Part shown: positions 1 to 62,824 of the stretch, one piece after another | How positions within the stretch are numbered: position 1 is the first letter of the stretch | How the letters are laid out: each line of letters starts with the position of its first letter | NCBI GenBank assembly: GCA_018303925.1 | Contig: JAGVXF010000010.1 | Location: forward strand, 1 to 62,824 | Source: Candidatus Pacearchaeota archaeon | Lineage (GTDB): Archaea > Nanobdellota > Nanobdellia > Pacearchaeales > GW2011-AR1 | Length of the DNA stretch: 62,824 bases | Direction: 5' to 3' | Made by a program: the position numbers and the translations under genes | The notes under the pieces: model-generated | Databases searched by the model: none | Told to the model about the DNA's origin: nothing | Seen by the model: only the letters and a program-made list of their open reading frames with translations

Positions 1-65
1 AGCAGTTTTTGATTATATAAAAAATCAAGAGTTGCACCATTCATTTCATTGAAGACGAAAGGACG

Positions 66-85
66 CCGTGCCCTTTAGGGCACGG
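66..85. other. Isolated GC-rich hairpin CCGTGCCC-TTTA-GGGCACGG 3' of the nuclease gene. It may be a terminator or the edge of a structured repeat cut by the window start.
   Basis: Perfect 8-bp stem and 4-nt loop read directly. It is a GC island in AT-rich DNA. GTTGCAC at 31-37 is the reverse complement of the GTGCAAC motif recurring in the 44.9-53.5 kb repeat blocks. Confidence 0.4.
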
Positions 86-169
86 AGGATGTCACATTAT
101 AAATTGTTAATGATAAATTTTATTCCCCAAATATTTTGTGGCAACAGGAAAATTTTTTTCTGTATTTTT

Positions 170-1006
170 TTAATGTTTTTCGTTAATTTTTTCTTTTGAA
201 TTAACATCTGGTTTTATCCGCATTTCCAGAATTTCTTTTGGAATTGAATTACCCCATGCCTTGCAGTACTGTTTGTATTCGCACCAGTTGCAAAGAACCG
301 ATTTATTCGGCGGAAATTCTTTTGCTGATTCAATCTCATTTATCTGTCTTACAATTTCTTTTTTTAAATTTTCAAGCTGTTCATTTGTTCTCTTTGATAT
401 AATTTTTAGATTGTAATTTAAATAATGCCATACAAGAACAACTGGTTTTTCCTGCCCATAGGTCTCTTTAATTGCAATTGAGTATAGTGCAAGTTGCCTG
501 TCATTTTCGAATTTTTTGCGGTCCGGGAGAGTGTTTGCAGTCTTGTAATCATGAATTTCATATTCGTTTTTTTCTTTATTGTAAACTAATCTATCTATAT
601 AACCAATAACTTTGTGCGGAAAATTTTTTTCAAGATTTATCCATACTTTTTTTTCAGTTTCAAGGGTTCCGTCATCAAAAGGATGGTGTTTTGCATAGTA
701 ATCAACAAGAAATTTTATGCCTTTGTTAAAATAATCCTGTTTTGAGAGGTTATTTACAATTACAATTTCACCGGTATATTTCTCCTGCCAAACGAGAGAG
801 TATTTTTCAATCAATTCATCCATTTCAGGAACATGTTTTTGAAGAACATTCTTGTAAAGCCATTCAAGAGCATCGTGGACGCACTCGCCAAGATGGGCTT
901 CAACAGTTTTTTTGACAGGAGACGGAATTTTATCAAGATATTTAAGCTTGTATTGATATCTGCATTGTTCAAAAGCGGATATTCTTGAATGTGAATAAAG
1001 AGTCAT
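170..1006 (-). CDS. Cas4/RecB-like PD-(D/E)XK nuclease with a 4-Cys (Fe-S type) cluster; stand-alone, no cas genes nearby
   Basis: Motifs IDRLV, HDYKT (D/E-x-K) and RQLALY (QxxxY) are present. One N-terminal Cys (EQCRY) plus C-terminal CNWCEYKQYC gives the C...CxxCx5C pattern typical of Cas4/AddB nuclease domains. Confidence 0.7.
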   Translation of the reverse strand: MTLYSHSRISAFEQCRYQYKLKYLDKIPSPVKKTVEAHLGECVHDALEWLYKNVLQKHVPEMDELIEKYSLVWQEKYTGEIVIVNNLSKQDYFNKGIKFLVDYYAKHHPFDDGTLETEKKVWINLEKNFPHKVIGYIDRLVYNKEKNEYEIHDYKTANTLPDRKKFENDRQLALYSIAIKETYGQEKPVVLVWHYLNYNLKIISKRTNEQLENLKKEIVRQINEIESAKEFPPNKSVLCNWCEYKQYCKAWGNSIPKEILEMRIKPDVNSKEKINEKH

Positions 1007-1241
1007 GATTTGAAAAAAGAAAAAGGAGTTATAAAGTTTTCTTTTTAAAGTCGTTTTCTCGTCCCGTTTCGTCGTGTTCCAAACTCGTCCGTTCTTGTAA
1101 AGTGAAAATTTAATTGCATGTAACTATTTAGAGATTCCTCTATCTCTTAAATAACAAGAATCTTTATGAAATATCCCTTAGATCCTTTACTAATCTTTTC
1201 ATTCTTAATAAGATGGTCCAAAACTTTCCTGTCAAAATTGT

Positions 1242-1565
1242 TCATTTTTCTTTTAATAATCTTTCAAGTTTTCCTTTTATATTTCCCAGTTCCTCGCTTT
1301 TGAATTCTTTAAAAGTTCCGCTTTTTCCTCCGGGAATTTTTGAAGTAAGAATTAATTTTAAATTTTTATAGTCCGGAATCATTTTTTTAATTGTTTTACT
1401 TAAGGAATTTAATGCGGTTTTTTCCTCCAAAAATCCCCATGAGGTCCCGCCTCCTTCAAGATTGAAAGAATAGTTTAGTTTGTATCCTTTGTTATCTTCT
1501 TTACCTAAAAAGTCTTTTAATAAGTTAATGTAAAATTCTTGAGGAGAATTGCTGTAATTTTCCAT
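1242..1565 (-). CDS. Hypothetical protein
   Basis: Clean 107-codon ORF abutting the next gene; no recognisable motif. Confidence 0.4.
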   Translation of the reverse strand: MENYSNSPQEFYINLLKDFLGKEDNKGYKLNYSFNLEGGGTSWGFLEEKTALNSLSKTIKKMIPDYKNLKLILTSKIPGGKSGTFKEFKSEELGNIKGKLERLLKEK

Positions 1566-1567
1566 CC

Positions 1568-2503
1568 TTAATTGTCTTCACTTTCTTCAGGAGTGTCACG
1601 AGCCAAAAATTCCCACCAAGGACCTTTCATCCTTATTATTTCTCCCGTTTCAGCATCAATTTCCGACCTTATATCTTCCCAGGTTTTAAATAAAAAGAAT
1701 AACCTTGCCTTTTTTTTAACTTCAACAAGATATTTCCCGTCTTCGGTTAGATTAAGAGTTTCATTTTCAAGATGAGCTCTTATTTTTTCTTTAATTCTTT
1801 CCATTGCTTCATCGGGGAGAATTATTCTTTTTGTTTCATTGTTTTTGAAAACGCCATAAATCTCATCATTGTTTTTGTATAAAGTTACTTTTGTTGATGC
1901 ATTTACATCCTTTACCTGAACTATCACATTTCCTGAACTTCCGGCGTGAATTGTGAGAATTCTTGATCCGTTTTCAAACCAACATTTTATCGCCAAACCC
2001 CCTCTTTCACAATTTTCAGGAAGGGATTCAGATTCCATTCTTAGTCTGTGCTCAGCTTTTATAATCCTTGCTCTCTCGAATTCTGAAAGGTTTACTTTTT
2101 CTTTTAGTTCAAAATTTCTTTTAAGTTCTATCTTTGAAAGTTCTATTAATTTTCCAACCTGGCAGGTACTTGCCATGTCTGTTCTAAGGCGCCCTTCAAA
2201 TTCAACTCTTAAGCCATCTTTTTTGAATTCGGTTCTTAAGTCTATAGGTTCATAACCTTTTCCATCTTCAACTAAGATTACCCAGCATCCTCCCTCTATG
2301 TTGAGATGTTTTATTATTCCATGTCCTTCTATTTCTGTTTCATTTTCATCATTATTACTATTAATTGAACCATTAATGGAAGAACTTCCTGCTCCATTAT
2401 TTTCAGATTCATTGTCAGCAAGGATAAAAGAACTATAAATTAAGATTATCCCCAAGCTTAAGATAAACGATAAAATTATCATCTTTTTGTTCATATTTTC
2501 CAT
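1568..2503 (-). CDS. Secreted or membrane-anchored hypothetical protein
   Basis: N-terminal hydrophobic segment (MIILSFILSLGIILIYSSFIL) followed by a Ser/Asn-rich linker. Tightly packed with the downstream ORF. Confidence 0.5.
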   Translation of the reverse strand: MENMNKKMIILSFILSLGIILIYSSFILADNESENNGAGSSSINGSINSNNDENETEIEGHGIIKHLNIEGGCWVILVEDGKGYEPIDLRTEFKKDGLRVEFEGRLRTDMASTCQVGKLIELSKIELKRNFELKEKVNLSEFERARIIKAEHRLRMESESLPENCERGGLAIKCWFENGSRILTIHAGSSGNVIVQVKDVNASTKVTLYKNNDEIYGVFKNNETKRIILPDEAMERIKEKIRAHLENETLNLTEDGKYLVEVKKKARLFFLFKTWEDIRSEIDAETGEIIRMKGPWWEFLARDTPEESEDN

Positions 2504-2610
2504 TTTTATTATAAGGAAGGGGTTTTTTTAAAGGTGATGGATTTGACTTTGATTGCTTCAAAATATTTTTTTAATAAACCCAGAAAGTTGCATGATTGTG
2601 TATTCCTATT

Positions 2611-3813
2611 TTACCTGACAATTTCACCAAAACCAATAAGTCTCCAGTGTCCGTTTATGTTTCTTGCTATTCCGACATTGTCTTTGGTTATTCCGATTAT
2701 TGGGATATTAAGATTCATTTCAACAATGTCCCCTGAGATTTTTTCAACTGTTCCGACTGTGATTGTGGTGTTTACAGAAAGCATCAACATTTCTTTTGTT
2801 TTTAACTCGGTCACCTTATCTTTGGTTTCCTTTCCTAAAACTTCTTTGAAAAGTTCAGCCTTTATTTTTACTTTTGACATTATATCTGGAAGGTTTCCTT
2901 TTGTTGAGGCAACTGACCCAGTCAAGGAGTCGGTTTTTGTCATAAAGGGATCAAGTTCCGTTTCAATTGAGATGCTTGCTCCCGGGAATACTTCATTAAC
3001 CTTCAAATCTCCTTTTTGTATAGAAATTATTTTGGTTGTTACGGGTTCGTGAATGTACTGGTTGTTTCTTTTTATTGCAATACCCGGTTTTATTTCTATT
3101 TCTTCCCCGACTTTGAGATTTCCCTCTTTTAGAATCCCTCCAAGGATGCCACCGTGGATATTTTTGATTTCGGTTCCCGGTCTGTTAATGTCAAAACTTC
3201 TTGCGATAATGAAAATTGGTTTTTTTGTTTTGTCCCTTTCGGGAATCGGAATTTCCCAAAGTGCCTTTAAAAGTTTGCCGATGTTTACTCCCTGTTGTGC
3301 TGATATTGGGATTACTGGTGAATTTTCTGCTGTTGTTCCTTTCACAAATTCTTTTATTTCTTTGTAATTTTCAAGCGCTTTTTCTTTTGAAACAAGGTCA
3401 ATTTTGTTTTGGACTATTATAATGTTTTTTATTTTTTTTGCCTGAAGAGCCATAAAGTGCTCTTTTGTCTGGGGTTTTATTCCTTCATTAGCCGCGATAA
3501 CCAAAATTGCCGAGTCAATAATTGCTGCGCCCGAAAGCATTGTTGCCATGAGCATTTCATGTCCCGGTGAGTCTATAAAAGAAATGTACCTTACAGGTTT
3601 TCCTATTTTTTCGTTATTAAAGTTTCCGTTGTCGTCATAAATTATCATCTCGGCATAGCCGAGTTTTATTGTAATTCCTCGTTTAAGCTCTTCAGAATGT
3701 GTATCTGTGAACTTTCCCGTCAGCTTTGAAAGTAAGGTGGTCTTTCCGTGGTCAATATGTCCGACAACGCCAATGTTTAATTCAGGCAATTCTTTAACGC
3801 TTTCTTTGGTCAT
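2611..3813 (-). CDS. eif2g: Translation initiation factor aIF2 gamma subunit
   Basis: GTPase motifs GHIDHGKTTL, DSPGH and NKID. Full-length a/eIF2-gamma-like sequence of 400 aa. Confidence 0.95.
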   Translation of the reverse strand: MTKESVKELPELNIGVVGHIDHGKTTLLSKLTGKFTDTHSEELKRGITIKLGYAEMIIYDDNGNFNNEKIGKPVRYISFIDSPGHEMLMATMLSGAAIIDSAILVIAANEGIKPQTKEHFMALQAKKIKNIIIVQNKIDLVSKEKALENYKEIKEFVKGTTAENSPVIPISAQQGVNIGKLLKALWEIPIPERDKTKKPIFIIARSFDINRPGTEIKNIHGGILGGILKEGNLKVGEEIEIKPGIAIKRNNQYIHEPVTTKIISIQKGDLKVNEVFPGASISIETELDPFMTKTDSLTGSVASTKGNLPDIMSKVKIKAELFKEVLGKETKDKVTELKTKEMLMLSVNTTITVGTVEKISGDIVEMNLNIPIIGITKDNVGIARNINGHWRLIGFGEIVR

Positions 3814-3866
3814 AAAAAGTTTAGAAAAGAGGAGTTAAAAAAGGTTTCTGGGAAACTTTTTTTAAT

Positions 3867-4244
3867 TTAATCTGCACATCCATTTCCATTTGCATCTGGT
3901 GTGTATCGGATGTTGTTCAAATCTTCATTATTGAGCTCTTTTGTTCTTTTTATATATGCAGCCCAAGTCTCTTGATTATGGACAAATCCGTTCATCTCAC
4001 GTTCTTTTATGTAAGCATCCCAAAGCATTCCTGGGACTACATAATTTTCAATTCCTTTTGCATTCATAACCATATTGGGAGCTTTTTGATAATTTTCGTA
4101 AATTTTTTTTCCTCCGGAGTAAAGTGCCCCAATGGTGATTATTCCTATCGCTGTGATTCCTATTTTCCTCAAAAGTTCCGACATTTTAGGCTCTTTTGAA
4201 AGCGTGTAGCTTGGTTTTCCTACGTTATATTTTTTGCTTTTCAT
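3867..4244 (-). CDS. Hypothetical single-pass membrane protein
   Basis: One TM segment (ITAIGIITIGALY); no known motif. Confidence 0.45.
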   Translation of the reverse strand: MKSKKYNVGKPSYTLSKEPKMSELLRKIGITAIGIITIGALYSGGKKIYENYQKAPNMVMNAKGIENYVVPGMLWDAYIKEREMNGFVHNQETWAAYIKRTKELNNEDLNNIRYTPDANGNGCAD

Positions 4245-4534
4245 TTAGTTTTTTCCTCCTTTATTCTGAAGTTAGCGGGATGATACCCCCTTTTTAGTTG
4301 AAAGTAATACAAATCAGGGGTATATAAATCTTTTGATATGTTGTTTCTTTAAAAGGGTAACAAAATAATTTTATAAACTTCTGCTGTCATTTTCCGATAT
4401 GGGAAGACTATTTTTCCTTGATATCTGGGAGAAGGAGAATCGGGCCGAAATATTAATAAATTTATTTGGTTTGAAAGTTTTGCAGGAACAATTGATGAAT
4501 TCAAAAGTTTTGGATAATTCTTTATAAAAAGAAA

Positions 4535-4987
4535 TTATTGGGTTATGGTTTCTGTAGGTTTTTCAGCTGGTTTTTCGACCGGCGCAAAAATTTCAGCGAG
4601 AGGTCTTTTTCCTTCTTTAACAACTTTCAAATTAATTTGAACAATAGACTCGGAAATAACTTTTCCCCTTACTTTTTTCCTTAATCTCAATCCTTTTGGT
4701 TTTTTGTCTTTTGCGGGTTTTTTTCCCTCTCTTCGTGGTTTTTTGTGCATGCCTTTTCCGTATGTTAATAAAACTCCCCTGAGGACTTGACCCGGGACTT
4801 CTTTTAGGGATGGAAATCCCGCGTTGTCTGAAGTGCCAGTTATCTCAAATTCATATCCTTCAAGGTCGTTTTTGATTTCTTTTCCGTCTATTTTGTCGCC
4901 GAGTTCTTTGTCAATTAATCCCGGTGCATTTGCTTCAAGTTTGTAAGTTTTTCCTGATTTTTCTCCGATGTTAATTTTGAATGCCAT
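4535..4987 (-). CDS. rps6e: Ribosomal protein S6e
   Basis: MAFKINIG...GYEFEITGTSDNAGFP...RRKKVRG pattern typical of eS6, with a basic C-terminal half. Confidence 0.9.
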   Translation of the reverse strand: MAFKINIGEKSGKTYKLEANAPGLIDKELGDKIDGKEIKNDLEGYEFEITGTSDNAGFPSLKEVPGQVLRGVLLTYGKGMHKKPRREGKKPAKDKKPKGLRLRKKVRGKVISESIVQINLKVVKEGKRPLAEIFAPVEKPAEKPTETITQ

Positions 4988-5103
4988 GGAGTATTTTATA
5001 GAAGTTCATTTATAAAGATTTTGTTGAGGGTTGGTCAGAAATTAAATTTACCACATAGAAATTAATAAAATTGATTATAAATTATTTTTAACTTCTTTTT
5101 TTT

Positions 5104-5337
5104 ATGAATTTAGGAGATTTATTTAAAGGAGGGATAAAATTTTATTGTGGGGGCTGCAGAAATGAAATTGAAAATTTAGCAACTCTAAACAGGGTTCTTT
5201 ACAATTTAATTTATGATCCTGTAACCGGAAAAATATATCACAATTCCCTTTGCAGACTTATGGACAAAGAAAGCACTAAAGGAAAAGTAATTTATGTAAG
5301 ATATAAGTCACTTGAGAAGATGATTAAGAACAAATAA
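5104..5337 (+). CDS. Small Cys-motif (zinc-finger-like) protein, paralog of the next ORF
   Basis: CGGC...(about 25 aa)...GKIYHNSLC. The next ORF carries the same motif arrangement. Confidence 0.45.
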   Translation: MNLGDLFKGGIKFYCGGCRNEIENLATLNRVLYNLIYDPVTGKIYHNSLCRLMDKESTKGKVIYVRYKSLEKMIKNK

Positions 5338-5365
5338 ACTTCTTAATCACAATAATTTTTATAAA

Positions 5366-5704
5366 ATGAAGATTAATCCTCTTTTAATGGGATGGTATGA
5401 AATTTTTTCTTTTTTTAAGAAGGGCAAAAAAGATAAACTTTATTGCAATTATCCAGAATGTGGGCAGGAAATTACAACCCCTGAAGTTTTATACAACAAA
5501 ATGAAAGGGGAGATTTATCACAACAATTCTGCCTGTGAAGAGTTTTCTGAAGTAATGAGAGTTTCAAAATCCAAGGGAAAAATAAAAATCGGGGAAAATA
5601 GGGTAGCAGAAATAATCTCACGCGAAGAAGCTCTGAGTCTTTTAAGGAAAGGAAATCTTAAGCAGTCATCAGAACTTGAAAAAAAGGTTGAACAGTTGTT
5701 TTAA
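5366..5704 (+). CDS. Small Cys-motif (zinc-finger-like) protein, paralog of the previous ORF
   Basis: CNYPEC...GEIYHNNSAC; tandem duplicate architecture. Confidence 0.45.
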   Translation: MKINPLLMGWYEIFSFFKKGKKDKLYCNYPECGQEITTPEVLYNKMKGEIYHNNSACEEFSEVMRVSKSKGKIKIGENRVAEIISREEALSLLRKGNLKQSSELEKKVEQLF

Positions 5705-5851
5705 TTATGAAAAGATAACAAAATATAAAAATTTATAAAGTTCAGACAGATAAAATTTGTATGAAAGCAAAGTTTAAAGGAATTCCTTTAATAGAAATGC
5801 CAAAAAATATTCCTAGTTATAACTTTTTAACCGGAGATTTTTGGAGAAGAA

Positions 5852-6517
5852 GTGCTTAAAGAATATAACTCAATTGTAAAAGAAGACTATAAAAACAATT
5901 CTAATCTGAAAGTTTTGGATTTTATCGGGGGCGTTGTAAAAGGCTCAAACACTTATTCAGTTTTTCTCATGAATAAAATTCTATCTAAAGAAAATTTAAG
6001 GACAGCAACATTAACAGACATTCAAAAAATAATTGATAAAGATGAGACTTTTTTAAGGGGTTTTTATACTGATTTGGGAATGATTTTAAGAACAAAGGAG
6101 AATCCAAATCAATATTTAGCTAATAAACTTGGTAAAGAAGCAAAAGAAAGGGGATACAACTTTTCAAATGAATCTCCTTTAATTTTCAAGCTTTCTGACC
6201 TGGAATTGGTTGTTGACGGTGATTCCCCTTTCCGCGGATTAGGGTTTATTATAAAAGAGTCCGCTTCTCCTTTTAATGCTTCAGAATTAAGCAATAAAAA
6301 TGGGAATAAGAAATTTAAGACGGTTAATAAGAAGGGAATTCCAATTTTTGACAATGAAGGAAATAGACTTTTTTATACAAGAGATAATGGTTTGGCAGGG
6401 TGTTGCTTGACTAAGTACTCGAACGTGGACTCTTATTGTTTGGGCTTGTCCGACTCAAATGACTATGGTCGGGTGGTGATCGTTTATGACGCCGAAGGCG
6501 TTGCGCCGAAAAAATAA
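5852..6517 (+). CDS. Hypothetical protein
   Basis: 221-codon ORF with a GTG start in the track. A 33-codon ATG ORF (5761-5859) overlaps out of frame, so the 5' end is uncertain. Confidence 0.4.
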   Translation: MLKEYNSIVKEDYKNNSNLKVLDFIGGVVKGSNTYSVFLMNKILSKENLRTATLTDIQKIIDKDETFLRGFYTDLGMILRTKENPNQYLANKLGKEAKERGYNFSNESPLIFKLSDLELVVDGDSPFRGLGFIIKESASPFNASELSNKNGNKKFKTVNKKGIPIFDNEGNRLFYTRDNGLAGCCLTKYSNVDSYCLGLSDSNDYGRVVIVYDAEGVAPKK

Positions 6518-6603
6518 GGTTTTGCTCCTTGGTAGGGAATGAGAATAATCTTCTTTTAATTTATGCAAAGATTTTTAATTGAAGGTGTTTAATTTATATA
6601 ATA

Positions 6604-8217
6604 ATGAATAAAAAAAATTACGGCAAGGGAAATAAAAATTTCAACAAATCTGCCGGCAGAATTGAAGCAAAAAAAATTTTAATAGAAAATATTGATTTAA
6701 ATTCAAAGGGAAGTGTTTTTGTAACGGGAGTTGTGAACAGAGTTGTACAGACGGGGGGACCCACGATTTTTGTGGTAAATGACGGGACAGGAAGTTTGTC
6801 TCTTAAAGGTTTTATTGGTCCGGGTCTTCGTGCTTATCCGGAAATAAAGGAAGATGATGCAGTGAAGGCAGTTGTCTCAATAAATGAATATCAGGGTGAA
6901 CTTGAGGGGGAAATAAGTTCAATTAAAAAACTTCCTGAAAATGAAAAAAAAGAGTTTTTGAAAAGTTTGATGGAACTTGAAAAAGAAAGGGCAAAAGTAA
7001 CCCCCCCCGAATTTTTAGTAAAAAGCCATATTCTTGATAAACTTAGAAATAGATTTATAGAAGCTGCAACACAGGTTCGTCTTGCGATAATTCAGGACAG
7101 GCCAATAATTGTAAGGCACCACAACGATGCCGACGGATACTCTTCGGGTTTTTCACTTGAAAGGGCGATACTTCCTCTGATTGAAAAACAGCACAGTTCA
7201 GTTAAAGCACCTTGGGAATTTTTTTTAAGGGCTCCTTCGCAGGCACCTTTTTATGAGATTGATGATTCAATTAGAGACATGGCAAATTCATTAAGGAATG
7301 TTGCAAAATTTTCAAACAAAATGCCTTTAATTATAATTGCGGACAATGGTTCAACCCCCGAAGACCTTATGGGAATAAAACAGGGAAAAGTCCACGGTGC
7401 CGATTTTATTGTGGTTGACCATCATGCATATGACAAAGATGTTGTTAGTCCTGAAGTGATGGTTCATATAAACCCCTTTCTCGTTGGTGAAGACGGCTCA
7501 CATTTTTCAGCAGGAATGCTTTGTACGGAATTTGCGAGGTTTATAAATCCGGATGTAAAAAATATAAATCAAATACCTGCAATGGCCGGTTTTGCAGACA
7601 GAATTGACCTTGGAAACCCTGATGTTATGGAAAAGTATCTAAATATTGCACAAAAAGAGGGGTATTCGCGGGAACTTTTATCAGATATTGCCTTGGTGAT
7701 AGATTATGTTTCAGCAAAAGTAAGGTTTATGGAAGCAAGGGAATACATTGAAGTTTTGTTCGGGGAGCCAAGGGGGAGGCAAAGAGAGCTTGTTTCTTTG
7801 ATGGCCCCATATATAAAAGAGCTTGATAAAAAAGGGCTTTTTATAGGGAAAAGCAATGCAAAACAAGAAAAAATAGGAAAGGTCGTTTTGCAGACAATTA
7901 AAATTGAAGAAACTTTTCCGGGGTTTGGATTTTTCCCTAAACCTGGAAGAGCTGTCGGGCTTGTCCATGATGATTACCAGAGAGAGAAAAATGTGACTGC
8001 ACTTGTCACAGCAGGAATAATGGCTACAGCAATGACTATAAGGGCAACCAATGAAGCAAACTTTTCATTTCATGAACTTTTGAACTTTCTGAATGAAAAG
8101 CTTCCCGATGCATTTGTCTCGGGAGGTGGCCACAAAAATGCAGGTTCTCTTAATTTTCTTCCTTATAAAAAAGAGGAAGTTGTAAATCTATTGAAAGAAT
8201 TCTTGAAAAGCCGGTGA
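6604..8217 (+). CDS. RecJ/GAN (Cdc45-like) DHH-family nuclease with an N-terminal OB-fold-like domain
   Basis: DHH motifs HHNDADGYSSG and VVDHHAYD, plus the DHHA1 motif GGGHKNAG near the C-terminus. Confidence 0.8.
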   Translation: MNKKNYGKGNKNFNKSAGRIEAKKILIENIDLNSKGSVFVTGVVNRVVQTGGPTIFVVNDGTGSLSLKGFIGPGLRAYPEIKEDDAVKAVVSINEYQGELEGEISSIKKLPENEKKEFLKSLMELEKERAKVTPPEFLVKSHILDKLRNRFIEAATQVRLAIIQDRPIIVRHHNDADGYSSGFSLERAILPLIEKQHSSVKAPWEFFLRAPSQAPFYEIDDSIRDMANSLRNVAKFSNKMPLIIIADNGSTPEDLMGIKQGKVHGADFIVVDHHAYDKDVVSPEVMVHINPFLVGEDGSHFSAGMLCTEFARFINPDVKNINQIPAMAGFADRIDLGNPDVMEKYLNIAQKEGYSRELLSDIALVIDYVSAKVRFMEAREYIEVLFGEPRGRQRELVSLMAPYIKELDKKGLFIGKSNAKQEKIGKVVLQTIKIEETFPGFGFFPKPGRAVGLVHDDYQREKNVTALVTAGIMATAMTIRATNEANFSFHELLNFLNEKLPDAFVSGGGHKNAGSLNFLPYKKEEVVNLLKEFLKSR

Positions 8218-8284
8218 ACAATGAATTCAAAAGGTTAAATCAATTTTTAATATAATTTTTCTTTATACATTCTAAATTGGATTG

Positions 8285-9835
8285 TTAAGGATGATAAATT
8301 CTAATTTTTGGGTCTCCAATATAAACTCCTTTCCAATTAATATAATAGCTTCCCATATACATGCTTTCTCCGGCAGTATAGCCTGAAGCATATCTATCTA
8401 TTACTATTTCAGGGTGGCTTATGGAGTTACTACCTGGCTCATGGACATAACCTTTAACGAAAGACATTCCTCCAGTAACCAAATCTGAAACCAAGGACTG
8501 ATCTATGCCTACATCAGGCGAATAGTATGAAGCTACAGGATTAAAAGTTCTGCCCGAGGTTGAAACTGCAGTGTCTCCAATACTTCCGTGATTGAATGTT
8601 AAATTCCATTGAGAACTATTTGCCGTTGGTGCATTAGCATCATTGCTTCCAAAGGAATAGTATCCCATTAAGTTGTTGAGATTTATTTGGAAGGTCGTAG
8701 TATTATCCAATATGGTTGAGAAACCTTTTCCTTTAAGTATGCTATTTGCAAGTTCAAGATGGGCATCAAATGACACATAAAAAGGTGTTGCATTGTTCGA
8801 AATTTGTTTATCAAGAAGGAAATCTCCTTCTGTAGGGTAAAGCGATGATGGACCCATCGCATTGATAACATCTTGGGCAGTATAACCGTCAAGTCTTGCA
8901 ACCATATAAATATCGTAATGGGATTTATTTACAGGTCCCGTTTTTAAATATACGGGATTTGTTCTTCCCCAGAATGAGGAAGCACCGCATCCGCCCCACA
9001 ACTGCCCTTCTATGAAATAACTATATTTTGATAGGATGATTGTTAAAAGCGAGTCGACGGCCTTGCATGCTCCACTGCTATCCATTCTTAAAGGAATTCC
9101 CTTTGTAAGAACAATATAATTTGTTGAATTTGTTAAATTATTTTGTATGAGGTATTTTTCTATGGGCTGTCTTATTGTTGTGTTAAAAACTGTGTAAGAT
9201 ATTTTTTCATCAGTTGTAATTGAAAGGTTTAATTGTGGCATTGGTCCCCGAGTTTTAATGTAATAATTTGAAATTTCTATTGATTCTTGACTATTGAGAT
9301 TCGTGACCAATAGGACATCTGAGTAATTTAATTCTTTAGGTTTTTCCTTAGGTTTTTTTATAAGCGTTATGTTTTTTATTTGATACTCGGAGGAGGGAAT
9401 TGAAGAAGAAATCTCTTTTCCGTTGCTTTCGGTGTAAATGGGGATAATTGAAATTTTTTTTAGCAGATCCACATTTATTTGGTCTCTACTTAAATTCAAG
9501 GTGAATGTTTTTTCTCCAATTTCTGAAAATCCTTCTGGAATTTGGACTCTAATTAATTCGGAATGAAATTCATCTTCAAAAAGAAAATCAATTGAAGTTA
9601 TATTTATGTTTTCTGTTCCCACATTATTTCTTATTTTTATTGAGGCAGAATTTTCTGAAGAATCGACCATTACTGATTTTATAACCAGGTTTACTAAAAA
9701 ATCTTGAGTTGAAATGGAACTTTCGGAATTTTCAAGAAGCGTTTTTATAGGATTCCATAAAACTCCTGCTGCTGTCACGACCAATAAGACTATCACGATA
9801 CTTGAAACCACTGTGGATAAACCTCTCTTTTTCAT
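8285..9835 (-). CDS. Large surface protein with an archaeal class III (type IV pilin-like) signal peptide
   Basis: N-terminus MKKRGLSTVVSSIVIVLLVV matches the prepilin-type KGLS plus hydrophobic helix pattern. The rest has no recognised domain. Confidence 0.6.
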   Translation of the reverse strand: MKKRGLSTVVSSIVIVLLVVTAAGVLWNPIKTLLENSESSISTQDFLVNLVIKSVMVDSSENSASIKIRNNVGTENINITSIDFLFEDEFHSELIRVQIPEGFSEIGEKTFTLNLSRDQINVDLLKKISIIPIYTESNGKEISSSIPSSEYQIKNITLIKKPKEKPKELNYSDVLLVTNLNSQESIEISNYYIKTRGPMPQLNLSITTDEKISYTVFNTTIRQPIEKYLIQNNLTNSTNYIVLTKGIPLRMDSSGACKAVDSLLTIILSKYSYFIEGQLWGGCGASSFWGRTNPVYLKTGPVNKSHYDIYMVARLDGYTAQDVINAMGPSSLYPTEGDFLLDKQISNNATPFYVSFDAHLELANSILKGKGFSTILDNTTTFQINLNNLMGYYSFGSNDANAPTANSSQWNLTFNHGSIGDTAVSTSGRTFNPVASYYSPDVGIDQSLVSDLVTGGMSFVKGYVHEPGSNSISHPEIVIDRYASGYTAGESMYMGSYYINWKGVYIGDPKIRIYHP

Positions 9836-9936
9836 TTTCTCTTTAAGAGGAGTTTGTTTTTATATTTTATTGTGGTTTGGACTTTTTAATTATTGGGAAC
9901 CCTCATATTTAAATAAGATATTTTCTTTTTTGAATC

Positions 9937-10698
9937 ATGAAAAATAAAAAGGGAGATTCTTTTTTAATTGAACTAAAAGATGTTTTCAAACATTATTACA
10001 TGGGAGAAAATGTTGTAAAGGCAGTCGATGGAATTTCATTAAAAATTAATCAGGGAGAATTTGTTGCGATTATGGGGCCATCAGGTTCAGGAAAATCTAC
10101 TTCTATGAATCTTGTTGGAAGTTTAGATGTTCCGACCAAAGGCCACATTTTTTTAGATGGAGAGGATATTTCTACTTTTTCAGAGTCTGATCTTGCTCAA
10201 TTGAGGGGGCAAAAAATAGGTTTTATTTTCCAATCATTTAATCTAATTCCCAATTTGACAGCAAAGGAAAATGTGATGATTCCTATGACTTTTCAAGGAA
10301 TTTCCTTGGAAGAAAGAGAATTAAAAGCTGAGGAGCTTTTGGAGCTTGTGGAACTTGGAGATAGAATTAATCACTATCCGAATGAACTTTCAGGAGGTCA
10401 AAAACAAAGAGTTGCAATTGCACGTTCACTTGCAAATAATCCTGAAGTTATTTTGGCCGATGAACCGACAGGAAACCTTGATACAAAAACAGGGGATATT
10501 GTAATGCATTTTTTGGACAAACTTCACAGGGAAGGCAAAACCATAATAATGATTACTCATGAACCGGAATTGGCAGAACATCATGCCGAAGTTATTTATT
10601 GGCTTAGGGATGGAAAGCTTGAAAAAATCACAAAAAAAAAGAAAGGCAAAAAGTATGTTGACGGAGAATTCAAAAAGATGGCTCCGAAATGGAAGTGA
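9937..10698 (+). CDS. ABC transporter ATP-binding protein (MacB/LolD/FtsE type)
   Basis: Walker A GPSGSGKST, signature LSGGQKQR and Walker B ILADEPTG. Confidence 0.9.
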   Translation: MKNKKGDSFLIELKDVFKHYYMGENVVKAVDGISLKINQGEFVAIMGPSGSGKSTSMNLVGSLDVPTKGHIFLDGEDISTFSESDLAQLRGQKIGFIFQSFNLIPNLTAKENVMIPMTFQGISLEERELKAEELLELVELGDRINHYPNELSGGQKQRVAIARSLANNPEVILADEPTGNLDTKTGDIVMHFLDKLHREGKTIIMITHEPELAEHHAEVIYWLRDGKLEKITKKKKGKKYVDGEFKKMAPKWK

Positions 10699-10702
10699 AT
10701 AT

Positions 10703-11467
10703 ATGCCCCCCGAAATAAAATTTTGGTTAAATTTTGAAACAAACTTTTCAGCTTTTGTTTTATATTTATTTGAAGAATTTTCGGGATGTACAAAAGATGC
10801 ATTAATTAGAATTAATCAATTAAATCTCAAAAAAGAAATTGAAAAAGTGAAAGATAGAGAGACTTTTGAAAATAATGAGAAGTTTGTAAAAAAGCTTTCA
10901 GAAAATCCGTTTGTTTTAAAGAAGAGACTTCCTTTAAAATTATTTGAGCAGATTTATTTTAATTATAGAAAATATTATTTTAAAAATAAAAAATTATTTA
11001 AAAAAAGAGCAAAAGAAATCACTTCTAAAATAAATAGGTCTAAATTAAACCGAATACTAAAATCAATTGAAAATAAAACTAAGATTCCATTCAAACCGAA
11101 AAGGATTAATGTTTGGCTTGTGGATATTTATTATATAGACAAAGAAAAAAGTCTTGAGGGAACAGCAACAAAAGAAGGAATATATCTTGGGTTACCAAGC
11201 AGACCGGTAAATTTGTTTTATTCCACTTTAATTCATGAGTTAGTCCACCATAATCTTATAGGGAAATATTCGGAAGATAAAGAAGAAATTCTTGCTCAGT
11301 TAATAGGACTGGATGTTAGCAAAATCTTTTTAGGAAAAGTCCCTTTAGGATCTGTAAAGATTGCAAAAAGAAGGGTTGAAAGAATAACCAAAATGAATTT
11401 TAAAACAGTTCTTAAAATGTGGGAAAATAAAAACAGTACTTCCAAATTTATAAATTCAATTAATTAA
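10703..11467 (+). CDS. Hypothetical protein with an HExxH motif (possible metallopeptidase)
   Basis: HELVHH motif. Start moved to the ATG at 10703 because the longer track ORF overlaps the ABC ATPase gene. Confidence 0.45.
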   Translation: MPPEIKFWLNFETNFSAFVLYLFEEFSGCTKDALIRINQLNLKKEIEKVKDRETFENNEKFVKKLSENPFVLKKRLPLKLFEQIYFNYRKYYFKNKKLFKKRAKEITSKINRSKLNRILKSIENKTKIPFKPKRINVWLVDIYYIDKEKSLEGTATKEGIYLGLPSRPVNLFYSTLIHELVHHNLIGKYSEDKEEILAQLIGLDVSKIFLGKVPLGSVKIAKRRVERITKMNFKTVLKMWENKNSTSKFINSIN

Positions 11468-11520
11468 ACAAACAAATTTATAACTTAACTTTTATTTTAA
11501 TTTATAAGGAGAACATAAAA

Positions 11521-12656
11521 ATGATATTAGACATGTTTGTTTTGTCAATAAAAAATTTGAAGCACAGAGGCCTGCGTTCGTGGCTCACGCTTCTTGGAAT
11601 TTTTATAGGAGTTGCAGCGGTTGTTTCATTGATTTCCTTAGGAAACGGGCTTCAGACTGCCGTTGCAAGCCAGTTTGGAATAAGCTTAACAGAAGTTTTA
11701 ACTGTCCAGGCCGGGGGTGTTTCCGGGCTTGGTCCTCCGGGAACAGGGGCGGTTAATCCTTTGACAACAAAAGACCTTGATGAAATAAAAAAGTTAAGCA
11801 GTGTAAAGCGTGCAGTTGGAAGGAATATTGTTTCAGGAAAACTTGAATATAATAAAAGGGCTGTTTTTGGATACGCGACAAATATTCCGTCGGGAGATGA
11901 CAGAAAGTTTGTTTATGAGCAAATAGAAGCAAAAACAATTGCAGGAAGGCTCCTTAAAGAGGAAGATTCCGGAAAAATAAAAGTTTTCAGGTTGTAGGAA
12001 TTCTTGAAAAGAAAGGAAGTTTTATTTTTGATAATGTTGTATACATGAATCAAAATGACCTTGAATCAATAAGTGATTTTGGCGACAAAGTCGATATTAT
12101 TGCAGTTCAGCCCACCAATAAAGAGGAAATGGACAGAACAAAAAATGACATTGAAAAACTTTTAAGAAAATTAAGAGATGTGAAAGAAGGTGAAGAAGAC
12201 TTTGTTGTTTCAACTCCGGAATCTTCACTAGATACTGTGAATCAGATTATAGGGGGGGTTCAGATTTTTATTGCAATGGTTGCTTCAATTTCAATTTTTA
12301 TAGGGTCTCTTGGAATTGTGAACACAATGACAACTTCAGTCCTTGAGAGAAAAAAAGATATAGGAATAATGAAATCTGTTGGCGCAAAAAACTCGCACAT
12401 TTTTATGCAGTTTTTTATTGAGTCAAGTCTTTTAGGTCTTGTTGGGGGTTTTATTGGGGCTGTTGTCGGTGAAATAATAGGAATAGTTGGAACAATTTCA
12501 ATAAACAGTTTCGTAAATGCAAACGTTCCCCTGTCTTTTGACATTGGGCTTCTTGCAGTTACCCTTCTTGGGAGTTTTCTTATAGGGGGAGTTGCCGGAA
12601 TTGTTCCGGCTATGCATGCAGCAAAGCAAAGCCCCGTGGAGGCTTTGAGAGAATGA
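11521..12656 (+). pseudogene. MacB/FtsX-type ABC permease disrupted by a frameshift or deletion
   Basis: The N-terminal part (11521-11997, frame 1) ends at a TAG. The FtsX C-terminal part continues in another frame (FQVVGILEKKG... then 12045-12656). An intact paralog lies at 13093-14298. Confidence 0.6.
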
Positions 12657-13096
12657 AAATAAAATTGGAAAGGTATAACAAAAGAAAAGATTTGATAAAA
12701 GTCCTTCCTGAATTTATAAATTATAAAATAATCAGCAATTTGGGGTATTTTAAATTTAATACCTGGAAAAGAATATTAAAAAACAGGAAGTCTAAACAAA
12801 TTATTTTTGATATATTTACTGAATCTAATTTTGTTGGATTGGTGGCACTTGTTTATGAAAAACAATATAGGTCTTGGAGTATTACTTATTTTATCTTCAA
12901 GAAATATTGGAATAAAGGAATTGCAACATTAGCAACAAAAGAGGTTTTAAAATATGCTTTCAAAAACAAAATAAAAAAAATTCATGCAGAGACGAGAACA
13001 GATAATTTTGGTTCAATAAGAGTTCTTGAAAAAAACAAATTTAAAAAAATAAAGGAAAATAAAAGAGAAATTTTTTGGGAGAAAAAATTAAAATGA
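12653..13096 (+). CDS. GNAT-family N-acetyltransferase
   Basis: WNKGIATLATKEVLKYAF...ETRTDNFGSIRVLEKNKFKK resembles the acetyl-CoA binding core of RimJ/RimL-type GNATs. Confidence 0.7.
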   Translation: MKIKLERYNKRKDLIKVLPEFINYKIISNLGYFKFNTWKRILKNRKSKQIIFDIFTESNFVGLVALVYEKQYRSWSITYFIFKKYWNKGIATLATKEVLKYAFKNKIKKIHAETRTDNFGSIRVLEKNKFKKIKENKREIFWEKKLK

Positions 13097-14298
13097 TAAA
13101 CACAGAATCAGTCAGGTATTCCCTTCGAAACCTGAGACACAGGAAAGGAAGAAGTTTTTTAACGGTTTTTTCAATTCTTGTCGGAATCGTAACAATTTTT
13201 ATTTTTATAAGTTTCGGGCTTGGGCTTTACAATTACACCCAGGAATTGACAAGTGGCTCTTCTGCAAATAAAGTTTTGATTCTTGCAAAAGGAGTTTCAG
13301 CGCCCGGAATTGATGATACTTTTAAGCTCACAGAGGACGACCTTAAAGTTGTCAAAAGATCTGGGGGTGTCTATAAAGCAACGGCGCTTTATTATCAGAT
13401 TGTTCAGGCTGAAAAAAGGGATGAAAAAAAATATATTTTTTTAACATCATATGACCCGAGCGAGCCTATGATTCTTGATGTTTTTGGCGCTAAACTAGAG
13501 AAAGGGAGATTTTTACAAGTGGGAGATACAAAAAGGGCTTTGTTTGGTTACAATTATCTAATCGACGGCAAAATATTTGAAAAAAGAATTGATATAAATG
13601 AAGAAGTGGTCATAAACGGGACAAAATTAAAGGCGGTTGGATTTTTGGAATCCGTTGGGAATCCGGCAGATGACTCCAATATTTATGTAACTAATGATTA
13701 CTTTGAAGAACTTTTTCAGGATAAGGAATCTTATGCAGAGATTATTGCTGAAGTGGATATTGAAAATATAGGCTGGGTTGTTGGAAATATTGAACGGGAT
13801 TTAAGAAATGAAAGAAATCAGGAAAAGGGAAACGAAGATTTTTATGTCCAGTCATTTGAAGATTTGATTGAGGCTTATACAGGAGTGCTTAACATCATAG
13901 TTAGTTTTGTTATTTTGATTGCATTAATTTCGGTTTTCGTCTCGGGAATAAATACGGCAAATACCATGATAACTTCTGTTCTTGAGAGATATAAAGAAAT
14001 AGGAGTATTAAAATCGATAGGGGCAAGAAACAGGGAAATTTTTGGCATATTTTTGTTTGAATCGGCTTTTCTTGGTTTTATTGCTGGAGTTATGGGGGTT
14101 CTTTTAGGGTTTATTTTAACCAGCATCGCCGGAAGCCTTCTTGCAGGACTGGGGTTGTCATTTTTAGCACCATATTATTCGCCGTGGCTTTTTATAGGCT
14201 GCATTTTATTTGCAGTTTTCACAGGGGCAATTTCAGGAGTTATTCCAGCAATACGGGCATCAAAGATAAATCCAGTGGACAGTTTAAGGTATGAATGA
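13093..14298 (+). CDS. MacB/FtsX-type ABC transporter permease (intact)
   Basis: N-terminal TM segment, a large periplasmic-type domain and a C-terminal FtsX region (ITSVLERYKEIGVLKSIGARNREI). Start set at the ATG at 13093. Confidence 0.85.
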   Translation: MINTESVRYSLRNLRHRKGRSFLTVFSILVGIVTIFIFISFGLGLYNYTQELTSGSSANKVLILAKGVSAPGIDDTFKLTEDDLKVVKRSGGVYKATALYYQIVQAEKRDEKKYIFLTSYDPSEPMILDVFGAKLEKGRFLQVGDTKRALFGYNYLIDGKIFEKRIDINEEVVINGTKLKAVGFLESVGNPADDSNIYVTNDYFEELFQDKESYAEIIAEVDIENIGWVVGNIERDLRNERNQEKGNEDFYVQSFEDLIEAYTGVLNIIVSFVILIALISVFVSGINTANTMITSVLERYKEIGVLKSIGARNREIFGIFLFESAFLGFIAGVMGVLLGFILTSIAGSLLAGLGLSFLAPYYSPWLFIGCILFAVFTGAISGVIPAIRASKINPVDSLRYE

Positions 14299-14344
14299 GG
14301 GTTCACAAGAAAACATTTAAAAACAAATTTTCATTAATTTTCAT

Positions 14345-15232
14345 ATGAAAAGAAATTACATATTTTTATTCATTGGGGCAATTCTTTTATTGAGTTTAGC
14401 CGGGGTTTTTGCCGCTTCGTGCAACCTTCAGGTTTCATTGGTTAATCAGGACCCAGATACTGCGGTCCAGGGGGATTCTGTTAAATTGCTATTTCAGGTT
14501 AGCGGAGTAGAGAATCCCGAGTGCAAGGGGGTTGTTTTTAAGCTTGATCCAGAGTATTCATTTTCTTTTGCTGACAGGTCTGACAGTAATTTTAAAGTTT
14601 TGTCTGGAAGCACTTACTTTCAGGATTACAAAAATACATGGATAATTCCATATACTCTTAAAGTAAATAAAGAAGCTTTAGACGGCGACGCTGAAGTGCA
14701 GGTTTTCTATGCTCCTGGAACATCCACTCTGAATCAGTCTTATCTTTCTAAAAAATTTAGTGTGAGAATCCAGGATTCACGCGCGGATTTTGAAGTTTAT
14801 GTGCGAAATTATAATCCAACAACAAAAATAATTACTTTTGAAATTTTGAATACTGCAAAAGTAGATATCAAAGCGTTGACTATGGAGGTTCCAAAGCAGG
14901 AAAGTATAAAAATTAAAGGCTCAAACGTGAATATTGTCGGGGACTTGGACTCAAATGAATATACAACTGCCGACTTTGAGGGCACTCCTTCAAATGGGGA
15001 GATAACCTTAAAAGTTTCATACACTGACCAGGCCGAAGTGAGGAGAATTGTTGAGGAAGTTGTCAATTATGATTCAAGTTATTTTGAGGATAGAGTATCG
15101 GATAAAAAAGGAAGCCCTGTTACAACGTGGATAATTGTTATCGTGGTTGTCCTTTTGATTGTATACTGGCTTTACAGAAGGCAGAAGAAGAAAAAAAGAC
15201 TCGAAGAACACAGAAGGAACAGGATTAAATAA
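14345..15232 (+). CDS. Secreted beta-rich surface protein with a C-terminal TM anchor and basic tail
   Basis: Signal-like N-terminus and C-terminal WIIVIVVVLLIVYWLYRRQKKKKR. Located in the ABC exporter cluster. Confidence 0.55.
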   Translation: MKRNYIFLFIGAILLLSLAGVFAASCNLQVSLVNQDPDTAVQGDSVKLLFQVSGVENPECKGVVFKLDPEYSFSFADRSDSNFKVLSGSTYFQDYKNTWIIPYTLKVNKEALDGDAEVQVFYAPGTSTLNQSYLSKKFSVRIQDSRADFEVYVRNYNPTTKIITFEILNTAKVDIKALTMEVPKQESIKIKGSNVNIVGDLDSNEYTTADFEGTPSNGEITLKVSYTDQAEVRRIVEEVVNYDSSYFEDRVSDKKGSPVTTWIIVIVVVLLIVYWLYRRQKKKKRLEEHRRNRIK

Positions 15233-15268
15233 TTCTTCTTTGGAAAATTTTTATTGAGTTAAAAATTA

Positions 15269-15598
15269 TTATTTACAGTACTTTGTCAGTTTTTTAGAAA
15301 TCTTGCTTATGCTCTCACTTAATATTCCGCCGTATAAATATGTGGTTTTGGTCTTATCGTGAAAATAATGACCTTTTCTTGTTGAGTATTCTATATTCAG
15401 GTTTTTATATGAATCAGGTTTTATAGATTCTATTTCCTTTTCAATTAACTTAACTAGTCCGTCGGTATTTTTTGCCTCATCAATAAATGTGTTGTTTTTC
15501 TCTATTGCTTCTTCAAAAGCAATGTAACATGTATTATCTTTCCCTTTTTCTGCGGGATTAAGAATTATTGCGCTGAAAATCTGAATTGTTTTTGTCAT
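15269..15598 (-). CDS. Hypothetical protein
   Basis: 109-codon ORF directly downstream of infB; no motif. Confidence 0.4.
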   Translation of the reverse strand: MTKTIQIFSAIILNPAEKGKDNTCYIAFEEAIEKNNTFIDEAKNTDGLVKLIEKEIESIKPDSYKNLNIEYSTRKGHYFHDKTKTTYLYGGILSESISKISKKLTKYCK

Positions 15599-15611
15599 TT
15601 TTTATTTTTAA

Positions 15612-17354
15612 TTAATTTCCCCAGTCCTCTTTTGTTTTGCGTTTTATATCGGCAATTTCTTTTAAGATTTTCATTTCACTTCCTGTAAGGAGGTCTTTAT
15701 TCTTTTTAAAATCTTTGAACTGGGATTCTCCTAGGTTGGAATAAAGGAACTTTTTTCCCTTAAGTTCTCTTTCATAATTTACGTTCGGTATTGAAACTGC
15801 AACTTCCATCCCTTCTGTTGCTTCTTCAACCGATTTTTTTTCAGACTGGATATTTTTTATGTTTCCCACTTTTTCGTCATCTTCGTCAATAATTGGAAGG
15901 TTTTTTATCAACTTTCCCCCGGCAATTCTTACCCCGAAAATTGCGGGTTTTGTATTCCTGAAAACATACTGGGAAAGCAATTCTATCTTGCATATTGTAG
16001 AGAGCCCCATCATTCTCTTTTTTTCTATTTCCATTTGTTTTTCTTTTCTAAAAATAACCAGGTCTTCAATAATCTTATAAACAATGTCACTTGTAATAAT
16101 CTTTATTTTTGAGGAGATTTCATTTGCATCATCAGTCACTCCGACGTTAAAACCCACAATCACAGCATCAAGCTCGTTAATGTCAAGATTTGCTTTTGCA
16201 GATATTGCATCTGCCTTGTTTATCCCCCCAATTCCGGCTTTAACAACAGAAACATTGTTTTGTTTTAACAAGACGAGCAAAGCCTCAAGGCTTCCAAGTG
16301 AATCTGCTTTTGCGATTATCCCGTGCTTTTCAGTCTTTATTGACTCGCTTATTTCTTTTTTGAACAGTTTTTTTATCTCTTCAAAATTATTTTTGAATTT
16401 CAAAAAAGGCATTCCCGGAAGAATTTCTGTTTTTTCAACTAATTGCATCCTTATTCCGGTAGAAGCTTTTACTTCTTCAACAGCCTTAAATTTTGAAGAA
16501 ACCGGAAGTATTTCCTCAAGTATCCTTATTTTTGTGATGATGGGTTCACCCGAAAGGCTTGCAACAGCAATTTCATCTGTTCTTTTTAATTCTCCGTCGT
16601 AAAGTATTGCTTCAATTGCAGAAACCGATTTTTCTTTTTTTACTTCAAGCATGACCCCTTTTGGTTCGCTGTGAAGCTCAAGCCTTTTAGTTAAAAACTT
16701 TTCACTTAATCCGGAAAGAACTAAAATTAATTCAGGAATTCCTTCTTTAGTGTAAGCTGAGCATGGGACAAGCGCGATTTTTTTTGTGAAGTCAGTTATA
16801 TTGTAAAACAAGTCTGTTTCAAGTTCATATGACTGGAGTGCTCCCTGAAGGGTATAATATTTTTCAAGGAAGTCTTCTTTTACCCTTTCTCCCTGATTCT
16901 CGACTGAAGTTTTCAGGTCATCGCTTAATTTTTTCCATCCTGTAATTTTGTCAATTTTGTTAAGTGCGACTACAAAAGGGGTTTTGTTCATCTTTAAGAT
17001 TTGTATTACTTCTGCGGTCTGGGGTTTTATTCCTTCATTAATATCTATAACAAGAACAGCAAGGTCAGCAAGGGAGCCTCCTCTCTTTCTGAGGTTTGTA
17101 AACGCTGCGTGACCGGGGGTGTCAATTAAAAGGAATCCCGGAATATTTAATTTTATTTTGGATTTTTCAATTAAAGGGCAGGCTTTTCTTAGATTTTCTA
17201 CCGGAAAAGTTGTAAAAGAAATCTTCTGGGTTATTCCCCCCGCTTCACCTTCCTGGACAGATGAACTTCTAAGAGCATCAAGAATCGAGGTTTTTCCATG
17301 GTCAACGTGTCCTGCAACTGTTACAATTGGCTGGCGAATCTTTATCTTTTCCAT
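15612..17354 (-). CDS. infB: Translation initiation factor aIF5B (IF-2)
   Basis: GHVDHGKTSILD, DTPGH and NKID GTPase motifs. 580 aa with a/eIF5B layout. Confidence 0.95.
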   Translation of the reverse strand: MEKIKIRQPIVTVAGHVDHGKTSILDALRSSSVQEGEAGGITQKISFTTFPVENLRKACPLIEKSKIKLNIPGFLLIDTPGHAAFTNLRKRGGSLADLAVLVIDINEGIKPQTAEVIQILKMNKTPFVVALNKIDKITGWKKLSDDLKTSVENQGERVKEDFLEKYYTLQGALQSYELETDLFYNITDFTKKIALVPCSAYTKEGIPELILVLSGLSEKFLTKRLELHSEPKGVMLEVKKEKSVSAIEAILYDGELKRTDEIAVASLSGEPIITKIRILEEILPVSSKFKAVEEVKASTGIRMQLVEKTEILPGMPFLKFKNNFEEIKKLFKKEISESIKTEKHGIIAKADSLGSLEALLVLLKQNNVSVVKAGIGGINKADAISAKANLDINELDAVIVGFNVGVTDDANEISSKIKIITSDIVYKIIEDLVIFRKEKQMEIEKKRMMGLSTICKIELLSQYVFRNTKPAIFGVRIAGGKLIKNLPIIDEDDEKVGNIKNIQSEKKSVEEATEGMEVAVSIPNVNYERELKGKKFLYSNLGESQFKDFKKNKDLLTGSEMKILKEIADIKRKTKEDWGN

Positions 17355-17431
17355 TTAAAATTGATTGCAGGAGTATTTTTAAATATTAATAAAATGATTA
17401 AGTTTATAATTTCTTATTTTCTTGAAAAATC

Positions 17432-17764
17432 ATGATAAAAGAAAGGACAATTAAGGACCTGAATGAAGAGTATAATCTTGATTTAGGCGGGGCTGTTCAA
17501 TCTATAAAAAAAGTGAAAGCGAAGCTTGTTTTGGTCCAGTTTCCTGATGGCTTAAAACCATATGCAACAGCAATAGTGGATTATCTCAAAGAAAAAACAG
17601 GGGCTGACTTTTTGATTTATCTTGGTAGCTGTTTTGGAGCATGCGATTATCCTGTCGGAATGGAAAATCTCGGAATTGATCTGACGATTCAGTTTGGCCA
17701 CAGTTCTTTAATGCCAAGTTACTTGAATGACGGAAAAGAGTTTAAAGCTAGTATTAATAAATAA
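17432..17764 (+). pseudogene. dph2: N-terminal third of diphthamide synthase Dph2 (truncated remnant)
   Basis: LVLVQFPDGLK...GSCFGACD...IQFGHSS matches the first about 100 aa of archaeal Dph2, which is normally about 330 aa. The ORF stops and no continuation exists in any frame before mgtC. Confidence 0.55.
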
Positions 17765-17904
17765 TTAGATTTCATAACCCCGATTTATTTTTCCAGATAA
17801 ATTTTCATCTTCTTCCACATGAAAAAATTTATTATTTTTGGCTTTTTAATTATCTTGCTTTTATTTACCTTTAAATTTAAATAGGAGAACTTTCTAGGAT
17901 TTTT

Positions 17905-18531
17905 ATGGAATCAGAGCTTATCATTTTCAGAATGTTTATCACATTCATTTTTGCAATGCTTTTTGGTTTTCAAAGACAGCATGCGCATAAGCCCATAGGT
18001 TTTGGAACTTTTACTTTTGTTGCAATCGGCTCATGCGGGCTTGCTATAATTGGCATGGAATTTGGGGAAGGAAATCCCCTTCCTATACTTGGGGCGATTG
18101 TGACAGGAATTGGTTTTTTGGGAGCCGGGGCTTTAATAAAAACAACTGACAAAATATATGGTATAACGACTGCTGCCGGAATATGGGTATTTGCGATTTT
18201 TGGGCTTTTAATCGGTGTTGGTGATTACTTGGTAGGAGGAGCAGTTTACTTTTTTGTATGGATAATTATTTTAATAGACCTCTATTTTGAAAAGCATGGG
18301 GTTGGTTCTTACCAGAAAAGAATATTTTTTGAAATTAAAATGAAAGACATTGAAAAATTCAACCACCTTCTGAAAACTTTTAATAAAGTGAAAATGATTT
18401 CAATGGAATCTGAAAAAGAAAATGAACTCGAAAAATATGAATACCTTGTTGAATGTAACGGAAAAAAGTTAAGAAAAGTGATTGAACTTCTTAATAAATT
18501 AAAATGGATTGTGGGTTACAGAGTGGAGTAA
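17905..18531 (+). CDS. mgtC: MgtC/SapB-family membrane protein
   Basis: FGFQRQ...GIGFLGAGALIK...ITTAAGIWVFAIFGLLIGVG is the typical MgtC membrane core, followed by a C-terminal soluble domain. Confidence 0.8.
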   Translation: MESELIIFRMFITFIFAMLFGFQRQHAHKPIGFGTFTFVAIGSCGLAIIGMEFGEGNPLPILGAIVTGIGFLGAGALIKTTDKIYGITTAAGIWVFAIFGLLIGVGDYLVGGAVYFFVWIIILIDLYFEKHGVGSYQKRIFFEIKMKDIEKFNHLLKTFNKVKMISMESEKENELEKYEYLVECNGKKLRKVIELLNKLKWIVGYRVE

Positions 18532-18533
18532 AT

Positions 18534-18899
18534 CTATTTTTCAATTTCGTCCTGGTTATATCTTGGAACATGTGAACCCAATAAATGTTCATGAGATATC
18601 TTGAATATTGGCTCACCTGAGAAAATGCTGGGGTAAAAATCATAAAGCTCGTTTATTGCATCTTCAATTTGTGTCATTTGAAAATATTCCCTTATTAAAT
18701 AACCCTGCCTTTTTGAGAGTCTAAATTCTTCATTATAGTCGCTAAATAAGTGAAGTCCCGCAAGGTCTGCTGTTTCGTAAACTGAAATTTCGATAGGGCT
18801 TTTTTTATAAGACGGTGAAAAGTTTTCTTTTAAAAAATTCTTTTTTTCCTCAATATTTGAAAGCAAAATGTCAAAAGCTTCTTTTGTTTCTTTTTCCAT
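18534..18899 (-). CDS. Hypothetical protein
   Basis: 121-codon ORF, no motif. Confidence 0.4.
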   Translation of the reverse strand: MEKETKEAFDILLSNIEEKKNFLKENFSPSYKKSPIEISVYETADLAGLHLFSDYNEEFRLSKRQGYLIREYFQMTQIEDAINELYDFYPSIFSGEPIFKISHEHLLGSHVPRYNQDEIEK

Positions 18900-18913
18900 A
18901 TTAATAATTATAA

Positions 18914-19213
18914 TTAATAATCCGGCAGTTCTTCCTGGTTTTTTGGCTGTTTTTTTGCGGGCTTTGTTTTTGGTTCTTCTTCAGAATCTCCTTCGTCAGT
19001 CATGTCTTCTTTGGAAACAGAGTTTACCATTTCCTTGAACTTTGGAAAGTCCTTTGCAAGGATCCTCACCCCGGATTTTGTGAAACCGGTGTATCTTTCA
19101 GAAGTCACATATTCACGAATTGTGAACCCACGCTTCCCGCCAAAGTCGTCAATTCTAAGAACAATGTCAGACTGGTCATTCCTTGAAATTTTCCCGATGT
19201 CTTTTTCCATCAT
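18914..19213 (-). CDS. PC4/YdbC-like ssDNA-binding protein with an acidic/basic tail
   Basis: DIVLRIDDFGGKRGFTIREYV...FTKSGVRIL resembles the PC4-fold pattern (x.v.v..f.g...vdiReyy...ptkkGi.l). Confidence 0.55.
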   Translation of the reverse strand: MMEKDIGKISRNDQSDIVLRIDDFGGKRGFTIREYVTSERYTGFTKSGVRILAKDFPKFKEMVNSVSKEDMTDEGDSEEEPKTKPAKKQPKNQEELPDY

Positions 19214-19259
19214 TAGTCAAAAAGGGTTTCTTATTTAAATCTTTTGATGGCCCTTTTTA

Positions 19260-19994
19260 TTATAAAAATATTCTTTCAAAATTCTTTTCAATTAACTTTT
19301 CAGTTTCTTCTTTTGGGGTTTTCCATATTTCACTTATTTTTTTTATTGATTCAGTAATAAAAGCAGGTTCATTTTTCTTTTCAGGAAAAGGAGATAAATA
19401 AGGTGAATCTGTTTCAGTGAGGATTTTTTCTTTAGGAACAACAGTCAGCATCTTCTGAAAATGCTCGCTTTTAACAACGTTTGTCGGAATTGAAAAATAA
19501 CACCCAAGTTCAATTCCTTCTTTTACAAATTTAAAATTTCCTGAAAAACAATGGAGGACAATTTTTAATTCAGGAAATTTTTCAAGGATTTCCAAAACTT
19601 CTTTTTCAGTTTTTCTTGTGTGAATAATTACAGGCAGATTTAAATTTCTTGCAAAGTCAAGTTGCTTTACAAAAATTTCTTTTTGAAATTCAAAATCAAG
19701 TTTTTCCGTTTTGTCAAGTCCAATTTCTCCTATTGCAACAATTTCCTTTTTATTTTTCAAAAGAAATTCCTCAAACTCTTTATACTTATCAAGAGTCAAA
19801 CTTTCTTCAGGATAAAGTCCTGCGGCAAATTTTATTTTCGGATATTTTTTTGAAATTTCAAGGTTCTTTTTGCATGACCCCAGATTAACCGAATTTGACA
19901 CAACGATTTTAATCTTTTTATCTTCCTGAATTTCTTTTGCTTTTTTTTCAGGTAAGAGGTCAATATGAGCATGGACATCAATTATCATAATCAA
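19260..19994 (-). CDS. tatD: TatD-family metal-dependent hydrolase/DNase
   Basis: IDVHAHID, AIGEIGLD, IIHTR, LHCFSG and TDSPYL motifs. Confidence 0.9.
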   Translation of the reverse strand: MIMIIDVHAHIDLLPEKKAKEIQEDKKIKIVVSNSVNLGSCKKNLEISKKYPKIKFAAGLYPEESLTLDKYKEFEEFLLKNKKEIVAIGEIGLDKTEKLDFEFQKEIFVKQLDFARNLNLPVIIHTRKTEKEVLEILEKFPELKIVLHCFSGNFKFVKEGIELGCYFSIPTNVVKSEHFQKMLTVVPKEKILTETDSPYLSPFPEKKNEPAFITESIKKISEIWKTPKEETEKLIEKNFERIFL

Positions 19995-20012
19995 GAGAGT
20001 TATAGACTCTTT

Positions 20013-20369
20013 TTAAAGAAATCCTCTTCCGTAAATCAAAGCTCCAATTACAACAAGAAGATGAACCATTATCCAGAGAAGATTAGTTATAATTATTGGT
20101 TTTTCTTTGTGAACAATTCCGTAAAACAGCCATATAATTGAAAGGAACGCAAAAGAAGCATAAGAAATCATAGAAACTCCGTCTGCGTTTTTTTCTATAA
20201 AGATTTTTAAGACCTGCGGAAGCATCATTATTGGTCCAATAATACTCACAATGTAAATTATTTTATCAAGAACTCGTATTTTTTTGTCTGGATTTGGAAA
20301 CTTTTCCCGTTTTAAGTTAATCCTCTTTCTTATGTGGAAATGTTGAAGTCCGTGTCCTTCAAATGTCAT
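20013..20369 (-). CDS. PQ-loop / SemiSWEET-like small membrane protein
   Basis: LPQVLKIFIEKNADGVS PQ-loop motif and three TM segments. Confidence 0.55.
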   Translation of the reverse strand: MTFEGHGLQHFHIRKRINLKREKFPNPDKKIRVLDKIIYIVSIIGPIMMLPQVLKIFIEKNADGVSMISYASFAFLSIIWLFYGIVHKEKPIIITNLLWIMVHLLVVIGALIYGRGFL

Positions 20370-20456
20370 AATTAATATAACAAAAAATTTAATATAAATC
20401 TTACTATATTTTTAAAATAATTAATCTTTTAAACAAATATCACTAAACAATTTTAA

Positions 20457-20527
20457 GCGGAAGTAGTTAAGTGGTAGAATGCAACCTTGCCAAGGTTGTG
20501 ACCCGGGTCCGATTCCCGGTTTCCGCA
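20457..20527 (+). tRNA. tRNA-Gly (GCC)
   Basis: Acceptor GCGGAAG/TTTCCGC, anticodon stem CAACC/GGTTG with loop TTGCCAA, T arm CCGGG-TCCGATT-CCCGG and discriminator A. No encoded CCA. Confidence 0.9.
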
Positions 20528-20583
20528 CTCTTTTTTGAGATGCAAAAGGTAACATTTTTATAAAAGCCTTTTCAATTATTTTA

Positions 20584-21096
20584 ATGGAAGATTTACATAA
20601 AAAATGGTCTCATCGATGGACGAATCCAAAATTAAAAGTATATAACTCCAAAATCCACGGGATTGGACTTGTTGCTATAAATAAAATAAAAAAAGATGAA
20701 ATGGTTTGCATTGTTGGGGGGATTATAGTTCCTGTTTCCGATATTGAGAATTATTGGAAAAGAGTTGGACACTTTGGAACACAAGTAAATGATAATTTTT
20801 ATATTGTGCCATCCACAAAAAAAGAGATTGAAATAGGGGGTGCATTTAACCATTCTTGTGATCCAAATGTTGGATGGGAAGGAGATATTAGGGCGGTAGC
20901 GATGAGAGAGATCAATGAAGGAGAAGAACTAACTATGGATTACGCCATGTATGATTCCAATATTGAAAAATTTAAGTGTTCTTGCGGATCTAAGAACTGT
21001 AGGGGTTTTATACAAGCGGGCGACTGGCAAAATAAAGAATTGCAGAAGAAATTTGGGAAGTATTTTTCTCCTTATTTAAAAAAGAAATTTATGTAG
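20584..21096 (+). CDS. SET-domain protein lysine methyltransferase
   Basis: NHSCDPN, ELTMDYA and a post-SET Cys cluster CSCGSKNCRG. Confidence 0.85.
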   Translation: MEDLHKKWSHRWTNPKLKVYNSKIHGIGLVAINKIKKDEMVCIVGGIIVPVSDIENYWKRVGHFGTQVNDNFYIVPSTKKEIEIGGAFNHSCDPNVGWEGDIRAVAMREINEGEELTMDYAMYDSNIEKFKCSCGSKNCRGFIQAGDWQNKELQKKFGKYFSPYLKKKFM

Positions 21097-21207
21097 ACGG
21101 TTTCCAGAGAATAAAAAGTGAAGAAATTCCCCTTTGAAATGAACACTTTTATTCTGTTATCGGTTTCCGCATATAGAAATTAACAGGATTATCTTTATGA
21201 TGTTTAT

Positions 21208-21612
21208 ATGCTTTGCTCGGTGAGAAATGCAACAGATGAAGAAAAAACATACTTATTGGATTGCAAAAGAAGGATTAAAGAAAAAGGGTTTAAAGTTCAT
21301 TACTTTGCCGAAACTCCTCCTGGAGATGAAATTGGTGGTTTTAGAATTGTGATGGACCATTGTAATGAAATTTTAAATTCAAGAACGGTTCATGCATATT
21401 TTAATCCATCTTCCAAAGGAAGTAAGTATGATTTCAGGAGCAGTTTAATTTAACATAGAAGAAAAGGATTAGATATTTTACTTATGAAACGGGAGCCTGT
21501 CCTAAAAATTGTTGAAGAGCAGAAGAAAAAAGGCATGACTAAAAGCTATGAAAGGGTTTTGATATATCTAAATTCAATTGCTGATAATACCGCTAGGATT
21601 GAACTTGATTAA
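21208..21612 (+). pseudogene. Hypothetical ORF interrupted by an in-frame TAA (21451-21453)
   Basis: The frame stays open for 8 codons upstream of the annotated ATG without a start codon. It also continues in frame after the TAA for 52 more codons (HRRKGLDILLMKREP...IELD). Confidence 0.3.
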
Positions 21613-21652
21613 GAAACCTTTTTAAAATAGTTAAGCAATTTATTTATTATCA

Positions 21653-21723
21653 GGTCCATTAGTCTAATGGCAGAACATCTCGTTTACACCGAGAAAACGG
21701 AGGTCCGATTCCTCCATGGACCA
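21653..21723 (+). tRNA. tRNA-Val (TAC)
   Basis: Acceptor GGTCCAT/ATGGACC, anticodon stem TCTCG/CGAGA with loop TTTACAC, T arm GGAGG-TCCGATT-CCTCC and discriminator A. The D stem is weak. Confidence 0.85.
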
Positions 21724-21757
21724 TTTCTCAGACCTATCATCCTCATTACATTCGATG

Positions 21758-21785
21758 GGAGGTCCGATTCCTCCATGGACCATTT
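21758..21785 (+). repeat. 28-nt exact duplicate of the tRNA-Val 3' end (T arm plus acceptor plus 3 nt)
   Basis: GGAGGTCCGATTCCTCCATGGACCATTT occurs at 21699-21726 and again at 21758-21785. Confidence 0.9.
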
Positions 21786-21858
21786 TATTTTTGTTTTTAT
21801 GCTCCAGCATAACCATTAAAAACTCACTTTGCTTTTGTTTATAAAGAGGGGACCATTT

Positions 21859-22407
21859 ATGGAAAAGGAAAGAAATTCTGAGAATCTCGGAAAGCTTTCT
21901 GATGTGGGGCTTTTTATTGAAAATTACGATTATATTTTTTCAGATTTTGATTCGAGATCTTATTCACAAAAACTTCTTTCAGAAGATCTGCTTAATGAAA
22001 TGAATAGGGCGAGTAAAGAAAAAAAATTCGGAGATATTGATTTAAAATTTCTTGTCCCAAAAAACAAAAGAGACTTCCGTAAAGAAAAGATAATCAAAGA
22101 AAGACTTAAAGAGCAGTTTAAAATTAATCTAAAAAATCTGGAACTAACACAAAAAAAGATATTAAAACAGGGAAGCCTGTTTCTTTTTTTTGGGGTAGTT
22201 TTTATGCTTATTGCAACTTTCTTTTTAACTCGCGGAAGTACAGATTATCTTCTCACTTTTTTATCTGTCTTGTCTGAACCAGCGGGATGGTTTTTATTCT
22301 GGGAAGGATTGAATTTGATCATTTTTCAATCCAAGAAAAAAGTTCCGGAGCTCGATTTTTATAAAAAAATGTCAAAGGCAAAAATAATTTTTGTGGATTT
22401 TGATTGA
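21859..22407 (+). CDS. Hypothetical membrane protein
   Basis: Start moved to MEKERN. Two C-terminal TM segments. Confidence 0.45.
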   Translation: MEKERNSENLGKLSDVGLFIENYDYIFSDFDSRSYSQKLLSEDLLNEMNRASKEKKFGDIDLKFLVPKNKRDFRKEKIIKERLKEQFKINLKNLELTQKKILKQGSLFLFFGVVFMLIATFFLTRGSTDYLLTFLSVLSEPAGWFLFWEGLNLIIFQSKKKVPELDFYKKMSKAKIIFVDFD

Positions 22408-22883
22408 AAATGAGAATTCTATTTGTTTGTAAGTATAATATAAGCAGAAGCCGGATGGCAGAATTCTTTTTTAATAAGCTTACAAAAAATAATTATGCAG
22501 AAAGCTGTGGAGTTTATCCTTATTATTATCTGAAAAAATATCATGCAAGAGTTCCAAAATGGGAGCCTGTTATAAGGGTTATGAAGGAGCAGGGAATTGA
22601 CGTTTCTAAATCCCTAATTAAAAAAGCCGACAAATCAAAAGTAAAAGATGCAGATATTATAATTGTAATAATGGAAAAATCGATGGCGGACAAAGATTTG
22701 CCGAATTATATTAAAAAGAGTAAAAAATTTAAACTTTGGGAAATAAGAGATATCCGCGGAACATCAAAATTTGATTACCAATATAATAAATATAAAGAGA
22801 ATAGAGATAAAATTTTCAGTTTAGTGGTAAATTTAATTAAATCTTTGGATGGCAAATCCAGATTTTCCCCCAAACTTTTATAA
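22404..22883 (+). CDS. Low-molecular-weight phosphotyrosine phosphatase / ArsC-like protein
   Basis: N-terminal VCKYNISRS fits the Cx5R(S/T) P-loop of LMW-PTP. Confidence 0.7.
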   Translation: MKMRILFVCKYNISRSRMAEFFFNKLTKNNYAESCGVYPYYYLKKYHARVPKWEPVIRVMKEQGIDVSKSLIKKADKSKVKDADIIIVIMEKSMADKDLPNYIKKSKKFKLWEIRDIRGTSKFDYQYNKYKENRDKIFSLVVNLIKSLDGKSRFSPKLL

Positions 22884-22905
22884 ACAACTCCTTTGTTTTT
22901 AATTC

Positions 22906-24672
22906 ATGGTTTCAAATACTGACTCTATTCCGGGAATGGATTTAAATTATTCCAAACCAAGCATCCCCAAAGTTAATCCAGAAGAAGAGAAAAAAAAATT
23001 TGAAAAAACAAAAAAAGAAATTGAAAAACTGAAAACTTTTGTACTTAAGAAATTCAGATATGTTCTTGCTTTTGGAATTCTACCTCCCCAGTCAATACCA
23101 AAGTTTATTGAAGAAGAAGAAGCCAGCCCCGAATCAAAGGATTCTGTTCATGTTGTAATTATTGTTCCCGATGAGAAAGCAAAAGAAGTTCCTAAAATAA
23201 AACAGGAAATAATAAAAGAAATTCAAAAATCAAAGGAAAAAGTCTGGCTGCACCTCATGACCCCATCCGAAATATGGGAAATCTGCATGGATCAAAAGTT
23301 TGAACTTTCAGGCGCGATTGCGATGAGTTACCCGATTTATGATAAAGGGATTCTGGGAGCCTTAAGAGTTTCAGAGATTCACAAATCTTTAGTTCTTCAG
23401 AAATTTGAAAAATATGTAGTAAGTTATGTTATTGGCGGGAGCCTGATAAGGGGCGATGCTGTGAAGACAAGTGATGTTGATGTGTTTGTTATAATTAATG
23501 ACACTGACGTTAAAAGAATGCCACGCCGTGAGCTTCTTGAAAGATTAAGAGGGATAATTTATCAGTATGTTGCAGAAGCAACCCAAATTGCAGGAGTTAA
23601 AAACCGTCTTGAACCCCAGATTTATCTTTTGACTGATTTTTGGGATGCAGTTAAAGATGCTCATCCGGTCATGTTCACTTTTATTCGTGACGGTGTTCCG
23701 CTTTATGACCGGGGAACCTTCATGCCTTGGAAATCTTTACTGAGAATGGGAAAACTTAAACCTTCTCCTGAGGCAATTGATATGTTTATGAGCATGGGTG
23801 ACGGGATAATTCAAAGAAGCAAAAGAACCCTTTTGTCTGATATTTTTACAAATATTTTCTGGGGTGTAACAACCCCCGCCCAGGCAATCTTAATGCTTGG
23901 GGGATATCCTCCGCCGGCTTCAAAGGAGCTTGTCAATGCATTCAAAAAAGCATTTTTTGACACAAAAATGATTGAAAAGACATATGTTGACTTTCTTGAA
24001 AAGGTTGTTAAAACGTGGAAGGATTACGAGCACGAGAAAATAAAAGAGATTTCCGGAAAAGAAATTGATTCACTTTTAAAGGAAACCGAAGAATATTTGA
24101 AAAGGCTTAAAGAACTAAGAAAAGAGATTGAAGCCAAATTCCAGGAAAAAACAATCCATCAGATATACGGGGATGTTATTGAACTCCTAAAGAACATTAT
24201 GGGGGAAAAATCCCAGAAGAATCTAGTTAAAGAATTTGAAAAAGAATACATTAAAAAAGCCAAATTTACAAACCAGCACTTAAGGATTTTAAAAGATGTT
24301 GTTAAAACTAAAAAAGAATTTAATAAGAAAATTTCTGACTCCCATAAAATTGATAGAGTAAGAAAAGACGCCGAAATTCTTGTTAAAGATTTGATTGAAT
24401 ACATACAAAGAAAAGACTTAATTTCCATTAATAAGGGGAAAATGATTCTTAATTTTAAAGACAAAAAAATTGAAATTGTAAATGCGGACGGGAAAACTTT
24501 CCTTTTTGAAGGAAATTCCATTAAAAAGGTCAGGGAGAAAATTGAGGAATCAAGTCTTGAAGAGCTTGAAAAAGCGCTTGCGAATCAAAAAGACAAAACC
24601 CAGTTTGAAATTAATTCAAAAGTATTTGATGTGCTGAAAAAAGCCTATGGGGATTTTGAGATTGTGTTTTAA
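22906..24672 (+). CDS. Pol-beta-superfamily nucleotidyltransferase domain protein with a long helical C-terminal region
   Basis: GGSLIRGDAVKTSDVDVFVII is the GS...DxD nucleotidyltransferase motif. Region-level similarity to the 30474-31346 product. Confidence 0.6.
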   Translation: MVSNTDSIPGMDLNYSKPSIPKVNPEEEKKKFEKTKKEIEKLKTFVLKKFRYVLAFGILPPQSIPKFIEEEEASPESKDSVHVVIIVPDEKAKEVPKIKQEIIKEIQKSKEKVWLHLMTPSEIWEICMDQKFELSGAIAMSYPIYDKGILGALRVSEIHKSLVLQKFEKYVVSYVIGGSLIRGDAVKTSDVDVFVIINDTDVKRMPRRELLERLRGIIYQYVAEATQIAGVKNRLEPQIYLLTDFWDAVKDAHPVMFTFIRDGVPLYDRGTFMPWKSLLRMGKLKPSPEAIDMFMSMGDGIIQRSKRTLLSDIFTNIFWGVTTPAQAILMLGGYPPPASKELVNAFKKAFFDTKMIEKTYVDFLEKVVKTWKDYEHEKIKEISGKEIDSLLKETEEYLKRLKELRKEIEAKFQEKTIHQIYGDVIELLKNIMGEKSQKNLVKEFEKEYIKKAKFTNQHLRILKDVVKTKKEFNKKISDSHKIDRVRKDAEILVKDLIEYIQRKDLISINKGKMILNFKDKKIEIVNADGKTFLFEGNSIKKVREKIEESSLEELEKALANQKDKTQFEINSKVFDVLKKAYGDFEIVF

Positions 24673-24724
24673 GGAATTCTCATTGATAAAAGAAATGAAG
24701 AAATTGTGTAACCTTGCCTGAAGC

Positions 24725-25915
24725 CTAACTTTTAAGGTGTTTTCTCTCCTTTATCAAAATAAAAAGTGAAACGAGAGTTATTGCGGTTATTACAATATAA
24801 GCATTTGTTATATTTATTGAGTCAATTAAAAGCCCAAAAAGTATCGGACCGATTATTATTCCAAGTGCAGCAATTCCGATCAAGGAACCGTCGACTTCTC
24901 CGATATGAGACCTATTTGCAATCCTTGTTATCATTCCTTTGTTTGTCAAAGAGATTAATTCAAAAACAACACTTGAAAAGAACATTACAGCAAGAAGAAC
25001 AATATAATTTTTGAAAAAGATAAGGCACAACAAGATTAAAATCAGAGCGATAATTCCAAAAAAATATATTTTTCCTTTTTTTCTGTCGGCAATTTTTCCA
25101 AGATTTTTTCCAAACATTAGGGGGACTGAATAAACCAGGGCAAGGAGCGCAGCACCAATCAGTCCATTTCCCCCAAGATAAGCTGAAATAGGAACAAAAA
25201 AGTAAATGATTGAATTCAGAATTCCGAATACAAAAGCAAGAATGGCAATCAGTTTTAACCTTTTGTTAAAGTGTTTAATTTCCTTAAACATTTTTAAATA
25301 TGCCTTTTCAACTGAAAACCTGACTTTTTTCTTTTTCTTGTTTTTTTCTTTTAACTTTAAAACAACCAAGAATGAAATAAGAGATGTCGGGGCTATAAAA
25401 AATAGAAGTTCATGAATTTTGACATTGAAGAACTGAACCATTGCAAAACCAAGCAGAACAGCAAAAATCCACCAAAGGATTGTTATAAGGTCAAACCTGC
25501 CAAACACGCGTGAAGTTTCTCCTTTTGATGAATGCCTCATGAAATAAGATTCTCTTCCGATTTGGTCCAGAGAATATGATACTCCATTAAGGCCTCTTGA
25601 AATTACTATAAAAATTACGAGGCCTGCAAGTCCTGCCAAAAAATATCCCAACCCTATAAAAATGTAAATTATCATTGCTGCAAGAATCATCCTTTTTGCC
25701 TTGAAATTGTCTGCAAGATATGCTGAAATTGGAAGGGATAAAAAGAAAACGATATTGAAAACAGATGCTAAAAATCCAGTTTCCAAAAAATTTGTAGAGA
25801 ACAAAAGGAGGAAAATAGGGATAAATGCTTCTCCTAACCCCCATCCAAACCATCTTATTGAGGTGCTCAAAGTCAAAAGGTTTATTCCTTTTGGAATATT
25901 TTTTCTTTTTAGCAT
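24725..25915 (-). CDS. MFS-type transporter
   Basis: About 12 hydrophobic segments with a central basic loop (KEKNKKKKKVR), 396 aa. Confidence 0.75.
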   Translation of the reverse strand: MLKRKNIPKGINLLTLSTSIRWFGWGLGEAFIPIFLLLFSTNFLETGFLASVFNIVFFLSLPISAYLADNFKAKRMILAAMIIYIFIGLGYFLAGLAGLVIFIVISRGLNGVSYSLDQIGRESYFMRHSSKGETSRVFGRFDLITILWWIFAVLLGFAMVQFFNVKIHELLFFIAPTSLISFLVVLKLKEKNKKKKKVRFSVEKAYLKMFKEIKHFNKRLKLIAILAFVFGILNSIIYFFVPISAYLGGNGLIGAALLALVYSVPLMFGKNLGKIADRKKGKIYFFGIIALILILLCLIFFKNYIVLLAVMFFSSVVFELISLTNKGMITRIANRSHIGEVDGSLIGIAALGIIIGPILFGLLIDSINITNAYIVITAITLVSLFILIKERKHLKS

Positions 25916-25987
25916 TAATAATTTAGGGGATGCGAGTTTAAAATCTTATTTTTTAATTAATTTTTCAAGATATCTATTAGGGCATTC

Positions 25988-26368
25988 TCACTTCTTTTTA
26001 AAAATAAAAAATCCAAGCCACGAAAACAAAGCTCCTATTGCTGCATATATCAGCGGGAGAATAATTATATTCAGGTAAATTCCTATTTGAATTATTGTCA
26101 TTGAAGCATTTGTGTCAATTCCCTGTTGTGCTGCAGCCTGTAGAATTTCAGCAATTCTTTCAGGGAAAAGGTAAAATGATAAAATTCCCAGAACTGCCGA
26201 TATAAGTCCTGCAATAATTCCTGCCCAGGCTCCGGCTTTTCCAGATTTAACAACCGTCTTTTTTTTGCGGGAAATTTTGTATCCAATGAAGCCGAAAACA
26301 AAAAGAGTCACGGCAATTGAAAGTATTGACGACAAAGTTACTTCGATTAAATTAGTCAAGGGAAGCAT
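25988..26368 (-). CDS. Hypothetical 4-TM membrane protein
   Basis: Hydrophobic throughout; no motif. Confidence 0.5.
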   Translation of the reverse strand: MLPLTNLIEVTLSSILSIAVTLFVFGFIGYKISRKKKTVVKSGKAGAWAGIIAGLISAVLGILSFYLFPERIAEILQAAAQQGIDTNASMTIIQIGIYLNIIILPLIYAAIGALFSWLGFFIFKKK

Positions 26369-26505
26369 TAAAGTGATTAGTGAATATACAAGTAAACAAT
26401 TATCGAAGTTTCGATGAATTCCCGATATTGTGCAAGACCTTTTTTATTTTCCACAAGTTTATCGAGAGAAGGAGGTTATTTAAATTTAACTTTTCTTTTT
26501 ATTTT

Positions 26506-27615
26506 ATGAAATCCCTTTTTATATTGGGCAGAAATATTGAACTTTCAAAAGCAGAAGTTTTTTCGCATTTTGAGAAAGAAGGAAATAAAATAACTGAATC
26601 AAGTCTCATTGAAAATGGGCTTTTAATTGATTCAAAAAATCTTCTCAATAATAATATTGTGGATAATTTTGGGGGGATTATTTCAATCGGGGAAGTTTTG
26701 GCATCAGGGAGTTTTAAAGAAGTATCTGATAAGATTGAAAGTTTAAATTTGTATATGGGAGCCGAAAATAAACTGAATTATGCAATTTGGGATTTTTCTC
26801 CTAGTTATGATTTAATTGCTGAAACTTTAAAAGAAAAATTCAGGCGTGAAAAATTAAAAGCAACTCTTAAACATTTGGCCGGAAACATAAAACTTCAGGG
26901 AGGGGGCAGAATGAAAATTCCTTCTTCAAAATTGATTGGCGAGGAGTTTTTTGTATATGATTATAAAGATAAAATTTTATTTGGAAGAATCGTTGAAAAT
27001 TGCGATTATGAAAAAATTGAAAAACGGGACATGAATAAGCCTGTGAGGCGCGAATCTCTTGCTATTTCCCCGCGTCTTGCAAAAATTTTGATTAATTTAT
27101 CCTGTGTAAAAAAAGGAGAAACATTGCTTGACCCATTTTGCGGAGTGGGGACGGTTTTATCTGAGGCGCTTCTTCAAAAAGTTAAAGTAATTGGTATTGA
27201 CCGGGACAAAAATGCTATTAATAATGCTCAGAAAAATATGGAATGGTTCAGATTTAACAAAAACGATTATGACCTAATTAATGCGGATTCTTCAAATGAA
27301 ACAATAAAAGGAGCGGACGCAATTGCAACCGAACCTGATTTGGGAGAGACATTAAAAAAAACCCCTCAAAAAAAAGAGGCAAAAAAAACCCTTGAAAGAT
27401 TTGAAAATTTAATAATTCGTGTTATTAATAATTTTAAGAATGAACTTTCAGGCAGAATTGTCTTTACTTCGCCTTACATAAGAGTCGGCAAAAAGAGAAG
27501 CAAATGCGACATAGAAAAAATTCTAAAAGCCACAGGATATCATGCGATTTATGAAATTCCCGAGTTTCGGGAAAACCAGATTGTCGGAAGAATGATTTAT
27601 GTTTTGGAAAAGTGA
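26506..27615 (+). CDS. SAM-dependent RNA (tRNA m2G-type, Trm11/Trm14-like) methyltransferase
   Basis: LLDPFCGVGTVLSEA (motif I) and IGIDRD. Start set at the ATG at 26506, downstream of the TATA-like TTTAAATTT. Confidence 0.65.
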   Translation: MKSLFILGRNIELSKAEVFSHFEKEGNKITESSLIENGLLIDSKNLLNNNIVDNFGGIISIGEVLASGSFKEVSDKIESLNLYMGAENKLNYAIWDFSPSYDLIAETLKEKFRREKLKATLKHLAGNIKLQGGGRMKIPSSKLIGEEFFVYDYKDKILFGRIVENCDYEKIEKRDMNKPVRRESLAISPRLAKILINLSCVKKGETLLDPFCGVGTVLSEALLQKVKVIGIDRDKNAINNAQKNMEWFRFNKNDYDLINADSSNETIKGADAIATEPDLGETLKKTPQKKEAKKTLERFENLIIRVINNFKNELSGRIVFTSPYIRVGKKRSKCDIEKILKATGYHAIYEIPEFRENQIVGRMIYVLEK

Positions 27616-27619
27616 AAAT

Positions 27620-27928
27620 TTAACCCGAAATTAAATCCAAGGGAATTCTGGACACATCTGCCTTGTATTCAAAATCTCCTATGTCTGTTTCAAATTTGCG
27701 CGTTAGGTTTTTTTCAAATGATTTGATTTTTCTTGGAAGTTTGTCTTTAATCACTTTTCCATTAAAAAAAGGATTTTTTAAGGTTTCTTCTATATGTTCT
27801 TCATTATTTAGGACAGCTCCCACTTTAAAATTTCCAAAAAGATTAGTGCAATAGATTATATAAAATGAGATTGGTTTTGTCTCTTTTAAATTTCTATTTT
27901 GCGTTTCCTTAAATATATATACTGCCAT
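27620..27928 (-). CDS. Hypothetical protein
   Basis: 102-codon ORF; no motif. Confidence 0.35.
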   Translation of the reverse strand: MAVYIFKETQNRNLKETKPISFYIIYCTNLFGNFKVGAVLNNEEHIEETLKNPFFNGKVIKDKLPRKIKSFEKNLTRKFETDIGDFEYKADVSRIPLDLISG

Positions 27929-28086
27929 AAGTTTTTTTAGTTTTCATCATATATAAAGTTTTATTTTCAAAAAAGTATAAAAGAAAATTTTATGTAAAAA
28001 GTTTTATAAACCAATTTCTCAATAATCTAACATGACAAGAGTAAATCCAAGAGGATTTTCACTCATTCACTTACGGGAGTAATCAA

Positions 28087-28344
28087 ATGAAAGGAAGAGT
28101 AATTCAGTTTAGAAGAGGAAGGCACATTATCCATGAAAAGCATATGTTAATTGAAGTAGAAGGCGTTGACTCAAAGGAAAAAGCGGAAAAATTAGTCGGA
28201 AAATCAGTTGAATGGAAGTCTCCTGCCGGAAAAGTCATATCTGGTAAAATTGTTGCCCCCCATGGATCTAAAGGAGTTTTGCGGGCAATTTTTGAGAAAG
28301 GTTTGCCGGGACAGGCTGTCACAACGGAGGTTAAAATAAAATGA
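28087..28344 (+). CDS. rpl35ae: Ribosomal protein L35Ae
   Basis: 85 aa; the GRVIQFRRGRH...GKSVEWKSPAGKVISGKIVAPHG pattern is typical of eL33/L35Ae. Confidence 0.9.
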   Translation: MKGRVIQFRRGRHIIHEKHMLIEVEGVDSKEKAEKLVGKSVEWKSPAGKVISGKIVAPHGSKGVLRAIFEKGLPGQAVTTEVKIK

Positions 28345-28661
28345 AAGAAGTAGAAATTCAAAAAGAGAATGAATTTTTTGTTAATTTTTTTCTTAGAAAA
28401 CTTTATGGAGCTCCTTACGGATACTCAGGAAACGATAAAGGTTTTTTGACTAAATACTACCCCTGTCTTGAAATACAAGATGTGAAGGCTTTAGGTGGCG
28501 ATGAGTCAAGACAAAAAATAATCTTTTTAGATTCGGTTAATAATGAAATTAAAAAAGAATTGACAAAACTTGCGGGTGCTTCTGAATTATCTCCCTATGC
28601 AACTTTGCCTAAAATAGAAAAAATTGTTAAAAACTTTAAATTTTTTTGGGGACGGGATTAA
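28341..28661 (+). CDS. Hypothetical protein
   Basis: Overlaps the neighbouring ribosomal-protein genes by a few nt (operon-like). Confidence 0.4.
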   Translation: MKEVEIQKENEFFVNFFLRKLYGAPYGYSGNDKGFLTKYYPCLEIQDVKALGGDESRQKIIFLDSVNNEIKKELTKLAGASELSPYATLPKIEKIVKNFKFFWGRD

Positions 28662-29206
28662 TGGCATCACTCCGAAAAGCAAATGCATATTCAAAAAGAC
28701 GTGTTACACCCTTTACAAGAGTCAGCAGAAAGAGACAAAAGTCTTTTATTAAAGTTGTACCCCCTCAAAGTATTGTTAAGTTTGAAATGGGAAAAGCATC
28801 TCTTGTAAATGAAGGAAAACTTCCTCATGTTTTGAGGGTAGTTGCAACGGAACAAGTTCAGGTCAGGCATAATGCTCTTGAATCATGCAGGCAGTACATA
28901 AATAAAAAACTTGACAGTGAGCTTAACGGGCAATACCTGTTTAAGGTTGTTCCTTTTCCCCATCACATTCAAAGAGAAAACAAAATGCTTACTGGTGCGG
29001 GAGCTGACCGTATGCAAACTGGAATGCAGCTTTCCTTTGGAAAATCCATCGGAAAAGCCGCGATTTTAAAATCCGGAAAAGAGCTTTTCATTTTCCGTTT
29101 GCCTAACGAAAAAGCGGTTCAAATTGCAAGAATTTTGATAAAACAAATTGATCCCAAGCTTCCCGGGGGAATAAGAACCGATTACGAATTTCTTGGAAGC
29201 AAATAA
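28661..29206 (+). CDS. rpl10e: Ribosomal protein L10e (uL16)
   Basis: MASLRKANAYSKR...FPHHIQRENKMLTGAGADRMQTGM is typical of archaeal L10e. Start set at the internal ATG. Confidence 0.9.
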   Translation: MASLRKANAYSKRRVTPFTRVSRKRQKSFIKVVPPQSIVKFEMGKASLVNEGKLPHVLRVVATEQVQVRHNALESCRQYINKKLDSELNGQYLFKVVPFPHHIQRENKMLTGAGADRMQTGMQLSFGKSIGKAAILKSGKELFIFRLPNEKAVQIARILIKQIDPKLPGGIRTDYEFLGSK

Positions 29207-29270
29207 TTGTTACTATTTCTAAGATACGACATACCAAAAGATTTATAAAGTTTGGAATTGTGGATTTTTT

Positions 29271-29606
29271 ATGATAAACATTCATCAAGGTGATTCTGAT
29301 TTGAACGCCCAGAAAAGAAAGTACAAAATTCATGATAAAAGGAACCCCATTATAGAAAATTCGAATGAAAACAATAAAGTGGAATCAAAAATTGAGAAGA
29401 TGATTGAAAACAATCAAGGAGATTTGAAGGTTTTATCAAAAGGTTCAATGAATACTGTAGATCTTGGTTTGTATAATAGTTTTAACTTTAAACCTACTTT
29501 TGGCACCCTTGCAGAGGGAAAAGATATGCTTATTTATGTAAAATACTCGCCAGAAGATGAAACATACAGTTTTACCATGTATAAAGATAAGGAGAAAAAG
29601 CAATAA
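29271..29606 (+). CDS. Hypothetical protein
   Basis: 111-codon ORF; no motif. Confidence 0.35.
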   Translation: MINIHQGDSDLNAQKRKYKIHDKRNPIIENSNENNKVESKIEKMIENNQGDLKVLSKGSMNTVDLGLYNSFNFKPTFGTLAEGKDMLIYVKYSPEDETYSFTMYKDKEKKQ

Positions 29607-29607
29607 A

Positions 29608-30324
29608 ATGACAGAGAAAAAACAAAATCATGGGGTAAGTCCTGAGGAGAAAGCAAAAAAAGAAATCGAAGCGACTGAAAAATTAAGAAAAGACAGACTC
29701 AATAATCTTGAAAGTCTTTTAAATTATGCCGGAGCAAATTACCTTAAGACTGAAGTTCCATACGGAAAAAAAGGTGCTGACGCAGGAAGTTACGCATTTA
29801 ATAATTTCTTGACAAGTGAAAAAGCTTATGAAATGAGAAATGGCATTTATAATCAAAAAGTCAAACAAGGACAGGAAATGCAACAGACTACAGGCTATAA
29901 TACCATCTCCGCTCCTGAATACCATGTAACAAATCATGAACTTGAAATGGCCGCTCTTGGATTAATTCAGGATGCACAAATACACTTAACATTAAGAGAC
30001 CTTGGAGAAGTTGTTAAAAAAGTTGCTCCCGGAACTAAAGAAAAAATTGATAGCCTCCCGGGAGAATTGCAAAAAATCTCTTATGCTTCAATTGGGGAAA
30101 AAGCACACAAAGCAAAAGAATCAGGAAAAGAATATTCTCCATCTAAAGAAGAAGGAGCATTTTTACAGGCTTACACTCATTTGACAAACGATTACAAAGA
30201 ATTTGCTGGACTTTCTCTTCTTAACCAATCGGTAACACAAAACTCTAACAATTTTTATGATTCTTTTTTGGAAGGCTACAAAAAAATGAAAGAAGAATCT
30301 GCTAAAGAAAAAGGGAAAAAGTAA
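29608..30324 (+). CDS. Hypothetical protein
   Basis: Start set at MTEKKQNHG, right after the stop of the previous ORF. Confidence 0.4.
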   Translation: MTEKKQNHGVSPEEKAKKEIEATEKLRKDRLNNLESLLNYAGANYLKTEVPYGKKGADAGSYAFNNFLTSEKAYEMRNGIYNQKVKQGQEMQQTTGYNTISAPEYHVTNHELEMAALGLIQDAQIHLTLRDLGEVVKKVAPGTKEKIDSLPGELQKISYASIGEKAHKAKESGKEYSPSKEEGAFLQAYTHLTNDYKEFAGLSLLNQSVTQNSNNFYDSFLEGYKKMKEESAKEKGKK

Positions 30325-30473
30325 GTTTCTTTATTTTTAACTGATAATGGACTAAAACCCATTTCAAAAGAAGCTGTTGCGGAATGTGTCAAAATTATAG
30401 ATAAAAATCTTGCAGGATTAGTTAAGTTGTTTAATAGATAAGATGATTATCCTAATGGTATAAAAATTAATAT

Positions 30474-31346
30474 TTATCCTTTTTTCTCTCTTACGATTTT
30501 TTCAACAAGCGAAATCATTTCTTTCATGAATTCTTCAGTTCTTTGTTGCCACATATCTATCTCTACACCTTTTAAATCAGAAATTTCTCTGTGATCTATT
30601 TTTTTGTGAAGATGATATAGGTCTTTGTACCACTCAACATATTTCAGTTTTAAAAATCCCCTGTCGACAAATGCTTCCTTTAAGTCAACCATAACATGTT
30701 CAGGAGAAGGTGGAAAATATCCTGATGCAATTAGCGCCCCATGCGCTGAGTCAACCATTGACCAGTAAAGCCCGTCAATTGCAGTCAGTTCCGCAGCCTT
30801 GCTTCTTGCTAAATGCATGGGAGCTCTTTGAATGCACTGGTAAATTGACTCGGGAGTCCCTTTAATTTTTCCTTTGAGCATAAGATATTTTAAAGGTTCA
30901 ATAAACCCGGCGTAATCAAGAATTGGAAAACCACTTCTTATTATGTTCAAAACAACAGGGTCTCCCTTTAGAAGGTCGTCCCACCAAGTAGATAATCTTA
31001 TTGTGTTTATATGAAGTTTTGCGTTATATGGGTTAGATTGAAGAATTTTATCAAGTTCTTCACGGTACCATGCAATTAATTCCTGATCCCAGTTAATTGA
31101 AACATCGTCGACAATTATTATTATGTCAATATCCGAACCCAAAGTCGCTTTTTCTTTTTCAACCGAACCAAAAAGAACAACTGATTTTATTATTTTATTA
31201 AATTTTTCATAAGATTTGAGCGCGAAATCAGTTGCAATTTCATGGTCTGTTTTAAGGTTCAGGCTTGGAATATTTTTTGGATTCTTCTTTGAACCTTTTT
31301 TTAAAACTTTTTTCACGACTGCTTTAGGATGCTTTTTTTTCACCAT
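30474..31346 (-). CDS. Nucleotidyltransferase-domain protein (shorter paralog of 22906-24672)
   Basis: FGSVEKEKATLGSDIDIIIIVDD is the GS...DxD motif. The downstream helical region resembles the larger paralog. Confidence 0.6.
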   Translation of the reverse strand: MVKKKHPKAVVKKVLKKGSKKNPKNIPSLNLKTDHEIATDFALKSYEKFNKIIKSVVLFGSVEKEKATLGSDIDIIIIVDDVSINWDQELIAWYREELDKILQSNPYNAKLHINTIRLSTWWDDLLKGDPVVLNIIRSGFPILDYAGFIEPLKYLMLKGKIKGTPESIYQCIQRAPMHLARSKAAELTAIDGLYWSMVDSAHGALIASGYFPPSPEHVMVDLKEAFVDRGFLKLKYVEWYKDLYHLHKKIDHREISDLKGVEIDMWQQRTEEFMKEMISLVEKIVREKKG

Positions 31347-31456
31347 CTTATTCTTTAATATATATTTTCGGGTATTTAAATTTTCTTTATTTTCTTAATT
31401 AATGAATTTATGAATTTCAAAACCTCTTTAGCAAATTTTTGAAATAGTCTTTGGGC

Positions 31457-33304
31457 TTAAAATCCTCCACCACCCATTCTTCCGCCGCTTTCCCGGCCCT
31501 GACTTTGCTGACCTCCAAGGCTTTGGGGAAGCTGTGAAAATCCTGCTCCAAAAAGCTGGTAATTTGTCGATGGAAGCATTTGACCGTAACCTTCCATATA
31601 ACTTTGCTGAAAACCTCCGGCCTGCGACCAGTAAGGACCCATTGCCGCCGAATAAATAGGAGAGCCATATGCTTCTAAAATTTGGGGAAAAGGTGAAGTC
31701 TTGAAATGCTCAAACCATCCTCCGACTTCATTTATTTTTATTGCCTTTGCGCCTTCTTCACCCAATGCTTCTAAAAGCGCCTGAAAAGGAACATTTCCCA
31801 TTCCGGGGGGAAGATGGCTGTCATTAAAGCCAAAATTGTCTGTTAAATGAACTTTGTTTACATATTTTGAAACTTTTTTTGCCTCTTCAACAAGGTCTTT
31901 GTCAGTATATCCGAATTTTTTTGACATGTTCATGTGTCCAACGTCAAAAGTAACTCCTATTAACTTTGAAGCAATTTTCTCCGCTTCCCCATTTGAAACC
32001 CCTTTTTCTTTCACAAGTTTATCAGCAAATTTCTTTCTTGAAGCTTCAACCAAATTCTTTAAATCTTCCCCCTGGGAAAAACCAATATCCTGATACAAAT
32101 TTTCAATTGAAAGGGAAGGTGCCTTATCACCCTTTACTTCATACGCATGCATTGCAACATTTGAAAAAGTGTCTGAAGCCTTATTTATTGAAAAGGATTC
32201 TATCCCTTCAAGTATTTGAGGATTCACTTTTTTTAGTTTTTCAGCAAAAACCTGCATCGCATTTGCCTGATTTTGAAAGTCATGATAAACATAACTCATT
32301 CTCGCTTTTTCTTCTTCGGTCAATTTTCCGCTTTTAACTTTTTCAGGGTCAACACCATACAAATCTCTTGCAAATTCGTTGGACATTATTTCAAGTTCTT
32401 TTTTTTGGCCATCAGTTCCAAGTTCATAAGCTTTTGAAAAAGTGCCGTTCAAAGAACGATGAATGTCATCAAGATAAGCCCTTGCCGAATTTGTTTTTAA
32501 AACCAAATTTTTTTCATTGGGACCAAGCTGTCTGAAATATTCCTCATCCTCTCCTGACTTGATAGCCATTATCTGGGCTTCTTTAGGAATTTTTGAAATA
32601 ATATTATCAAAATTTACTTTTTGAAATTCTATTTTCTCAATCTGGTCTTCCCACATTGTTTTGTTTGCAATTTCGAGTTGTTTTTCAGGGGAGTATTTTT
32701 CTTTTCTTACCCCAAAATCAGGGTAAAATTTAGTATCCTCTTTAATTGGCCTTAATTGTCCCGTTTCCCTGTCAACAGCAACAAGCATATCAGTAACTTT
32801 TTTTCTTTCTCCGTTTTCATCATTTATATATTTAAAATTTGAACCTGCAGCGTTTGAGCCATGAATAGTTATAGGCATATTGCCTTTTTCGTCAATTATT
32901 GAGGCTTTGTCAATCATATCTTTAAGTTGCCTTTCCACAAGGAGCCTGTTTGATTCGTCCCAGCCCTGCTGTCCAAATCCCGACGGGTCTGTTCCCTGTA
33001 TCGGCGCATGAAGAGTGAGTTCAGCGCCGGCAAGTTTTGCTTTTCGCCTCATCTCTGCAAAATGCTGTTTCGGAATTTGTTCAAAAATTTGGGGAGAAAG
33101 AGTTCCAATTTCCATAATGGAAATTCCCTGGTTTAATGACTGGCTTAATGCAGCAATCTGATTTGCAACTCTTGGGTCAGTAGTCAATCCCAGTTGGCGG
33201 GCCGGAATCATTCCCTGCTTTCCCAGATAGGGGGAATCTTCACTTGGCATGAAAGAATCATAGCCCGGTTCATAAATGTTTTCAATAGTATAATCTTTTG
33301 CCAT
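31457..33304 (-). CDS. Xylose-isomerase-like (AP endonuclease 2 family) TIM-barrel protein with a large internal insertion and a Gly/Gln-rich tail
   Basis: ELTLHAP early, then FDVGHMN and VHLTDNFGFNDSHLPPGMGNVPF late. About 250 aa of helical insert lie between them. The C-terminus is GGFQQSY...QSQGRESGGRMGGGGF. Confidence 0.55.
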   Translation of the reverse strand: MAKDYTIENIYEPGYDSFMPSEDSPYLGKQGMIPARQLGLTTDPRVANQIAALSQSLNQGISIMEIGTLSPQIFEQIPKQHFAEMRRKAKLAGAELTLHAPIQGTDPSGFGQQGWDESNRLLVERQLKDMIDKASIIDEKGNMPITIHGSNAAGSNFKYINDENGERKKVTDMLVAVDRETGQLRPIKEDTKFYPDFGVRKEKYSPEKQLEIANKTMWEDQIEKIEFQKVNFDNIISKIPKEAQIMAIKSGEDEEYFRQLGPNEKNLVLKTNSARAYLDDIHRSLNGTFSKAYELGTDGQKKELEIMSNEFARDLYGVDPEKVKSGKLTEEEKARMSYVYHDFQNQANAMQVFAEKLKKVNPQILEGIESFSINKASDTFSNVAMHAYEVKGDKAPSLSIENLYQDIGFSQGEDLKNLVEASRKKFADKLVKEKGVSNGEAEKIASKLIGVTFDVGHMNMSKKFGYTDKDLVEEAKKVSKYVNKVHLTDNFGFNDSHLPPGMGNVPFQALLEALGEEGAKAIKINEVGGWFEHFKTSPFPQILEAYGSPIYSAAMGPYWSQAGGFQQSYMEGYGQMLPSTNYQLFGAGFSQLPQSLGGQQSQGRESGGRMGGGGF

Positions 33305-33371
33305 AATTGATATTTCTCACCCCGAGATTATTAAGAAAAAGATGTTTATTAAATTATTGAATTTTTTTAAA

Positions 33372-33788
33372 TTAGTAATCCACTTTTTTACTTCCAAATT
33401 CAATATAAAACATATCATAACCCGTTCTTTCTGTGGGAACATGAGAATCATCTCTACAAGCAAATTCACCTTTTTTTCTTCCTGTTTTTTCCTCATCAAT
33501 TACAATCTGTAATGTTTCAAGGTCATCGTGATTATGATTTTTCCTGTAAACATGCCTTTCAAATGAGATTCCGTTTTTGTCAACAGAAATTGAATAGTCT
33601 GCAGTTGAATGGTCGGCAGACTTTTCTTCAGGGTTAAATAAAAAAGAAATAAATTCTTTTTTTTATAAGAATACTGGACCATTGACAAGACTCAACGTAT
33701 ACTCTTTATTCCCTATTCTTAAATTTTCAAAATGGAACATATTTTTTTTGATTTCAGTTTTAACAACTTTTTCATCAATAAATTTCAT
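33372..33788 (-). pseudogene. 138-codon ORF interrupted by one in-frame TAA (33663-33665) inside an A8 run
   Basis: MKFIDEKVV...GPVFL-TAA-KKEFISFLFNPEEKSADHS...FGSKKVDY. The 96-codon distal part has no start codon of its own. Confidence 0.45.
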
Positions 33789-33842
33789 GATAAACCCGTA
33801 GGAGTTTGGTTTAAATATATTTATGTGTAAAAATAAATAAGT

Positions 33843-34418
33843 TCAAATCTTTCTTTTTTTAAGGTAATCCTTTTTCATAGTGTCTTCGGGGGTTATGGGA
33901 TTCCATTCGGATTTTTCGTTTCCAACCATCTCTTCTCCGACTGTTTTAAGATGCTTGTAGAGTTGCTTTTGCTCTTCCAAAATTCTTTCAGTGGAAGACA
34001 TGTTGGGTCTTGAAAAATTAGTCTCCGGTTCAAAAGCCTGATATTTCATAAGTTCAGCCTTGGGTTTGGGTATATAATCAAAATTGTCCTCCTTACGAGT
34101 GTCATCATCTTTTATATTTTTGGTTGGTTCATCAATATCGCTTTCAGGAATTTCAAGCATATTTTCAAGAGAAACGTCTCTTTTTTGGCTCGTCAAAAAG
34201 TGCATCATACGGTTTTTAAATTCTGCTTCATCTTCAAGAGAAGTTTCAAGTTCTTCAAGCTCATCTTCGGAAAGCTCTTCTTCTTTATAAGGCTCATGGT
34301 CTTCAAACCAGTCCTGAGACTCATTATCTGCCCCATTTTCTTTTTTTTCTGCTTTACCTTTCTCTTTTTCTTTTCTGTTTTTTTCTTTATTCTCTTTTGA
34401 ACTTTCTTTTTTTGCCAT
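33843..34418 (-). CDS. Highly charged (acidic) hypothetical protein
   Basis: Lys/Glu-rich N-terminus and an acidic middle (EELSEDELEELETSLEDE). Confidence 0.45.
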   Translation of the reverse strand: MAKKESSKENKEKNRKEKEKGKAEKKENGADNESQDWFEDHEPYKEEELSEDELEELETSLEDEAEFKNRMMHFLTSQKRDVSLENMLEIPESDIDEPTKNIKDDDTRKEDNFDYIPKPKAELMKYQAFEPETNFSRPNMSSTERILEEQKQLYKHLKTVGEEMVGNEKSEWNPITPEDTMKKDYLKKRKI

Positions 34419-34478
34419 GTATGTGAAAAGAAAAAAGGATATTTAATTATTTGGGATATTGTTATTTGCTGCTAAAAC

Positions 34479-35861
34479 TTAGCTTGGAAAAGCAGACATT
34501 CCGTGGGCCCTTTTGTAAGTTTCAAAAAGTGCTTTTGTCAGAGTGGCTGTTTTTTCCTCAATTGAAGGGATAAAATATTCTTTTTCATACCACTTTAGGT
34601 GTCTTTTGTAAGGGCCAGTTTTTTTCTTTTCTTTTTTCTCTTTTTCTTGGGGGTCTTTTTTATTATAAACCCCAAACAATGCAAAGAAAGGATTGTCTCC
34701 GGGATGTTTCTTTTCTTTTTTTGTTTCTTCCTCTTTGTCATTTATATATTCATCAATATCCTCTTTAAGTACCTCAAGACTTTCTGTTGTTGCACCCTGA
34801 ATCAACCCAAGTGCATCATTAAGGTCAGATTTATCTATTTCTTCATAAATTTTTTTTATTTCACTGTCCATGAGAGCATAACCTTTGAAGTGAATTTCTG
34901 CTCTTCCCCCAACTACAAAACCAGCCTGGGTTCTTGACGGAATTCCCCTGAAGCTAAAATCCACTAGAATGCATGCATTGTATTTTTCCTCAACTGAATT
35001 AAGGAATTTTTCTGTTGCAAAAAAAGGGGGTAAATTTCCGGATTTTGCCTCCCCCTTAACGTCAAGCGTTTGTTTTCCAAATAAAGTAAGTTCTAACAAT
35101 AAAGAATTAAACATGTTTACAAGGTTTGGATTTCTCTTTCCTTCAGACATTTCAAGTTCCTGCGCTGCGCGTAGATACGGCTTTGCCCAGCGCGAATAAA
35201 TTTTAAGCGAATTAACCTGGCTTTTTAGGTAAGTTTTTTCAATATGAAATCTTTTTCTTAGTTCACCTTCCGACTCCTTAACCCATATATTAAATTCATG
35301 GAGTCTTGGCTTCAAAATTCTTTTAACAATCTGGTTTAAATCAAGTTTTTCAACTCCTTCTTCATCATCCACAACCAAAAAAGCATCTATTAGAGTATTA
35401 AATCCGGACTGCCCGAGAGCCATTGCTTTTATTGAAGAATTCCCTTTTTGAATATCCACTTTGTCCATCCATATCTGCTTTAAACTTAAAAGCGCCGATG
35501 CCTTTTCCTTAGAGTTTTTTAAATCGTCATAAGACTTAAGGCGGATTTTAAATTCCCTTAAGTCATAAATAAGATTAAGGATGCTTCTTAAAACGGTGTT
35601 TATGTCTCCTAAAAGTTTTGACCCTTGGTTTTGCATATAAGTCTTTCTCTGACCCATATCCCCAAAGTGCTGTGAGCCCGGGCTTGAAACAAAATTATCA
35701 ACTAATTTTTCGGTATTTAATCCCATGTCATTCATTAAGTCAAGAATAAAAAAATAAAGTGGTTCAAGGGTTTCGGTGGGTGAATCATAAACCAATTTGT
35801 GCTCCATCTTTGGCTTTTTTCCAATTACCTCTTCTATTATCTCTGAAATGGTTTTAACCAT
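34479..35861 (-). CDS. Hypothetical 460-aa protein
   Basis: Long clean ORF with a Lys/Glu-rich segment near the C-terminus; no motif recognised. Confidence 0.5.
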   Translation of the reverse strand: MVKTISEIIEEVIGKKPKMEHKLVYDSPTETLEPLYFFILDLMNDMGLNTEKLVDNFVSSPGSQHFGDMGQRKTYMQNQGSKLLGDINTVLRSILNLIYDLREFKIRLKSYDDLKNSKEKASALLSLKQIWMDKVDIQKGNSSIKAMALGQSGFNTLIDAFLVVDDEEGVEKLDLNQIVKRILKPRLHEFNIWVKESEGELRKRFHIEKTYLKSQVNSLKIYSRWAKPYLRAAQELEMSEGKRNPNLVNMFNSLLLELTLFGKQTLDVKGEAKSGNLPPFFATEKFLNSVEEKYNACILVDFSFRGIPSRTQAGFVVGGRAEIHFKGYALMDSEIKKIYEEIDKSDLNDALGLIQGATTESLEVLKEDIDEYINDKEEETKKEKKHPGDNPFFALFGVYNKKDPQEKEKKEKKKTGPYKRHLKWYEKEYFIPSIEEKTATLTKALFETYKRAHGMSAFPS

Positions 35862-35936
35862 GTTTACTATTGGAAGAACATCTTTAAAAAATATTCTAAT
35901 GGGTAAATTTAAATAATTAAGAAAATTTAATACTTT

Positions 35937-36278
35937 ATGCCAATGTTCAAAAAAAAAGAGAAATATATTGATCTTTCTGAAAGAATGAGAAAACAGCAGG
36001 AAAGGGTCGAGGATTTTAAATCAAACATAAAAACCGAAAATAAAACGGAAAGTTCCATTTCTTCCGGAGGGGGATTTTTTAGCTTTTTTGGAGGGGGGGG
36101 TTCTGCTGCTTCGACAGCTTCAGCGGACTCTTCGTCTGACAGCCCTGAAGAGAGAAGAAAAAAACTTTCAAAAAAACTTTCAGACATGACAACAAAAATG
36201 GAAGACCTTGAAAACCAAATTTACCATTTGAAACAAAGGGTTGAAGTTCTTGAAAGAAAGCAAAAAATAGGATACTGA
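35937..36278 (+). CDS. Small Gly/Ser-rich protein with a C-terminal coiled coil
   Basis: GGGFFSFFGGGGSAAS low-complexity region, then LSDMTTKMEDLENQIYHLKQRVEVLERKQ. Confidence 0.45.
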   Translation: MPMFKKKEKYIDLSERMRKQQERVEDFKSNIKTENKTESSISSGGGFFSFFGGGGSAASTASADSSSDSPEERRKKLSKKLSDMTTKMEDLENQIYHLKQRVEVLERKQKIGY

Positions 36279-36660
36279 TTAAAAAGTTTCCCCATTTTTT
36301 TAAAACAATAAATTAATAAAACTAAAAATTATCCTATTCAAATGAATGCAACTTTTGCGAAAGATTCACTTAGATTTTTTCATATATTTACTTCTGTTGT
36401 CTTCGTTTTCTGTATGGGATTTTTAGTTTATGCGATTTTTTCAAATTATAGAGGTGAAATATGACGGAAAGTGCCCCTTAAGGAACCTTCACAAAAAACA
36501 TGAAAAGGATGAAAGGCTTATGAATGCATTTTTCCCTGAAAAAGTCGGAAATTTTTTGATAAGGGCTTTTGTTGTGGTCACAACAATAGTCTTTCTTTCC
36601 TGGAATATTATGGAATTTCTAATTAATTAAATTAATAAACTTCCCAGACTAATTTTTGGT

Positions 36661-37863
36661 ATGATAAAGAATATTGATAAAAAGATTCGCGGATATGCGT
36701 TAAAAAATGCAATTGCCTACGGCGGAAAAGCAAATCCCGGCTCAGTTGTTTCGGCGCTTTTTAATGAAGGGCTTAAAAAGTCCGATGTGAAAGAAGTTAT
36801 GCCTAAAATTCAGAAAGTGATTAAAGAAATTTCTAAATTTAATCTCGATGAGCAAAAGAAAGAATATGAAAAATTTAAAGAAATTTTGTCCGAAAGAGAA
36901 TCGCGCGAGGGGATGCCAGAATTACCAAATGCAGAAAAAGGTGTTGTCATGAGATTTAGACCGGCGCCATCAGGTCCGCTTCACATTGGAAATATGATTG
37001 GGGCGGGTCTTCCGACTTATTTGTATATAAAAAAATACTCGGGAAAATTTTATGTAATTATTGATGACACTAATCCGGAAAAGACACTTTTTGAAAGCTA
37101 TGAAAATATAAAAAGGGACTGCGACTGGATGTTTGGAAATGTTACAAAATATGTCGTTTCTTCTGACAGGATAGATTTATATTATGCTTATGCTGTCGGG
37201 TTGATTGAAAAAAACAAAGCATATATTTGTGAATGTGAACCGGAAAAATTTAAAGAATTTTCAATGAAAAAAACCAATTGCCCATGCAGAAAAAAAAGCA
37301 TAAAAGAGAATATAAAAAACTGGGAAAAAATGCTGGATAAAAAAGGGTACAAAGAAGGCGAGGCCGTTTTAAGATTCAAATCTGACATGAAAGACCCTAA
37401 TCCATCTATGAGGGATTTTCCACTTGCAAGGATTAATACAACTAAACATCCAATGCAGGGGGATAAATATAGAGTTTGGCCTTTGATGAATTTGGTGGTT
37501 GCAGTGGACGATATGGATTTTGAAATGACCCATATTATAAGAGGGAAAGACCATAAAGACAATGCCGAAAGGCAAAAAATGATTTTTGATGTTTTTAAAA
37601 AAAAGTTTCCCTGGACTTTTTTTATCGGGAGAATAAAGTTTAAGGATTTGGTGCTTTCAAAAAGAAAATTAACCGAGGGAATAAAATCCGGTGAATTTTC
37701 CGGGGAAGATGATCCTCGGCTTGCAACGGTCATTTCTTTAAAAAAGAGGGGTTACAAACCCGAAGCTTTTTACAAATTTGCGGAGGAGAGAGGTTTAACC
37801 GAAGTTGACAAAGTCATAAGCTCCGGGGATTTTTTTAAGATTATCGACCAATTCAATAAATAG
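36661..37863 (+). CDS. gltX: Glutamyl-tRNA synthetase catalytic core lacking the C-terminal anticodon-binding domain
   Basis: The N-terminal YALKNAIAYGGKANPGSV domain is normal for archaeal GluRS. HIGH = PSGPLHIGN and KMSKS-like = LVLSKRK. The protein ends at 400 aa where full-length archaeal GluRS continues for about 150-190 aa. Confidence 0.8.
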   Translation: MIKNIDKKIRGYALKNAIAYGGKANPGSVVSALFNEGLKKSDVKEVMPKIQKVIKEISKFNLDEQKKEYEKFKEILSERESREGMPELPNAEKGVVMRFRPAPSGPLHIGNMIGAGLPTYLYIKKYSGKFYVIIDDTNPEKTLFESYENIKRDCDWMFGNVTKYVVSSDRIDLYYAYAVGLIEKNKAYICECEPEKFKEFSMKKTNCPCRKKSIKENIKNWEKMLDKKGYKEGEAVLRFKSDMKDPNPSMRDFPLARINTTKHPMQGDKYRVWPLMNLVVAVDDMDFEMTHIIRGKDHKDNAERQKMIFDVFKKKFPWTFFIGRIKFKDLVLSKRKLTEGIKSGEFSGEDDPRLATVISLKKRGYKPEAFYKFAEERGLTEVDKVISSGDFFKIIDQFNK

Positions 37864-37961
37864 CAAAAAAGAAAAAATCATCAACGAAAACCTTTTTATA
37901 GTAGTTTTTATTATTAGTTAAAGCAGTAATGCTACGAGAAAATTTACAAAGGGGGTGAAAA

Positions 37962-39221
37962 ATGATAACGGGAAAAAAAGGATTGTCAACTGTTGTAACA
38001 ACATTGATAATGGTGCTTTTGGTTCTTGCAGCTGTAGGAATCATTTGGGTTCCAGTAAAAAATCTTTTGTCAACAAACACAAATTCACTTGACCAGACAA
38101 AGTGCTTTAGTGTAAATTATCAGGTTTTGAAAGTGAATGCTACATCAGGTAATATGTATAATGTTACTTTAAAGAGGTATGATACTGGAGGCAGCATTGG
38201 GGAGGTTGGAGCAAAAGTAATCTTTTATAATGATGCGGGAAGCAGTAGGACTCTTGATTTTGGCAAAATGTTTGGCGCACTCGAAGTACAAACATCTTCG
38301 CTTGATGCTGGATTTTCAGATGCAAATAGCGTAGAAGTTGCACCTTATTACATTGACCAAGCAACCGGGGAAGAAAAGATCTGCACAAACTCAGCAACGT
38401 TAGATTTTCGAAGGATTGAGGGGAGAGGAGGTCCGGGGGTTGTTTGCGGCAATGGAATTTTAGAAAGTGGAGAGCAGTGTGATTATGGCGCAAATAATGG
38501 GGTTGCATGTACTCCTCTTTATGGTGAGGAATGTGATTATTGCAGTACTAGCTGTCAGTTTGTAAATGTTCCGGGGGGAAATTGCGGAGATGGAACATGC
38601 GAGCCTCCAGTAGAAACGGAACTAAATTGTCCTTCGGATTGCGGAACTGTTTCTTCAGGGTTAGTTATAGAGTTAAGTTTTGAAAATAATGTCCAGGATA
38701 GTTCCGGAAATAATAACCATGGAACTTTGGTCGGAGCAACATATGTGACAGGAGTTTCAGGACAGGCAATTTCTTTTGATGGAGCTGGAGACTATGTGAG
38801 AATTCCTTATGCGGGGAATCTTCCTCAGGGAAGTGTTGCTTTCTGGCTGAAATCTTCCGGAAGTACAGGGAATACTCAAATATTTTTTGAGGGAGATGGA
38901 GCAGCTTATGCTTCAAGTCCGGGATTTGAAGGAAACGGCACCAAGTTTTATTTTCACCTTAACGGGGGTATATATACAATTCCAACAACATATAGTTCTG
39001 GAACCTGGATCCATTTTGTTGGAACATGGGATGGAAGTGTATGCAAATTATATAAAAATGGAGAGCTTGTTTCGTCGTTATCATGTGGAGCAGGAGAAAA
39101 TGGAATTACTCATTTTTATGTTGGAGGAAGGCTCTCAAGTTATAGCTATTATGGATTGATGGATGAGTTGAAGGTTTATAATCGTGCTTTGTCTCTTTCT
39201 GAAGTTGAGAGTTTGATGTAA
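37962..39221 (+). CDS. Pilin-signal surface protein with Cys-rich repeats and a LamG (concanavalin-like) domain
   Basis: N-terminus GKKGLSTVVTTLIMVLLVL, CGNGILESGEQCDYG-type repeats, and a C-terminal GLMDELKVYNRALS LamG signature. Confidence 0.7.
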   Translation: MITGKKGLSTVVTTLIMVLLVLAAVGIIWVPVKNLLSTNTNSLDQTKCFSVNYQVLKVNATSGNMYNVTLKRYDTGGSIGEVGAKVIFYNDAGSSRTLDFGKMFGALEVQTSSLDAGFSDANSVEVAPYYIDQATGEEKICTNSATLDFRRIEGRGGPGVVCGNGILESGEQCDYGANNGVACTPLYGEECDYCSTSCQFVNVPGGNCGDGTCEPPVETELNCPSDCGTVSSGLVIELSFENNVQDSSGNNNHGTLVGATYVTGVSGQAISFDGAGDYVRIPYAGNLPQGSVAFWLKSSGSTGNTQIFFEGDGAAYASSPGFEGNGTKFYFHLNGGIYTIPTTYSSGTWIHFVGTWDGSVCKLYKNGELVSSLSCGAGENGITHFYVGGRLSSYSYYGLMDELKVYNRALSLSEVESLM

Positions 39222-39235
39222 GCATAAGAGGTCCG

Positions 39236-39804
39236 ATGGGGACTTTTGACAACACTTACTATAATTCTGCAGTTTATGATTTGTCGGCGGGTTTTCATAC
39301 ATTCACTTTTTATGGAATAGAAAGGGGAACTCTTCTTGATAATATACAATTACTTCCTTATTCAGAGAGTGCACCGACGGTGCCCGATAATTTTACTTTT
39401 CAATCTCAGATTTTGAGGAGACGGAGTTTGTAATGGTGCTGAAACATCGACGACATGCGCAAGTGACTGTGGAAATCTCCCTTTAAATTATTATGCTGTG
39501 ACTTTTAAAAAGGGGAGATTCAGGAAGCGATACTGAACAGGCTGGAGCTAAGTTAATCTTTTACAGCGACTCTGGAAACAGTCGGACACTTGATTTTATG
39601 GCTGATACACAAAACCCTCTTGACTTTATACCTGATGCACAAAGCACTCTGCCACCAACTTTATTCAAGGCGCTTGATATTCAAAAAGCAATTTTCAATG
39701 CAGGGATAGTCGCAAACAAGGTGGAGGTTATGCCATATTACCTTAATGAAAATGGTGAAGAGATGATACGCACAACTTCAACATCGTTAGATTTTGATTT
39801 ATAA
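39236..39804 (+). pseudogene. Decayed multi-frame remnant paralogous to the 5' part of 37962-39221
   Basis: Pieces in three frames: GVCNGAETSTTCASDCG, then AGAKLIFYSDSGNSRTLDF (compare VGAKVIFYNDAGSSRTLDF), then VEVMPYYLNENGEEMIRTTSTSLDF (compare VEVAPYYIDQATGEEKICTNSATLDF). Confidence 0.55.
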
Positions 39805-39894
39805 ATTTATTTTTTTATAAATTTTGTTGGAAAAGAAGGCTTGAGGAAACAATGAAAGCTAAAATATAGGGAAAAGAGTTATTTGGGAAATCTG

Positions 39895-41079
39895 TTAATT
39901 ATTTTTTTCTTTTATAATATAAACTTCGTCGTTAACCCTTACTTTTGGAAGTTTTATTCCGACTTCTTCTCCCTTGGATGCCTTTTCTACCGAACTATTT
40001 TTTATCTCTAAACTTTCAATTTTTATTTTTTCAATCCCAGTCGTATTTCCTATAATTGCGATATTATCTCCAACTTTTAATTCTCCGGTTGAAAGAAGGA
40101 TTGCCCCTGCTTTTGCTTGTGGGTAATAGTGCGTGACTTTTCCTATAAATTGTTTTGTTGTTGTTGCCGATGAATTTTCAACAGTTGAAAAGTCGTCAGA
40201 TGTTGGAGTGCCAAGGTAAAAGCCTGACGAAAAGCCCCTATTGTAAACTTTCTTAAGTTCATCCAGCCCTTCTTTAATTTCCTCTTTTGTTAATTTTTTG
40301 TCAAGGGCTTTTCTGTAGATTCTGACGACACTATCCACATATCTTGCATCCCTATTTCTTCCTTCAATTTTGAAGGAGGTAATTCCGGCATCTTTTAGTT
40401 TTTCTATGAAGGGAAGGGAGCAGAGGTCCTTTGCTGACATCACAGTATTTCTGTTTATTTTTAATTTTCTTCCTTCATCGTCTGTTAGGATGTAACTTCT
40501 CCTGCAAACCTGCGCGCACATTCCCCTGTTTGCGCTTCTTTTGAAAAGGTGCTCCGACATAAAACATCTTCCTGAAACTGCAACACACATTGCACCATGA
40601 ACAAAGCATTCAACAGGAATTATTTTTGAAATTTCTTTTATCTGCTCTAAATTCAATTCTCTTGCTAAGACTATTCTTTCTGCACCGAGGTTTTTATAGA
40701 ACTTTGCCGATTCTGAGTTTGAAACAGAAGCCTGCGTTGAAATATGAAAAGGAATTTTTAATTTACGGCATAAGTTTATTACAGATAAATCCCAGCAGAT
40801 TACAGCATCGACCCTTCCCTTAACTTTTTTTAGAATCTCTTCAATTTTTTTTGTCTCTTCATCGTAAATAATCACATTTATAGTAAGATATTTTTTTATC
40901 TTTGCTCCGCAAATTTTATTTATTTTATCAAGTTCTTCAATTGCAAAATTTTTTGCGTTGTTTCTCATTGAGAATTCTTTTATGCCAAAATAAACCGCGT
41001 CGGCTCCCGCTTTAACTGCTGAAGAGAGCATTGAAAAATTTCCCGCCGGGGCCATAATTTCATATTTTTTATTTTTCAT
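39895..41079 (-). CDS. Peptidase U32-family protein
   Basis: N-terminal EIMAPAGNFSMLSSAVKAGADAVYFG and overall U32 layout, 394 aa. Confidence 0.85.
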   Translation of the reverse strand: MKNKKYEIMAPAGNFSMLSSAVKAGADAVYFGIKEFSMRNNAKNFAIEELDKINKICGAKIKKYLTINVIIYDEETKKIEEILKKVKGRVDAVICWDLSVINLCRKLKIPFHISTQASVSNSESAKFYKNLGAERIVLARELNLEQIKEISKIIPVECFVHGAMCVAVSGRCFMSEHLFKRSANRGMCAQVCRRSYILTDDEGRKLKINRNTVMSAKDLCSLPFIEKLKDAGITSFKIEGRNRDARYVDSVVRIYRKALDKKLTKEEIKEGLDELKKVYNRGFSSGFYLGTPTSDDFSTVENSSATTTKQFIGKVTHYYPQAKAGAILLSTGELKVGDNIAIIGNTTGIEKIKIESLEIKNSSVEKASKGEEVGIKLPKVRVNDEVYIIKEKNN

Positions 41080-41448
41080 AAAAAAGAGAAAGACGGAGAG
41101 TTTTTAAGATTTCTTAATCCTGCAAAATGAAACATTTTTAGAAAGTCTTGAAGTTATGATTGCTGATATGTATGAGGGATTCAGGATAAATATCAATTCC
41201 CATAAAAACATTTTATAATCTCCTAAATTGTGGATGGCTACAAAAATAAATTTTTTATTGAAAAACCTTGATTCGATGGTCTTTAAGTTTTAAGTGAAAA
41301 GAAAAAAATATAAATAAAATAATAATTTCGGGAGTTAGTAACAATATTTGTGTTAAAAAATGGTTACGAAACTTTTACTTCAAAAGATTTTAATGGGTGA
41401 TATCAAGGAAGGTGCACGAAATATTAATTACTTTAGCATTTAATCCCA

Positions 41449-41757
41449 TCATTTCTTCTTTGCATCCTTTTTCTTGTTTTTATTTTTCCATGTTTCAAAA
41501 ATGAGTTTGTTTTTCTCAAATTTGAATCTTGAGAAAACGAAAAAGTATAAAATTGCAACGGCTCCGAATGTTCCAGCAATTGTGAAAGGAAGCGAGATAT
41601 AACTAAACAGCCCCACTAAAAATAGAAGAATAAACCATGGCCAGTGACTCTTTTTTGCTGCTTTCCACATTGCAAGAAGCTCCCAGGTAATTCCCCAGAC
41701 TAATACCAAGATGCTTATTACCTCTTGTCCAATTGGAGTAGCCAAAAATTCAAACAT
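41449..41757 (-). CDS. Small 3-TM membrane protein
   Basis: Start moved to MFEFLATPIG; the upstream extension looks like promoter DNA. Confidence 0.45.
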   Translation of the reverse strand: MFEFLATPIGQEVISILVLVWGITWELLAMWKAAKKSHWPWFILLFLVGLFSYISLPFTIAGTFGAVAILYFFVFSRFKFEKNKLIFETWKNKNKKKDAKKK

Positions 41758-41896
41758 AGAATAAACAAGATATTTTCTTTTAAAAAGATTGTGAATTTTT
41801 AGTATGCCAGCTAAACTTGCAAACCTCCTAAAATTTTTCATTTCAAAATAGTCAAGAAACTTTAAATACATCCAATTTTATTTTCAACCTGTTAAA

Positions 41897-41945
41897 TACC
41901 ACTTGTGGTAACAAAAAGAGGTTATAAGTGCAATAGGTTGCACTT
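41897..41945. promoter_or_regulatory. Two palindromes spaced 32 bp centre to centre over the nrdR-nrdJ promoter; candidate NrdR boxes
   Basis: TACCAC-TT-GTGGTA (41897-41910) and AAGTGCAA-TAGG-TTGCACTT (41926-41945). TATA-like TTAAATA lies at 41892-41898 and TTATAAG at 41922-41928. Confidence 0.45.
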
Positions 41946-41955
41946 GAAAAAAATT

Positions 41956-42393
41956 ATGAATTGCCCGTTTTGCCATAGTACAACATTAAAGGTAACCAAT
42001 AAAAGAAATTCTATTGAAGGGATAAGGAGAAGAAGAGAATGCTTGAAATGCAAAAAACGTTTTACTACGTATGAAAAAATTGCCGAATACGACATTTATG
42101 TCATTAAAAAGGACTCTTCAAGGGAAAAATTTGACCCAGACAAACTGAAAATGGGGCTTGACAAAGCTTTTGAAAAAAGGCCGGTCTCAAAAGATAAAAT
42201 AAATTCAATAGTTTCGGAGATTGAAGAACTGATAAGAAAAAAAGGGAAAACGGAAATAAGGAGCAAATTAATAGGGGAGATTATGATGAAGAAAATAAAA
42301 AAACTTGACAAGGTGGCTTACGTCAGATTTGCATCAGTTTACAGGGATTTTAAGGATATAGAAGATTTTAAAGAGGAATTGAAGGAGTTATAA
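41956..42393 (+). CDS. nrdR: NrdR transcriptional repressor (zinc ribbon plus ATP-cone)
   Basis: MNCPFCHS...CLKCKKRFTTYE zinc ribbon followed by an ATP-cone (VIKKDSSREKFDPDKL...). The stop overlaps the nrdJ start. Confidence 0.9.
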   Translation: MNCPFCHSTTLKVTNKRNSIEGIRRRRECLKCKKRFTTYEKIAEYDIYVIKKDSSREKFDPDKLKMGLDKAFEKRPVSKDKINSIVSEIEELIRKKGKTEIRSKLIGEIMMKKIKKLDKVAYVRFASVYRDFKDIEDFKEELKEL

Positions 42394-44894
42394 TGACGGA
42401 TGAAAATTTAAATAAACCGCTGAAAAAATTAACAAACCTTAATATGAATATTAATCAATTGAAAGTCATTAAGGACAAATACCTTAAAGATTCTCCTACA
42501 GTGGAAGACTGGATAAGAGCAATTTGCCACAGCATTGCACTCTCTGAGATTCTTCATTCTGGAAAAGTAAGCGATGAAGAAATCTTTCGCGGAATTAACC
42601 ATGAAATCATTTCATATGATTCAATGGGAAAAACGGGAAAAATGTATTTACTTCATAAGGGGCTTGAGGATCATAATGAAAGAAAGAAAAATTTTAATAA
42701 ATTCATACAAAACCTGGAAGGAATAAATAAAAAATATCCCGAACTAATAAAAGAAACAGAAGAGAAATTTTACAATCTTTTATCAAGTTTTAATTTTTTG
42801 CCGAATTCCCCCACCTTAATGAATGCGGGAAGGGAACTTCAGCAGTTGTCGGCATGCTTTGTTTTACCTGTGGGTGATTCAATTGAAGAAATTTATGAAT
42901 CTTTGAAAAATATGGCTTTAGTTCACAAGAGCGGAGGAGGAACCGGGTTCTCATTTTCAAATTTGAGGCCCGCAAAAGATGTTGTGATTTCAACAAAAGG
43001 AATTTCTTCAGGCCCTCTTTCATTCATGCAGATTTTTGATAAGTCTACGGAAGTTGTCAAGCAGGGAGGTACAAGAAGAGGAGCAAATATGGGTATTCTT
43101 CATTACACGCATCCCGATATACTCAAGTTTATTGACATGAAAAAAACGCCGGGGGTTATGGAGAATTTTAATGTTTCTGTTACAATAGATGAAAGGTTCA
43201 TGAATGCAGTTAAAAATAACAAGGAATATGAATTAATTAATCCAAGAAGCCATGAGATTGCTGGAAAAATTAATGCAAAAGATGTCTGGGATAAACTCGT
43301 CAGAGGAGCCTGGGAGACAGGAGACCCCGGGATAATAATTATTGACAGAATAAACAATACAGGAAGTAATGCGACACCTCACCTTGGGCAAATTGAATCA
43401 ACGAATCCATGCGGTGAACAGCCTCTTTTGCCGTATGAGCCCTGTAATCTTGGCTCAATAAATCTTTCAAATTTTGTTGATGAGAACAAAAAAAATTTTG
43501 ACTATGAAAAACTAATTGAGACTGTAAAACTTTCGACAAGATTTCTTGATGATGTTATAGATGTAAATTGCTATCCTATCCCGAAAATTGAAGAAATCGC
43601 AAAAAAAACAAGAAGAATTGGTCTTGGGGTTATGGGATGGGCGGAAGCACTTGTTAAATTGAAAATTCCATACAATTCTCCTGAAGCCCTTCTTAAAGCT
43701 GAAGAATTAATGAAAGTGATAAATGAAACGTGCCTTGAGTATTCAAACGAGCTTGCAAAAACCCGGGGAGTTTTTCCTGCTTTTAAAGGAAGTGTTTATG
43801 ACAAAGAAGGTCCTTACTTTAGGAATTACGAAACTTATCCCAGACATTCAGCAAGAACAACAATTGCACCAACGGGGACAATTGCAATTACTGCGGGTCT
43901 GCAAGGGTCGGGAATTGAGCCGTTTTTTGCAGTTGCTTATGTGAGATATAATGCTGCCGGAATCGACGCTTTAAAAAAAGGAGAAACTCCTTCTGGGAAA
44001 GATACCTTTTTTGAAGTAAATCCACTTTTTGAAAAAATCGCCAGAGAAAACAATTATTTTGGTCTTAAAAAAGAAGACCTTTATATAAAAGTTAATGACA
44101 ATCACAAATCCTTATTGGGAATAAAAGAAATTCCTGAAAAAATTCAAAAATTGTTTTTAACTTCACACGATCTAAACCCAAGGGAGCACGTTTTGATGCA
44201 GTGCTCCTTTCAAAAATATACAGACAATGCAGTATCAAAGACTGTCAATTTAAGAAATGAAGCAACTGTTGAAGATGTTGACGAAGTTTACAGGCTTGCT
44301 TACGAAAACGGCGCGAAAGGTGTTACGATCTACAGGGATGGGAGTAAGCAATTTCAGATTCTAAACATTAATGAAAAGGGTAAAAAAGAAGTAAAAAAAG
44401 ATTTGCCCGAGTTTGCTGACTATTACCCGCTCGAAACAGGCCAGGGTCCGATTCATATACATATAAATTACAATGAAGAAAGAATTTCAAAGATTTTTGC
44501 AAATTTGTCCCCTATCGGAACTGAAATTTCAGGAATGGCAACGTCCCTCGCAATTGTTCTTTCAAAATATTTTGAGCTTGGCGGAGACCCTGTGAGAATT
44601 TTAAAGCATCTTAATTCTATAAAGTCAGAAAAGCCTTACGGCTTTGGAAAAAACAGAGTTGATTCAGTTCCACATGCTTTTTCAATAGCAATAAGAAATC
44701 ACCTGATAAAAACAGGAAAATTAAAATCCATAGACAATGGAAATGGTTTTTTATATGCCAACGGAGAAGTTGCAGAAATTGATAAAAATGTGAAGACTCT
44801 TTATTGCTCTAAATGTTTTAGCTCCAACGTCGGAATGATTTCAGGATGCACAGAGCCAACATGCTTTGACTGCGGGTATAGTAAATGCAGTTGA
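42393..44894 (+). CDS. nrdJ: Class II (adenosylcobalamin-dependent) ribonucleotide reductase
   Basis: NPCGEQPLLPYEPCNLGSINL active-site region, 833 aa, C-terminal Cys-rich tail CSKC...CTEPTCFDCGYSKC. Confidence 0.95.
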   Translation: MTDENLNKPLKKLTNLNMNINQLKVIKDKYLKDSPTVEDWIRAICHSIALSEILHSGKVSDEEIFRGINHEIISYDSMGKTGKMYLLHKGLEDHNERKKNFNKFIQNLEGINKKYPELIKETEEKFYNLLSSFNFLPNSPTLMNAGRELQQLSACFVLPVGDSIEEIYESLKNMALVHKSGGGTGFSFSNLRPAKDVVISTKGISSGPLSFMQIFDKSTEVVKQGGTRRGANMGILHYTHPDILKFIDMKKTPGVMENFNVSVTIDERFMNAVKNNKEYELINPRSHEIAGKINAKDVWDKLVRGAWETGDPGIIIIDRINNTGSNATPHLGQIESTNPCGEQPLLPYEPCNLGSINLSNFVDENKKNFDYEKLIETVKLSTRFLDDVIDVNCYPIPKIEEIAKKTRRIGLGVMGWAEALVKLKIPYNSPEALLKAEELMKVINETCLEYSNELAKTRGVFPAFKGSVYDKEGPYFRNYETYPRHSARTTIAPTGTIAITAGLQGSGIEPFFAVAYVRYNAAGIDALKKGETPSGKDTFFEVNPLFEKIARENNYFGLKKEDLYIKVNDNHKSLLGIKEIPEKIQKLFLTSHDLNPREHVLMQCSFQKYTDNAVSKTVNLRNEATVEDVDEVYRLAYENGAKGVTIYRDGSKQFQILNINEKGKKEVKKDLPEFADYYPLETGQGPIHIHINYNEERISKIFANLSPIGTEISGMATSLAIVLSKYFELGGDPVRILKHLNSIKSEKPYGFGKNRVDSVPHAFSIAIRNHLIKTGKLKSIDNGNGFLYANGEVAEIDKNVKTLYCSKCFSSNVGMISGCTEPTCFDCGYSKCS

Positions 44895-45008
44895 ACATCG
44901 CAATTAAGAGACCTGAAAGGCACAAGGCGAAGCACTCGTGAGTTTTTTCTGCAAGAAAAAATACTGAAGCGAAGCGTAGGTATAGTATGACGCAGGAATT
45001 TGTTTAGG
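44890..45008 (+). repeat. Degenerate attC-like site A (good left arm, poor right arm)
   Basis: GTTGAAC-ATCGCAATTAAGAG overlaps the nrdJ TGA and matches the left arms of sites D and F. The only candidate right end is GGAATTT-GTTTAGG. The interior holds two GCGAAGC motifs and a TTTTTTCT-GCA-AGAAAAAA hairpin. Confidence 0.35.
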
Positions 45009-45037
45009 TTTTTACTTATCAAGAAAGATATTTCACA

Positions 45038-45358
45038 CTATCTACTAACTTTTTTATCGATAAATATAGCAATGATATAGATAATAACTAAATTGATAAG
45101 AAACAATAATATTGAGAAATTAGCTCCGAATACCATATCATCTATTATATAAGTTGGTGTAAAGAAAGCGGGAAATCCAATTCCTAATTGTGAATTAAAA
45201 CAATTTGCAGAACTGGTTACACACCTTAGCATTATTGCAAAAGGTAATCCACTTAAGAATTATTCAAGAATGAAATTAATTATTGTTAATGCTAATAGAC
45301 TTAGGAATGAGTATGTAATCTTATTTTTATTCGGTTTAATTAATTCTTTCCAGTTCAT
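45038..45358 (-). pseudogene. Small membrane-protein ORF interrupted by an in-frame TAA (45260-45262)
   Basis: MNWKELIKPNKNKITYSFLSLLALTIINFILE-TAA-FLSGLPFAIMLRCV... is in one frame. The track only lists the distal 64 codons. Confidence 0.35.
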
Positions 45359-45450
45359 CTATACAAAAATATCCAATTACTTATTAATATTGATCGGTAA
45401 TTTCAATCTAAGTAAAAAAACCGTTAAGAATAAATTCTGAGTAATATTGT

Positions 45451-45554
45451 TTATAACGTCAGGGATATACGAAGTTTTTCTGGAGCGAAGCGGAAGAAAA
45501 ATTTGAGCGAAGCTCGAGTGGCAGAGCGAAGCGAAAGTCTGCAAGACGTTCCCA
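45451..45554 (+). repeat. Weak attC-like site B
   Basis: TTATAACGTCAGG...CTGCAAGACGTTCCC, where AACGTC and GACGTT are complementary. The interior carries three GCGAAGC motifs. The core boxes fit the RYYYAAC/GTTRRRY consensus poorly. Confidence 0.3.
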
Positions 45555-45597
45555 AAATCAGAATGATTTTGAGTTCAAAAAAGTGCGATACAATAAA

Positions 45598-45605
45598 TTT
45601 ATATA
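45598..45605 (+). promoter_or_regulatory. TATA box for ORF 45628
   Basis: TTTATATA lies 23 nt upstream of the ATG (leaderless-type spacing). Confidence 0.5.
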
Positions 45606-45627
45606 ATTCTTTAGAATTATCCTTTTT

Positions 45628-46137
45628 ATGGTAGAAATTGTTTTTCAAAGAAAGTATAAAGTAGATAGAGATTCTTTTTCCGAAGAAATAAGAACAAAAT
45701 TTAGTTTTGCTAATGAATATTTTGAAGTTTTGTTAAGTGAAACAGAAGGAGAATCGAAAAATACAGACAGTTTCATTCTAAAAATAATAAAAAGACAAAA
45801 CTTCAAAGAAGAATATACTAAGTTAAATGAAAAAGAAAAGGAATTTGCAAGAGATTTAATTTATACAATTATACAATTAAATCCAAAATTAATTGAAAAG
45901 AAATTTGTCCTGAATGCTCTTTCTAATGAAGAAGCAAAAGGGAAGAAAGCAATTATGAGTTCATTAGAATTGATTGACAAATTTCTTGAAGAAAAAGAAA
46001 AAAATAAAAATAATAAACAAATTCCTTTTCTTGAATCTCAAAACAAATTTTTTTGGATAATAACTGCGGTTGGAAAAAGAATCGTTTCAGCAAATTCTGA
46101 TTATATAGAAAAAAACAATTTCGTAAAAATACTCTAA
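45628..46137 (+). CDS. Hypothetical cassette protein
   Basis: 169-codon ORF, followed 20 nt later by attC-like site C. Confidence 0.45.
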   Translation: MVEIVFQRKYKVDRDSFSEEIRTKFSFANEYFEVLLSETEGESKNTDSFILKIIKRQNFKEEYTKLNEKEKEFARDLIYTIIQLNPKLIEKKFVLNALSNEEAKGKKAIMSSLELIDKFLEEKEKNKNNKQIPFLESQNKFFWIITAVGKRIVSANSDYIEKNNFVKIL

Positions 46138-46156
46138 GAGCACTTTTTTGAATTTC

Positions 46157-46246
46157 ATTTAACATCAGGATTATGAGAAGTTCGCCGTAGGCGAATTTAG
46201 GTGTAGCGAGGTGCAACCGAGCGAAACCGTTAAATCGCTGTTAGTT
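46157..46246 (+). repeat. attC-like site C
   Basis: ATTTAAC-ATCAGGATTATGAG...CCGTTAAATCGCT-GTTAGTT. The arms pair over about 10 bp with bulges on the left arm. Central TTCGCC-GTA-GGCGAA hairpin. Confidence 0.6.
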
Positions 46247-46251
46247 GCCCA

Positions 46252-46300
46252 CGAATACTTGGAGTGGTTGATTTTTAGTGCAACGATGCCGAAGGCAAAA
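46252..46300 (+). repeat. 49-nt conserved block, copy 1 (direct repeat of 50199-50247)
   Basis: CGAATACTTGGAGTGGTTGATTTTTAGTGCAACGATGCCGAAGGCAAAA; 47 of 49 positions are identical to copy 2. Confidence 0.9.
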
Positions 46301-46405
46301 TTTTAGAGTTAAAGCGAACTCTGGGATGGTGGGAACGCCAGAAATTTTTATAATATTTCAGATTGTCGCCGTCGTTTTCGTAAGTTGGGGGGCAGTAGTT
46401 TTTTG

Positions 46406-46428
46406 CTTCTTTTTTTCTAAAAAAGAAG
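46406..46428. repeat. T/A palindrome CTTCTTTTTT-TCT-AAAAAAGAAG followed by a G-run (block 2, copy 1)
   Basis: Perfect 10-bp arms. Related copies lie at 50303-50323 and 52289-52310, and an inverted degenerate copy at about 49817-49845. Confidence 0.85.
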
Positions 46429-46474
46429 AATTTTTGAGGGGGTTTCGGTCGTCACTATATAATGGGCCAAAAGA

Positions 46475-46482
46475 TTTAAATA
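46475..46482 (+). promoter_or_regulatory. TATA box for the RHH-methyltransferase operon
   Basis: The context CCAAAAGATTTAAATA is conserved with 50347-50363. Confidence 0.5.
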
Positions 46483-46526
46483 TAATGCTCATTTATTTAC
46501 ATTTGTATTCAAATGAGGGAAATAAA

Positions 46527-46667
46527 ATGGTTCAAAAAAATGTGACTCTAAGTCTTGATGAAGACACTTACGAAAAATATAGAGAATTTTGTAAGAAAAA
46601 TGCTGTTGCCTTATCAAGAAGTATAGAAGTATTCATGGAAGAAAAAACAAAAAGGGGGGAAAAATGA
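46527..46667 (+). CDS. Ribbon-helix-helix (CopG/controller-like) protein
   Basis: MVQKNVTLSLDEDTYEKYREFCKKNAVALSRSIEVFMEE fits a beta-strand plus two-helix RHH pattern. It overlaps the methyltransferase start. The upstream part of track ORF 46278-46667 is repeat DNA. Confidence 0.55.
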   Translation: MVQKNVTLSLDEDTYEKYREFCKKNAVALSRSIEVFMEEKTKRGEK

Positions 46668-48265
46668 GCCAAGAACTTTTATCAGTAGGTCAGGCATCTC
46701 AATGGGCGAGTGATTATTTAGACAGACCCGTGACTACTTCCAATATTAGTTATTTAATCCAGTACGCAAAAATTAAGAAATATCTTGATGAAGAAAAGAA
46801 AATAAAAGTCAATCTAAATGAATTAAAAGAATATTATGATGAAAATTTAGTAAAAAAACAAGAGTCATGGAAAAGCCAATTAGGGAAAGATTTAAACTGG
46901 GCATTATCTTTCTCGCATTTAAGAGAATCTGATACGACAAAACACGTTCATAGACTACACCCCTATAAAGGAAAGTTTATACCTCAACTTGTAGAATATT
47001 TCTTGGATTCTCATCTAAACACTTTTAAGAAAAAGGTCTTTTTTAAAGAAGGTAATATAATTCTTGACCCATTTATGGGAAGCGGAACAACGCTCGTTCA
47101 ATCATCCGAGATAGGTTTACATTCCATTGGGATAGATGTTTCTGATTTTAATTGTTTAATTTCCAAAGTTAAAATTGAAAAATATGATTTAGTTAGATTG
47201 GATAGAAAAGCAAGAGACATTTGTTTTAAAACAAGAGAATTTAGCCAAAAAGTATTTGATGATTCATTTGATGAACAATTAAAAGAAAAATTAAACGAAT
47301 TTAATAAAAAATATTTTCCTAATCCTGAGTTTAAGAGTAATGTTTGGAAAGGTATAATTAGAAACGAAGAACAATATGGGGAAGAAAAGTTAAAGCAGTT
47401 TCTAAAGGAAAATGAAGAATTTTTTAAAAAGAATGGAACAAAAGACAAATCTAACTTATTAAGTGAAAAAGAGATGAATAATTTTCTCAATAAGTGGTTT
47501 TCAAGAAGAGTAAGACAAGAATTATTTTATTATATAAAACTTTTAAGGGAAATTGGGGATGAAGACTTAAAAAATGTTCTAAGAATTATTTTAAGTAGAA
47601 CTGCTCGTTCGTGTAGGGCTACAACCCACTCGGATTTAGCGACATTAACAGAACCTCAAAATGGACCATATTATTGTAGAAAACACAAGAAATTATGCAC
47701 CCCGATAAACTCTATTGTTAAACACTTAATAAGATACACTTATGACACAATAAACAGATTAAATGAGTTTTCTAAATTAAAAAAAAGTGTATTTAGTAAT
47801 GTTATTCATGGAGATTCAAGAGAAGTAGATATTTTTGGAGAAATCAAAACGCAAAATCCTGAATTTTACAAGTTTTTAGTAAATAAAAAAATAGATGGAG
47901 TTTTTACTTCTCCGCCTTATGTTGGTCAAATAGATTACCATGAACAACACGCTTATGCTTATGAGCTTTTTGATATTGCAAGAAAAGATGATAAAGAAAT
48001 AGGCCCTTTATTCAACGGACAAGGACAGAAAGCAAGGGAGGAATATGTTAAAGGGATAAGCAAAGTTTTCATAAATATAAGTAAATTTGTAAAAGATGAT
48101 GGAGACTTTTTTGTTGTTGCAAATGATAAATATAATCTTTATCCTATAATTGCTGAAAAAAGCGGATTAAAAATAGTAGAACAATTTAAAAGACCTGTTC
48201 TAAACCGAACAGAGCGAGATAGACAACCTTATGCAGAGATTATATTTCATATGAGAAAAAAGTAA
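46664..48265 (+). CDS. Type II DNA methyltransferase (N4-C or N6-A, SPPY type; motif I precedes motif IV)
   Basis: HRLHPYKGKFIPQL and LDPFMGSGTT (motif I) lie near aa 95-155. VFTSPPYVGQIDY (motif IV) lies near aa 415. Confidence 0.85.
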   Translation: MSQELLSVGQASQWASDYLDRPVTTSNISYLIQYAKIKKYLDEEKKIKVNLNELKEYYDENLVKKQESWKSQLGKDLNWALSFSHLRESDTTKHVHRLHPYKGKFIPQLVEYFLDSHLNTFKKKVFFKEGNIILDPFMGSGTTLVQSSEIGLHSIGIDVSDFNCLISKVKIEKYDLVRLDRKARDICFKTREFSQKVFDDSFDEQLKEKLNEFNKKYFPNPEFKSNVWKGIIRNEEQYGEEKLKQFLKENEEFFKKNGTKDKSNLLSEKEMNNFLNKWFSRRVRQELFYYIKLLREIGDEDLKNVLRIILSRTARSCRATTHSDLATLTEPQNGPYYCRKHKKLCTPINSIVKHLIRYTYDTINRLNEFSKLKKSVFSNVIHGDSREVDIFGEIKTQNPEFYKFLVNKKIDGVFTSPPYVGQIDYHEQHAYAYELFDIARKDDKEIGPLFNGQGQKAREEYVKGISKVFINISKFVKDDGDFFVVANDKYNLYPIIAEKSGLKIVEQFKRPVLNRTERDRQPYAEIIFHMRKK

Positions 48266-48266
48266 T

Positions 48267-48980
48267 TTATTTTTCCATCCTTTCTAGTGTTATTTCTGGG
48301 AGTCCAAATTTATCAGCTAATAAAATATAAAATCCTTCTGTTAAAACATTTAATTCATTTATTTCCATCATGAATTTGACTAAGGGCATCTCTCTAGGGT
48401 TTGTATCGAATATATCGGAACACAACTTTAACTTTCCACCTTGACCATGTTCCCAAAAGAAAGTATAATGTGTAAGGGAATTCCTTGTTCCAGAATCAAA
48501 ATAATTTAGATATTTGTTTGTAGAATATTTTTGTTTTAGGAAATTGATAGCGTTTCCAATACCATGGATTTCTTTATGATTCTTCCCAAATTTTTTCCAA
48601 TCAATAAAGAATAAAAAATAAATTTTTAATCTCTCTAAAAAAGTAACATATGTGTTTACCAAGATAGAATGATAATGTTCTCCCAATCTAAAAGTGTCTC
48701 CAATATTAAATGCTTTTTTTAAGCATTCTAATTTTTCTTCAGTTTCTTTTTTATTGCTTGAATTAAATACTGAACCAAAATCTTTAGATAATTTTAAAGC
48801 CATATTACAACTTTTTGTAATATTCTGTAATCTTGTTACCTGTTCTTCTGAGAAATTTCTTAACAAAAGTCCATCTGAATCAAGATTATTAATTAGTTCC
48901 TTAATTGAGATTTCATAATCTTCAAAAAATTTTCTTAATCCGCTTCCCATCCCAGATTTAAAATTTTCGATGCTTGTCAT
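48267..48980 (-). CDS. Hypothetical helical protein in the R-M module with an Rx4H motif (possible HEPN-like)
   Basis: GTRNSLTHYTFFW contains R-x4-H. It is co-oriented and contiguous with the putative endonuclease gene. Confidence 0.35.
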   Translation of the reverse strand: MTSIENFKSGMGSGLRKFFEDYEISIKELINNLDSDGLLLRNFSEEQVTRLQNITKSCNMALKLSKDFGSVFNSSNKKETEEKLECLKKAFNIGDTFRLGEHYHSILVNTYVTFLERLKIYFLFFIDWKKFGKNHKEIHGIGNAINFLKQKYSTNKYLNYFDSGTRNSLTHYTFFWEHGQGGKLKLCSDIFDTNPREMPLVKFMMEINELNVLTEGFYILLADKFGLPEITLERMEK

Positions 48981-49754
48981 TTAAACATCCATTTTCTTTT
49001 CAGCAACTTCTTTTATCTTATTCTGTATTTTTTCCTTAAACTCTTTACCAACTTCATCAAAGATTTCTAAAACTTCTTCATAAGTTCCTTTTCCACCAAG
49101 AAGTTCCCAGAATTTTTCAGCAACATAAAGCTCTTTTTCTTCATCCAAAAATCCTTGCATTGTAAATCTGTTATATGGTTCTGGATGATAAGGATTATAA
49201 GGAATAGCCAAAATTGTATTTACTTTCTTTTTTCTGAGTGCAACCCATTCCAATAACTTCTGCTTTGATTTAACAAAAACATCTATATTGGGTTTTGCTG
49301 TTTTTATCTCAATATAATATTCATCATTGCCTTTCTTTAAGAATAAATCGGCTCTGACTTTTATTTTTCTTCCACCATTTTTGTTACATTGCAAAATATC
49401 TTTTATTTCTTTTTCTTTATTTGCAGTTCTTGTTCCATTCTTTATTTCTTGAAGAATCTGGGAAATTACAGAGTTCTCTTCATTTGTAATTTCTCCCTCA
49501 ACATCATAACCAGTTTTTACTTCATCGTAATGAGCTAATGCGACAATTTCAGAAATTTTCTCATAAACTGACATTCCCAATGTTGTAGCTAATGAATGTA
49601 TGAAAGAATAAGAAGCTACTTTTTCGGAATCTTGCATAAGTTTAACCAAAAAAGGCATAGAGGTTGTTTCTCTTACATATTTGGACAACTTGTCATTTAG
49701 TTTTGACCTTAGCAAATTCTTGATTTCGTTAATTTGATTTTCATTGAGTGTCAT
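48981..49754 (-). CDS. Putative type II restriction endonuclease (PD-(D/E)XK; possibly TdeIII-like)
   Basis: VRADLFLKKGNDEYYIEIKTAKPN gives a D...E-x-K catalytic pattern. It is convergent with the methyltransferase. Confidence 0.5.
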   Translation of the reverse strand: MTLNENQINEIKNLLRSKLNDKLSKYVRETTSMPFLVKLMQDSEKVASYSFIHSLATTLGMSVYEKISEIVALAHYDEVKTGYDVEGEITNEENSVISQILQEIKNGTRTANKEKEIKDILQCNKNGGRKIKVRADLFLKKGNDEYYIEIKTAKPNIDVFVKSKQKLLEWVALRKKKVNTILAIPYNPYHPEPYNRFTMQGFLDEEKELYVAEKFWELLGGKGTYEEVLEIFDEVGKEFKEKIQNKIKEVAEKKMDV

Positions 49755-49865
49755 CTTAATAAGAAAGATTGCCTTTTATTTATAAATGCTATTATTTACG
49801 TAACCGAAACCCCCTCTTTCTTTAATAAAAAACAAGAAAAATATTTGGGTGCAACGAAGTGAAAC

Positions 49866-49926
49866 CTCTTATCGTTTGTTAGGCGAAATTTTAATTTCGT
49901 GAGTTCTCTCGTTGGTTCGATAAGAG
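49866..49926 (+). repeat. Family-2 hairpin, copy a (GTTAGGC in the loop)
   Basis: CTCTTATCG-ttt-GTTAGGC...(33 nt)...CGATAAGAG with a perfect 9-bp stem and an inner GAAAT/ATTTC hairpin. Confidence 0.6.
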
Positions 49927-50065
49927 AAGTATTTTTCTGTTTTTACAATCGAGCAAACCACAGTTTGCGAGACTATCTGTCGCGTGAGCGACTTCGAGCC
50001 GATCCCCTAATTTTTCTGAAAGAAAAATATTCGTAATCGTTTTCGAGCCCACCGAGTAATATGTC

Positions 50066-50193
50066 GCCTAACATCGCGATTAAGCGACCCGTAGGGCTCG
50101 GGCGGAGTGAAACGACCCCGAGTGTTTTTGCGAAGCAAAAATATGGGTGGAAAAACCTGCAAGGTTTTGGAACCGCTTAATCTGCTGTTAGTT
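50066..50193 (+). repeat. attC-like site D
   Basis: GCCTAAC-ATCGCG-ATTAAGCG...CGCTTAAT-CTGCT-GTTAGTT. The centre holds four small hairpins, including TTTTTGCGAAGCAAAAA and AAAACC-TGCA-AGGTTTT. Confidence 0.7.
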
Positions 50194-50198
50194 TCTCC

Positions 50199-50247
50199 CG
50201 AATACTTGGAGGGATTGATTTTTAGTGCAACGATGCCGAAGGCAAAA
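50199..50247 (+). repeat. 49-nt conserved block, copy 2
   Basis: CGAATACTTGGAGGGATTGATTTTTAGTGCAACGATGCCGAAGGCAAAA. Confidence 0.9.
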
Positions 50248-50302
50248 AATCAAAGTCGTCGTGTCTATTGTTTTTTATGGGGGTTTACGCCGCCGTTTTT
50301 TG

Positions 50303-50323
50303 CTTCTTTTTTTAAAAAAGAAG
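50303..50323. repeat. T/A palindrome CTTCTTTTTT-T-AAAAAAGAAG plus G-run (block 2, copy 2)
   Basis: Perfect 10-bp arms, followed by GTGGGG. Confidence 0.85.
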
Positions 50324-50355
50324 AGTGGGGATTTCCGTTTAATGACCAAAAGATA

Positions 50356-50363
50356 TTTAAATA
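50356..50363 (+). promoter_or_regulatory. TATA box for the ArsR operon
   Basis: TTTAAATA lies 24 nt upstream of the ATG at 50387. Confidence 0.5.
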
Positions 50364-50386
50364 TTAGCTTATTCTAATACAAGAAT

Positions 50387-50701
50387 ATGAAAGAACTATA
50401 TGAAATTCATGCTGAAATGTGCAAAGTATTTTCAAATTCAACAAGGTTGGAAATATTGAATTTATTGAGAGATAAAGAATTATCAGTAACAGAATTGATA
50501 AAAAAGACAAGATTAAGTCAAGCCAATATCTCCCAGCATTTGTCAATTATGAAATCCAAAGGAATTGTTGTCTCAAATAGAAAGGGCAAGAATATCTATT
50601 ACAGACTCACAAATCCAAAAATAATCAAAGCATTTGATATAATAAGAGATGTTTTGGCTGAAAAATTAAAGAAAAATGGGAAATATGTTAAAAACTTATG
50701 A
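50387..50701 (+). CDS. ArsR/SmtB-family HTH regulator
   Basis: FSNSTRLEILNLL...ELSVTELIKKTRLSQANISQHLSIMKSKGIV winged-HTH pattern. Confidence 0.85.
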   Translation: MKELYEIHAEMCKVFSNSTRLEILNLLRDKELSVTELIKKTRLSQANISQHLSIMKSKGIVVSNRKGKNIYYRLTNPKIIKAFDIIRDVLAEKLKKNGKYVKNL

Positions 50702-50710
50702 GGTGCTAGA

Positions 50711-51274
50711 ATGAAAAAGATATTTACAATCTTGATTTTCGGTATGTTGTTATTAAGTGTAAGTTTAGTTTTTGCTCACGAACATGATTTTAATGAAACA
50801 AAACAAATTATAAATTCTGGAATTAGTTGCGATAAACTCACAGATGAACAGCTTGAATCCATTGGTGATTATTATATGGAGCAAATGCACCCTGGCGAAG
50901 CCCATAAGATGATGGATCAAATGATGGGTGGAGAAGGTTCTGAAAGTTTAAGACAAGTACAGATTAACATGGCAAAACGGCTTTATTGTAATGAAGATAT
51001 CGGAGGAATGATGGGTGGTGGCATGATGAATATGATGATGGGAAATAATATGATGGGAAACTATCCAGCATATTATGGTTATAATAATTTTTGGAATGTA
51101 CTTTGGATGGTTTTTTTAATAGGAGCAATTGCGCTGATAGTTTGGCTGATTTATAAATTTACAAAAAAAGGGAAAGAATCTGAAACTCCAATTAATATTT
51201 TACAGAAAAGATATGCTAAAGGAGAAATAAACAAAAAACAATTTGAGGAAATGAAAAAGGGGTTAAGGAAGTGA
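50711..51274 (+). CDS. Secreted Met/Gly-rich protein with a TM anchor and a C-terminal SHOCT domain
   Basis: Signal-like N-terminus, MMGGGMMNMMMGNNMMG tract, one TM segment, then ILQKRYAKGEINKKQFEEMKKGL (SHOCT-like). Confidence 0.6.
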   Translation: MKKIFTILIFGMLLLSVSLVFAHEHDFNETKQIINSGISCDKLTDEQLESIGDYYMEQMHPGEAHKMMDQMMGGEGSESLRQVQINMAKRLYCNEDIGGMMGGGMMNMMMGNNMMGNYPAYYGYNNFWNVLWMVFLIGAIALIVWLIYKFTKKGKESETPINILQKRYAKGEINKKQFEEMKKGLRK

Positions 51275-51582
51275 GGCTCATGGAAAAAGATAAAAGCACA
51301 TTGGTATGGATTTTCATTGCTGTAATTGTTGTTCTTTTTTTCATAGGAAGTTTTGGAATGGGCAGTTATGGTATGATAGGTTTCGGAATGGGATTTGGAT
51401 TTATTTTCATGTTGCTTTTCTGGGGTCTTATTATATGGCTTATAGTCACTTTAATCAATACGAGCCAATCCAATAAAAGTGAGCCAGATTCATTAACAAT
51501 CCTAAAAAGAAGATATGCTTCTGGAGAAATCACAAAGAGGCAATATGAAGAAATGAGGAAGGAATTAAACATCGGAATTTAA
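51271..51582 (+). CDS. Small membrane protein with a C-terminal SHOCT domain
   Basis: Two TM segments and ILKRRYASGEITKRQYEEMRKEL. The last codons lie inside attC-like site E. Confidence 0.6.
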   Translation: MRLMEKDKSTLVWIFIAVIVVLFFIGSFGMGSYGMIGFGMGFGFIFMLLFWGLIIWLIVTLINTSQSNKSEPDSLTILKRRYASGEITKRQYEEMRKELNIGI

Positions 51583-51652
51583 CGAAGTCGCCAAAGGCGA
51601 TTTGGGTGGAGAAGCCTGCAAGGTTTCGGAACCGTTAAATTTCCTGTTAGTT
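51564..51652 (+). repeat. attC-like site E
   Basis: ATTAAAC-ATCGG-AATTTAACG...CGTTAAATT-TCCT-GTTAGTT with a 9-bp perfect inner stem. The centre has TCGCC-AAA-GGCGA and the CCTGCAAGG hairpin shared with site D. Confidence 0.7.
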
Positions 51653-51719
51653 GCGTCTTTTCGTAGAAAAGACCTAGGGATAGTGCAACGATTTTTGCGA
51701 AGCAAAAAATCCCGAAGAG

Positions 51720-51734
51720 TTTAGAATTACCACA
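51720..51734. repeat. Left copy of a 15-bp perfect inverted repeat bracketing ORF 51735-52010
   Basis: TTTAGAATTACCACA. The reverse complement lies at 52046-52060. Confidence 0.9.
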
Positions 51735-52010
51735 CTATCGTTTTTTATATTTCAATTTTAATGCTAAAATTAGAATTATTGCACAAGATACAAAATTTAA
51801 TCCTGTAACAATTTCCAACAATAAATCAGAGATTACTAAAAGTGCATAAAGAAAAGTAATAAGACTACAAAAAGTCCAAATGATGTAAGAATTGATATTT
51901 GCACTTGCTATTTTTTTCATTAAATCTCTTATTGTTGGAAAGTATCCTATCGTTGCAATAATTCCTGTACTCGCATAAAGAAAGGCAATAATTGTTAATA
52001 TGAATTCCAT
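51735..52010 (-). CDS. SemiSWEET/PQ-loop-like 3-TM protein
   Basis: 91 aa with three hydrophobic helices. GYFPTIRDLMKK sits at the position of the PQ motif. Resembles the 20013-20369 product in layout. Confidence 0.5.
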   Translation of the reverse strand: MEFILTIIAFLYASTGIIATIGYFPTIRDLMKKIASANINSYIIWTFCSLITFLYALLVISDLLLEIVTGLNFVSCAIILILALKLKYKKR

Positions 52011-52045
52011 AATACATTTATTAAAATTGAAATGAATATAAAGTT

Positions 52046-52060
52046 TGTGGTAATTCTAAA
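52046..52060. repeat. Right copy of the 15-bp perfect inverted repeat
   Basis: TGTGGTAATTCTAAA is the reverse complement of 51720-51734. Confidence 0.9.
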
Positions 52061-52064
52061 TTGC

Positions 52065-52201
52065 AACTAACATCGCGATTAAGAGAAGTTGTTTGCAGTA
52101 ACTTTAATCTATAAATAGGCAAACAATTTGGGCTAATTTCTGGTTTTCACTAAGAAAATTTGCGAAGCAAAAAGAAATTACCTCTTAATCTGCTGTTGCT
52201 T
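52065..52201 (+). repeat. attC-like site F
   Basis: AACTAAC-ATCGCG-ATTAAGAG...CTCTTAAT-CTGCT-GTTGCTT. The arms are as in site D, with a compensatory C:G to A:T change. The centre differs (TTGTTTGC/GCAAACAA hairpin and TTTGCGAAGCAAA). Confidence 0.7.
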
Positions 52202-52288
52202 GACCGAACGAAGTGAGGCACGAGTGGAGCAAGAAGCGACCTCGTGAGTTTTAATTTTTCTTTCAGGGTGGGGCCCGCCCGCTTTTTG

Positions 52289-52310
52289 TTTCTTTTTTTC
52301 TAAAAAGAAA
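52289..52310. repeat. T/A palindrome TTTCTTTTT-TTCT-AAAAAGAAA plus G-run (block 2, copy 3)
   Basis: Perfect 9-bp arms, followed by ATGGGGGAG. Confidence 0.8.
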
Positions 52311-52323
52311 ATGGGGGAGTTTT

Positions 52324-53007
52324 TTATCTTCCAATTTTTTGTAAAAATTCTTCTCTTGTAATTTCTTTAAGAGTCTTCAAATCAAGATAATAATTCTTTG
52401 GTTCAACTTCAACTTGCATTGACAAAGAATTTATTTTACCGCAATCACATTCTATAACATAAAAATTAGGTGTGTCAGAAGTGTAGCTCATTAAGTTACC
52501 CCCACATTTAAGAGAACATATTTCGTTTGATTCTGAATTAGTAAGAACACTTGTCTTAGGATAACCTTTTTGATTAGCCAATTCTATAAATGAATTTTCT
52601 GCCTTAATGGTTTGAGAATTTTCAACAATACCATTAATCTTATTTGAAATTGAGGGATAGAATTGTAAGGATAGAACGATAATAATTAATAATACTATGA
52701 AAGATAACCAAAAGAATCCTTTTCTATTCTGTATTTTATATTTGTTTTTATGATAATCATCTTGAGATAAGGATTTAATTGACCAATAAATTTTCTTTCC
52801 ATTAAACATACAGATTAGCAAAATAAGAGGAATTGATATCATCAAAGCAGTAGCAGAATTATGATTAAATCCCAATGTCCTAATGTAATTATATGATAAA
52901 TATAATAAAAAGATTAAAAATCCAACAACGAAAAGATAAACAATCATCTTGTATTTTTCTTCTTGTTCTTCCCTTGTAATAAGTCTAACTTTAATAGGTT
53001 CTGCCAT
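52324..53007 (-). CDS. Hypothetical multi-TM protein with a Cys-containing extracytoplasmic C-terminal domain
   Basis: Four hydrophobic segments, then a soluble domain with CSLKCGG...CDCG. Confidence 0.5.
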   Translation of the reverse strand: MAEPIKVRLITREEQEEKYKMIVYLFVVGFLIFLLYLSYNYIRTLGFNHNSATALMISIPLILLICMFNGKKIYWSIKSLSQDDYHKNKYKIQNRKGFFWLSFIVLLIIIVLSLQFYPSISNKINGIVENSQTIKAENSFIELANQKGYPKTSVLTNSESNEICSLKCGGNLMSYTSDTPNFYVIECDCGKINSLSMQVEVEPKNYYLDLKTLKEITREEFLQKIGR

Positions 53008-53059
53008 AAAATAAATAGAAAAGCCAAACTTAATAAATATATGCTTCTAATTTGATTTT

Positions 53060-53269
53060 ATGGAACTAAAAAAACAAAAAGAAATTAGACAACACAAAGC
53101 AAATTTAGGCATAGGTGTTGCTGGAGGATTTGTCGCTGGTGGGAGTTTGCTTGCTTATCAAATATTAATACCATATGGTTTGGGTTATGCTCTTCTGGGA
53201 GCGGTTTTTGTTGCTTTAGTTATCTATAAAATGTCAGTTAAGATGATAGAGAAAAATGTTAATCGCTAA
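53060..53269 (+). CDS. Small 2-TM membrane protein
   Basis: 69 codons, Gly/Ala-rich helices. Confidence 0.4.
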   Translation: MELKKQKEIRQHKANLGIGVAGGFVAGGSLLAYQILIPYGLGYALLGAVFVALVIYKMSVKMIEKNVNR

Positions 53270-53315
53270 AACTCCCCCTAAATAAATAGAAAAATTTGGG
53301 AGAGCGACAGCGAAC

Positions 53316-53379
53316 CTTTTATCCATTGTTATGCAAAGTGCAAAGCATTTTGTTGTTTTTCTCGTCGGTCGGATAAAAG
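53316..53379 (+). repeat. Family-2 hairpin, copy b (GTTATGC in the loop)
   Basis: CTTTTATCC-att-GTTATGC...GGATAAAAG with a 9-bp stem. Two positions differ from copy a and both are compensated. Confidence 0.6.
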
Positions 53380-53496
53380 AAGTTTTTCTCTGAAACGAAG
53401 TTTCAGCTATCTGTCCGAAGGACTGCGGGCAATCTCTCACTATCTTTGGGCGGGAAAGAAAGAAAAATTAAAATTTGGGCGAAGCCAAGCAACATA

Positions 53497-53526
53497 AGAT
53501 TATCAATAGTTTATTATTGATAATCT
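53497..53526. other. Perfect 12-6-12 palindrome; candidate recombinase core site (dif/attI-like) or operator
   Basis: AGATTATCAATA-GTTTAT-TATTGATAATCT. It ends 25 nt upstream of the recombinase TATA box. Confidence 0.55.
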
Positions 53527-53551
53527 CCTAATTGGGCATGGAAACAATAAA

Positions 53552-53559
53552 TTTAAATA
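53552..53559 (+). promoter_or_regulatory. TATA box for the recombinase gene
   Basis: TTTAAATA lies 23 nt upstream of the ATG at 53582. Confidence 0.5.
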
Positions 53560-53581
53560 ATCGTCTTTCAATCGAATTTTA

Positions 53582-54397
53582 ATGAATGGACTGAGATTAA
53601 AATTAAAAAGAGAACTTGAAATAAGAAATTTTTCTAATCAGACTGTTAAAGCGTATCTTTATTCGGTTGATAAATTTGTGGAATTTTCTAAAGGAAAAGG
53701 ACTAAATGAAGATTCAATTAAAGACTATATTCAAAAAGGTCTTGAAAACAAAAATCCAACGAGTGTTAGAAGGGATTTATTTGCAATTAAATTTTTCTTT
53801 GAAAAGGTATTAAAGCAAAAGGTAAACATCCCAAACCCAAAGAAAAATAAGACTCTCCCGGAGATTCTCACAATTGAAGAAATAAAAAAATTAATCGAAT
53901 CTGCAAATAATATCAAACACCGATTAATAATCAAACTTCTTTATGGATGCGGATTAAGAGTTTCTGAGATTGTAAACCTTAAAGTAAATGATTTGAACTT
54001 TGTTGAAGAATTAATTAAAATAAATCTTGCAAAAGGAAAAAAAGACAGATTTGTTAAGATACCTTCATCAATAAAAGATGAACTTGAAAGTTATTTAAAA
54101 TTAAATAAGCATAATACTTTATTTCCTTCAAATAGAGGTGGAAAATTAACAAAAGATACTATTCAAAAAATTGTTCAAAACTCTGCTAAAAGAGCAGGAA
54201 TTAAAAAAAGAGTTTATCCACATTTATTGAGGCATAGTTTTGCAACGCATCTTCTTGAACAGGGGACGGATTTAAGAATGATTCAAAAATTGCTTGGTCA
54301 TTCTGATATAAAAACCACTCAAATTTATACTCAAATTTCCCAAGCTTCAATAAAAAATATAAAAAGTCCGCTTGATAATTTACAATATGGCAAGTAA
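53582..54397 (+). CDS. xerA: Xer-type tyrosine recombinase (XerA/XerC/XerD-like; no IntI-specific insertion)
   Basis: N-terminal SAM-like core-binding domain, GLRVSEI (box I Arg), KGKKDR, HLLRHSFATHLL and LLGHSDIKTTQIYTQ (His and Tyr). Only about 40 aa lie between KGKKDR and HLLRH. Confidence 0.9.
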   Translation: MNGLRLKLKRELEIRNFSNQTVKAYLYSVDKFVEFSKGKGLNEDSIKDYIQKGLENKNPTSVRRDLFAIKFFFEKVLKQKVNIPNPKKNKTLPEILTIEEIKKLIESANNIKHRLIIKLLYGCGLRVSEIVNLKVNDLNFVEELIKINLAKGKKDRFVKIPSSIKDELESYLKLNKHNTLFPSNRGGKLTKDTIQKIVQNSAKRAGIKKRVYPHLLRHSFATHLLEQGTDLRMIQKLLGHSDIKTTQIYTQISQASIKNIKSPLDNLQYGK

Positions 54398-54722
54398 AAA
54401 CAAATTATTGTGGGAGATTCTGATCCCAAAGTTTTCAAATGATGGAAAAGAATTTGAAATCGAATTTCACAAAAAATGGGACAAAAAAATCGGGAAAATT
54501 TCGGGGGGGCTGACTATCCTTAGGACTGCAAAAGGGCACTGGATAAATCCTGATAAAAAACTTTTTTCCGAAGAAATGATTCCTGTCAGAATATACTGTT
54601 CTGAAAAGGAAATTGGAAAGATTATGAAATTCACACTTGAACATTATACTCAGGATGCAGTATTTTGCTATCTGGTGAGTAATAAAATTAAAATACTAAA
54701 TAAAAACAAGAATTTGACTTAA
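54387..54722 (+). CDS. Hypothetical protein overlapping the recombinase stop (operon partner)
   Basis: Start set at MASKNK; 112 codons. Confidence 0.4.
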   Translation: MASKNKLLWEILIPKFSNDGKEFEIEFHKKWDKKIGKISGGLTILRTAKGHWINPDKKLFSEEMIPVRIYCSEKEIGKIMKFTLEHYTQDAVFCYLVSNKIKILNKNKNLT

Positions 54723-54781
54723 AAACGTTTGCGTGGCGAAAGGCTTAAATAAGTCTCTTAATTTGATATAATAAGGTAACA

Positions 54782-54846
54782 GGTATTGCCTTAAGTCTTC
54801 GGACATACCGCAAGCGTGTTCCCGGTTATTACTTCGGTAATACCGG
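54782..54846 (+). ncRNA. Candidate small structured RNA or leader: two UUCG-tetraloop hairpins
   Basis: GGTAT...GTC-TTCG-GAC-ATACC (54782-54809) and CCGGT(T)ATTAC-TTCG-GTAATACCGG (54822-54846). TATA-like TTAAATA lies at 54745-54751 and a T-rich tract ATTTTATT follows. Confidence 0.35.
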
Positions 54847-54857
54847 ATTTTATTAAA

Positions 54858-55421
54858 ATGGTAAAAAGAGTTTCTATTTATATTGATGGTGTGAATTTTG
54901 TTTATGGTTTGAAATCTTTAAACCCAAAATATTCAGATTATCATTTTGACTTTGAAAATTTTATTAAAAAGATTGTTGGAGAAAATGATTTAATTAATAT
55001 TTTCTACTATAATGCTTCCTTGAAACAATCAGTTAATCCGAGAAGATTTAAGGAACAGCAAAAACTTCTCGCAAGACTAAAGAAGATAACAAAATGTAAA
55101 GTCATTTTATGTAAAAGACAAAAGAGATTTAACAAAGATGACGAAGAATATTATACAATTAAAGGTGATGACATTAATTTAGCTTTAGATGTGTTAAATG
55201 ATGCGTGGGAAAATAAATATGATAAAGCAGTTCTATTTTCAGGAGATAGAGATTTTGCTCCCTTGTTGAAATATGTTAAGAATAAAAATAAGAAGGTGGA
55301 GGTTCTTTCTTTTGATGAATTATCTTCAAGAAATTTGCTTAACGAAGCCGACAAATTCACATTCATTGATAAGAAAACAGTTAATAAGTTCTTTTGGAGA
55401 GGAATTGTAGATAAAAAATAA
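54858..55421 (+). CDS. NYN-domain (LabA/DUF88-like) putative RNase
   Basis: VSIYIDGVNFVYGL at the N-terminus and SGDRDFAPLL. Start moved to the ATG at 54858. Confidence 0.7.
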   Translation: MVKRVSIYIDGVNFVYGLKSLNPKYSDYHFDFENFIKKIVGENDLINIFYYNASLKQSVNPRRFKEQQKLLARLKKITKCKVILCKRQKRFNKDDEEYYTIKGDDINLALDVLNDAWENKYDKAVLFSGDRDFAPLLKYVKNKNKKVEVLSFDELSSRNLLNEADKFTFIDKKTVNKFFWRGIVDKK

Positions 55422-55424
55422 AAA

Positions 55425-55955
55425 ATGACAACAGATAAATCACAACTTGGGCTTGTTCATATTTACACTGGAGAGGGAAAAGGAAAAACTTCCGCTGGCA
55501 TGGGTTTAATTGTCCGTGCTCTTGGAAGGGGACTTCGTGTGAAGATAATTCAGCTATTCAAAAGAAACACAGGAGAGCAGTTCTTCTTTGAAAATTCTGG
55601 AATAAAATATTTACAATTCAAACCCCTACATCCTTATTTTAAAAACTATGACGAGAAAGAACTTGAAAACCTTAAAAGAGAATTTTTGGAATTTTGGAAT
55701 GATGCGATTAGAGATATTGAAGAATATGATTTATTGCTAATTGATGAGGTTGGTCCCGGATTAAATTGGGAGGTTATTCCAGAGAAGCTTATTTTTGACC
55801 TCATTGAAAATAAGCCAAAAAATATGGAATTGATTTTAACTGGGAGAGACTTTCCAAACTCAATTAAAGAAAAGGCAAATTATGTTTCAGAAGTTAAAAA
55901 AATTAAACATCCTTATGACAAAGGAACTTTGGCAAGAGAAGGGGTTGAATATTAA
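55425..55955 (+). CDS. cobO: Cob(I)alamin adenosyltransferase (CobA/CobO/BtuR type)
   Basis: HIYTGEGKGKTSAGMGL P-loop, LLIDE, LILTGR and HPYDKG. Confidence 0.85.
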   Translation: MTTDKSQLGLVHIYTGEGKGKTSAGMGLIVRALGRGLRVKIIQLFKRNTGEQFFFENSGIKYLQFKPLHPYFKNYDEKELENLKREFLEFWNDAIRDIEEYDLLLIDEVGPGLNWEVIPEKLIFDLIENKPKNMELILTGRDFPNSIKEKANYVSEVKKIKHPYDKGTLAREGVEY

Positions 55956-56068
55956 TTAATTTGTAATATCATAATAACGTAATCTAATTTATTAATTATG
56001 ATTCTTAATACACTTAAAATATATTTAATCATAACAATTATTAAAAAGGCAGAGTGAGATTTTGTTTC

Positions 56069-56560
56069 ATGATAAGTTGGGATGAGTCTTTTATGTCAAT
56101 GGTTTACCTTGTTGCAATGAAAAGCAAAGATGAATCGACCCATGTCGGGGCCGTGGTTGTTGGTCCTGACAATGAGATTAAATCGACAGGTTATAATAGT
56201 TTTGTAAGAAAGTTGAATGATCATCTTACGATGAGGCAGGAAAGGCCGGAAAAATATTATTGGTTTGAGCACGCTGAAAGGAATGCAATTTATAATGCAA
56301 CCTTGAACGGAGTCTCGCTTAAAGGATGCAAGATATACACAAATGGTGTTCCATGCATGGATTGCGCAAGAGGAGTTGTGCAATCAGGAATTCTGGAGGT
56401 CATCATTGACAAGGGATGGGAAAAAAATAATCCGGAAGATTGGGCAAAACATGCAGAAAAAAGCATTGAAATGTTTAAAGAAGTGGGGGTTAAAATAAGG
56501 TATTGGGAAGGAAAGCTTTTAATTCCTGAAAAGTTCATGAGGGGGAAAATATTAAAATGA
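56069..56560 (+). CDS. dCMP deaminase (ComEB-like)
   Basis: HAERNAI and PCMDCA zinc-binding motifs. Start set at the internal ATG (MISWDESF). Confidence 0.85.
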   Translation: MISWDESFMSMVYLVAMKSKDESTHVGAVVVGPDNEIKSTGYNSFVRKLNDHLTMRQERPEKYYWFEHAERNAIYNATLNGVSLKGCKIYTNGVPCMDCARGVVQSGILEVIIDKGWEKNNPEDWAKHAEKSIEMFKEVGVKIRYWEGKLLIPEKFMRGKILK

Positions 56561-56847
56561 TTCCAATAATCTTAATGATTCTTGACCTTCTTGCTTTAAC
56601 CGCTTTAACTCTTATTCAGTTTGAAATAAATTTTGGATTTCAGCTTGCAGTTATGTCTTCGATTTACCTTATTGCAAAAGGATTTATGTTCCGGGATGTT
56701 ATGAGTATAATTGACCTTCTTTGCGGGGTTTACATTTTAATTGCCTTACTCTTCAGCATAACCTCATTTATTTACTGGATAATCCTTGCATGGTTTGTGT
56801 ATAAATTATTTTTTGTTGTAATATTTAACGCAATAAAATTTTCGTGA
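56557..56847 (+). CDS. Small 3-TM membrane protein
   Basis: Hydrophobic 96-codon ORF overlapping the previous stop. Confidence 0.45.
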   Translation: MIPIILMILDLLALTALTLIQFEINFGFQLAVMSSIYLIAKGFMFRDVMSIIDLLCGVYILIALLFSITSFIYWIILAWFVYKLFFVVIFNAIKFS

Positions 56848-56866
56848 AAAACAATAAAAAAGTAAA

Positions 56867-57427
56867 ATGATAATAGGAATAACCGGAACACTTGGTGCAG
56901 GTAAGGGGACAATTGTTGAAATCTTAAAGAAAAAATGGTTCGGGCATTATTCAGTTAGAGAATTTCTAGTTGAAGAACTAAAAAAAAGAGGGCTCCCCGT
57001 AAACCGAGATTCTATGGTTTACCTTGGCAATGACTTAAGGGAAAAAAATTCGCCAAGTTATATTGCTGAAAAACTTTATGAAAGAGCAGAAAAAAACGGG
57101 GGAAATTCTATTATTGAAAGTATAAGAGCAATTGGAGAAGTTGAATCTTTAAGGAAGAAAAGAAGTTTTTATCTTTTTAGTGTTGATGCTCCAATTAATA
57201 TCCGTTACAAAAGAATTTTAGATAGGGGGGTGGAATCGGACTTTGTTTCTTATGAAAAATTTGTTGAAGATGAAAAAAGGGAAATGAAAAGCACTGACCC
57301 TAATAAGCAGAATCTTTCAGCCTGCATAAAACTTGCTGATTTCAGTTTTATAAATGATGGGACTATTGAAGAACTTAGAGGGAAAGTCGAGGAAGTTTTG
57401 AAGAGGATTAAAAATTTACAGGATTAA
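56867..57427 (+). CDS. P-loop nucleoside/nucleotide kinase (CoaE/dNMP-kinase-like)
   Basis: MIIGITGTLGAGKGT Walker A at the extreme N-terminus; about 186 aa. Confidence 0.6.
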   Translation: MIIGITGTLGAGKGTIVEILKKKWFGHYSVREFLVEELKKRGLPVNRDSMVYLGNDLREKNSPSYIAEKLYERAEKNGGNSIIESIRAIGEVESLRKKRSFYLFSVDAPINIRYKRILDRGVESDFVSYEKFVEDEKREMKSTDPNKQNLSACIKLADFSFINDGTIEELRGKVEEVLKRIKNLQD

Positions 57428-58345
57428 AGATATTTTCTTTGCCATTTTTTGGTCAATTTCTTCTGGAGTGTCATAAATATTAAACCTCGTTATTTCGGGC
57501 ATTTTTCCCCCATACATCTTGGTTCCTTTTTTATAAAGATTTTCGAGCCAATCAGTAGCGTATCTTTGATTAACCAAGAGTTGATAATCAACTTTTTTTT
57601 CATGGTCGTCTAATCTTCTTCCCCTGCTTCTTTTTTCTTTTAATTTAATATATTCTTCCTTCTTCCAATTTTTTGGACCACAAACAACAAAGATATTTGT
57701 CGGGGGAGATTTAAATGCAATTTTGTGGCCAGGAAGAGATAAGTAGTTTTCAAGACTTATCCCAGAACGAAAAAAATTATTATTATAAATCTGGTAACAT
57801 GCTGACTCTTCACTTCTGCTTCTTATTATTATTCTGTTGTTTTCTCTGAAAGGCTTTCTAAATCTTAAAAATTCATCAATTCTATAAACCGAGTGTGTTA
57901 TTGCCGCAGAAACACCATCCAATTCTTCGCCATATTCAGAACGATTTTGTTCTATTGCCCTGTTAACCTGTCCGGAACCTCTCTTGGTTGGTTCTTCCAA
58001 TATCCAAACATCCGCCAAAGCCGGATTAATATAAGTTGAAACATTATTTTTTACGCAGGACGCAACCATCAAGTCAGATTCTCTTTTAAAACCAGACATT
58101 AAACTGTATGCTTCAAACAAAAATTCTTTCTTTTTGTTCTCAGAAATTTTGGAAAGATTTGAATAACCTTCATTAAATTCCTTGAATTTTTCCGCATGAA
58201 AAAGAGCTTCAAGTTCAGTTCCTCTCAAATCCCTCACTTTATAATTTATTGAGTTGAAAAAACTTATTATCCCTTTAATCTGCGTACTTGTTCCACTCAT
58301 ATCCGGTCCACAAATAACAACATCCAAATATTTCCCCCTCATCAC
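57416..58345 (-). CDS. Divergent thymidylate-kinase-like protein with an atypical P-loop
   Basis: VVICGPDMSGTSTQ resembles GxDGxGK(S/T)T, but the Lys is replaced by Thr. 309 aa, longer than a typical dTMP kinase. Confidence 0.4.
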   Translation of the reverse strand: MMRGKYLDVVICGPDMSGTSTQIKGIISFFNSINYKVRDLRGTELEALFHAEKFKEFNEGYSNLSKISENKKKEFLFEAYSLMSGFKRESDLMVASCVKNNVSTYINPALADVWILEEPTKRGSGQVNRAIEQNRSEYGEELDGVSAAITHSVYRIDEFLRFRKPFRENNRIIIRSRSEESACYQIYNNNFFRSGISLENYLSLPGHKIAFKSPPTNIFVVCGPKNWKKEEYIKLKEKRSRGRRLDDHEKKVDYQLLVNQRYATDWLENLYKKGTKMYGGKMPEITRFNIYDTPEEIDQKMAKKISLIL

Positions 58346-58431
58346 GATTAAACCTCTTTTTTCCTTTTAAATTAATCTTTGTTTTATAATATACATGAGA
58401 GTTGCATTTTTAATAAAGATTATTGACAAAA

Positions 58432-59520
58432 TTATGCCGCCATTACTGCTTTTGAATCCCATTTATAGGGGTTGTATCCGTTTATGCCGATAATTTCTAA
58501 GGGGGGCATATGAATTGCTTTCATTAAAGGAACATTTTTTTCAAACTTTAATGTTGGAATTTCTCTTGGTTCTTTTGATAACTGTTCTAAAATAAAAGGT
58601 ATGTGGTCTTTTCTTTCATTTCCTTCGGATTCTCTTGGTGCAGTTTTAAGATACCATTCTCTTAAATCGAGGTAGTCTTTTCTATTTCTTATTTTTATTT
58701 TATTAAATTTTTTCTGGAATTCTTTCAAATTATCTGAATCAATCCAGAAGTTTGCTCTTGGAGGGACACCAAGGTAAGAATGAGTGTTTATTGTGGTATA
58801 AATAAAATTTCTTGGCTCATATCCTGTTTCTTTTGCAACCATATGGAGTAAAAGAGAATCCTGAGATTGATTGAAAGGATTTCCTAAAAAAACATCATTA
58901 CTTCTCTGGACCATGTGCAAATCAATAAAATCTCCCCAAACACTAAATTGATGCCAAAAGGGGCAAGGACCAAGAGCCATTTCATTTAATCTTGAAACAT
59001 TCCATGCAGAAAGAACATGATATCTTGAGCCAGGTTTTTCTTTAATCTCCCTTAAAAGATTTTCAAGCTGGTCAATTCTATTTCCCTTGGAATCTTTGTC
59101 ATACCTCCAATTATATCCGTAGACAGGACCCAAATCACCAGCCTCTTTTGCAAATTTAAAATCCTCTTTTATTTTTTTTGAATAATTTTCAAATTCTCTA
59201 TTCCATTCTTTAGAATGCTTTGGAATTTTATCTTTTAATCCATTTGTTTCAAGGTATCTGTCAAAAGCATTTGCTGTCCAGATGTTTACGTTTCTGTCAA
59301 CTAAACTTTTTACATTTCTTTCTCCTCTGAGTTTCCAGAATAATTCTTCAAAAGGAAGCCTTCGTGGAACATTTTTTGTTGTAAGAAGAGGGAATCCTTT
59401 TCTTAAATCAAAAGTAGTAGACCATCCCGAAATTCCAAGAATATATTCTTTAGTCCTTGGTTCATAATTAACACCTCCCCTTCCAAGAATTTCTTTTAAA
59501 AGTGTGTGATACTCATCCAT
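58432..59520 (-). CDS. thyA: Thymidylate synthase ThyA (long form)
   Basis: LPFEELFWKLRG, GPVYGYNWR, LSAWNV...LGPCPFWHQF (catalytic Cys) and VQRSNDVFLGNPFN. Start set at MDEYHTLL. Confidence 0.9.
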   Translation of the reverse strand: MDEYHTLLKEILGRGGVNYEPRTKEYILGISGWSTTFDLRKGFPLLTTKNVPRRLPFEELFWKLRGERNVKSLVDRNVNIWTANAFDRYLETNGLKDKIPKHSKEWNREFENYSKKIKEDFKFAKEAGDLGPVYGYNWRYDKDSKGNRIDQLENLLREIKEKPGSRYHVLSAWNVSRLNEMALGPCPFWHQFSVWGDFIDLHMVQRSNDVFLGNPFNQSQDSLLLHMVAKETGYEPRNFIYTTINTHSYLGVPPRANFWIDSDNLKEFQKKFNKIKIRNRKDYLDLREWYLKTAPRESEGNERKDHIPFILEQLSKEPREIPTLKFEKNVPLMKAIHMPPLEIIGINGYNPYKWDSKAVMAA

Positions 59521-59606
59521 TTTTTTATTAAGAGTTGCGTTATTTATATATGTTATTGACAATTTTAAACATAAAATTTTATAAATTAATTTTTCTTCTG
59601 GGTTTG

Positions 59607-59933
59607 ATGGTGAATAATGATGTGGTCCCTGAACTGACAAACGGAGAATTTGAGAAATTTGCAAAAGAAGGTCTTGCTTTTGTTGATTTTTTTGCAGACT
59701 GGTGTATGCCCTGCACAATGATGAGCCCAATAATTGATGATTTAAGCGAGGAATTCAGGGGGAAAATAAAGTTTGGAAAAATTAACGTTGATGAAAATCA
59801 AAAAATAGCCCAGAAGTTTGAAATAACTTCAATTCCAACTTTTGTCCTTATAAAAGGCTCAGAAATTCTTGAGAGGATTTCCGGAATAGTTACTCAGGAT
59901 GAACTTGAGGAAGTTTTGAAAAAACATTTGTAA
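59607..59933 (+). CDS. trx: Thioredoxin
   Basis: FFADWCMPCTM active site (CxxC) and IPTFVLIK. Start set at MVNNDV. Confidence 0.85.
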   Translation: MVNNDVVPELTNGEFEKFAKEGLAFVDFFADWCMPCTMMSPIIDDLSEEFRGKIKFGKINVDENQKIAQKFEITSIPTFVLIKGSEILERISGIVTQDELEEVLKKHL

Positions 59934-59990
59934 GTCTTAAACCTTCAAGAAACTTTTATAAACTAATTTCCTTAGTTAATCTTAAGCGAC

Positions 59991-60107
59991 GGCTCCGTAG
60001 CTCAGCCTGGTTAGAGCACCGGACTTTTAAGCGAAACAAGTTTTGCATACTTCGCAAAAATTCGCAAAGAGATCCGGGTGTCGAGGGTTCAAATCCCTTC
60101 GGGGCCA
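59991..60107 (+). tRNA. tRNA-Lys (TTT) with a 42-nt intron in the anticodon loop
   Basis: Acceptor GGCTCCG/CGGGGCC, D arm GCTC-AGCCTGGTT-AGAGC, anticodon stem CCGGA/TCCGG with loop CTTTTAA. The intron spans about 60031-60072. T arm GAGGG-TTCAAAT-CCCTT. Confidence 0.85.
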
Positions 60108-60147
60108 TAACTTCAAATATATGGACACGCAAAATCTTGGATTTTCC

Positions 60148-60159
60148 TCGGGGCCATAA
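60148..60159 (+). repeat. 12-nt exact duplicate of the tRNA-Lys 3' end
   Basis: TCGGGGCCATAA occurs at 60099-60110 and again at 60148-60159. Confidence 0.8.
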
Positions 60160-60484
60160 AAGATTAATAAGGTTTGAACCACTTAGGGATTATGTTTTTT
60201 GTCTGCAAAAAATATTCAATGAAATCGGGAGCGTAGCGATTTGTTCACGAAGTCAAACATATTTACCTTTTATTGAAAGATTAACAACCCCGCAATCGTA
60301 AAAAAAGTTTAAATAGAGATAAAAATCCAAATTCTTCATTTTATGGTACATTGGTGCATTAAAGGTTGGTGAGATACCTGAAAATTAGCTGTTAAGTTAA
60401 CGACACCTAAAATACAGAAACTTATAGTTTGAATATCAATAATCCTAATAAATAGTAAAAACCTACTTTTGAATAGTATTGAAA

Positions 60485-60910
60485 ATGTTAGATAAAATGA
60501 GAGATTTTTACAAGGGGGACGAGATTACTAAAATAGATGTAATTAGAAAATTAAGGACTCCTATTATTAACCTTTTTGGAACATATCCTTTATATTATTC
60601 TTTTGGAATTATTGAAACTTACTTTGAAGGAAAATGGAAAGATATTGTAGTAGATATGCTATCTAAAGAGGGGGTTATTGAGATAAAACCAAATACAAGT
60701 CCAAAACAATATCGTCTTACTCCTAAGGGAGTAGATTTAGCTTTTTATTTTATTAATTGGAAAAATTCTGAAGAAACACAAATTTTGAATTTGAGAATGT
60801 ATAGATTAACAAGAGTTATGGTTACTTTAACAATAGGTTTATTTATCTTAGGAATAATCCCTTTAATCTTCAAACTCCCTTTGCTTGAAATAATCTCTTT
60901 TTTTAAATAA
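60485..60910 (+). CDS. Hypothetical protein with a C-terminal TM segment
   Basis: ATG at 60485 (the track starts at a TTG 6 nt upstream). No motif. Confidence 0.4.
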   Translation: MLDKMRDFYKGDEITKIDVIRKLRTPIINLFGTYPLYYSFGIIETYFEGKWKDIVVDMLSKEGVIEIKPNTSPKQYRLTPKGVDLAFYFINWKNSEETQILNLRMYRLTRVMVTLTIGLFILGIIPLIFKLPLLEIISFFK

Positions 60911-60970
60911 AACCATTCAGTAGAAAATGTTAAAAGTAGAATTTAAATAAGTGTTTTCTTTAAAATATTT

Positions 60971-62824
60971 ATGAATGAGATTCAAGTAAAGAGGGACTTG
61001 CAGGAATTAGTTAATGATTTTAAGTCAAGGCACTCTTATTATAAATCCCTATTAGAGTCAGATATAGAAACAAAATTGATTTATGATTTATTTGTAAAAA
61101 TACTTGGTTGGGATAAAAATGATTTTAAACAACAAGGAAAAGTTATGAGGGGTGAAAAGAGAGGGAGAGCTGATTATGGTTTTTATATAGGCGATAAATT
61201 AGTATTCTTTTTAGAGGTTAAAAGGGTGGGGATTCCATTAGATAAAGAAGCAGATAAACAAGTTATCTCTTATGCCTTATCTAAAAGAGTTCCATTTGCT
61301 ATATCTACAAATTTTGAACAAATGAAGATATTTTGTGTTGAAGAAGCAGACGAGGGAAAAAAGATATTTAGAGTTTTTTCTAAACCAGAAGATTATATTG
61401 AGAAATTTCAAGATTTACTTTTATTATCTAAGGAAAGTTTTGAGCAAGATAAATTATTAAAAGAGGCAATAAAAGAAGAAAGATTAAAGAAAAGGATGTC
61501 TATTGATAAGATACTTCTTGAAGACTTAATGCAAGTAAGGAAACTTATTGTAGATGATATAGAAAAAACCTACCCACAAAAATATGAAATTAATGATAGA
61601 GAGGAAATTGTGCAGAGAATAATTGATAGATTAATTTTCATAAGAAGATGTGAAGATGTTGGTATAAATCCTGAAAGTTTTTATTTAGAAGAAGTAAAAC
61701 ATCTCCCAGACAATAAAGCACATCCTAAACTTAAAGAAATATTTGAGAAATATAATCAAGTCTATAATAGTGGTTTATTTGCTATTGGTGTAGATAATGA
61801 TTGCGATAATATAAAAATAGATGGATTAATAATAAAAAAGTTAATTAGTTATCTTTATGAATCTAAAAATAAAGAATATATATATAATTTTGATTGGATA
61901 GATGCAGATGTTTTAGGACAAGTTTATGAACAATATTTAGGTAAAATTTTGTTACAAAGTAAGTCTGGAAAATCAAAGTTAACAGATAGTCAAGCACATA
62001 GAAAAGAACAAGGTATTTTTTATACACCAACTCCTGTAGTAGATTATGTTGTTAAGAATACTCTTGGAGAACTATTAAAAAATAAGAAAATAAAGCCAAA
62101 AGATATAAAGATTTTAGATTGTGCTTGTGGCTCTGGTTCATTTTTAATTAAAGCATTTGATTATTTATATAGGGAGTTATCAAATGGAAAAGAAGCAAGT
62201 CAAATGAAATTTGATGGGCAAGGAATATACTCTCTTAAAACAGAAATATTAAAGAATAATTTATTTGGAGTTGATTTGGATAATAAAGCAGTTGAAATTA
62301 CTAAACTTAATCTTCTATTAAAAGCATCTGAAAAAAACAGAAGATTACCTGAAGAAGTTGATTTACATATAAGACACGGAAATAGTTTAGTAGATAGCGA
62401 TAAAATAGCACCTAAAGATTATTTTAAATGGGAGAGAGATTTTCAAGAAGGGAGTTTTGATATTGTAATGGGAAATCCACCTTGGGGAGCAGATATTTTA
62501 CAAGATGTAGATTATTTTGTTTCAAGATATGGGGTTTCAAAGAAAAATCTTAATTCTTTTGATTTATTTGTAAGAAAGGCAATATCCTTATTAAAGGAGG
62601 GTGGATTTTTTGGTTTTGTAATTCCAAAGAATTCAATAAAATCAAATGATTATACTAATTTAAGAAAATATATTTTAGAGAATACTTTAATAAAAAAATT
62701 AACTCTATTTGGAATTTTTGAGGGAGTTACACAAGAATTTATAGTATTAATATTTGTAAAGAATAACGATAAATTAGATATAAAAAATAAAAATAAGATT
62801 GTATTGAACAATAAAGATATAATA
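60971..62824 (+). CDS. Type IIG-like restriction-modification enzyme (N-terminal PD-(D/E)XK nuclease plus N6-adenine methyltransferase); 3' end outside the window
   Basis: My own translation from the ATG at 60971 is open to the window end (618 codons). It contains RADYGFY...FFLEVKR (D...E-x-K), GIFYTPTPVVDYV, LDCACGSGSFL (motif I) and IVMGNPPWG (motif IV). It is not in the supplied ORF track. Confidence 0.75.
   Translation, partial: MNEIQVKRDLQELVNDFKSRHSYYKSLLESDIETKLIYDLFVKILGWDKNDFKQQGKVMRGEKRGRADYGFYIGDKLVFFLEVKRVGIPLDKEADKQVISYALSKRVPFAISTNFEQMKIFCVEEADEGKKIFRVFSKPEDYIEKFQDLLLLSKESFEQDKLLKEAIKEERLKKRMSIDKILLEDLMQVRKLIVDDIEKTYPQKYEINDREEIVQRIIDRLIFIRRCEDVGINPESFYLEEVKHLPDNKAHPKLKEIFEKYNQVYNSGLFAIGVDNDCDNIKIDGLIIKKLISYLYESKNKEYIYNFDWIDADVLGQVYEQYLGKILLQSKSGKSKLTDSQAHRKEQGIFYTPTPVVDYVVKNTLGELLKNKKIKPKDIKILDCACGSGSFLIKAFDYLYRELSNGKEASQMKFDGQGIYSLKTEILKNNLFGVDLDNKAVEITKLNLLLKASEKNRRLPEEVDLHIRHGNSLVDSDKIAPKDYFKWERDFQEGSFDIVMGNPPWGADILQDVDYFVSRYGVSKKNLNSFDLFVRKAISLLKEGGFFGFVIPKNSIKSNDYTNLRKYILENTLIKKLTLFGIFEGVTQEFIVLIFVKNNDKLDIKNKNKIVLNNKDII

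Follow-up and report, generated by a model that had tools for sequence, protein, structure and literature searches.

A candidate integron-like cassette array beside a XerA-family recombinase gene in the chromosome of a Pacearchaeota archaeon

The interval between an nrdJ gene and a tyrosine recombinase gene in Candidatus Pacearchaeota archaeon, a small DPANN archaeon from Rifle groundwater, raises the question of whether an array of integron-type cassettes can be served by a recombinase of the Xer family. The window, that is, the whole stretch of DNA that was analysed, comprises 62,824 nt of contig JAGVXF010000010.1 (assembly GCA_018303925.1), and the interval, which is chromosomal, spans 8.7 kb between the stop codon of nrdJ (44892-44894) and the start of the recombinase gene (53582), in agreement with the coordinates of an earlier note on this DNA. 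The reading adopted here, to which a probability of roughly 0.55 is attached, is that these 8.7 kb form an integron-like chromosomal cassette array with a XerA-family recombinase. The observation made in the earlier note is upheld in part: its interval, sites, cargo and recombinase are borne out, while its layout, its SemiSWEET label for one gene and the completeness of its first site are not.

The array consists of six cassettes of 0.5-3.9 kb bounded by a short box, which reads (T)AACAT on the + strand and ATGTT(A) on the - strand. Its non-coding elements and the two genes that enclose it are the following.

42393-44894, + strand: nrdJ-type ribonucleotide reductase (Pfam Ribonuc_red_lgN, Ribonuc_red_lgC, TSCPD)
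44885-44914, + strand: site A, half-site (left-half HMM, E 2.8e-4; direct reading)
45454-45550, + strand: site A2, decayed, box TAACGT at 45455-45459 (direct reading)
46155-46248, + strand: site B, full attC-like site, box 46161-46165 (covariance model, 47.4 bits, E 3e-9)
49824-50066, + strand: conserved non-coding element of type 2, immediately before site C
50064-50195, + strand: site C, full attC-like site, box 50070-50074 (covariance model, 51.5 bits, E 3e-10)
51562-51654, + strand: site D, full attC-like site of the short class, box 51568-51572 (covariance model, 85.6 bits, in training set)
52063-52203, + strand: site E, full attC-like site, box 52069-52073 (covariance model, 44.3 bits, E 2e-8)
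52204-52322, + strand: "tail" and D2 element after site E (blastn matches reaching 52272/52273; comparison with L255; D2 repeat family)
53270-53487, + strand: second type-2 element, immediately before the terminal site
53491-53526, + strand: terminal site, candidate attI/dif-like site (direct reading; same arrangement in relatives)
53582-54397, + strand: XerA-family tyrosine recombinase, 271 aa (NCBIfam XerA_Arch, 249.7 bits, cut-off 220)

The site plan is an AAC box, a 6-nt spacer, an inverted box, a variable centre, a complementary arm and a GTT box, and the attC architecture ascribed to the repeats in the earlier note was recovered in four full sites by a covariance model whose training set was 15 sites from other contigs together with site D. 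These four lie between 46155 and 52203, all on the + strand, with E values from 2e-8 to 7e-19 for the 62.8-kb window; a fifth full site is absent, the next match in the whole 62.8-kb window scoring 14 bits (E 0.87). Site C is the example quoted in that note (GCCTAAC-ATCGCG...), site B is matched by left and right half-site HMMs alike, the arms of site D (ATTTAACG/CGTTAAAT) are compensatory with respect to sites C and E, and site E has about 40 metagenome copies that are 80-97% identical. In addition there are one half-site and one decayed site. Site A, at the end of the array far from xerA, where nrdJ is a conserved flank, consists of a box AACAT (44894-44898) overlapped by the nrdJ stop codon TGA, a spacer ATCGCA and a left arm ATTAAGAG, with no matching right arm and no full covariance-model match. 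The claim that three sites adjoin stop codons holds for sites A, B and D, which begin 0-15 nt from the stops of nrdJ and of the genes at 45628-46137 and 51271-51582, with the correction that A is a left half only. Site A2 retains its left arm GGATATACG, AAGT, hairpin 1 and ATTTGAG, its right arm being gone; it is 85-91% identical to elements of L134, L141, L171 and L227, and the covariance-model match near it is weak (12.7 bits). Neither this decayed site nor the terminal site at 53491-53526 figures in the earlier note.

The type-2 element before site C has the order ATTTGGG, hairpin, right arm, GTTAGG, about 40 nt, left arm, AAGT, and by that order looks like a circularly permuted site. Elements 75-94% identical to it stand in 11 further loci, and it shares homology with the second type-2 element, the core of which (53297-53480) lies between ATTTGGG direct repeats and is 73-94% identical in about 20 loci. 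The tail and D2 modules, a hairpin with a T-run followed by a G-run/AT-palindrome, are non-coding and conserved, and accompany the site in many contigs.

The sites, 80-135 nt long and located at the cassette ends when the - strand is read, fold as single-stranded DNA into a Y shape composed of a 4-bp R stem (AACA/TGTT), a small asymmetric loop, a 10-11-bp stem whose sequence is free and whose pairing is always kept, and a tip of two terminal hairpins that flank a conserved ATTTGGG. The single-strand folding that had been proposed earlier gave -30.1 kcal/mol for site C (z -5.2) and -24.6 kcal/mol for site E (z -4.7). The same shape was obtained with RNAalifold from 15 sites, with double compensatory changes in 15 of 25 pairs, among them spacer and hairpin-1 pairs that had not been used in site selection. 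At arm position 7, across 109 pattern-selected sites, A-T occurs 81 times, C-G 14 times and T-A twice, and the spacer triplets covary as GCG/CGC, GGA/TCC and GGC/GCC. The + strand folds better than the - strand by 0.5-3 kcal/mol in all four sites, and all ten GCGAAGC motifs in the array form GNA triloops on the + strand. GNA triloops make very stable DNA mini-hairpins, C(GNA)G being typical of stable DNA, not RNA, hairpins. On the reading preferred here, the folded + strand would be the recombination substrate.

Read on the minus strand, the locus presents the recombinase, transcribed divergently, then an attI-like site, then cassettes each with an attC-like site at its end, which is the classical integron order. 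In the earlier note the layout was taken to be non-classical, with the recombinase at the R' end. Since the sites are nearly symmetrical and join at the box which that note called R'', this claim falls, and since the minus-strand layout is classical, the polarity given there has to be reversed.

The terminal site, which probably serves as the cassette insertion point, comprises an AACAT box (53491-53495), one base, and a perfect 30-bp palindrome AGATTATCAATA-GTTTAT-TATTGATAATCT (53497-53526) of dif-like 12-6-12 geometry. A right-hand GTT box is absent, and 55 nt separate the end of the site from the start codon of xerA, which is transcribed away from it. Box and palindrome lie upstream of xerA in 15 listed loci, with more found in further comparisons, and in every relative examined the AACAT box and its 5' flank family are common to the terminal and the attC-like sites. 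Two observations count against the XerA-driven reading: the palindrome arms vary between genomes, always remaining palindromic, and such variation is uncommon where a conserved protein reads the site; and terminal-type sites occur without XerA in L229 and L141.

The window encodes a single tyrosine recombinase, whose catalytic set (R126, K151, H214, R217, H240, Y249) is intact and whose best match among solved structures is P. abyssi XerA (4a8e, 4e-48). Against its 249.7 bits on XerA_Arch, it scores 213 bits on the IntI model TIGR02249 (cut-off 265), matched as two stretches, while a true IntI used as a positive control reaches 373 bits; in the alignment the IntI-specific insertion of about 45 aa is missing. 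It was thus correctly described as Xer-like, with no IntI domain. On the reading preferred here, XerA would be the catalyst of cassette exchange.

The pairing of array and recombinase recurs in other genomes. In 26 DPANN xerA loci of different species, all 44 half-site HMM matches at E<0.01 lie upstream of xerA and on its strand, and none lies in the 176 kb downstream of it (binomial p 4e-19); matches occur in 12 of the 17 xerA loci whose upstream sequence is 800 nt or longer. The pairing, with its polarity, is shared by at least 12 DPANN genomes, counted at species level, and by 4 metagenome contigs found by their sites (L145, L195, L207, L246), whose XerA-like genes, 41-63% identical, are always on the same side and the same strand relative to the sites. 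Sites occur on both strands in 1 of 113 contigs. The association is not universal: most site-bearing metagenome contigs show no XerA, which is present in 3 of the 9 that extend at least 5 kb beyond the last site. Also counted against the XerA-driven reading are L184, where the array abuts core genes, and the identity of the array in six assemblies of the window's own strain.

Evidence on exchange comes from sequences around the box. The 40 nt before it are 85-100% identical, and what follows is either an attC-like body or the terminal palindrome; this switch is seen within L020, within L012 and in 7 inter-genome pairs. L020 carries a 213-nt box-to-box unit three times at 100% identity, and two of the copies form a tandem that abuts the terminal site. 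L214, a complete contig whose two 71-nt ends are identical, closes to give a box-to-box unit of 1,055 nt; the junction is the product expected from excising 52069-53491 of the window, although the contig could alternatively be a collapsed tandem repeat and not a circle. These junction mosaics and box-to-box units, as far as sequence comparison goes, point to recombination at the box. Breakpoints at the box are seen in the mosaics, in the solo cassette of L251, where homology stops at the box (window position 52073), and in some long near-identical alignments that begin there; on the other side, most internal ends of near-identical alignments (57 of 73) are off boxes, and in L255, 99.7% identical to the window's sequence, the breakpoint of the one strain-level cargo difference seen next to that sequence falls within the site E tail. 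With conserved modules of 200-250 nt, homologous recombination could shuffle the cargo.

The foremost alternative, which is considered unlikely, is that the array is a CALIN beside a housekeeping XerA: an IntI elsewhere or in another cell moves or moved the array, XerA and the palindrome are a XerA/dif pair for dimer resolution, and the array is where it is since the dif neighbourhood tolerates or attracts insertions. This accords with the XerA_Arch cut-off, which as an NCBIfam equivalog denotes housekeeping XerA, and with the type IA topoisomerase gene (topA) that follows xerA in 11 relatives, a position in the core genome that would suit an enzyme with no role beyond chromosome dimer resolution. 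It accords also with the geometry of the palindrome, which in several relatives reads TGGTATCATAA-N6-TTATGATACCA and resembles P. abyssi dif (ATTGGATATAA-TCGGCC-TTATATCTAAA), with the distance of many sites from any XerA, and with the findings that archaeal integrons are mostly CALINs and that bacterial IntI1 recombined 8 of 9 archaeal attCs tested (Ghaly et al. 2022, PMC9668308). A hot spot, however, leaves unexplained why all 44 matches are one-sided and one-stranded, why palindrome and attC-like sites have the AACAT box and flank in common, why identical flanks are joined at the box to either partner, and why identical tandem units stand against the terminal site. Moreover, related loci totalling 0.9 Mb contain no IntI-type gene, every tyrosine recombinase there being without the insertion, Thermococcales dif is not beside xerA, and the GC skew has no switch at 53.5 kb.

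The cargo of the array is as follows.

46527-49754, both strands: 3.9-kb cassette; RHH protein and N6/N4 DNA methylase (+), 237-aa ORF and TdeIII-type restriction endonuclease (-); Pfam PF01555 2.7e-16, PF09520 8e-63, DUF6364 1.9e-4
50387-51582, + strand: 1.5-kb cassette; ArsR-family regulator and two SHOCT-domain membrane proteins; Pfam HTH_5 4.7e-15, SHOCT 7.6e-6 and 7.3e-8
51735-52010, - strand: 0.5-kb cassette; 91-aa membrane ORF
52324-53269, both strands: cassette nearest xerA; 227-aa membrane ORF (-) and 69-aa membrane ORF (+), neither with a Pfam match

The Pfam matches bear out the restriction-modification and ArsR/SHOCT cargo named earlier, and give no support to the label SemiSWEET-like for 51735-52010. 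The third gene of the 1.5-kb cassette has its last five codons inside site D. Among about 230 related loci, 8 of the 12 cassette proteins of the window, the 227-aa protein included, have no homologue; the 69-aa ORF has one (L170, 82%), and RHH, methylase and ArsR each show a single weak match that covers a fragment at 30-41%. The 91-aa protein is identical in L251, where it stands alone among core genes, and in L255. Upstream of xerA, nearly every ORF is unique to its genome. Across the 230 or so related loci, the non-coding elements are 80-97% identical.

This contrast could also arise if the repeats were structured intergenic elements without site-specific recombination, an explanation that appears improbable. 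The repeats would then be lineage-specific folded RNA or DNA modules of 80-250 nt, for example terminators/insulators or stability elements of a genomic island, and the cargo would differ because homologous recombination between long modules swaps the intervening DNA. Modules that run 65-125 nt past the GTT box with hairpin and T-run motifs, the L255 breakpoint within the tail, the alignment ends mostly off boxes, and cassettes that, read by eye, seem to hold their own BRE/TATA-like promoters are all in keeping with this; covariation does not distinguish RNA from DNA folding, although the C(GNA)G triloops favour DNA. The explanation is opposed by sites that keep the same strand with respect to xerA no matter how neighbouring genes are oriented, by the lack of any Rfam family match even at E<=1, by the sharp switch at a 5-nt box between unrelated partners, by the exact box-to-box units, and by the box-bounded solo cassette amid core genes.

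It is very improbable that the sites are MITE-like transposon remnants, non-autonomous elements with terminal inverted repeats mobilized by a transposase encoded elsewhere: element size (80-135 nt), inverted ends, numerous metagenome copies and a DDE transposase gene further along the source contig would fit, but the inverted arms covary freely with no conserved sequence, the copies in the window are clustered in one interval on one side of xerA and not dispersed, no target-site duplications were seen, and a viral/mobile-element collection gave chance-level single matches only.

If the array is indeed worked by XerA, the enzyme would bind both the duplex terminal site and the folded attC-like sites and would exchange one strand at the box, the junction left by this single-strand exchange being resolved by replication. 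Cassettes would leave as box-to-box circles and would be inserted mainly beside xerA.

What this analysis adds is the polarity in 26 loci, the terminal site, the junction mosaics, the box-to-box units and the self-closing contig, together with variable cargo beside 80-97% identical sites and the absence of an IntI-type gene from 0.9 Mb. The central proposal of the earlier note, an attC-type array with a Xer-type recombinase, gains from this recurrence, from the terminal site and mosaics and from the lack of IntI; its layout and its comparison with the pdif modules of Acinetobacter are not supported. That likeness is weak, since pdif modules are pairs of 28-bp duplex Xer sites, whereas the repeats here are folded sites of 80-135 nt. 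With respect to archaeal integrons, 539 attCs and only six IntIs have been reported (Ghaly et al. 2022, PMC9668308), and the apparent lack of an integrase in most archaeal cassette arrays may be due to pairing with a Xer-family recombinase.

The 8.7 kb between the stop codon of nrdJ (44892-44894) and the start of the recombinase gene (53582), which holds small unrelated genes, is a real cassette array of the attC type. The architecture of its repeat family, described in the earlier note as an AAC-like box, a spacer, an inverted box, a variable centre, a complementary arm and a GTT-like box, was seen again both in a repeat search and by direct reading of the window. A scan of the window with a generic AAC/inverted-arm/GTT pattern gave 59 matches against about 35 expected by shuffling, which is no better than chance, and was dropped. 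Since so loose a pattern performs at chance level in AT-rich DNA, the family was enlarged from other sequences, and family-specific scans and a covariance model were used instead. A metagenome scan with a two-part pattern, whose bait represented the long site class only, matched at least 118 contigs; half-site HMMs were built from 151 unique sites, and the covariance model was built from 15 short sites and run over the whole window with filters off. This self-built model bore out the attC-like character of the repeats, scoring sites D, C, B and E at 85.6, 51.5, 47.4 and 44.3 bits, all on the + strand, with no other match above 14 bits in the whole window. These four full sites are spaced at 3.9, 1.5 and 0.5 kb; site A, at the nrdJ stop, is a left half alone, and a decayed copy, A2, lies at 45454-45550. 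A search of Rfam over the interval gave no match at the gathering thresholds or at E<=1.

In the consensus a site folds into a Y, which consists of a 4-bp stem (AACA/TGTT), a TC bulge, a stem of 10-11 bp made of three spacer pairs and the variable arm, and two hairpins around a conserved ATTTGGG. Double compensatory changes are found at 15 of the 25 consensus pairs, including pairs that played no part in the selection of the sites; when sites are selected by ATTAAG...CTTAAT alone, the arm position that follows pairs as A-T in 81 cases, as C-G in 14 and as T-A in two. Outside the (T)AAC and GTT(A) boxes, pairing stays at the level expected from base composition. The sites thus show what is looked for in an attC site, namely an imperfect palindrome with R'', L'', L' and R' boxes, AAC...GTT ends, a central spacer that stays unpaired and a terminal structure that varies. 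Judged by eye, extrahelical G or T of the IntI type are absent from the L stem, whose only irregularities are a conserved A.C mismatch and, in the CTGCT spacer class, a bulged T. In L209 (818-1569) a unit of about 250 nt stands in three tandem copies, beginning exactly at the box of an attC-like site, and every copy ends in a GTTAG-like motif.

The folded strand would be the + strand of the window, on which all four full sites fold better by 0.5-3 kcal/mol. Ten of the eleven GCGAAGC heptamers in the window, which provide small C(GNA)G-type hairpins with their loops, lie inside the array (44927-53479), all on the + strand, and the reverse complement of the heptamer is absent from the window.

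The gene that follows the array, xerA (53582-54397, + strand), encodes the only tyrosine recombinase in the window, and the proposal that this 271-aa protein is of the Xer rather than the IntI type held: it scores 249.7 bits with the NCBIfam model XerA_Arch (NF040815), whose cut-off is 220. With the IntI model TIGR02249 (cut-off 265) it reaches 213 bits, and the match is split into two stretches that leave out roughly 70 profile positions and with them the IntI-specific region, while a true IntI used as a positive control reaches 373 bits. The closest solved structures are the XerA proteins of P. abyssi (PDB 4a8e, 4e-48) and T. acidophilum (5hxy, 1.5e-41). An insertion of about 45 aa present in the IntIs of Aliivibrio (Vibrionaceae), Shewanella and Treponema is missing from the window protein and from its array-linked relatives down to 41% identity (alignment A1), and a search with a true IntI as query over 0.9 Mb of related loci found only recombinases without the insertion. 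The enzyme therefore falls outside the IntI clade by which IntegronFinder and Mazel recognize integrons, and inside the XerA family.

Before xerA, 55 nt from its start, lies a perfect 30-bp palindrome, AGATTATCAATA-GTTTAT-TATTGATAATCT (53497-53526). A palindrome with this geometry is found in most relatives, at 55-135 nt upstream of xerA; its arms vary between genomes and yet stay palindromic, and the centre is often GTTTAT or its complement. Some, for example TGGTATCATAA-N6-TTATGATACCA, resemble the dif site of P. abyssi and that of E. coli. An archaeal dif would be a single conserved 28-bp site (11-6-11) at the replication terminus. The window palindrome has a dif-like 12-6-12 geometry; its arms, however, vary between genomes, its place beside xerA is unlike that of dif in Thermococcales, and a GC-skew switch was sought at 53.5 kb, and none was seen. 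Ahead of the palindrome there is always (Y)TAACAT with 1-4 nt after it, together with the 5' flank family of the attC-like sites; no GTT box lies on its far side. Sharing the box and the flank and ending without a GTT box, the palindrome is the last of the site series, and this terminal site is the leading candidate for an attI-like site, for a dif site or for the two in one. Comparable sites were also observed elsewhere: AACAT with a palindrome occurs without an adjacent XerA in L141 (5226-5715), where a convergent ORF with an integrase-like C-terminus follows, and in L229 (minus strand, about 4252), which tells against a simple pairing with XerA, and in L030 (6123, minus strand) a site of the terminal type lies downstream of xerA, inverted.

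Whether the array and the recombinase belong together can be judged from their recurrence. The comparison covered 80 loci around XerA relatives, with one genome per species, including 25 archaeal loci at 46-78% identity that all come from different assemblies. The half-site HMMs gave 44 matches at E<0.01, every one of them upstream of xerA and on the xerA strand (p 4e-19), and none on the opposite strand or in the 176 kb downstream of xerA. Of the 17 loci whose upstream sequence is at least 800 nt long, 12 contain such matches, and a further two give weaker matches. Many of the relatives' contigs stop just upstream of xerA or within a site, as is typical of assemblies in a repeated and variable region. 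Nearly every gene upstream of xerA is confined to its own genome, and a type IA topoisomerase downstream of it is common to 11 loci. Among the contigs collected through their sites, XerA-like genes are present in L145, L195, L207 and L246, where side and strand never differ. Taken together, these comparisons indicate that the association of the array with an XerA-family recombinase is recurrent and polar.

The topoisomerase, a protein of about 750 aa with Toprim, Topoisom_bac and zinc ribbon domains, directly follows xerA in L007-L009, L013, L015-L017, L019, L020, L022 and L024; the window has in its place a 111-aa ORF with a faint match to S-adenosylmethionine lyase. Two genes downstream of xerA is a gene with an NYN domain (54858-55421), which is found as an array cassette in L130 (87% amino acid identity) as well as in L233, L207, L020, L245 and L203, and L260, a strain 96.6% identical to the window, diverges right after it. 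The far side of xerA (54387-54722, 54858-55421) may thus be variable too.

The strongest rival explanation is that the interval is a CALIN, an array without an integrase of its own, which happens to lie beside a housekeeping XerA. The protein has a housekeeping look and a core gene setting. In the reverse test, which is weaker, XerA is present in only 3 of the 9 contigs that extend at least 5 kb beyond the last site, and in L184 the array abuts core genes, so that arrays or single sites away from XerA are common, as are CALINs and solo attCs in bacteria. The more distant XerA-like genes, at 40-48% identity (Bacteroidota, Nitrospirota and two Woesearchaeota), show neither arrays nor terminal sites. 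Proteins in this range from Bacteroidota and Nitrospirota MAGs (L032, L033, L035, L036, L038-L041) include one from Crocinitomicaceae (L033), the only one scored, which at 247.9 bits passes the archaeal XerA equivalog cut-off; arrays were sought beside L033, L035, L036 and L038, and none were seen. If its sites are counted as attC, the window interval has at least two of them less than 4 kb apart with no IntI nearby, which defines a CALIN. Archaeal attC arrays, including those of Nanoarchaeota and Aenigmatarchaeota, were surveyed by Ghaly et al. 2022 (PMC9668308), who found 539 attCs and only six IntIs and classed most arrays as CALINs, and under the rules of that survey the present interval would be a CALIN as well. 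Neither that survey nor a follow-up from 2023, nor a review of the tyrosine recombinases of archaea from 2021, mentions a link to XerA or the terminal site, though a later report may exist.

The place at which cassettes are joined can be located from sequences that share one side of a site and differ on the other. The 40 nt before the box, which is (T)AACAT on the + strand, are 85-100% identical while the sequence that follows is either an attC-like body or the terminal palindrome, and this switch is seen within L020, within L012 and in seven genome pairs. L020 also has an ORF-less 213-nt unit (box, short site and 125 nt) in three copies at 100% identity, bounded exactly from box to box; one copy lies within the array, and the other two, in tandem, directly adjoin the terminal site. 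L214 is a complete contig of 1,126 nt with identical 71-nt ends, which closes as a 1,055-nt box-to-box unit in which the box and an E-like site are followed by a tail, then by a 151-aa ORF and finally by a type-2 element; the junction matches what would be expected from the excision of 52069-53491 from the window (53490/52069, ...GCCAAGCAACAT joined to CGCGATTAAGAG), and it may be a circle or a collapsed tandem copy. In L251 an identical 91-aa cassette protein stands alone among translation-factor genes, with homology that stops at the box, and target-site duplications were sought at this solo insertion without any being found. Long near-identical contig alignments likewise begin at the box and extend across the site, its tail and the gene beyond. 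All of these observations point to joining at the AACAT box.

Joining at the box would set the polarity of the array, since each site would then be tied to the DNA on its GTT side and not to the gene before the box. The six cassettes of the window would accordingly be the following, in the order of the minus strand and each running from box to box.

53491-52069, minus-strand reading, cassette next to the terminal site
52069-51568, minus-strand reading, cassette
51568-50070, minus-strand reading, cassette
50070-46161, minus-strand reading, cassette
46161-45455, minus-strand reading, cassette
45455-44894, minus-strand reading, cassette next to nrdJ

The layout had been regarded as unusual and non-classical. 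On the minus strand the order is that of a classical integron: the terminal site is the first site, xerA is transcribed away from it, and each cassette ends in its site with ...ATGTT.

Ordinary homologous recombination is a second explanation for exchange in the array, and it could be supported by the non-coding modules that accompany the sites, which offer 200-250 nt of homology. These modules are the tails, which extend 65-125 nt past the GTT end, and the type-2 elements. L255, from a sample that also holds a window-like contig, is 99.7% identical to the window from 50215 to about 52250 and then continues with different genes, and the break falls inside the tail of site E and not at the box; 57 of the 73 internal ends of near-identical alignments are also away from boxes. 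The tails of the window (46249-46440, 50196-50340 and 52204-52322) are made up of a hairpin with a T-run followed by an element with a G-run and an AT-palindrome, CCGyTTTTTGyTTCTTTTTTTCTAAAAAGAAAATGGGG, and BRE/TATA-like motifs lie between the tail and the next gene; the tails may be terminator and promoter modules. The type-2 elements (49824-50066 and 53270-53487, and also in L014, L020, L025, L028, L145 and others) resemble a circularly permuted site, with the order ATTTGGG, hairpin, right arm, GTTAGG, short spacer, left arm, AAGT and hairpin; they often stand directly before a box, and one copy is flanked by direct repeats of ATTTGGG. That ATTTGGG, which bounds the type-2 element at 53297-53480, might be the crossover point was considered and is supported neither by the copy at 49824-50066 nor by the breakpoints in L251 and L255.

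The weakest alternatives can be dismissed briefly: the arms of MITE- or REP-type repeats would be conserved rather than covarying, and the copies here are limited to one interval and to the + strand, with no duplications at L251, while for a transposon with inverted repeats at the cassette ends the arms flanking one cassette are non-complementary and those within one site always complementary. A scan of viral contigs for the left half of the site gave 43 single matches at chance level and no right halves.

The source of the window is a DPANN archaeon from groundwater metagenomes of the Rifle aquifer, and its nearest relatives are MAGs labelled Pacearchaeota, Woesearchaeota, Nanoarchaeota, Parvarchaeum and Aenigmatarchaeota. 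The XerA protein recurs with the same neighbours on contigs of several assemblies of Rifle samples, and a search for polymorphism through this protein and a 227-aa cassette protein found an identical arrangement in all assemblies. The cargo includes an RHH protein with an N6/N4 methylase, a convergent restriction enzyme of the TdeIII type, two SHOCT proteins accompanied by an ArsR regulator, and several membrane ORFs that match no family; the label "SemiSWEET-like" attached to one ORF (51735-52010) found no family match to support it. About five cassette ORFs are in the sense orientation relative to the array and about seven are antisense, and BRE/TATA-like motifs, judged by eye, precede cassette genes, so that the array departs from the integron pattern of mostly promoterless, co-oriented cassettes under a common Pc promoter. 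In about 230 related loci, eight of the twelve cassette proteins of the window have no homologue, the RHH protein, the methylase and ArsR have one weak partial match each, and a 69-aa ORF has a single homologue (L170, 82%); the non-coding elements of the array are 80-97% identical across the same loci. Elsewhere in the window, a tRNA with an intron (a 46-nt insertion) at 59991-60107 is matched by Rfam and missed by ARAGORN, and fits an archaeal origin. From about 60970 to 62824 (17390-20816 of the source contig), precomputed Pfam assignments give a fused restriction-modification gene of the MmeI/Eco57I type and then a DDE transposase, at and beyond the window end; some 7 kb away from the array, they make up another region of defence and mobile genes.

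The preferred reading is that XerA catalyses exchange at the attC-like sites, which, as judged from sequence comparison, is given a probability of about 0.55. If so, XerA would join IntI, and XerCD acting on CTX-phi, among the enzymes known to recombine single-stranded sites in folded form, chromosome maintenance would be tied to gene capture in very small genomes, and integron-finding software that depends on IntI would undercount complete systems. It is a tentative and rather doubtful further step that in DPANN archaea of the Pacearchaeota/Woesearchaeota type the sole Xer would both resolve dimers at the palindrome and use it as an attI for cassettes. IntI is the defining feature of integrons, and its extra domain is considered necessary for recombining folded attC sites; a dual-role XerA would make the system an integron working without that domain, would explain the large excess of archaeal attC arrays over IntI genes, and would suggest that IntI integrons and the XerA system are two solutions derived from Xer recombination on folded DNA. 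Archaeal surveys with hundreds of attCs and almost no IntI have attributed this to fragmented assemblies, and the polar pairing of attC array, XerA and dif-like site provides a concrete and testable alternative for at least one large archaeal group. Direct biochemistry is feasible because the components are small: the protein has 271 aa, the sites 80 nt and the terminal site 36 bp.

Among known systems, the pdif modules, or IMEX, of Acinetobacter plasmids are bounded by 28-bp duplex XerC/XerD sites. They resemble the present array in that accessory modules are thought to be moved by the host Xer with no dedicated integrase, but the closeness suggested earlier does not extend to the boundaries, which here are one dif-like palindrome and otherwise folded sites of 80-135 nt. 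The archaeal XerA/dif system shares the protein family of the window enzyme and the inverted arms around a 6-bp centre, and the terminal sites of several relatives have dif-like ATAA-N6-TTAT cores. In Thermococcales, however, dif does not adjoin xerA and its sequence is highly conserved (Cortez et al. 2010, PMC2958812), whereas the arms of the window-type palindrome are variable and it lies 55-135 nt upstream of xerA with the AACAT box of the array.

The CTX-phi system of Vibrio cholerae is, to our knowledge, the only established precedent for a Xer enzyme acting on folded single-stranded DNA as proposed here. In work of 2005 by Val and colleagues, XerCD reportedly integrates the single-stranded DNA of this phage at dif1. 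The proposal has in common with it a folded single-stranded hairpin that mimics a duplex site and is joined to a duplex dif by one strand exchange, with the junction resolved by replication. It differs in that CTX-phi is a phage genome and not a cassette, that its hairpin is destroyed and its integration irreversible, that there is no array of intact sites, and that two Xer proteins are required.

Compared with integrons, the window recombinase lacks the IntI-specific domain, which defines the integrases and contacts the extrahelical bases, and the long stem of the sites lacks such bases of the IntI type. The cassettes are in both orientations, apparently with their own promoters, the array has tails and type-2 modules, and the recombinase-proximal site is a perfect dif-like palindrome. 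The array is nevertheless like an integron in that unrelated accessory cassettes, rich in restriction-modification, regulator and membrane genes, alternate with imperfect-palindrome sites of 80-135 nt, which have AAC/GTT boxes, a paired stem free in sequence, an unpaired spacer and a variable terminal structure and which in both systems are more alike within than between lineages. As in integrons, transcription of the recombinase gene leads away from the array, and duplicates of one cassette stand beside the recombinase-proximal site. That site, distinct from the others, carries the box proposed as the crossover point, at which the units would also have their boundaries.

Follow-up and report, generated by a model that had tools for sequence, protein, structure and literature searches.

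One-strand mini-hairpins in attC-like repeats of a probable integron-like cassette array beside a XerA-type recombinase gene in DPANN archaea

A total of 62,824 nt of archaeal DNA (the window, i.e. the whole stretch analysed) was examined, in which an array of 8.7 kb was found upstream of a gene encoding a XerA-type tyrosine recombinase (Table 1). The array contained attC-like units (A) together with B, C and D modules, and between the units lay cargo genes, cassette-like in content, for a restriction-modification pair, ArsR, SHOCT proteins and small membrane proteins. The cargo varied by genome, while the modules were common to genomes. The array ended at terminal site P, which lay 55 nt before the start codon of the recombinase gene and consisted of AACAT, 1 nt and a perfect 12-6-12 palindrome (AGATTATCAATA GTTTAT TATTGATAATCT).

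Table 1. Features of the array and background copies of GCGAAGC (window coordinates)
Feature	Position	Strand	Details
GCGAAGC in dph2 (Diphthamide_syn) fragment	17519..17525	+	background; sole copy outside array
Degenerate attC-like unit, distal array end	44892..45030	+	GCGAAGC at 44927, 44969; cctGAAagg, ttttttctGCAagaaaaaa; 5′ end TGAACATCGCAATTAAGAG overlaps ribonucleotide reductase stop codon; not detected by covariance model R1
Degenerate attC-like unit (TATAACGTCAGGGATATACGAAGT...)	45450..45562	+	GCGAAGC at 45485, 45507, 45526; gtctGCAagac
attC-like unit (A)	46159..46245	+	ttcgccGTAggcgaa, ggtGCAacc; R1 45.8 bits, E 8e-7
B module	46248..46312	+	covarying stem around A-GTGCAAC-GA and tgccGAAggca
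C module	46385..46452	+	T-rich/A-rich hairpin between G-rich flanks; possibly insulator or terminator
C-like module, inverted	49795..49845	-	upstream of minus-strand restriction endonuclease gene; read directly
D module, diverged copy	49846..50067	+	gtcgcGTGAgcgac, atttttctGAAagaaaaat; 3′ end ...GTCGCCTAAC directly precedes next unit
attC-like unit (A), branched tip	50068..50192	+	tip: cccGTAggg, tttttgcGAAgcaaaaa (GCGAAGC at 50130), aaaacctGCAaggtttt; R1 E 0.037
B module	50193..50258	+	tgccGAAggca
C module	50275..50342	+
GCGAAGC in CDS 50711-51274	50895..50901	+	background, outside modules
attC-like unit (A)	51566..51651	+	top-scoring in window, R1 69.3 bits, E 2e-12; 5′ end overlaps stop codon of SHOCT ORF 51271-51582
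B module	51652..51716	+	gtcttttcGTAgaaaagac, tttttgcGAAgcaaaaa (GCGAAGC at 51697)
attC-like unit (A)	52067..52200	+	tttgcGAAgcaaa (GCGAAGC at 52162); R1 E 1.5e-3
B-variant, then C module	52201..52325	+	52201-52262 and 52263-52325
D module	53270..53490	+	ctgaaacGAAgtttcag, gtccGAAggac, ggcGAAgcc (GCGAAGC at 53479); 3′ end ...GCCAAGC, then AACAT
Terminal site P (attI-like)	53491..53526	+	AACAT, 1 nt, palindrome
XerA-type tyrosine recombinase	53582..54397	+	271 aa; no IntI-specific (I2) insertion

The original prediction was of a pile-up of GCGAAGC on one strand of the array, and every position it gave was exact. A total of 10 copies were found on the + strand of the array and none on the - strand, 0.175 being expected per strand, and the maximum reached in 2000 dinucleotide shuffles was 3. 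As predicted, nine of them were intercassette, falling in the repeat modules (1.77 kb; 0.22 expected), and the tenth was inside a CDS, while the single copy seen beyond the array was confirmed within a 110-aa ORF, taken as a dph2 fragment because its match covered only the first 61 of the 302 Diphthamide_syn positions. The window thus had 11 copies, in comparison with 2.07 expected on both strands (11 was reached in 0 of 100 shuffles); the claimed lack of GCTTCGC in the array extended to the entire window, where the - strand had no GCGAAGC. Moreover, the GAA-loop hairpins listed with it were all present in the array, namely TGCC-GAA-GGCA (twice), GTCC-GAA-GGAC, CTGAAAC-GAA-GTTTCAG, TTTTTCT-GAA-AGAAAAA and three copies of TTT(TT)GCGAAGCAAA(AA), and the strand bias reached this class too. 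Considering stems of at least 2 bp, the array had 18 C-GAA-G hairpins on the + strand and none on the - strand, as well as C-GTA-G (3 and 0), C-AAA-G (6 and 0) and T-GCA-A (13 and 1), while C-GAA-G was evenly distributed in the other 54 kb (5 and 6). Furthermore, 29 of the 40 G(N)NA mini-hairpins on the + strand of the array were inside repeat modules, compared to one of eight on the - strand.

On the + strand, each unit presented, in this order, an R helix (yTAACA/TGTTAr), a T-C bulge in the 5′ arm, a stem, AAGT, one or more hairpins, ATTTGGG and a further hairpin. The R helix (AACA/TGTT) was invariant and the bulge conserved, while the stem of 11-12 bp covaried and the branched tip was capped by G(N)NA loops. 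Among 13 units, 93% of the cells were paired, with changes on both sides in 8 of 11 stem pairs, and 0 of 500 shuffles scored as high; among 142 distinct units, 96% were paired, with 282 compensatory cells. Judged by this covariation, the unit structure is under selection. The steadiest cap positions were the two hairpins within the unit, and the GAA loop was kept while hairpin stems were swapped wholesale.

The B and D modules, which lie outside the attC-like stem, were also full of mini-hairpins (12 of the 29 module mini-hairpins of the window). These count against a pure attC-folding model, which needs none there, and they would fit mini-hairpins that served as priming or nuclease-protection signals of an excised single-stranded cassette circle instead of folding determinants, given that such motifs are nuclease-resistant and occur at ssDNA priming sites (the G4 complementary-strand origin and ssiA). 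However, the cargo ORFs tested included no gene for a primase or Rep, and the steadiest caps are those inside the unit, so that this role is very unlikely.

The same arrangement was found in about 20 DPANN genomes and 120 metagenome contigs, the latter being an independent set retrieved by the 5′ motif of the unit only; the motif tracked the attC-like repeats in both, this being the test in other loci that was proposed with the original prediction. Across 25 DPANN loci, counting only stems of 4 bp or more, C-GNA-G hairpins were distributed 67 (+) to 5 (-) in the 102 kb upstream of the homologous recombinase, C-GAA-G being the commonest triloop hairpin there, and 8 to 8 in the 175 kb downstream. 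No comparable C-GNA-G bias was seen in about 43 bacterial Xer/IntI loci. In the 120 metagenome contigs, C-GNA-G counts were 453 vs. 58 and GCGAAGC counts 178 vs. 14, and none of them carried the 5′ motif of the unit on both strands. Regarding R1, 29 of its 31 matches in the first 81 sources were upstream of the gene on the recombinase-sense strand, none being found in the bacterial loci of that set, and the only matches downstream of a recombinase were two weak, overlapping ones at one spot in locus L014. Within the 62.8 kb window R1 had no match outside the array, and on 100 metagenome contigs it gave 166 matches of uniform orientation per contig, with the exception of one contig. The recombinase was downstream of and co-oriented with the units in 13 of 13 metagenome contigs, including recombinases only 36-47% identical, and linkage and orientation were kept in every close relative with upstream sequence. 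The flanking genes were not syntenic across relatives, hence the recombinase and the array behave as a single unit.

Miniature transposable elements (MITE-like or with IS200/IS605-type ends) gathered in an intergenic hotspot and unrelated to the recombinase would likewise be short, structured, repeated and shared by genomes with differing flanking genes, and IS200/IS605 ends are themselves strand-specific ssDNA hairpins. Nevertheless, no HUH transposase was found among the array ORFs tested, the modules kept one orientation per locus and lay only upstream of the recombinase, save for the two L014 matches, and cargo genes were set between units in cassette fashion, all of which makes this origin highly improbable.

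The nature of the folded strand was approached through loop types and stem composition. In the upstream arrays, neither GNRA (28/26) nor TNCG tetraloops (4/8) showed a comparable array-specific bias, and unit stems were almost purely Watson-Crick, with G·T in only about 2% of stem cells. On the + strand of the units, G·T exceeded A·C (54 vs. 20, p about 1e-4), and the + strand fold was the stabler in 26 of 29 units, even under parameters ignoring the GNA bonus. The d(GCGAAGC) hairpin melts at 76.5 °C (Tm), in contrast to 39 °C for its RNA analogue r(GCGAAAGC) (PMC13037366). Loop types, Watson-Crick stems and the G·T excess point to folding of the + strand as DNA. The one-strand bias and the G·T excess would be equally expected if the modules acted as + strand RNA (terminators, processing sites or small RNAs), the bias then marking the transcribed strand; the C modules are terminator-like, with T-runs beside a hairpin, and the unpaired conserved AAGT, ATTTGGG and AGTGCAACGA could be RNA-protein contacts. 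Against RNA stand the absence of any Rfam match to the sequence, even at a permissive threshold, the DNA-specific stability of C-GNA-G triloops, the unbiased tetraloops, the scarcity of G·T, the cargo genes beside units in both orientations, and a geometry fixed with respect to the recombinase gene with junctions at AACAT; RNA action is thus quite unlikely.

Read 5′ to 3′, the + strand presents the sites, the terminal AACAT with its palindrome and the recombinase gene in sense, just as reading the bottom strand of a bacterial integron in this direction ends with the integrase gene in its sense orientation; by this analogy, the + strand is equivalent to the bottom strand of integrons. The single-stranded, attC-type reading first proposed for the hairpins is therefore supported, as they cap covarying attC-like units on that strand. 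The units resemble bacterial attC sites in being imperfect palindromes whose conserved R box reads AAC...GTT, whose inner stem covaries and whose terminal structure is variable. In particular, the bottom-strand oligonucleotide of attCaadA7 (...GCC-GCGAAGC-GGC...) has the identical 7-mer at its tip and begins with TAAC, 6 nt and ATTAAG, as the units do. Tips of attC sites carry a 5′-GAA triplet in attCaadA1 and attCereA2 and are branched in VCR; IntI1 bound attCaadA1 less well once GAA had been changed to TTC, while in a conjugation assay the bottom-strand recombination of VCR changed only about 2-fold when its tip was replaced with GAA or TTC (PMC2727003), so the caps need not have a strong effect. 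Unlike bacterial attC, and against an attC-like reading, the units lack the canonical extrahelical bases of the 3′ arm, their sole asymmetry being the T-C bulge right after AACA in the 5′ arm, opposite to the arm holding those bases in canonical bottom strands. They also differ in the conserved AAGT and ATTTGGG junction motifs, in tips made of at least two hairpins with G(N)NA caps and in the extra conserved B, C and D modules, which make up a non-coding block of 270-500 nt. Moreover, cargo ORFs occurred on both strands (7 on + and 5 on -), unlike in typical integrons, which also tells against an integron-like reading.

Cassette junctions fell within the invariant AACAT, and canonical bottom strands are cut at AA|C. 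After one and the same D-module end plus AACAT came the terminal palindrome in the window and in L007 but the interior of a unit in L022, while another D end preceded a unit in the window and the palindrome in L016; furthermore, three contigs (L002, L005 and L011) ended exactly at AACAT. The recombinase passed the NCBIfam XerA equivalog cut-off, with its best score to archaeal XerA. It resembles IntI (VchIntIA, PDB 2A3V) as a tyrosine recombinase (142 bits) and in lying at the same place and in the same orientation with respect to the array, but in its 271 aa about 42 IntI residues (roughly 200-241, which is consistent with the position of the IntI-specific additional (I2) domain) have no counterpart. 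In the integron field, this domain is regarded as conferring single-strand recombination (PMC7790495), so its absence counts against the single-strand reading.

Archaeal integrons, with attC cassette arrays in Nanoarchaeota/DPANN among others, were described by Ghaly et al. 2022 (PMC9668308), and most of those arrays had no detectable IntI. Their IntIs bear the IntI-specific domain, as required by the pipeline, and the Nanoarchaeota attC tested was a 60-nt, bacterial-type site; the locus described here differs in its units, in its recombinase without that domain and in having a cis-linked Xer-type recombinase with a conserved terminal site. The same work listed genomes of Pacearchaeales and Woesearchaeales in which 3-14 attCs occurred but no IntI, and found that IntI1 recombines diverse archaeal attCs (PMC9668308). 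The array could hence be a CALIN served in trans by an IntI elsewhere or in another organism, its neighbour being a housekeeping XerA, as the equivalog score would allow, with a dif site and a meaningless linkage. Indeed, the terminal site has the dif architecture (inverted arms of 11-13 nt, 6-nt spacer) and could simply be dif. However, its arms were entirely unlike between genomes with 60-78% identical recombinases, and it adjoins the gene, whereas dif sites of archaea show high conservation and do not adjoin xerA. Also unlike XerA/dif, the site is preceded by the invariant AACAT of the cassette junctions and abutted by a structured-repeat array. Together with the linkage kept down to 36-47% identity amid non-syntenic flanks, and with units devoid of the extrahelical bases read by IntI, this makes the trans-served array unlikely.

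The arrangement is therefore probably best explained as an integron-like cassette array of DPANN archaea in which G(N)NA mini-hairpins cap the branched tips of attC-like sites, and the B and D modules, the sites being probably single-strand-folding. The likely role of the mini-hairpins would be to nucleate and stabilise the recombinogenic fold. When the + strand became single-stranded, the very stable d(C-GNA-G) caps would nucleate and lock the fold, making it stabler than that of the complement, whose loops are TNC, and helping it to withstand re-annealing or coating by single-strand-binding protein. The XerA-type recombinase, without the I2 helix that IntIs use to read extrahelical bases, would recognise the site in its folded form and carry out, at AACAT, a one-strand exchange between it and the terminal site. 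An integron-like system without I2 would be a variant of known integrons. In ss-IMEX of the CTX-phi type, too, a Xer recombinase without I2 acts on a folded ssDNA hairpin and exchanges a single strand at a chromosomal site, and Escudero et al. proposed such exploitation of Xer as a way in which integrons may have arisen; in contrast, the array has no phage genes and many cassettes in tandem, every one of which has a hairpin site of its own, and the hairpin is not obviously a mimic of the terminal palindrome. The mini-hairpins d(GCGNAGC)/d(GCGNNAGC) of ssDNA phage origins, ssiA and N4 promoters, all of which function in single-stranded form, are alike in motif and strand specificity; those are single origins or promoters, while dozens of mini-hairpins per locus occur here, within recombination-site-like repeats.

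To begin with, a search of both strands of the window returned 11 copies of GCGAAGC, all of them on the + strand and exactly where the original prediction had placed them, compared with 2.07 expected (none of 100 shuffles reached 11). Ten of these copies were found in the stretch of the predicted pile-up, while dinucleotide shuffles of the array gave 0.175 copies per strand (maximum of 3 in 2000), and the repeat modules alone (1.77 kb) held 9 copies against 0.22 expected. One copy does sit within a CDS, as had been noted, and the only copy outside the array was confirmed to lie in what remains of a diphthamide-synthesis gene (dph2 fragment of 110 aa). Moreover, the bias was wider than one 7-mer, as further hairpin types (stems of at least 2 bp) were also found preferentially on the + strand of the array. 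C-GAA-G appeared 18 times on the + strand and never on the - strand of the array (5 and 6 times in the other 54 kb, respectively), followed by T-GCA-A (13 and 1; 31 and 29), C-AAA-G (6 and 0; 23 and 21) and C-GTA-G (3 and 0; 2 and 2). The array hairpins correspond to the mini-hairpin DNA motif d(GCGNAGC)/d(GCGNNAGC), which comprises a G(N)NA loop, C-G closing and a short G/C stem (PMC13037366). Of these G(N)NA mini-hairpins, 29 of the 40 on the + strand of the array were inside modules, compared with 1 of the 8 on the - strand, and those within array ORFs stayed at background level (10 vs. 6). The cumulative GC skew of the window climbed throughout, and the local skew tracked the coding strand.

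The motif was also found to track the attC-like repeats in other loci, since both the bias and the units recurred upstream of homologous recombinase genes. In 25 DPANN loci, C-GNA-G hairpins with stems of at least 4 bp occurred 67 times on the recombinase strand and 5 times on the opposite one in the 102 kb upstream of the gene, while the 175 kb downstream showed 8 vs. 8. At least 120 metagenome contigs (593 kb), selected only by the 5' motif of the attC-like unit (module A), presented 453 C-GNA-G hairpins with stems of at least 3 bp on the unit strand and 58 on the opposite strand, the corresponding numbers for GCGAAGC being 178 and 14. Among the metagenome matches listed, no contig had the 5' motif on both strands, and the 13 contigs encoding the gene all carried the recombinase homologue downstream of the units and on the same strand. 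Furthermore, a covariance model of the A unit (R1), searched against both strands of 1.2 Mb, yielded 31 matches, of which 29 were upstream of the gene, on the recombinase strand and in DPANN loci, while none appeared in the bacterial loci. No units were found by R1 near distant recombinase homologues with 42-48% identity (loci L024, L028, L031 and L077). In the metagenome contigs listed, the model found 166 units in 100 contigs, with one orientation per contig except in L153, the only contig with units in both orientations, back to back, which may have arisen by inversion, consist of two arrays facing each other or reflect a chimera of the assembly. The C-GNA-G bias was absent in ~43 bacterial Xer/IntI loci. 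Cap bias as a general integron property was rejected, as none was found in the Vibrionaceae, Shewanella and Pseudomonas loci, which had been chosen by their IntI- or Xer-like gene and not by a cassette array. An artefact of chance or composition was ruled out by the shuffles, the downstream-flank controls and the bacterial controls. The hairpin enrichment is real, far above chance and conserved in many genomes.

On the + strand, the A unit had the order yTAACA - T(A)C - stem - AAGT - hairpin(s) - ATTTGGG - hairpin - stem' - TGTTAr, with variable tips and a total length of ~80-170 nt. Among 13 short units from nine genomes, 93% of the cells were paired and 8 of the 11 inner-stem pairs showed both-sided changes, and none of 500 shuffles or slid registers came near. 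The 142 distinct units from the metagenome contigs reached 96% pairing, with both-sided changes in 10 of the 11 inner-stem pairs and 282 compensatory cells, a score attained by none of 500 shuffles. AAC/GTT was essentially invariant in both sets, and AAGT was close to invariant. The helix was irregular at one point only, in the 5' arm, where T-C (or TAT) bulged out immediately 3' of AACA, with T in 138 and C in 113 of the 142 units, while at least 140 of them had no inserted base on the 3' arm. The first inner hairpin was capped by GAA, GGA, AAA or GTTA closed by a C-G pair, and the second mostly by GCA. In 29 units, the predicted terminal loops were G(N)NA in 33 of 73 cases, and many of the longer predicted loops had G first and A last within a C-G pair.

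Four independent lines identify the + strand as the equivalent of the integron bottom strand. Its 5'-to-3' order of sites, terminal site and sense recombinase is the canonical bottom-strand order, the junction (see below) would fall within the 5' AAC, the position of the bottom-strand cut, and G·T wobbles outnumbered A·C mismatches (54 vs. 20). By analogy, the bottom-strand oligonucleotide of the bacterial site attCaadA7 points to the same strand, having GCGAAGC at its tip (...GCC-GCGAAGC-GGC...) and a start, TAAC + 6 nt + ATTAAG, like that of the window units (TAAC-ATCGGG-ATTAAG). The position of the bulge would give the opposite strand call, as extrahelical bases are on the 3' arm of the bottom strand in canonical sites. 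It was treated as a real difference from the canonical attC and as genuine to this system, because the recombinase is without the helix that reads extrahelical bases. Among bacterial sites, 5'-GAA tips are present in attCaadA1 and attCereA2 and a branched tip in VCR, and the change from GAA to TTC in attCaadA1 reduced IntI1 binding (Bouvier et al., PMC2727003).

The folding strand is favoured to act as DNA rather than RNA by its C-GNA-G triloops, by GNRA and UNCG tetraloops being unbiased in the upstream arrays, and by A-unit stems that were almost wholly Watson-Crick and without an Rfam match. The melting temperature of d(GCGAAGC) is 76.5 C vs. 39 C for the RNA analogue r(GCGAAAGC) (PMC13037366). 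A known structured RNA was considered and rejected, as the matches to Rfam 15 at gathering score were tRNAs only and nothing meaningful appeared in the array at E-values up to 5; a weak, non-significant match to RsaF was located within module C. With the DNA parameters of ViennaRNA, the + strand was slightly favoured (-19.3 vs. -17.8 kcal/mol), these parameters being blind to the loop effect, as they give GAA and TTC loops equal energy and leave GCGAAGC unfolded. Judging from the loop types, the excess of G·T over A·C and the likeness to attCaadA7, the folded bottom strand would be recombined as ssDNA. The comparative evidence lends support to the original prediction, in which the strand-biased hairpins were read as sites that may act in single-stranded form as attC sites do.

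The array is bordered on one side by a ribonucleotide reductase gene, upstream of which is NrdR, and on the other by the recombinase gene (see table), and its distal boundary abuts core genes, because the reductase is a housekeeping-type gene. The cargo, comprising a DNA methyltransferase with a TdeIII-type restriction enzyme, an ArsR regulator, two SHOCT proteins and several small membrane or unknown ORFs, is of a kind typical of cassettes, while the mixed orientation of its ORFs (seven on the + and five on the - strand) is atypical of integrons. The methyltransferase (N6_N4 type) and the endonuclease form a complete type II restriction-modification system in one cassette-like interval of ~3.9 kb, which also has a small DUF6364-like ORF and an unknown 237-aa ORF in a convergent arrangement. 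The 5' ends of two units overlapped preceding stop codons; overlap with the ends of cassette ORFs is frequent in canonical attCs.

Besides A, three modules separate the cargo genes. Module B has a covarying stem around A-GTGCAAC-GA and a GAA-capped hairpin, module C is a T/A hairpin with G-rich flanks, and module D is ~220 nt long and ends immediately before the next AACAT. According to BLAST against the related loci, only the modules, and never the cargo, were common to genomes, always in one orientation upstream of the recombinase. Homologues of module D kept the scaffold and retained the loop while entire stems were exchanged. Thus, CTGAAAC-GAA-GTTTCAG, CTTTTGCC-GAA-GGCAAAAG and CTAAAAATT-GAA-AATTTTTAG were found at one position, and GTCC-GAA-GGAC, GTTGC-GAA-GCAAC and GTCGC-GTGA-GCGAC in another hairpin. 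The 5' part of module D resembled a circularly permuted A unit, with the order ATTTGGG, hairpin, CCTTTTATCC and TTGTTA, followed ~35 nt on by GGATAAAAG-AAGT pairing back to CCTTTTATCC; it could be what is left of two adjoining half-sites or a structure in its own right. The copies of module C, with a TTTTTT/AAAAAA hairpin, were located between the recombination-site block and the TATA-like box of the next gene, and this module may be a bidirectional terminator or insulator.

Coordinates of the features in the window and in related contigs
Feature	Sequence	Position	Strand
Array	window	44895-53581	
Stretch with ten GCGAAGC copies	window	44927-53485	+
GCGAAGC copy within a CDS	window	50895	+
GCGAAGC copy in dph2 fragment	window	17519	+
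Unit 5' end over stop codon of ribonucleotide reductase gene	window	44892-44894	
Unit 5' end over end of SHOCT ORF (51271-51582)	window	51566-51582	
Type II restriction-modification genes	window	46527-48265; 48267-49754	
Module C copies	window	46385-46452; 50275-50342; 52263-52325	
Module C copy, inverted	window	49795-49845	
Module D 5' part, permuted-A-like	window	53270-53400; 49846-49940	
Module D 5' part, permuted-A-like	L022	5164-5290	
AACAT of terminal site	window	53491-53495	
Palindrome of terminal site	window	53497-53526	
Recombinase gene	window	53582-54397	+
NYN-domain gene	window	54816-55421	
NYN-gene homologue as cargo	L014	4340-4894	
NYN-gene homologue as cargo	L022	5742-6247	-
A units in both orientations	L153	1505-1640; 1805-1901; 2963-3047	-; +; +
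tRNA, 117 nt	window	59991-60107	

At the terminal site (P, attI-like), a single base separated AACAT from a perfect 12-6-12 palindrome (AGATTATCAATA GTTTAT TATTGATAATCT), the end of which was 55 nt upstream of the start codon of the recombinase. The same arrangement, yTAACAT plus arms of 11-13 nt around 6 nt, was present upstream of the gene in ~20 loci, and in 17 of these loci 12 of the 13 arm positions covaried, only TATC..A and its mirror image being kept. Two inverted arms (of ~11 bp in dif) and a 6-nt spacer are also the architecture of dif, the site of Xer recombinases, so that the palindrome could be read as a plain dif. However, its arms vary among related genomes and it adjoins the recombinase gene, while in published archaeal cases dif is highly conserved among relatives and does not adjoin xerA, and the cassette junctions fall at AACAT and not in the spacer. 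The reading as a plain dif was less favoured and survives as part of a rival explanation. The junction itself was placed by homology breakpoints, which suggest that recombination would occur at AACAT. The sequence ...GGGCGAAGCCAAGCAACAT preceded the palindrome in the window and in L007 and the interior of an A unit in L022, while ...GAGCCCACCGAGTAATATGTCGCCTAACAT was followed by an A unit in the window and by the palindrome in L016. Furthermore, three contigs from different assemblies (L002, L005 and L011) stopped exactly at the first A of the terminal-site AACAT, the assembly-graph behaviour expected where one fixed site is joined to differing cassettes among the members of a population, which suggests population-level variation of the cassette beside the terminal site.

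The array-adjoining gene encodes a tyrosine recombinase of 271 aa, which matched the archaeal XerA model NF040815 (recomb_XerA_Arch) with 249.7 bits (curated cut-off of 220), while the integron-integrase models TIGR02249 and PRK15417 matched it in two pieces only. Its best solved relatives were XerA structures (4A8E and 5HXY), to which the alignments were continuous. In the alignment with the integron integrase VchIntIA (2A3V), ~42 residues of the latter, roughly 200-241, had no counterpart in the window recombinase, and this gap is where the IntI-specific additional domain (I2) is expected. No insertion at this position was found either in eleven further unit-linked recombinases (258-286 aa) from the metagenome contigs listed, some of which were only 36-47% identical. 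The close relatives of the recombinase (60-78% identity) all came from Woesearchaeota, Pacearchaeota or Nanoarchaeota MAGs, which, along with the dph2 fragment and the presumed intron-containing tRNA (see below), identifies the host as a DPANN archaeon. A second tyrosine recombinase was absent within 10 kb in every locus, and the loci shared no flank synteny of the kind that a fixed chromosomal site would give.

Regarding known systems, the array resembles integrons in having an adjoining tyrosine recombinase gene, which reads in sense on the same strand that is the bottom strand for the sites, and variable cargo separated by sites, the modules alone being common to genomes. Its units are like attC sites in their imperfect inverted repeats with an AAC/GTT core (R boxes), covarying L stem and variable terminal structure. 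On the other hand, IntI carries I2, which the window recombinase lacks, and canonical attC sites combine extrahelical bases in the R''-L'' arm with a central spacer left unpaired on both arms, a combination that the A units do not show. Based on sequence, the array thus appears to be integron-like, two defining features of integrons (the I2 domain and the extrahelical bases) being absent. Likeness to XerA/dif lies in the XerA-type recombinase. An IS200/IS605 origin is opposed by the confinement of the units upstream of the recombinase in one orientation, as such ends occur in dispersed copies, and no HUH (TnpA) transposase domain was found in the array ORFs scanned. The A unit is not the Nanoarchaeota attC tested by Ghaly et al., which is a short bacterial-type attC.

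Starting from the observed anatomy, statistics, covariation and geometry, we infer a mechanism of folding in vivo and of catalysis by the 271-aa recombinase. Once exposed, the + strand would fold into several hairpins, nucleated and stabilised by the G(N)NA caps, and this fold would be favoured in stability over the complementary fold, re-annealing and protein coating. The recombinase would then be presented with the AACA/TGTT helix, the T-C bulge and the long stem, and cassettes built as [unit][B][C][genes][D] would be inserted or excised by exchanging one strand, within AACAT, with the terminal site. A quantitative contribution of the caps is presumed, and when the tip of VCR was exchanged for GAA or TTC, a conjugation assay showed a change of only ~2-fold (PMC2727003). 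A caveat for a pure attC-folding model is that mini-hairpins also fill modules B and D, where such a model does not need them.

GAA tips on attC bottom strands (PMC2727003), archaeal integron arrays including DPANN orders, mostly without detectable IntI (PMC9668308), and the mini-hairpin DNA motif in ssDNA-acting elements (PMC13037366) were already known. In the literature searched, there was no description of the cis linkage of such arrays to an I2-less Xer-type recombinase, of the terminal AACAT-plus-palindrome site, of a unit architecture without extrahelical bases or of systematic strand-specific G(N)NA capping across composite modules of 270-500 nt. According to the current view, single-strand recombination of attC depends on the I2 helix of IntI docking the extrahelical bases, and IntI derives from an Xer-like ancestor with no known intermediates (PMC7790495). 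In contrast, the arrays described here form a large and environmentally widespread family of attC-like hairpin arrays of canonical integron geometry with an I2-less Xer-type recombinase and sites without extrahelical bases. It is a serious possibility, falling somewhat short of probable, that the DPANN arrays are a natural integron-like system with a XerA-type recombinase in which I2 was never acquired or was lost, and in which folding and strand choice are encoded in the DNA (caps, and the T-C bulge near the AAC crossover) instead of in extrahelical bases read by I2. If so, they would represent the missing Xer-like intermediate of integron evolution or an independent, convergent solution for single-strand cassette recombination, and many of the archaeal attC arrays described without an integrase would have their cognate recombinase identified. 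Should the recombinase act on these sites, I2 would be unnecessary for structure-specific cassette recombination, the IntI-less archaeal arrays would have a concrete candidate enzyme, and mini-hairpin caps, with a melting temperature near 76 C, would be DNA-encoded folding aids, a design principle useful for synthetic attC sites. The main interest is a candidate I2-independent cassette system run by a Xer-type enzyme, a claim directly testable with oligonucleotides and one small protein.

Finally, the recombinase gene of the window, like that of L018, was directly followed by an NYN-domain gene, while homologues of this gene were array cargo upstream of the recombinase in two other loci. Moreover, the 117-nt tRNA, identified by Rfam (57 bits) and missed by ARAGORN, is presumably an intron-containing archaeal tRNA.

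Follow-up and report, generated by a model that had tools for sequence, protein, structure and literature searches.

attC-like sites probably punctuate a mobile gene cassette array, putatively served by XerA, in a DPANN archaeon

A stretch of 62,824 nt (hereafter the window) from a tiny groundwater archaeon of the Pacearchaeota/Woesearchaeota type, a DPANN member, contains several imperfect inverted repeats in an accessory array of 8.7 kb that is flanked by a ribonucleotide reductase gene and xerA (Table 1). This raises the question of what these repeats are and which enzyme, if any, acts on them. Clusters of archaeal attC sites without integrases have already been published. We propose that the repeats are probably attC-like recombination sites punctuating a mobile cassette array just upstream of xerA, and that XerA would run this platform, which resembles either an integron or an IMEX, a mobile element exploiting Xer recombination at dif.

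Table 1. Positions of the sites, gene segments, and bordering genes of the array in the window.
Feature	Position	Strand	Basis or content
Ribonucleotide reductase gene	42393..44894	+	Pfam Ribonuc_red_lgC, 2.8e-129
Site A, decayed	44894..45004	+	Pattern match and sequence
Site B, decayed	45456..45550	+	Read from sequence
Site C	46161..46242	+	Covariance model 36.3 bits, E = 2e-4; weak family member
Segment C-D	46243..50069		Pfam
Type-2 module, conserved, structured, upstream of D	49824..49950	+	Right-arm-like stretch at 49866-49887
Site D	50070..50189	+	Covariance model 29.9 bits; folding z = -5.4; register
Segment D-E	50190..51567	+	Pfam: ArsR-family regulator, two SHOCT-domain membrane proteins
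Site E	51568..51648	+	Covariance model 44.8 bits; folding z = -2.7; homology
Segment E-F	51649..52068		91-aa ORF, - strand
Site F	52069..52197	+	Folding z = -5.3; homology; register
Last segment	52198..53490		227-aa membrane ORF (-), 69-aa ORF (+), second type-2 module (53266-53396)
Terminal site	53491..53526	+	AACA-TA-AGATTATCAATA-GTTTAT-TATTGATAATCT
xerA	53582..54397	+	271-aa tyrosine recombinase, NCBIfam NF040815 XerA_Arch

A preliminary description of this DNA proposed four well-formed attC-like sites, C to F, which held for D, E, and F. These three read AAC...GTT on the + strand around centres that are unrelated and unequal in length; in each, a 4-bp AACA/TGTT helix leads, past two bulged nucleotides (TC) of the left arm, into a second helix of at least 11 bp. 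Site D, for example, runs AACA-TC (bulge)-GCGATTAAGCGACC ... CGCTTAAT-C(T)GC-TGTT, from AACA at 50070 to TGTT at 50189. The folding z-scores of D, E, and F refer to single-stranded DNA of the + strand compared with dinucleotide shuffles. Comparison of the arms of D and F recovered the compensated difference described earlier (ATTAAGCG/CGCTTAAT versus ATTAAGAG/CTCTTAAT), and the two inverted 7-mers reported in the left arm of D are present. The right half said to be common to C, D, and E was confirmed, with three matches versus 0.01 expected. Site E is 94% identical to a site in another species (L052_7730) and site F is 89% identical to site L048_6051, while the strain variant L010 has a different site, G, in place of F. 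Site C did not conform to the description: 4 of its 8 L-box positions are paired, its folding z-score is -1.7, and in its minimum-energy fold the arms do not pair in the manner proposed. Because a covariance model built solely from the sites of other genomes still recognizes it, site C is a decayed (degenerate) member of the site family.

The ribonucleotide reductase gene forms the core-genome border on the left side of the array, and its stop codon, as read from the sequence, overlaps the AACA of a further decayed site, A. The left arm of this site is intact and of the D type (AACATCGCAATTAAGAGACC), homologous to L048/D-type sites; the right arm is degenerate (..GGAATT TGTT). Site B reads AACG...CGTT, a compensated R-box variant, with TCAGG GATATACG AAGTT as its left arm; its L' arm is lost, and the covariance model gave no match to it. 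The intergenic regions are unusually G+C-rich, with many small hairpins carrying GAA, GCA, or GTA loops.

Each cassette holds between zero and five accessory genes, mostly with their own promoters, and gene segments occur in both orientations. The segment between C and D encodes a DUF6364 protein, an N6/N4 DNA methylase (+), a 237-aa ORF of no known function, and a TdeIII restriction endonuclease (-), that is, restriction-modification cargo with its own TATA-like promoters. MFS genes stand at this place in the strain variant L023. The E-F segment is bordered by TGTTAGTTGC ... GCAACTAACA and the last segment by TGTT-GCTTG ... CAAGC-AACA. The type-2 module near D contains a right-arm-like stretch, CTCTTATCG-TT-TGTT-AGGCGA (49866-49887), whose flank is complementary to TCGCCT-AACA of site D.

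Arrays of the same sites, all in one orientation, precede xerA in at least 10 related species, and the sites occur in at least 120 metagenome contigs. Their general plan is an imperfect inverted repeat. The R box (AACA...TGTT) is invariant, 2-3 nt bulge out on the 5' arm straight after AACA, the L helix of about 11 bp varies in sequence yet remains self-complementary, and the centre of 20-130 nt is free. The R boxes match the RYYYAAC/GTTRRRY consensus (e.g., GCCTAAC/GTTAGGC). Across 348 kb comprising the window and related loci, sites with a perfect 8/8 L box numbered 24 on the + strand and none on the - strand, with 0.5 expected from dinucleotide shuffles; a chance origin of the family is therefore excluded. 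A pattern describing the left arm alone found 91 matches, in 62 of which a fully complementary (8/8) L' precedes TGTT; none showed this when the L box was swapped for that of another match. The additional copies that the preliminary description called for were found in many genomes, where their arms stay complementary and where they lie without exception between genes, next to accessory ones.

To the right of the array, the product of xerA scored 249.7 bits against the XerA_Arch equivalog NF040815 (cut-off 220) and 213 bits against the integron integrase family TIGR02249 (cut-off 265), the latter match being split in two pieces. Its best solved structure was P. abyssi XerA (4A8E, E = 4e-48, aligned end to end). 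Residues 200-241 of VchIntIA (2A3V) had no counterpart in the protein, i.e., it is without the IntI-specific insertion. The recombinase is a XerA orthologue and resembles an ordinary chromosome-dimer resolvase. In bacteria, the IntI domain is required for attC recombination. Strictly speaking, the sites do not belong to the classical integron family, because the recombinase is a XerA without the IntI-specific domain and a dif-like site adjoins it.

This terminal site is a perfect 12-6-12 palindrome of dif architecture whose right side is without TGTT, and its end lies 56 nt ahead of the start of xerA. A dif site comprises two 11-nt inverted repeats and a 6-nt spacer, and in the bacterial xerS/difSL and xerH/difH modules, which have a single recombinase, it adjoins xer (PMC8371274). 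A terminal site was found in 17 related genomes; in the 13 loci where the palindrome was measured, its arms span 10-15 nt around a spacer of 6 nt (10 loci) or 4 nt (three loci), and it ends 48-110 nt ahead of xerA. The newest-looking tandem units in L048 abut the terminal site. This element is a candidate insertion point (attI analogue), a candidate dif site, or both. Judged by eye, the likeness between the L helices and the dif arms is limited to a short outer motif.

The covariance model matched 23 times in 1.23 Mb, always on the + strand and upstream of an archaeal xerA, and gave no match in bacterial Xer and integron loci. Where loci were found via the site alone, their tyrosine recombinases were solely XerA-like (10 loci), all downstream and on the same strand. 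A recombinase was present in 10 of the 80 site-derived metagenome loci, most of these contigs being short, and eight such loci had none within 5-15 kb of downstream sequence. Adjacency and constant geometry make XerA the candidate enzyme.

An ordinary integrase-less cassette array (CALIN), served in trans by an IntI elsewhere in the community or in these incomplete genomes and with xerA as an incidental neighbour or a hot spot, is an unlikely alternative. A CALIN is defined by two or more attC sites that are spaced closer than 4 kb on a contig free of IntI (Ghaly 2022, IntegronFinder), and sites C to F lie 3.8, 1.4, and 0.4 kb from one another with no IntI present. Most archaeal integrons are CALINs, and Pacearchaeales MAGs have been listed with two or three attCs and no IntI (Ghaly et al. 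2022, PMC9668308). The fit of the R boxes to the consensus agrees with this alternative, as does the longer left arm, which is like the top strand of a classical attC. However, wherever the locus has a recombinase, across at least 10 species and in 10 metagenome loci, xerA keeps the same geometry, downstream on the same strand and with an AACA-bearing terminal site, and a profile that included Vibrio IntIs detected no IntI-type ORF in the 381 kb surrounding 102 sites. Moreover, the unit boundaries lie mostly at the AAC box, not at G|TT, and the Pacearchaeales attC tested by Ghaly et al. belongs to a different, classical family.

The cassette boundaries carry a signature known from integrons. 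Between neighbouring sites, the 6 nt that follow GTT of the first are complementary to the 6 nt that precede AAC of the second, with a mean of 4.67 of 6 positions over 30 junctions versus 2.49 +/- 0.22 under permutation. The corresponding mean was 4.79 of 6 for 43 independent metagenome junctions, versus 2.94 +/- 0.17. The two flanks of one site showed no mutual complementarity (mean 2.4). Units are also duplicated, and exchanged between arrays and strains. A 2.5-kb unit is common to L048 and L056, its homology stopping at an AACA box on either side, L048 has three copies of a 213-nt unit, two of them in tandem adjoining the terminal site, and the strain variants L010 and L023 contain other cassettes. 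In L037, the most similar relative with upstream sequence (78% XerA identity), the terminal site is present and no site was detected in 10 kb of upstream flank. Homology between arrays breaks off precisely at AAC and GTT boxes. Counting the homology ends no more than 12 nt away from a box gave 23 for AAC and 11 for GTT, 34 in all. The AAC-box boundary is supported by L048 and L056, and the GTT-box boundary by L010 (F versus G) and by L052 versus L059. Since breakpoints occur at both boxes, a single fixed crossover point is not established.

Breakpoints at both boxes would also suit an arrangement in which site bodies act as separate modules, the two arms being independent double-stranded Xer core sites (AAC-6 nt-ATTAAG on the left) recognized by XerA, with segments exchanged or inverted as in pdif modules. 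The pdif modules of Acinetobacter plasmids have plain 28-bp duplex sites, are plasmid-borne, and have no covarying hairpin between sites. The likeness lies in alternating, inversely oriented Xer-type sites bounding exchangeable gene modules; the covarying hairpin pairing is confined to the archaeal sites. Each arm is laid out like two inverted half-sites with a 5-6-nt spacer, gene segments lie in either orientation, and the terminal site has the build of an ordinary duplex dif. Such duplex sites would have no need of L''/L' complementarity, yet in set A4 (90 distinct metagenome sites) 96.5% of cells are paired and 10 of the 11 L-helix pairs changed on both sides in a compensatory manner. The covariation score of this set was 0.479 versus 0.153 +/- 0.009 in shuffles, and that of set A3 (22 distinct sites, 93.9% paired) was 0.432 versus 0.112 +/- 0.02, with 0/500 shuffles as high in either case. 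Folding is likewise far better than in shuffles: over 31 sites the median z-score was -4.4, with 25 below -2, and the + strand folds more stably than the - strand in 28 of the 31. In addition, a right-arm spacer of just 2-4 nt leaves too little room for the usual Xer central region. We consider the duplex arrangement quite improbable. Folding, covariation, and the 2-3-nt left-arm bulge correspond to attC anatomy, and the earlier proposal of selection on a folded structure, in attC-like sites with a two-monomer core layout, was supported by every check suggested with it, the covariation being highly significant in each of two independent sets of sites.

It is very improbable that the sites are structured RNAs (terminators, small RNAs, or structures in 3'-UTRs) or miniature transposons bounded by terminal inverted repeats, despite the hairpin-rich intergenic DNA and the other conserved structured modules beside them. 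An Rfam search of the window matched only three tRNAs and placed the sites in no family at gathering score, and G-U pairs are rare in sets A3 and A4. An RNA function would not explain the neighbour-flank complementarity, the AAC-ended duplications, or the fixed place ahead of a recombinase gene. A transposon was rejected on copies confined to one array in one orientation, with none dispersed elsewhere in the window. No target-site duplications were seen at the sites.

Several known systems resemble the proposed XerA-served array in part. Integrons share with it the arrays of accessory-gene cassettes, imperfect inverted repeats whose R box is of the RYYYAAC...GTTRRRY type and whose L box covaries, a single arm with unpaired bases, a variable centre, a post-GTT flank complementary to the pre-AAC flank of the next site, a tyrosine recombinase gene with a fixed terminal site at one end, and cargo of mainly unknown or defence-type genes. 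They differ in that the recombinase gene beside the archaeal array encodes a XerA orthologue that has no IntI-specific domain, a dif-type palindrome forms the fixed site, the boundaries fall mostly at the AAC box and some at the GTT box, the cassettes are often multigene, in either orientation and with their own promoters, and conserved non-coding modules flank the sites. The bulge lies on the same arm as the putative AAC-box crossover, which is not so in a classical attC. Among IMEX, the single-stranded attP of CTX-phi folds into a dif-mimicking hairpin. IMEX similarly use a host Xer recombinase without a dedicated integrase and, as we infer here, a folded single-stranded hairpin substrate, and co-oriented elements pile up beside a dif left intact at one end. 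The present system differs in being archaeal with XerA as its single recombinase, in having small cassettes, some gene-free, rather than phages, in its integron-like R/L box design, and in a putative crossover at an AACA box outside the dif palindrome instead of in the 6-nt spacer. The xerS/difSL, xerH/difH, and archaeal XerA/dif systems have one Xer recombinase and a two-repeat dif with a 6-nt spacer as well, but are described for chromosome-dimer resolution only, with no cassette array attached.

In the mechanism that these features suggest, a site in single-stranded form would fold into a hairpin, more stably on the + strand, and its R and L helices with the bulged spacer between them could imitate the two arms of a Xer core site. 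The XerA-family enzyme encoded beside the array, which is without the domain by which integron integrases read extrahelical bases, would then exchange strands in the R box. XerA as the enzyme, the folded single-stranded substrate, and the cleavage position are inferred; the anatomy, the covariation, the boundary signature, the duplication and exchange of units, and the constant geometry at xerA are shown. If crossovers fall mostly at AAC|A, as the boundaries suggest, the locus would be a classical integron mirrored: array, terminal site, and then a recombinase gene pointing away from the array. The fixed terminal site, an AACA box fused to a dif-type 12-6-12 palindrome, would serve as attI, and new units would enter beside it. 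Exchange on either strand might be possible and would account for breakpoints at both boxes.

Integron integrases are thought to descend from Xer-like recombinases, and the origin of folded single-stranded attC recombination is an open question that a widespread archaeal system of this kind would make directly testable. We found no description in the literature of a XerA/dif link of archaeal attC-like arrays. For the wider proposition our judgement is evenly balanced: DPANN archaea of the Pacearchaeota/Woesearchaeota type may have built integron-like gene capture on housekeeping XerA/dif, with attC-like hairpins, a Xer enzyme without the IntI domain, and the AACA-dif palindrome as attI, either as an independent invention of the integron or as a living analogue of the Xer-to-IntI transition. 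If so, at least some archaeal attC clusters called integrase-less would be complete platforms whose recombinase was overlooked, and they could be a major channel through which accessory genes, among them those for restriction-modification and other defences, move in DPANN archaea whose genomes are very small.

Some gene replacements in the strain variant L023 break at a T-rich palindrome and not at a site.

All window sites fell within 8.7 kb bounded on the left by a ribonucleotide reductase gene and on the right by xerA, which encodes a tyrosine recombinase, and no further sites of the family were found elsewhere in the 62.8-kb window. Direct reading of 45800-52600 agreed with the anatomy that the preliminary description had given for sites D, E, and F; the AACA...TGTT helix (R box) is invariant, the left arm carries a 2-nt bulge (TC), and the inner helix is unbroken over at least 11 bp, for example, GCGATTAAGCG paired with CGCTTAAT-C(T)GC. 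Their centres differ in length and are unrelated in sequence. Folded as single-stranded DNA (+ strand), D, E, and F gave z scores of -5.4, -2.7, and -5.3, respectively, against dinucleotide shuffles. The compensatory change reported between D and F was confirmed, as was the right half common to C, D, and E (3 matches vs 0.01 expected). Site C had also been described as well formed, and this did not hold: 4 of its 8 L-box pairs form, its z is -1.7, and the arms are unpaired in the minimum-energy fold. It was still recognized, at 36 bits, by a covariance model made solely from the sites of other genomes. Over 31 sites, the median folding z was -4.4, and the + strand was more stable than the - strand in 28.

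Sites, bordering genes, and conserved non-coding modules (window positions unless a related locus, L plus number, is named)
Feature	Position	Remark
Ribonucleotide reductase gene	42393-44894	left border of the site stretch
Site A, decayed	44894-45004	overlaps stop codon of the gene upstream
Site B, decayed	45456-45550	compensated AACG/CGTT box
Site C	46161-46242	+ strand
Site D	50070-50189	+ strand
Site E	51568-51648	+ strand
Site F	52069-52197	+ strand
64-nt module	46237-46300, 50184-50247	right after TGTT of C and D
Type-2 module	49824-49950, 53266-53396	immediately before the left box at some sites
Type-2 module, related loci	L056 40-168, 2626-2758, 5162-5290, 7321-7428; L048 9234-9366; L053 774-927	
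T-rich/A-rich palindromes (TTTTTGCTTCTTTTTTTCTAAAAAAGAAGA)	46396-46433, 50293-50330, 52279-52316	80-150 nt after sites, before TATA-like promoters
Reverse-strand-like palindrome copies	near 49770-49830 and 53270	
Terminal site	53491-53526	AACA-TA-AGATTATCAATA-GTTTAT-TATTGATAATCT
Tyrosine recombinase gene (xerA)	53582-54397	right border of the site stretch

The window G+C content of 32% and an intron-containing tRNA (59991-60107, 117 nt; Rfam 57 bits, missed by ARAGORN) identify the host as an archaeon. Contigs identical to the window come from Rifle groundwater metagenomes, and the closest genomes are Pacearchaeota/Woesearchaeota MAGs.

The surroundings of XerA relatives were taken from 80 genomes and scanned for AACA, a 4-6-nt spacer, and an 8-nt L'' (left arm of the inner helix), then an 8-nt L' (right arm), a 2-5-nt spacer, and TGTT. 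The same sites appeared in at least 10 archaeal species, and all the real ones lay upstream of xerA and on its strand, in arrays of up to six. All 24 perfect (8/8) L boxes were on the + strand and none was on the - strand; the expected number was 0.5. The covariance model was seeded with 11 non-window sites with equal spacers, after a gapless MAFFT alignment (A1) had proved out of register. It made 23 matches in 1.23 Mb, all on the + strand upstream of archaeal xerA, and none on bacterial loci, including Vibrio-type integron loci. Its default search misses centres longer than about 110 nt, that of F among them, and such sites were recovered by the pattern scan; with filters off, scores were poorer and long-centre sites were still missed.

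The first site set had been chosen for complementarity, and for this reason a pattern describing the left arm only provided the independent test. It was found on at least 120 metagenome contigs, and in 62 of 91 matches a perfect complementary L' and then TGTT followed, compared with 0 when the L box of another match was used as the control. The covariance model located 93 sites on the metagenome contigs, in one orientation per contig and up to 9 per array. The alignments of sites from related genomes and metagenome contigs (A3, A4) were fitted to the covariance model; 93.9% of cells were paired in the 23 model matches, where 9 of 11 L-helix pairs vary on both sides, and 96.5% in the metagenome sites, where 10 of 11 pairs show compensatory changes, in agreement with the covariation proposed earlier. 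The covariation score of the metagenome sites was 0.479 vs 0.153 +/- 0.009. On viral contigs, the both-arm pattern gave 5 matches, all attributable to chance and devoid of arm complementarity. All results are based on MAGs and metagenome contigs.

Whether further copies always flank accessory genes had been suggested as a check; they were always intergenic, with accessory genes as cargo. The window sites separate a TdeIII restriction endonuclease and an N6/N4 methylase, an ArsR regulator and two SHOCT membrane proteins, and small ORFs with no family match. The cargo of other arrays mostly had no Pfam match; the matches comprised a GmrSD restriction enzyme, MarR-type regulator, DsbA, M23 peptidase, and 2H phosphoesterase. 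Downstream of xerA (56054-57427), two ORFs, one for a dCMP/cytidine deaminase and the other AAA-kinase-like, both partially matched the anti-phage dCTP deaminase model NF041025. In L001, the contig extends further and includes an MmeI-type restriction-modification gene followed by an IS240-type transposase. This region may be a defence-rich neighbourhood. At 52273, the window is without 39 nt present in every other assembly of the population, and at 37863-37962, between tRNA synthetase and Laminin_G genes, a stretch of about 1.1 kb with a 151-aa ORF is absent relative to loci L021 and L022; these gaps are due either to variation among strains or to differing assemblies.

The 271-aa recombinase of the window is a XerA orthologue. 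It scored 249.7 bits against NCBIfam NF040815 (cut-off 220), and its best solved structure was P. abyssi XerA. The integron-integrase model matched it below the cut-off and in two split parts, and the alignment to VchIntIA omits residues 200-241, which are the IntI-specific domain. Tyrosine recombinases in the metagenome loci found through their sites were all XerA-like (10 loci, 38-75% identical to the window XerA), and all were downstream of the sites on the same strand. On eight site-bearing contigs, the 5-15 kb downstream contained no recombinase gene. The nearest bacterial relatives of the window XerA, from Bacteroidota and Nitrospirota (L060-L069), match it about as closely (40-46% identity) as other archaeal XerA do (42-48%); they are also short and without the IntI insertion, and the covariance model had no match in their surroundings.

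In 17 related genomes, a terminal site closely precedes xerA, and its inverted repeat was measurable in 13. In these 13 loci, an AACA box whose left flank complements that of the neighbouring site is followed by 1-5 nt and the inverted repeat, with no TGTT at the right. The repeat arms are 10-15 nt and carry at most one mismatch, the spacer is 6 nt in 10 loci and 4 nt in 3, and 48-110 nt separate the site from the xerA start. Similar sites also precede more distant XerA-like genes in metagenome loci. Archaeal dif consists of two 11-nt inverted repeats and a 6-nt spacer, with cleavage at the spacer ends (PMC8371274). Stem-loops of unrelated att sites are reported to be bound by P. abyssi XerA as well, at lower affinity (Cortez et al. 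2010, cited in PMC8371274).

The junctions between neighbouring sites carry a cassette signature. An unbiased scan of 9 kb for GTT-N5...N5-AAC inverted repeats gave 89 matches vs about 50 in shuffles and was too noisy, so the flank rule was tested solely on junctions of independently defined sites. The 6 nt after the GTT of one site complemented the 6 nt before the AAC of the next at 4.67/6 positions vs 2.49 +/- 0.22 in permutations (30 junctions), whereas the two flanks of the same site reached just 2.4/6. In 43 independent metagenome junctions the value was 4.79/6 vs 2.94 +/- 0.17. In the window, GTTAGTTGC of E pairs with GCAACTAAC of F, and GTTGCTTG of F with CAAGCAAC of the terminal site. 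Integron cassettes show such neighbour-flank complementarity because the crossover falls inside the R box.

Between arrays, shared sequence stops at the boxes. A 2.5-kb unit of a site body and three genes, with AACA at both ends, is common to L048 and L056, and a gene-less 213-nt unit has three copies in L048, two of which form a tandem adjoining the terminal site. Segments upstream are alike through AACAT and then enter differing site bodies (L040/L056; window D/L050/L056). In strain variant L023, MFS genes replace the restriction-modification cargo, and the break falls 180 nt after C, in a T-rich palindrome. The closest relative with upstream sequence (L037, 78% XerA identity) has the terminal site, and no site was detected in its 10-kb upstream flank. 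A synteny comparison around xerA revealed no conserved neighbours between species, which left no ancestral empty site to align. The E-F segment contains a reversed 91-aa ORF bracketed by a perfect 15-bp inverted repeat (TTTAGAATTACCACA; 51716-51730 / 52047-52061), and the segment may be invertible or nested.

The locus would thus resemble an integron in mirror image, in which the array leads to the terminal site and to a recombinase gene pointing away from the array. In the proposed unit, a site body is joined to its downstream segment, and most crossovers would fall at AAC/A. Units would enter at the terminal site, given that tandem young-looking ones adjoin it and decayed sites A-C occupy the opposite end of the array. 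In the folded + strand, the bulged spacer would set the R helix apart from the L helix, in a layout like that of a Xer core site, and cleavage at 5'-AAC/A would be carried out by a monomer on the R helix. From its adjacency and its position relative to the arrays, we infer XerA to be the enzyme. Some breakpoints lie at the GTT box: strain variant L010 has another gene and a site G in place of F, with identical downstream sequence, and L052 vs L059 shows the same pattern. Here, the - strand hairpin could be used as well, as the sites are nearly symmetric and there is no IntI domain to read extrahelical bases; alternatively, recombination may extend to the duplex arms.

Ghaly et al. (2022) reported integrons in 75 archaeal MAGs with six IntIs, all carrying the IntI domain, and the majority of the elements were attC clusters without an integrase (PMC9668308). 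Its data S1 includes two Pacearchaeales MAGs of family GW2011-AR1, with 3 and 2 attCs and no IntI, and in that study Xer serves as an outgroup only (PMC9668308). The Pacearchaeales attC tested there is a classical attC of a family different from the window sites (PMC9668308). Among the papers searched, none connected archaeal arrays of attC-like sites with XerA or dif. The likeness to integrons lies in the site anatomy and cassette signature; the difference lies in their defining feature, an IntI with an additional domain, which was looked for at the window locus and found to be lacking. We therefore place the system outside the integron family in the strict sense. IMEX elements such as CTX-phi use a host Xer and a folded hairpin beside dif, and by analogy the window locus would do likewise. 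Three other readings were ruled out: CRISPR-type repeats, as no identical repeats occur; intrinsic terminators, as the host is archaeal and sites occur between divergent genes too; and MITEs, as the sites are not dispersed.

Conserved non-coding modules accompany the sites. For the type-2 module, RNAalifold predicts 28 pairs, 8 with compensatory changes, and its interspecies conservation (73-89%) exceeds that of xerA coding DNA (about 70%). It resembles a permuted site: L'-like CTCTTATCG, TT, TGTT, about 45 nt, L''-like CGATAAGAG, and AAGT. The two window copies of the 64-nt module are 92% identical, and the module also follows sites in seven related loci (L046, L048, L051, L052, L055, L056, and L059), so the conserved unit may reach past the hairpin. 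The T-rich/A-rich palindromes are probably bidirectional archaeal terminators, and L023 departs from the window exactly at 46427, within one of them. All three modules may be part of the system. Intergenic stretches in 44900-53500 have a G+C content above that of the genes and are dense in mini-hairpins with GAA, GCA, or GTA loops, such as TTTTTGCGAAGCAAAAA at 50125, 51692, and 52159. GCGAAGC is the classic, very stable DNA mini-hairpin.
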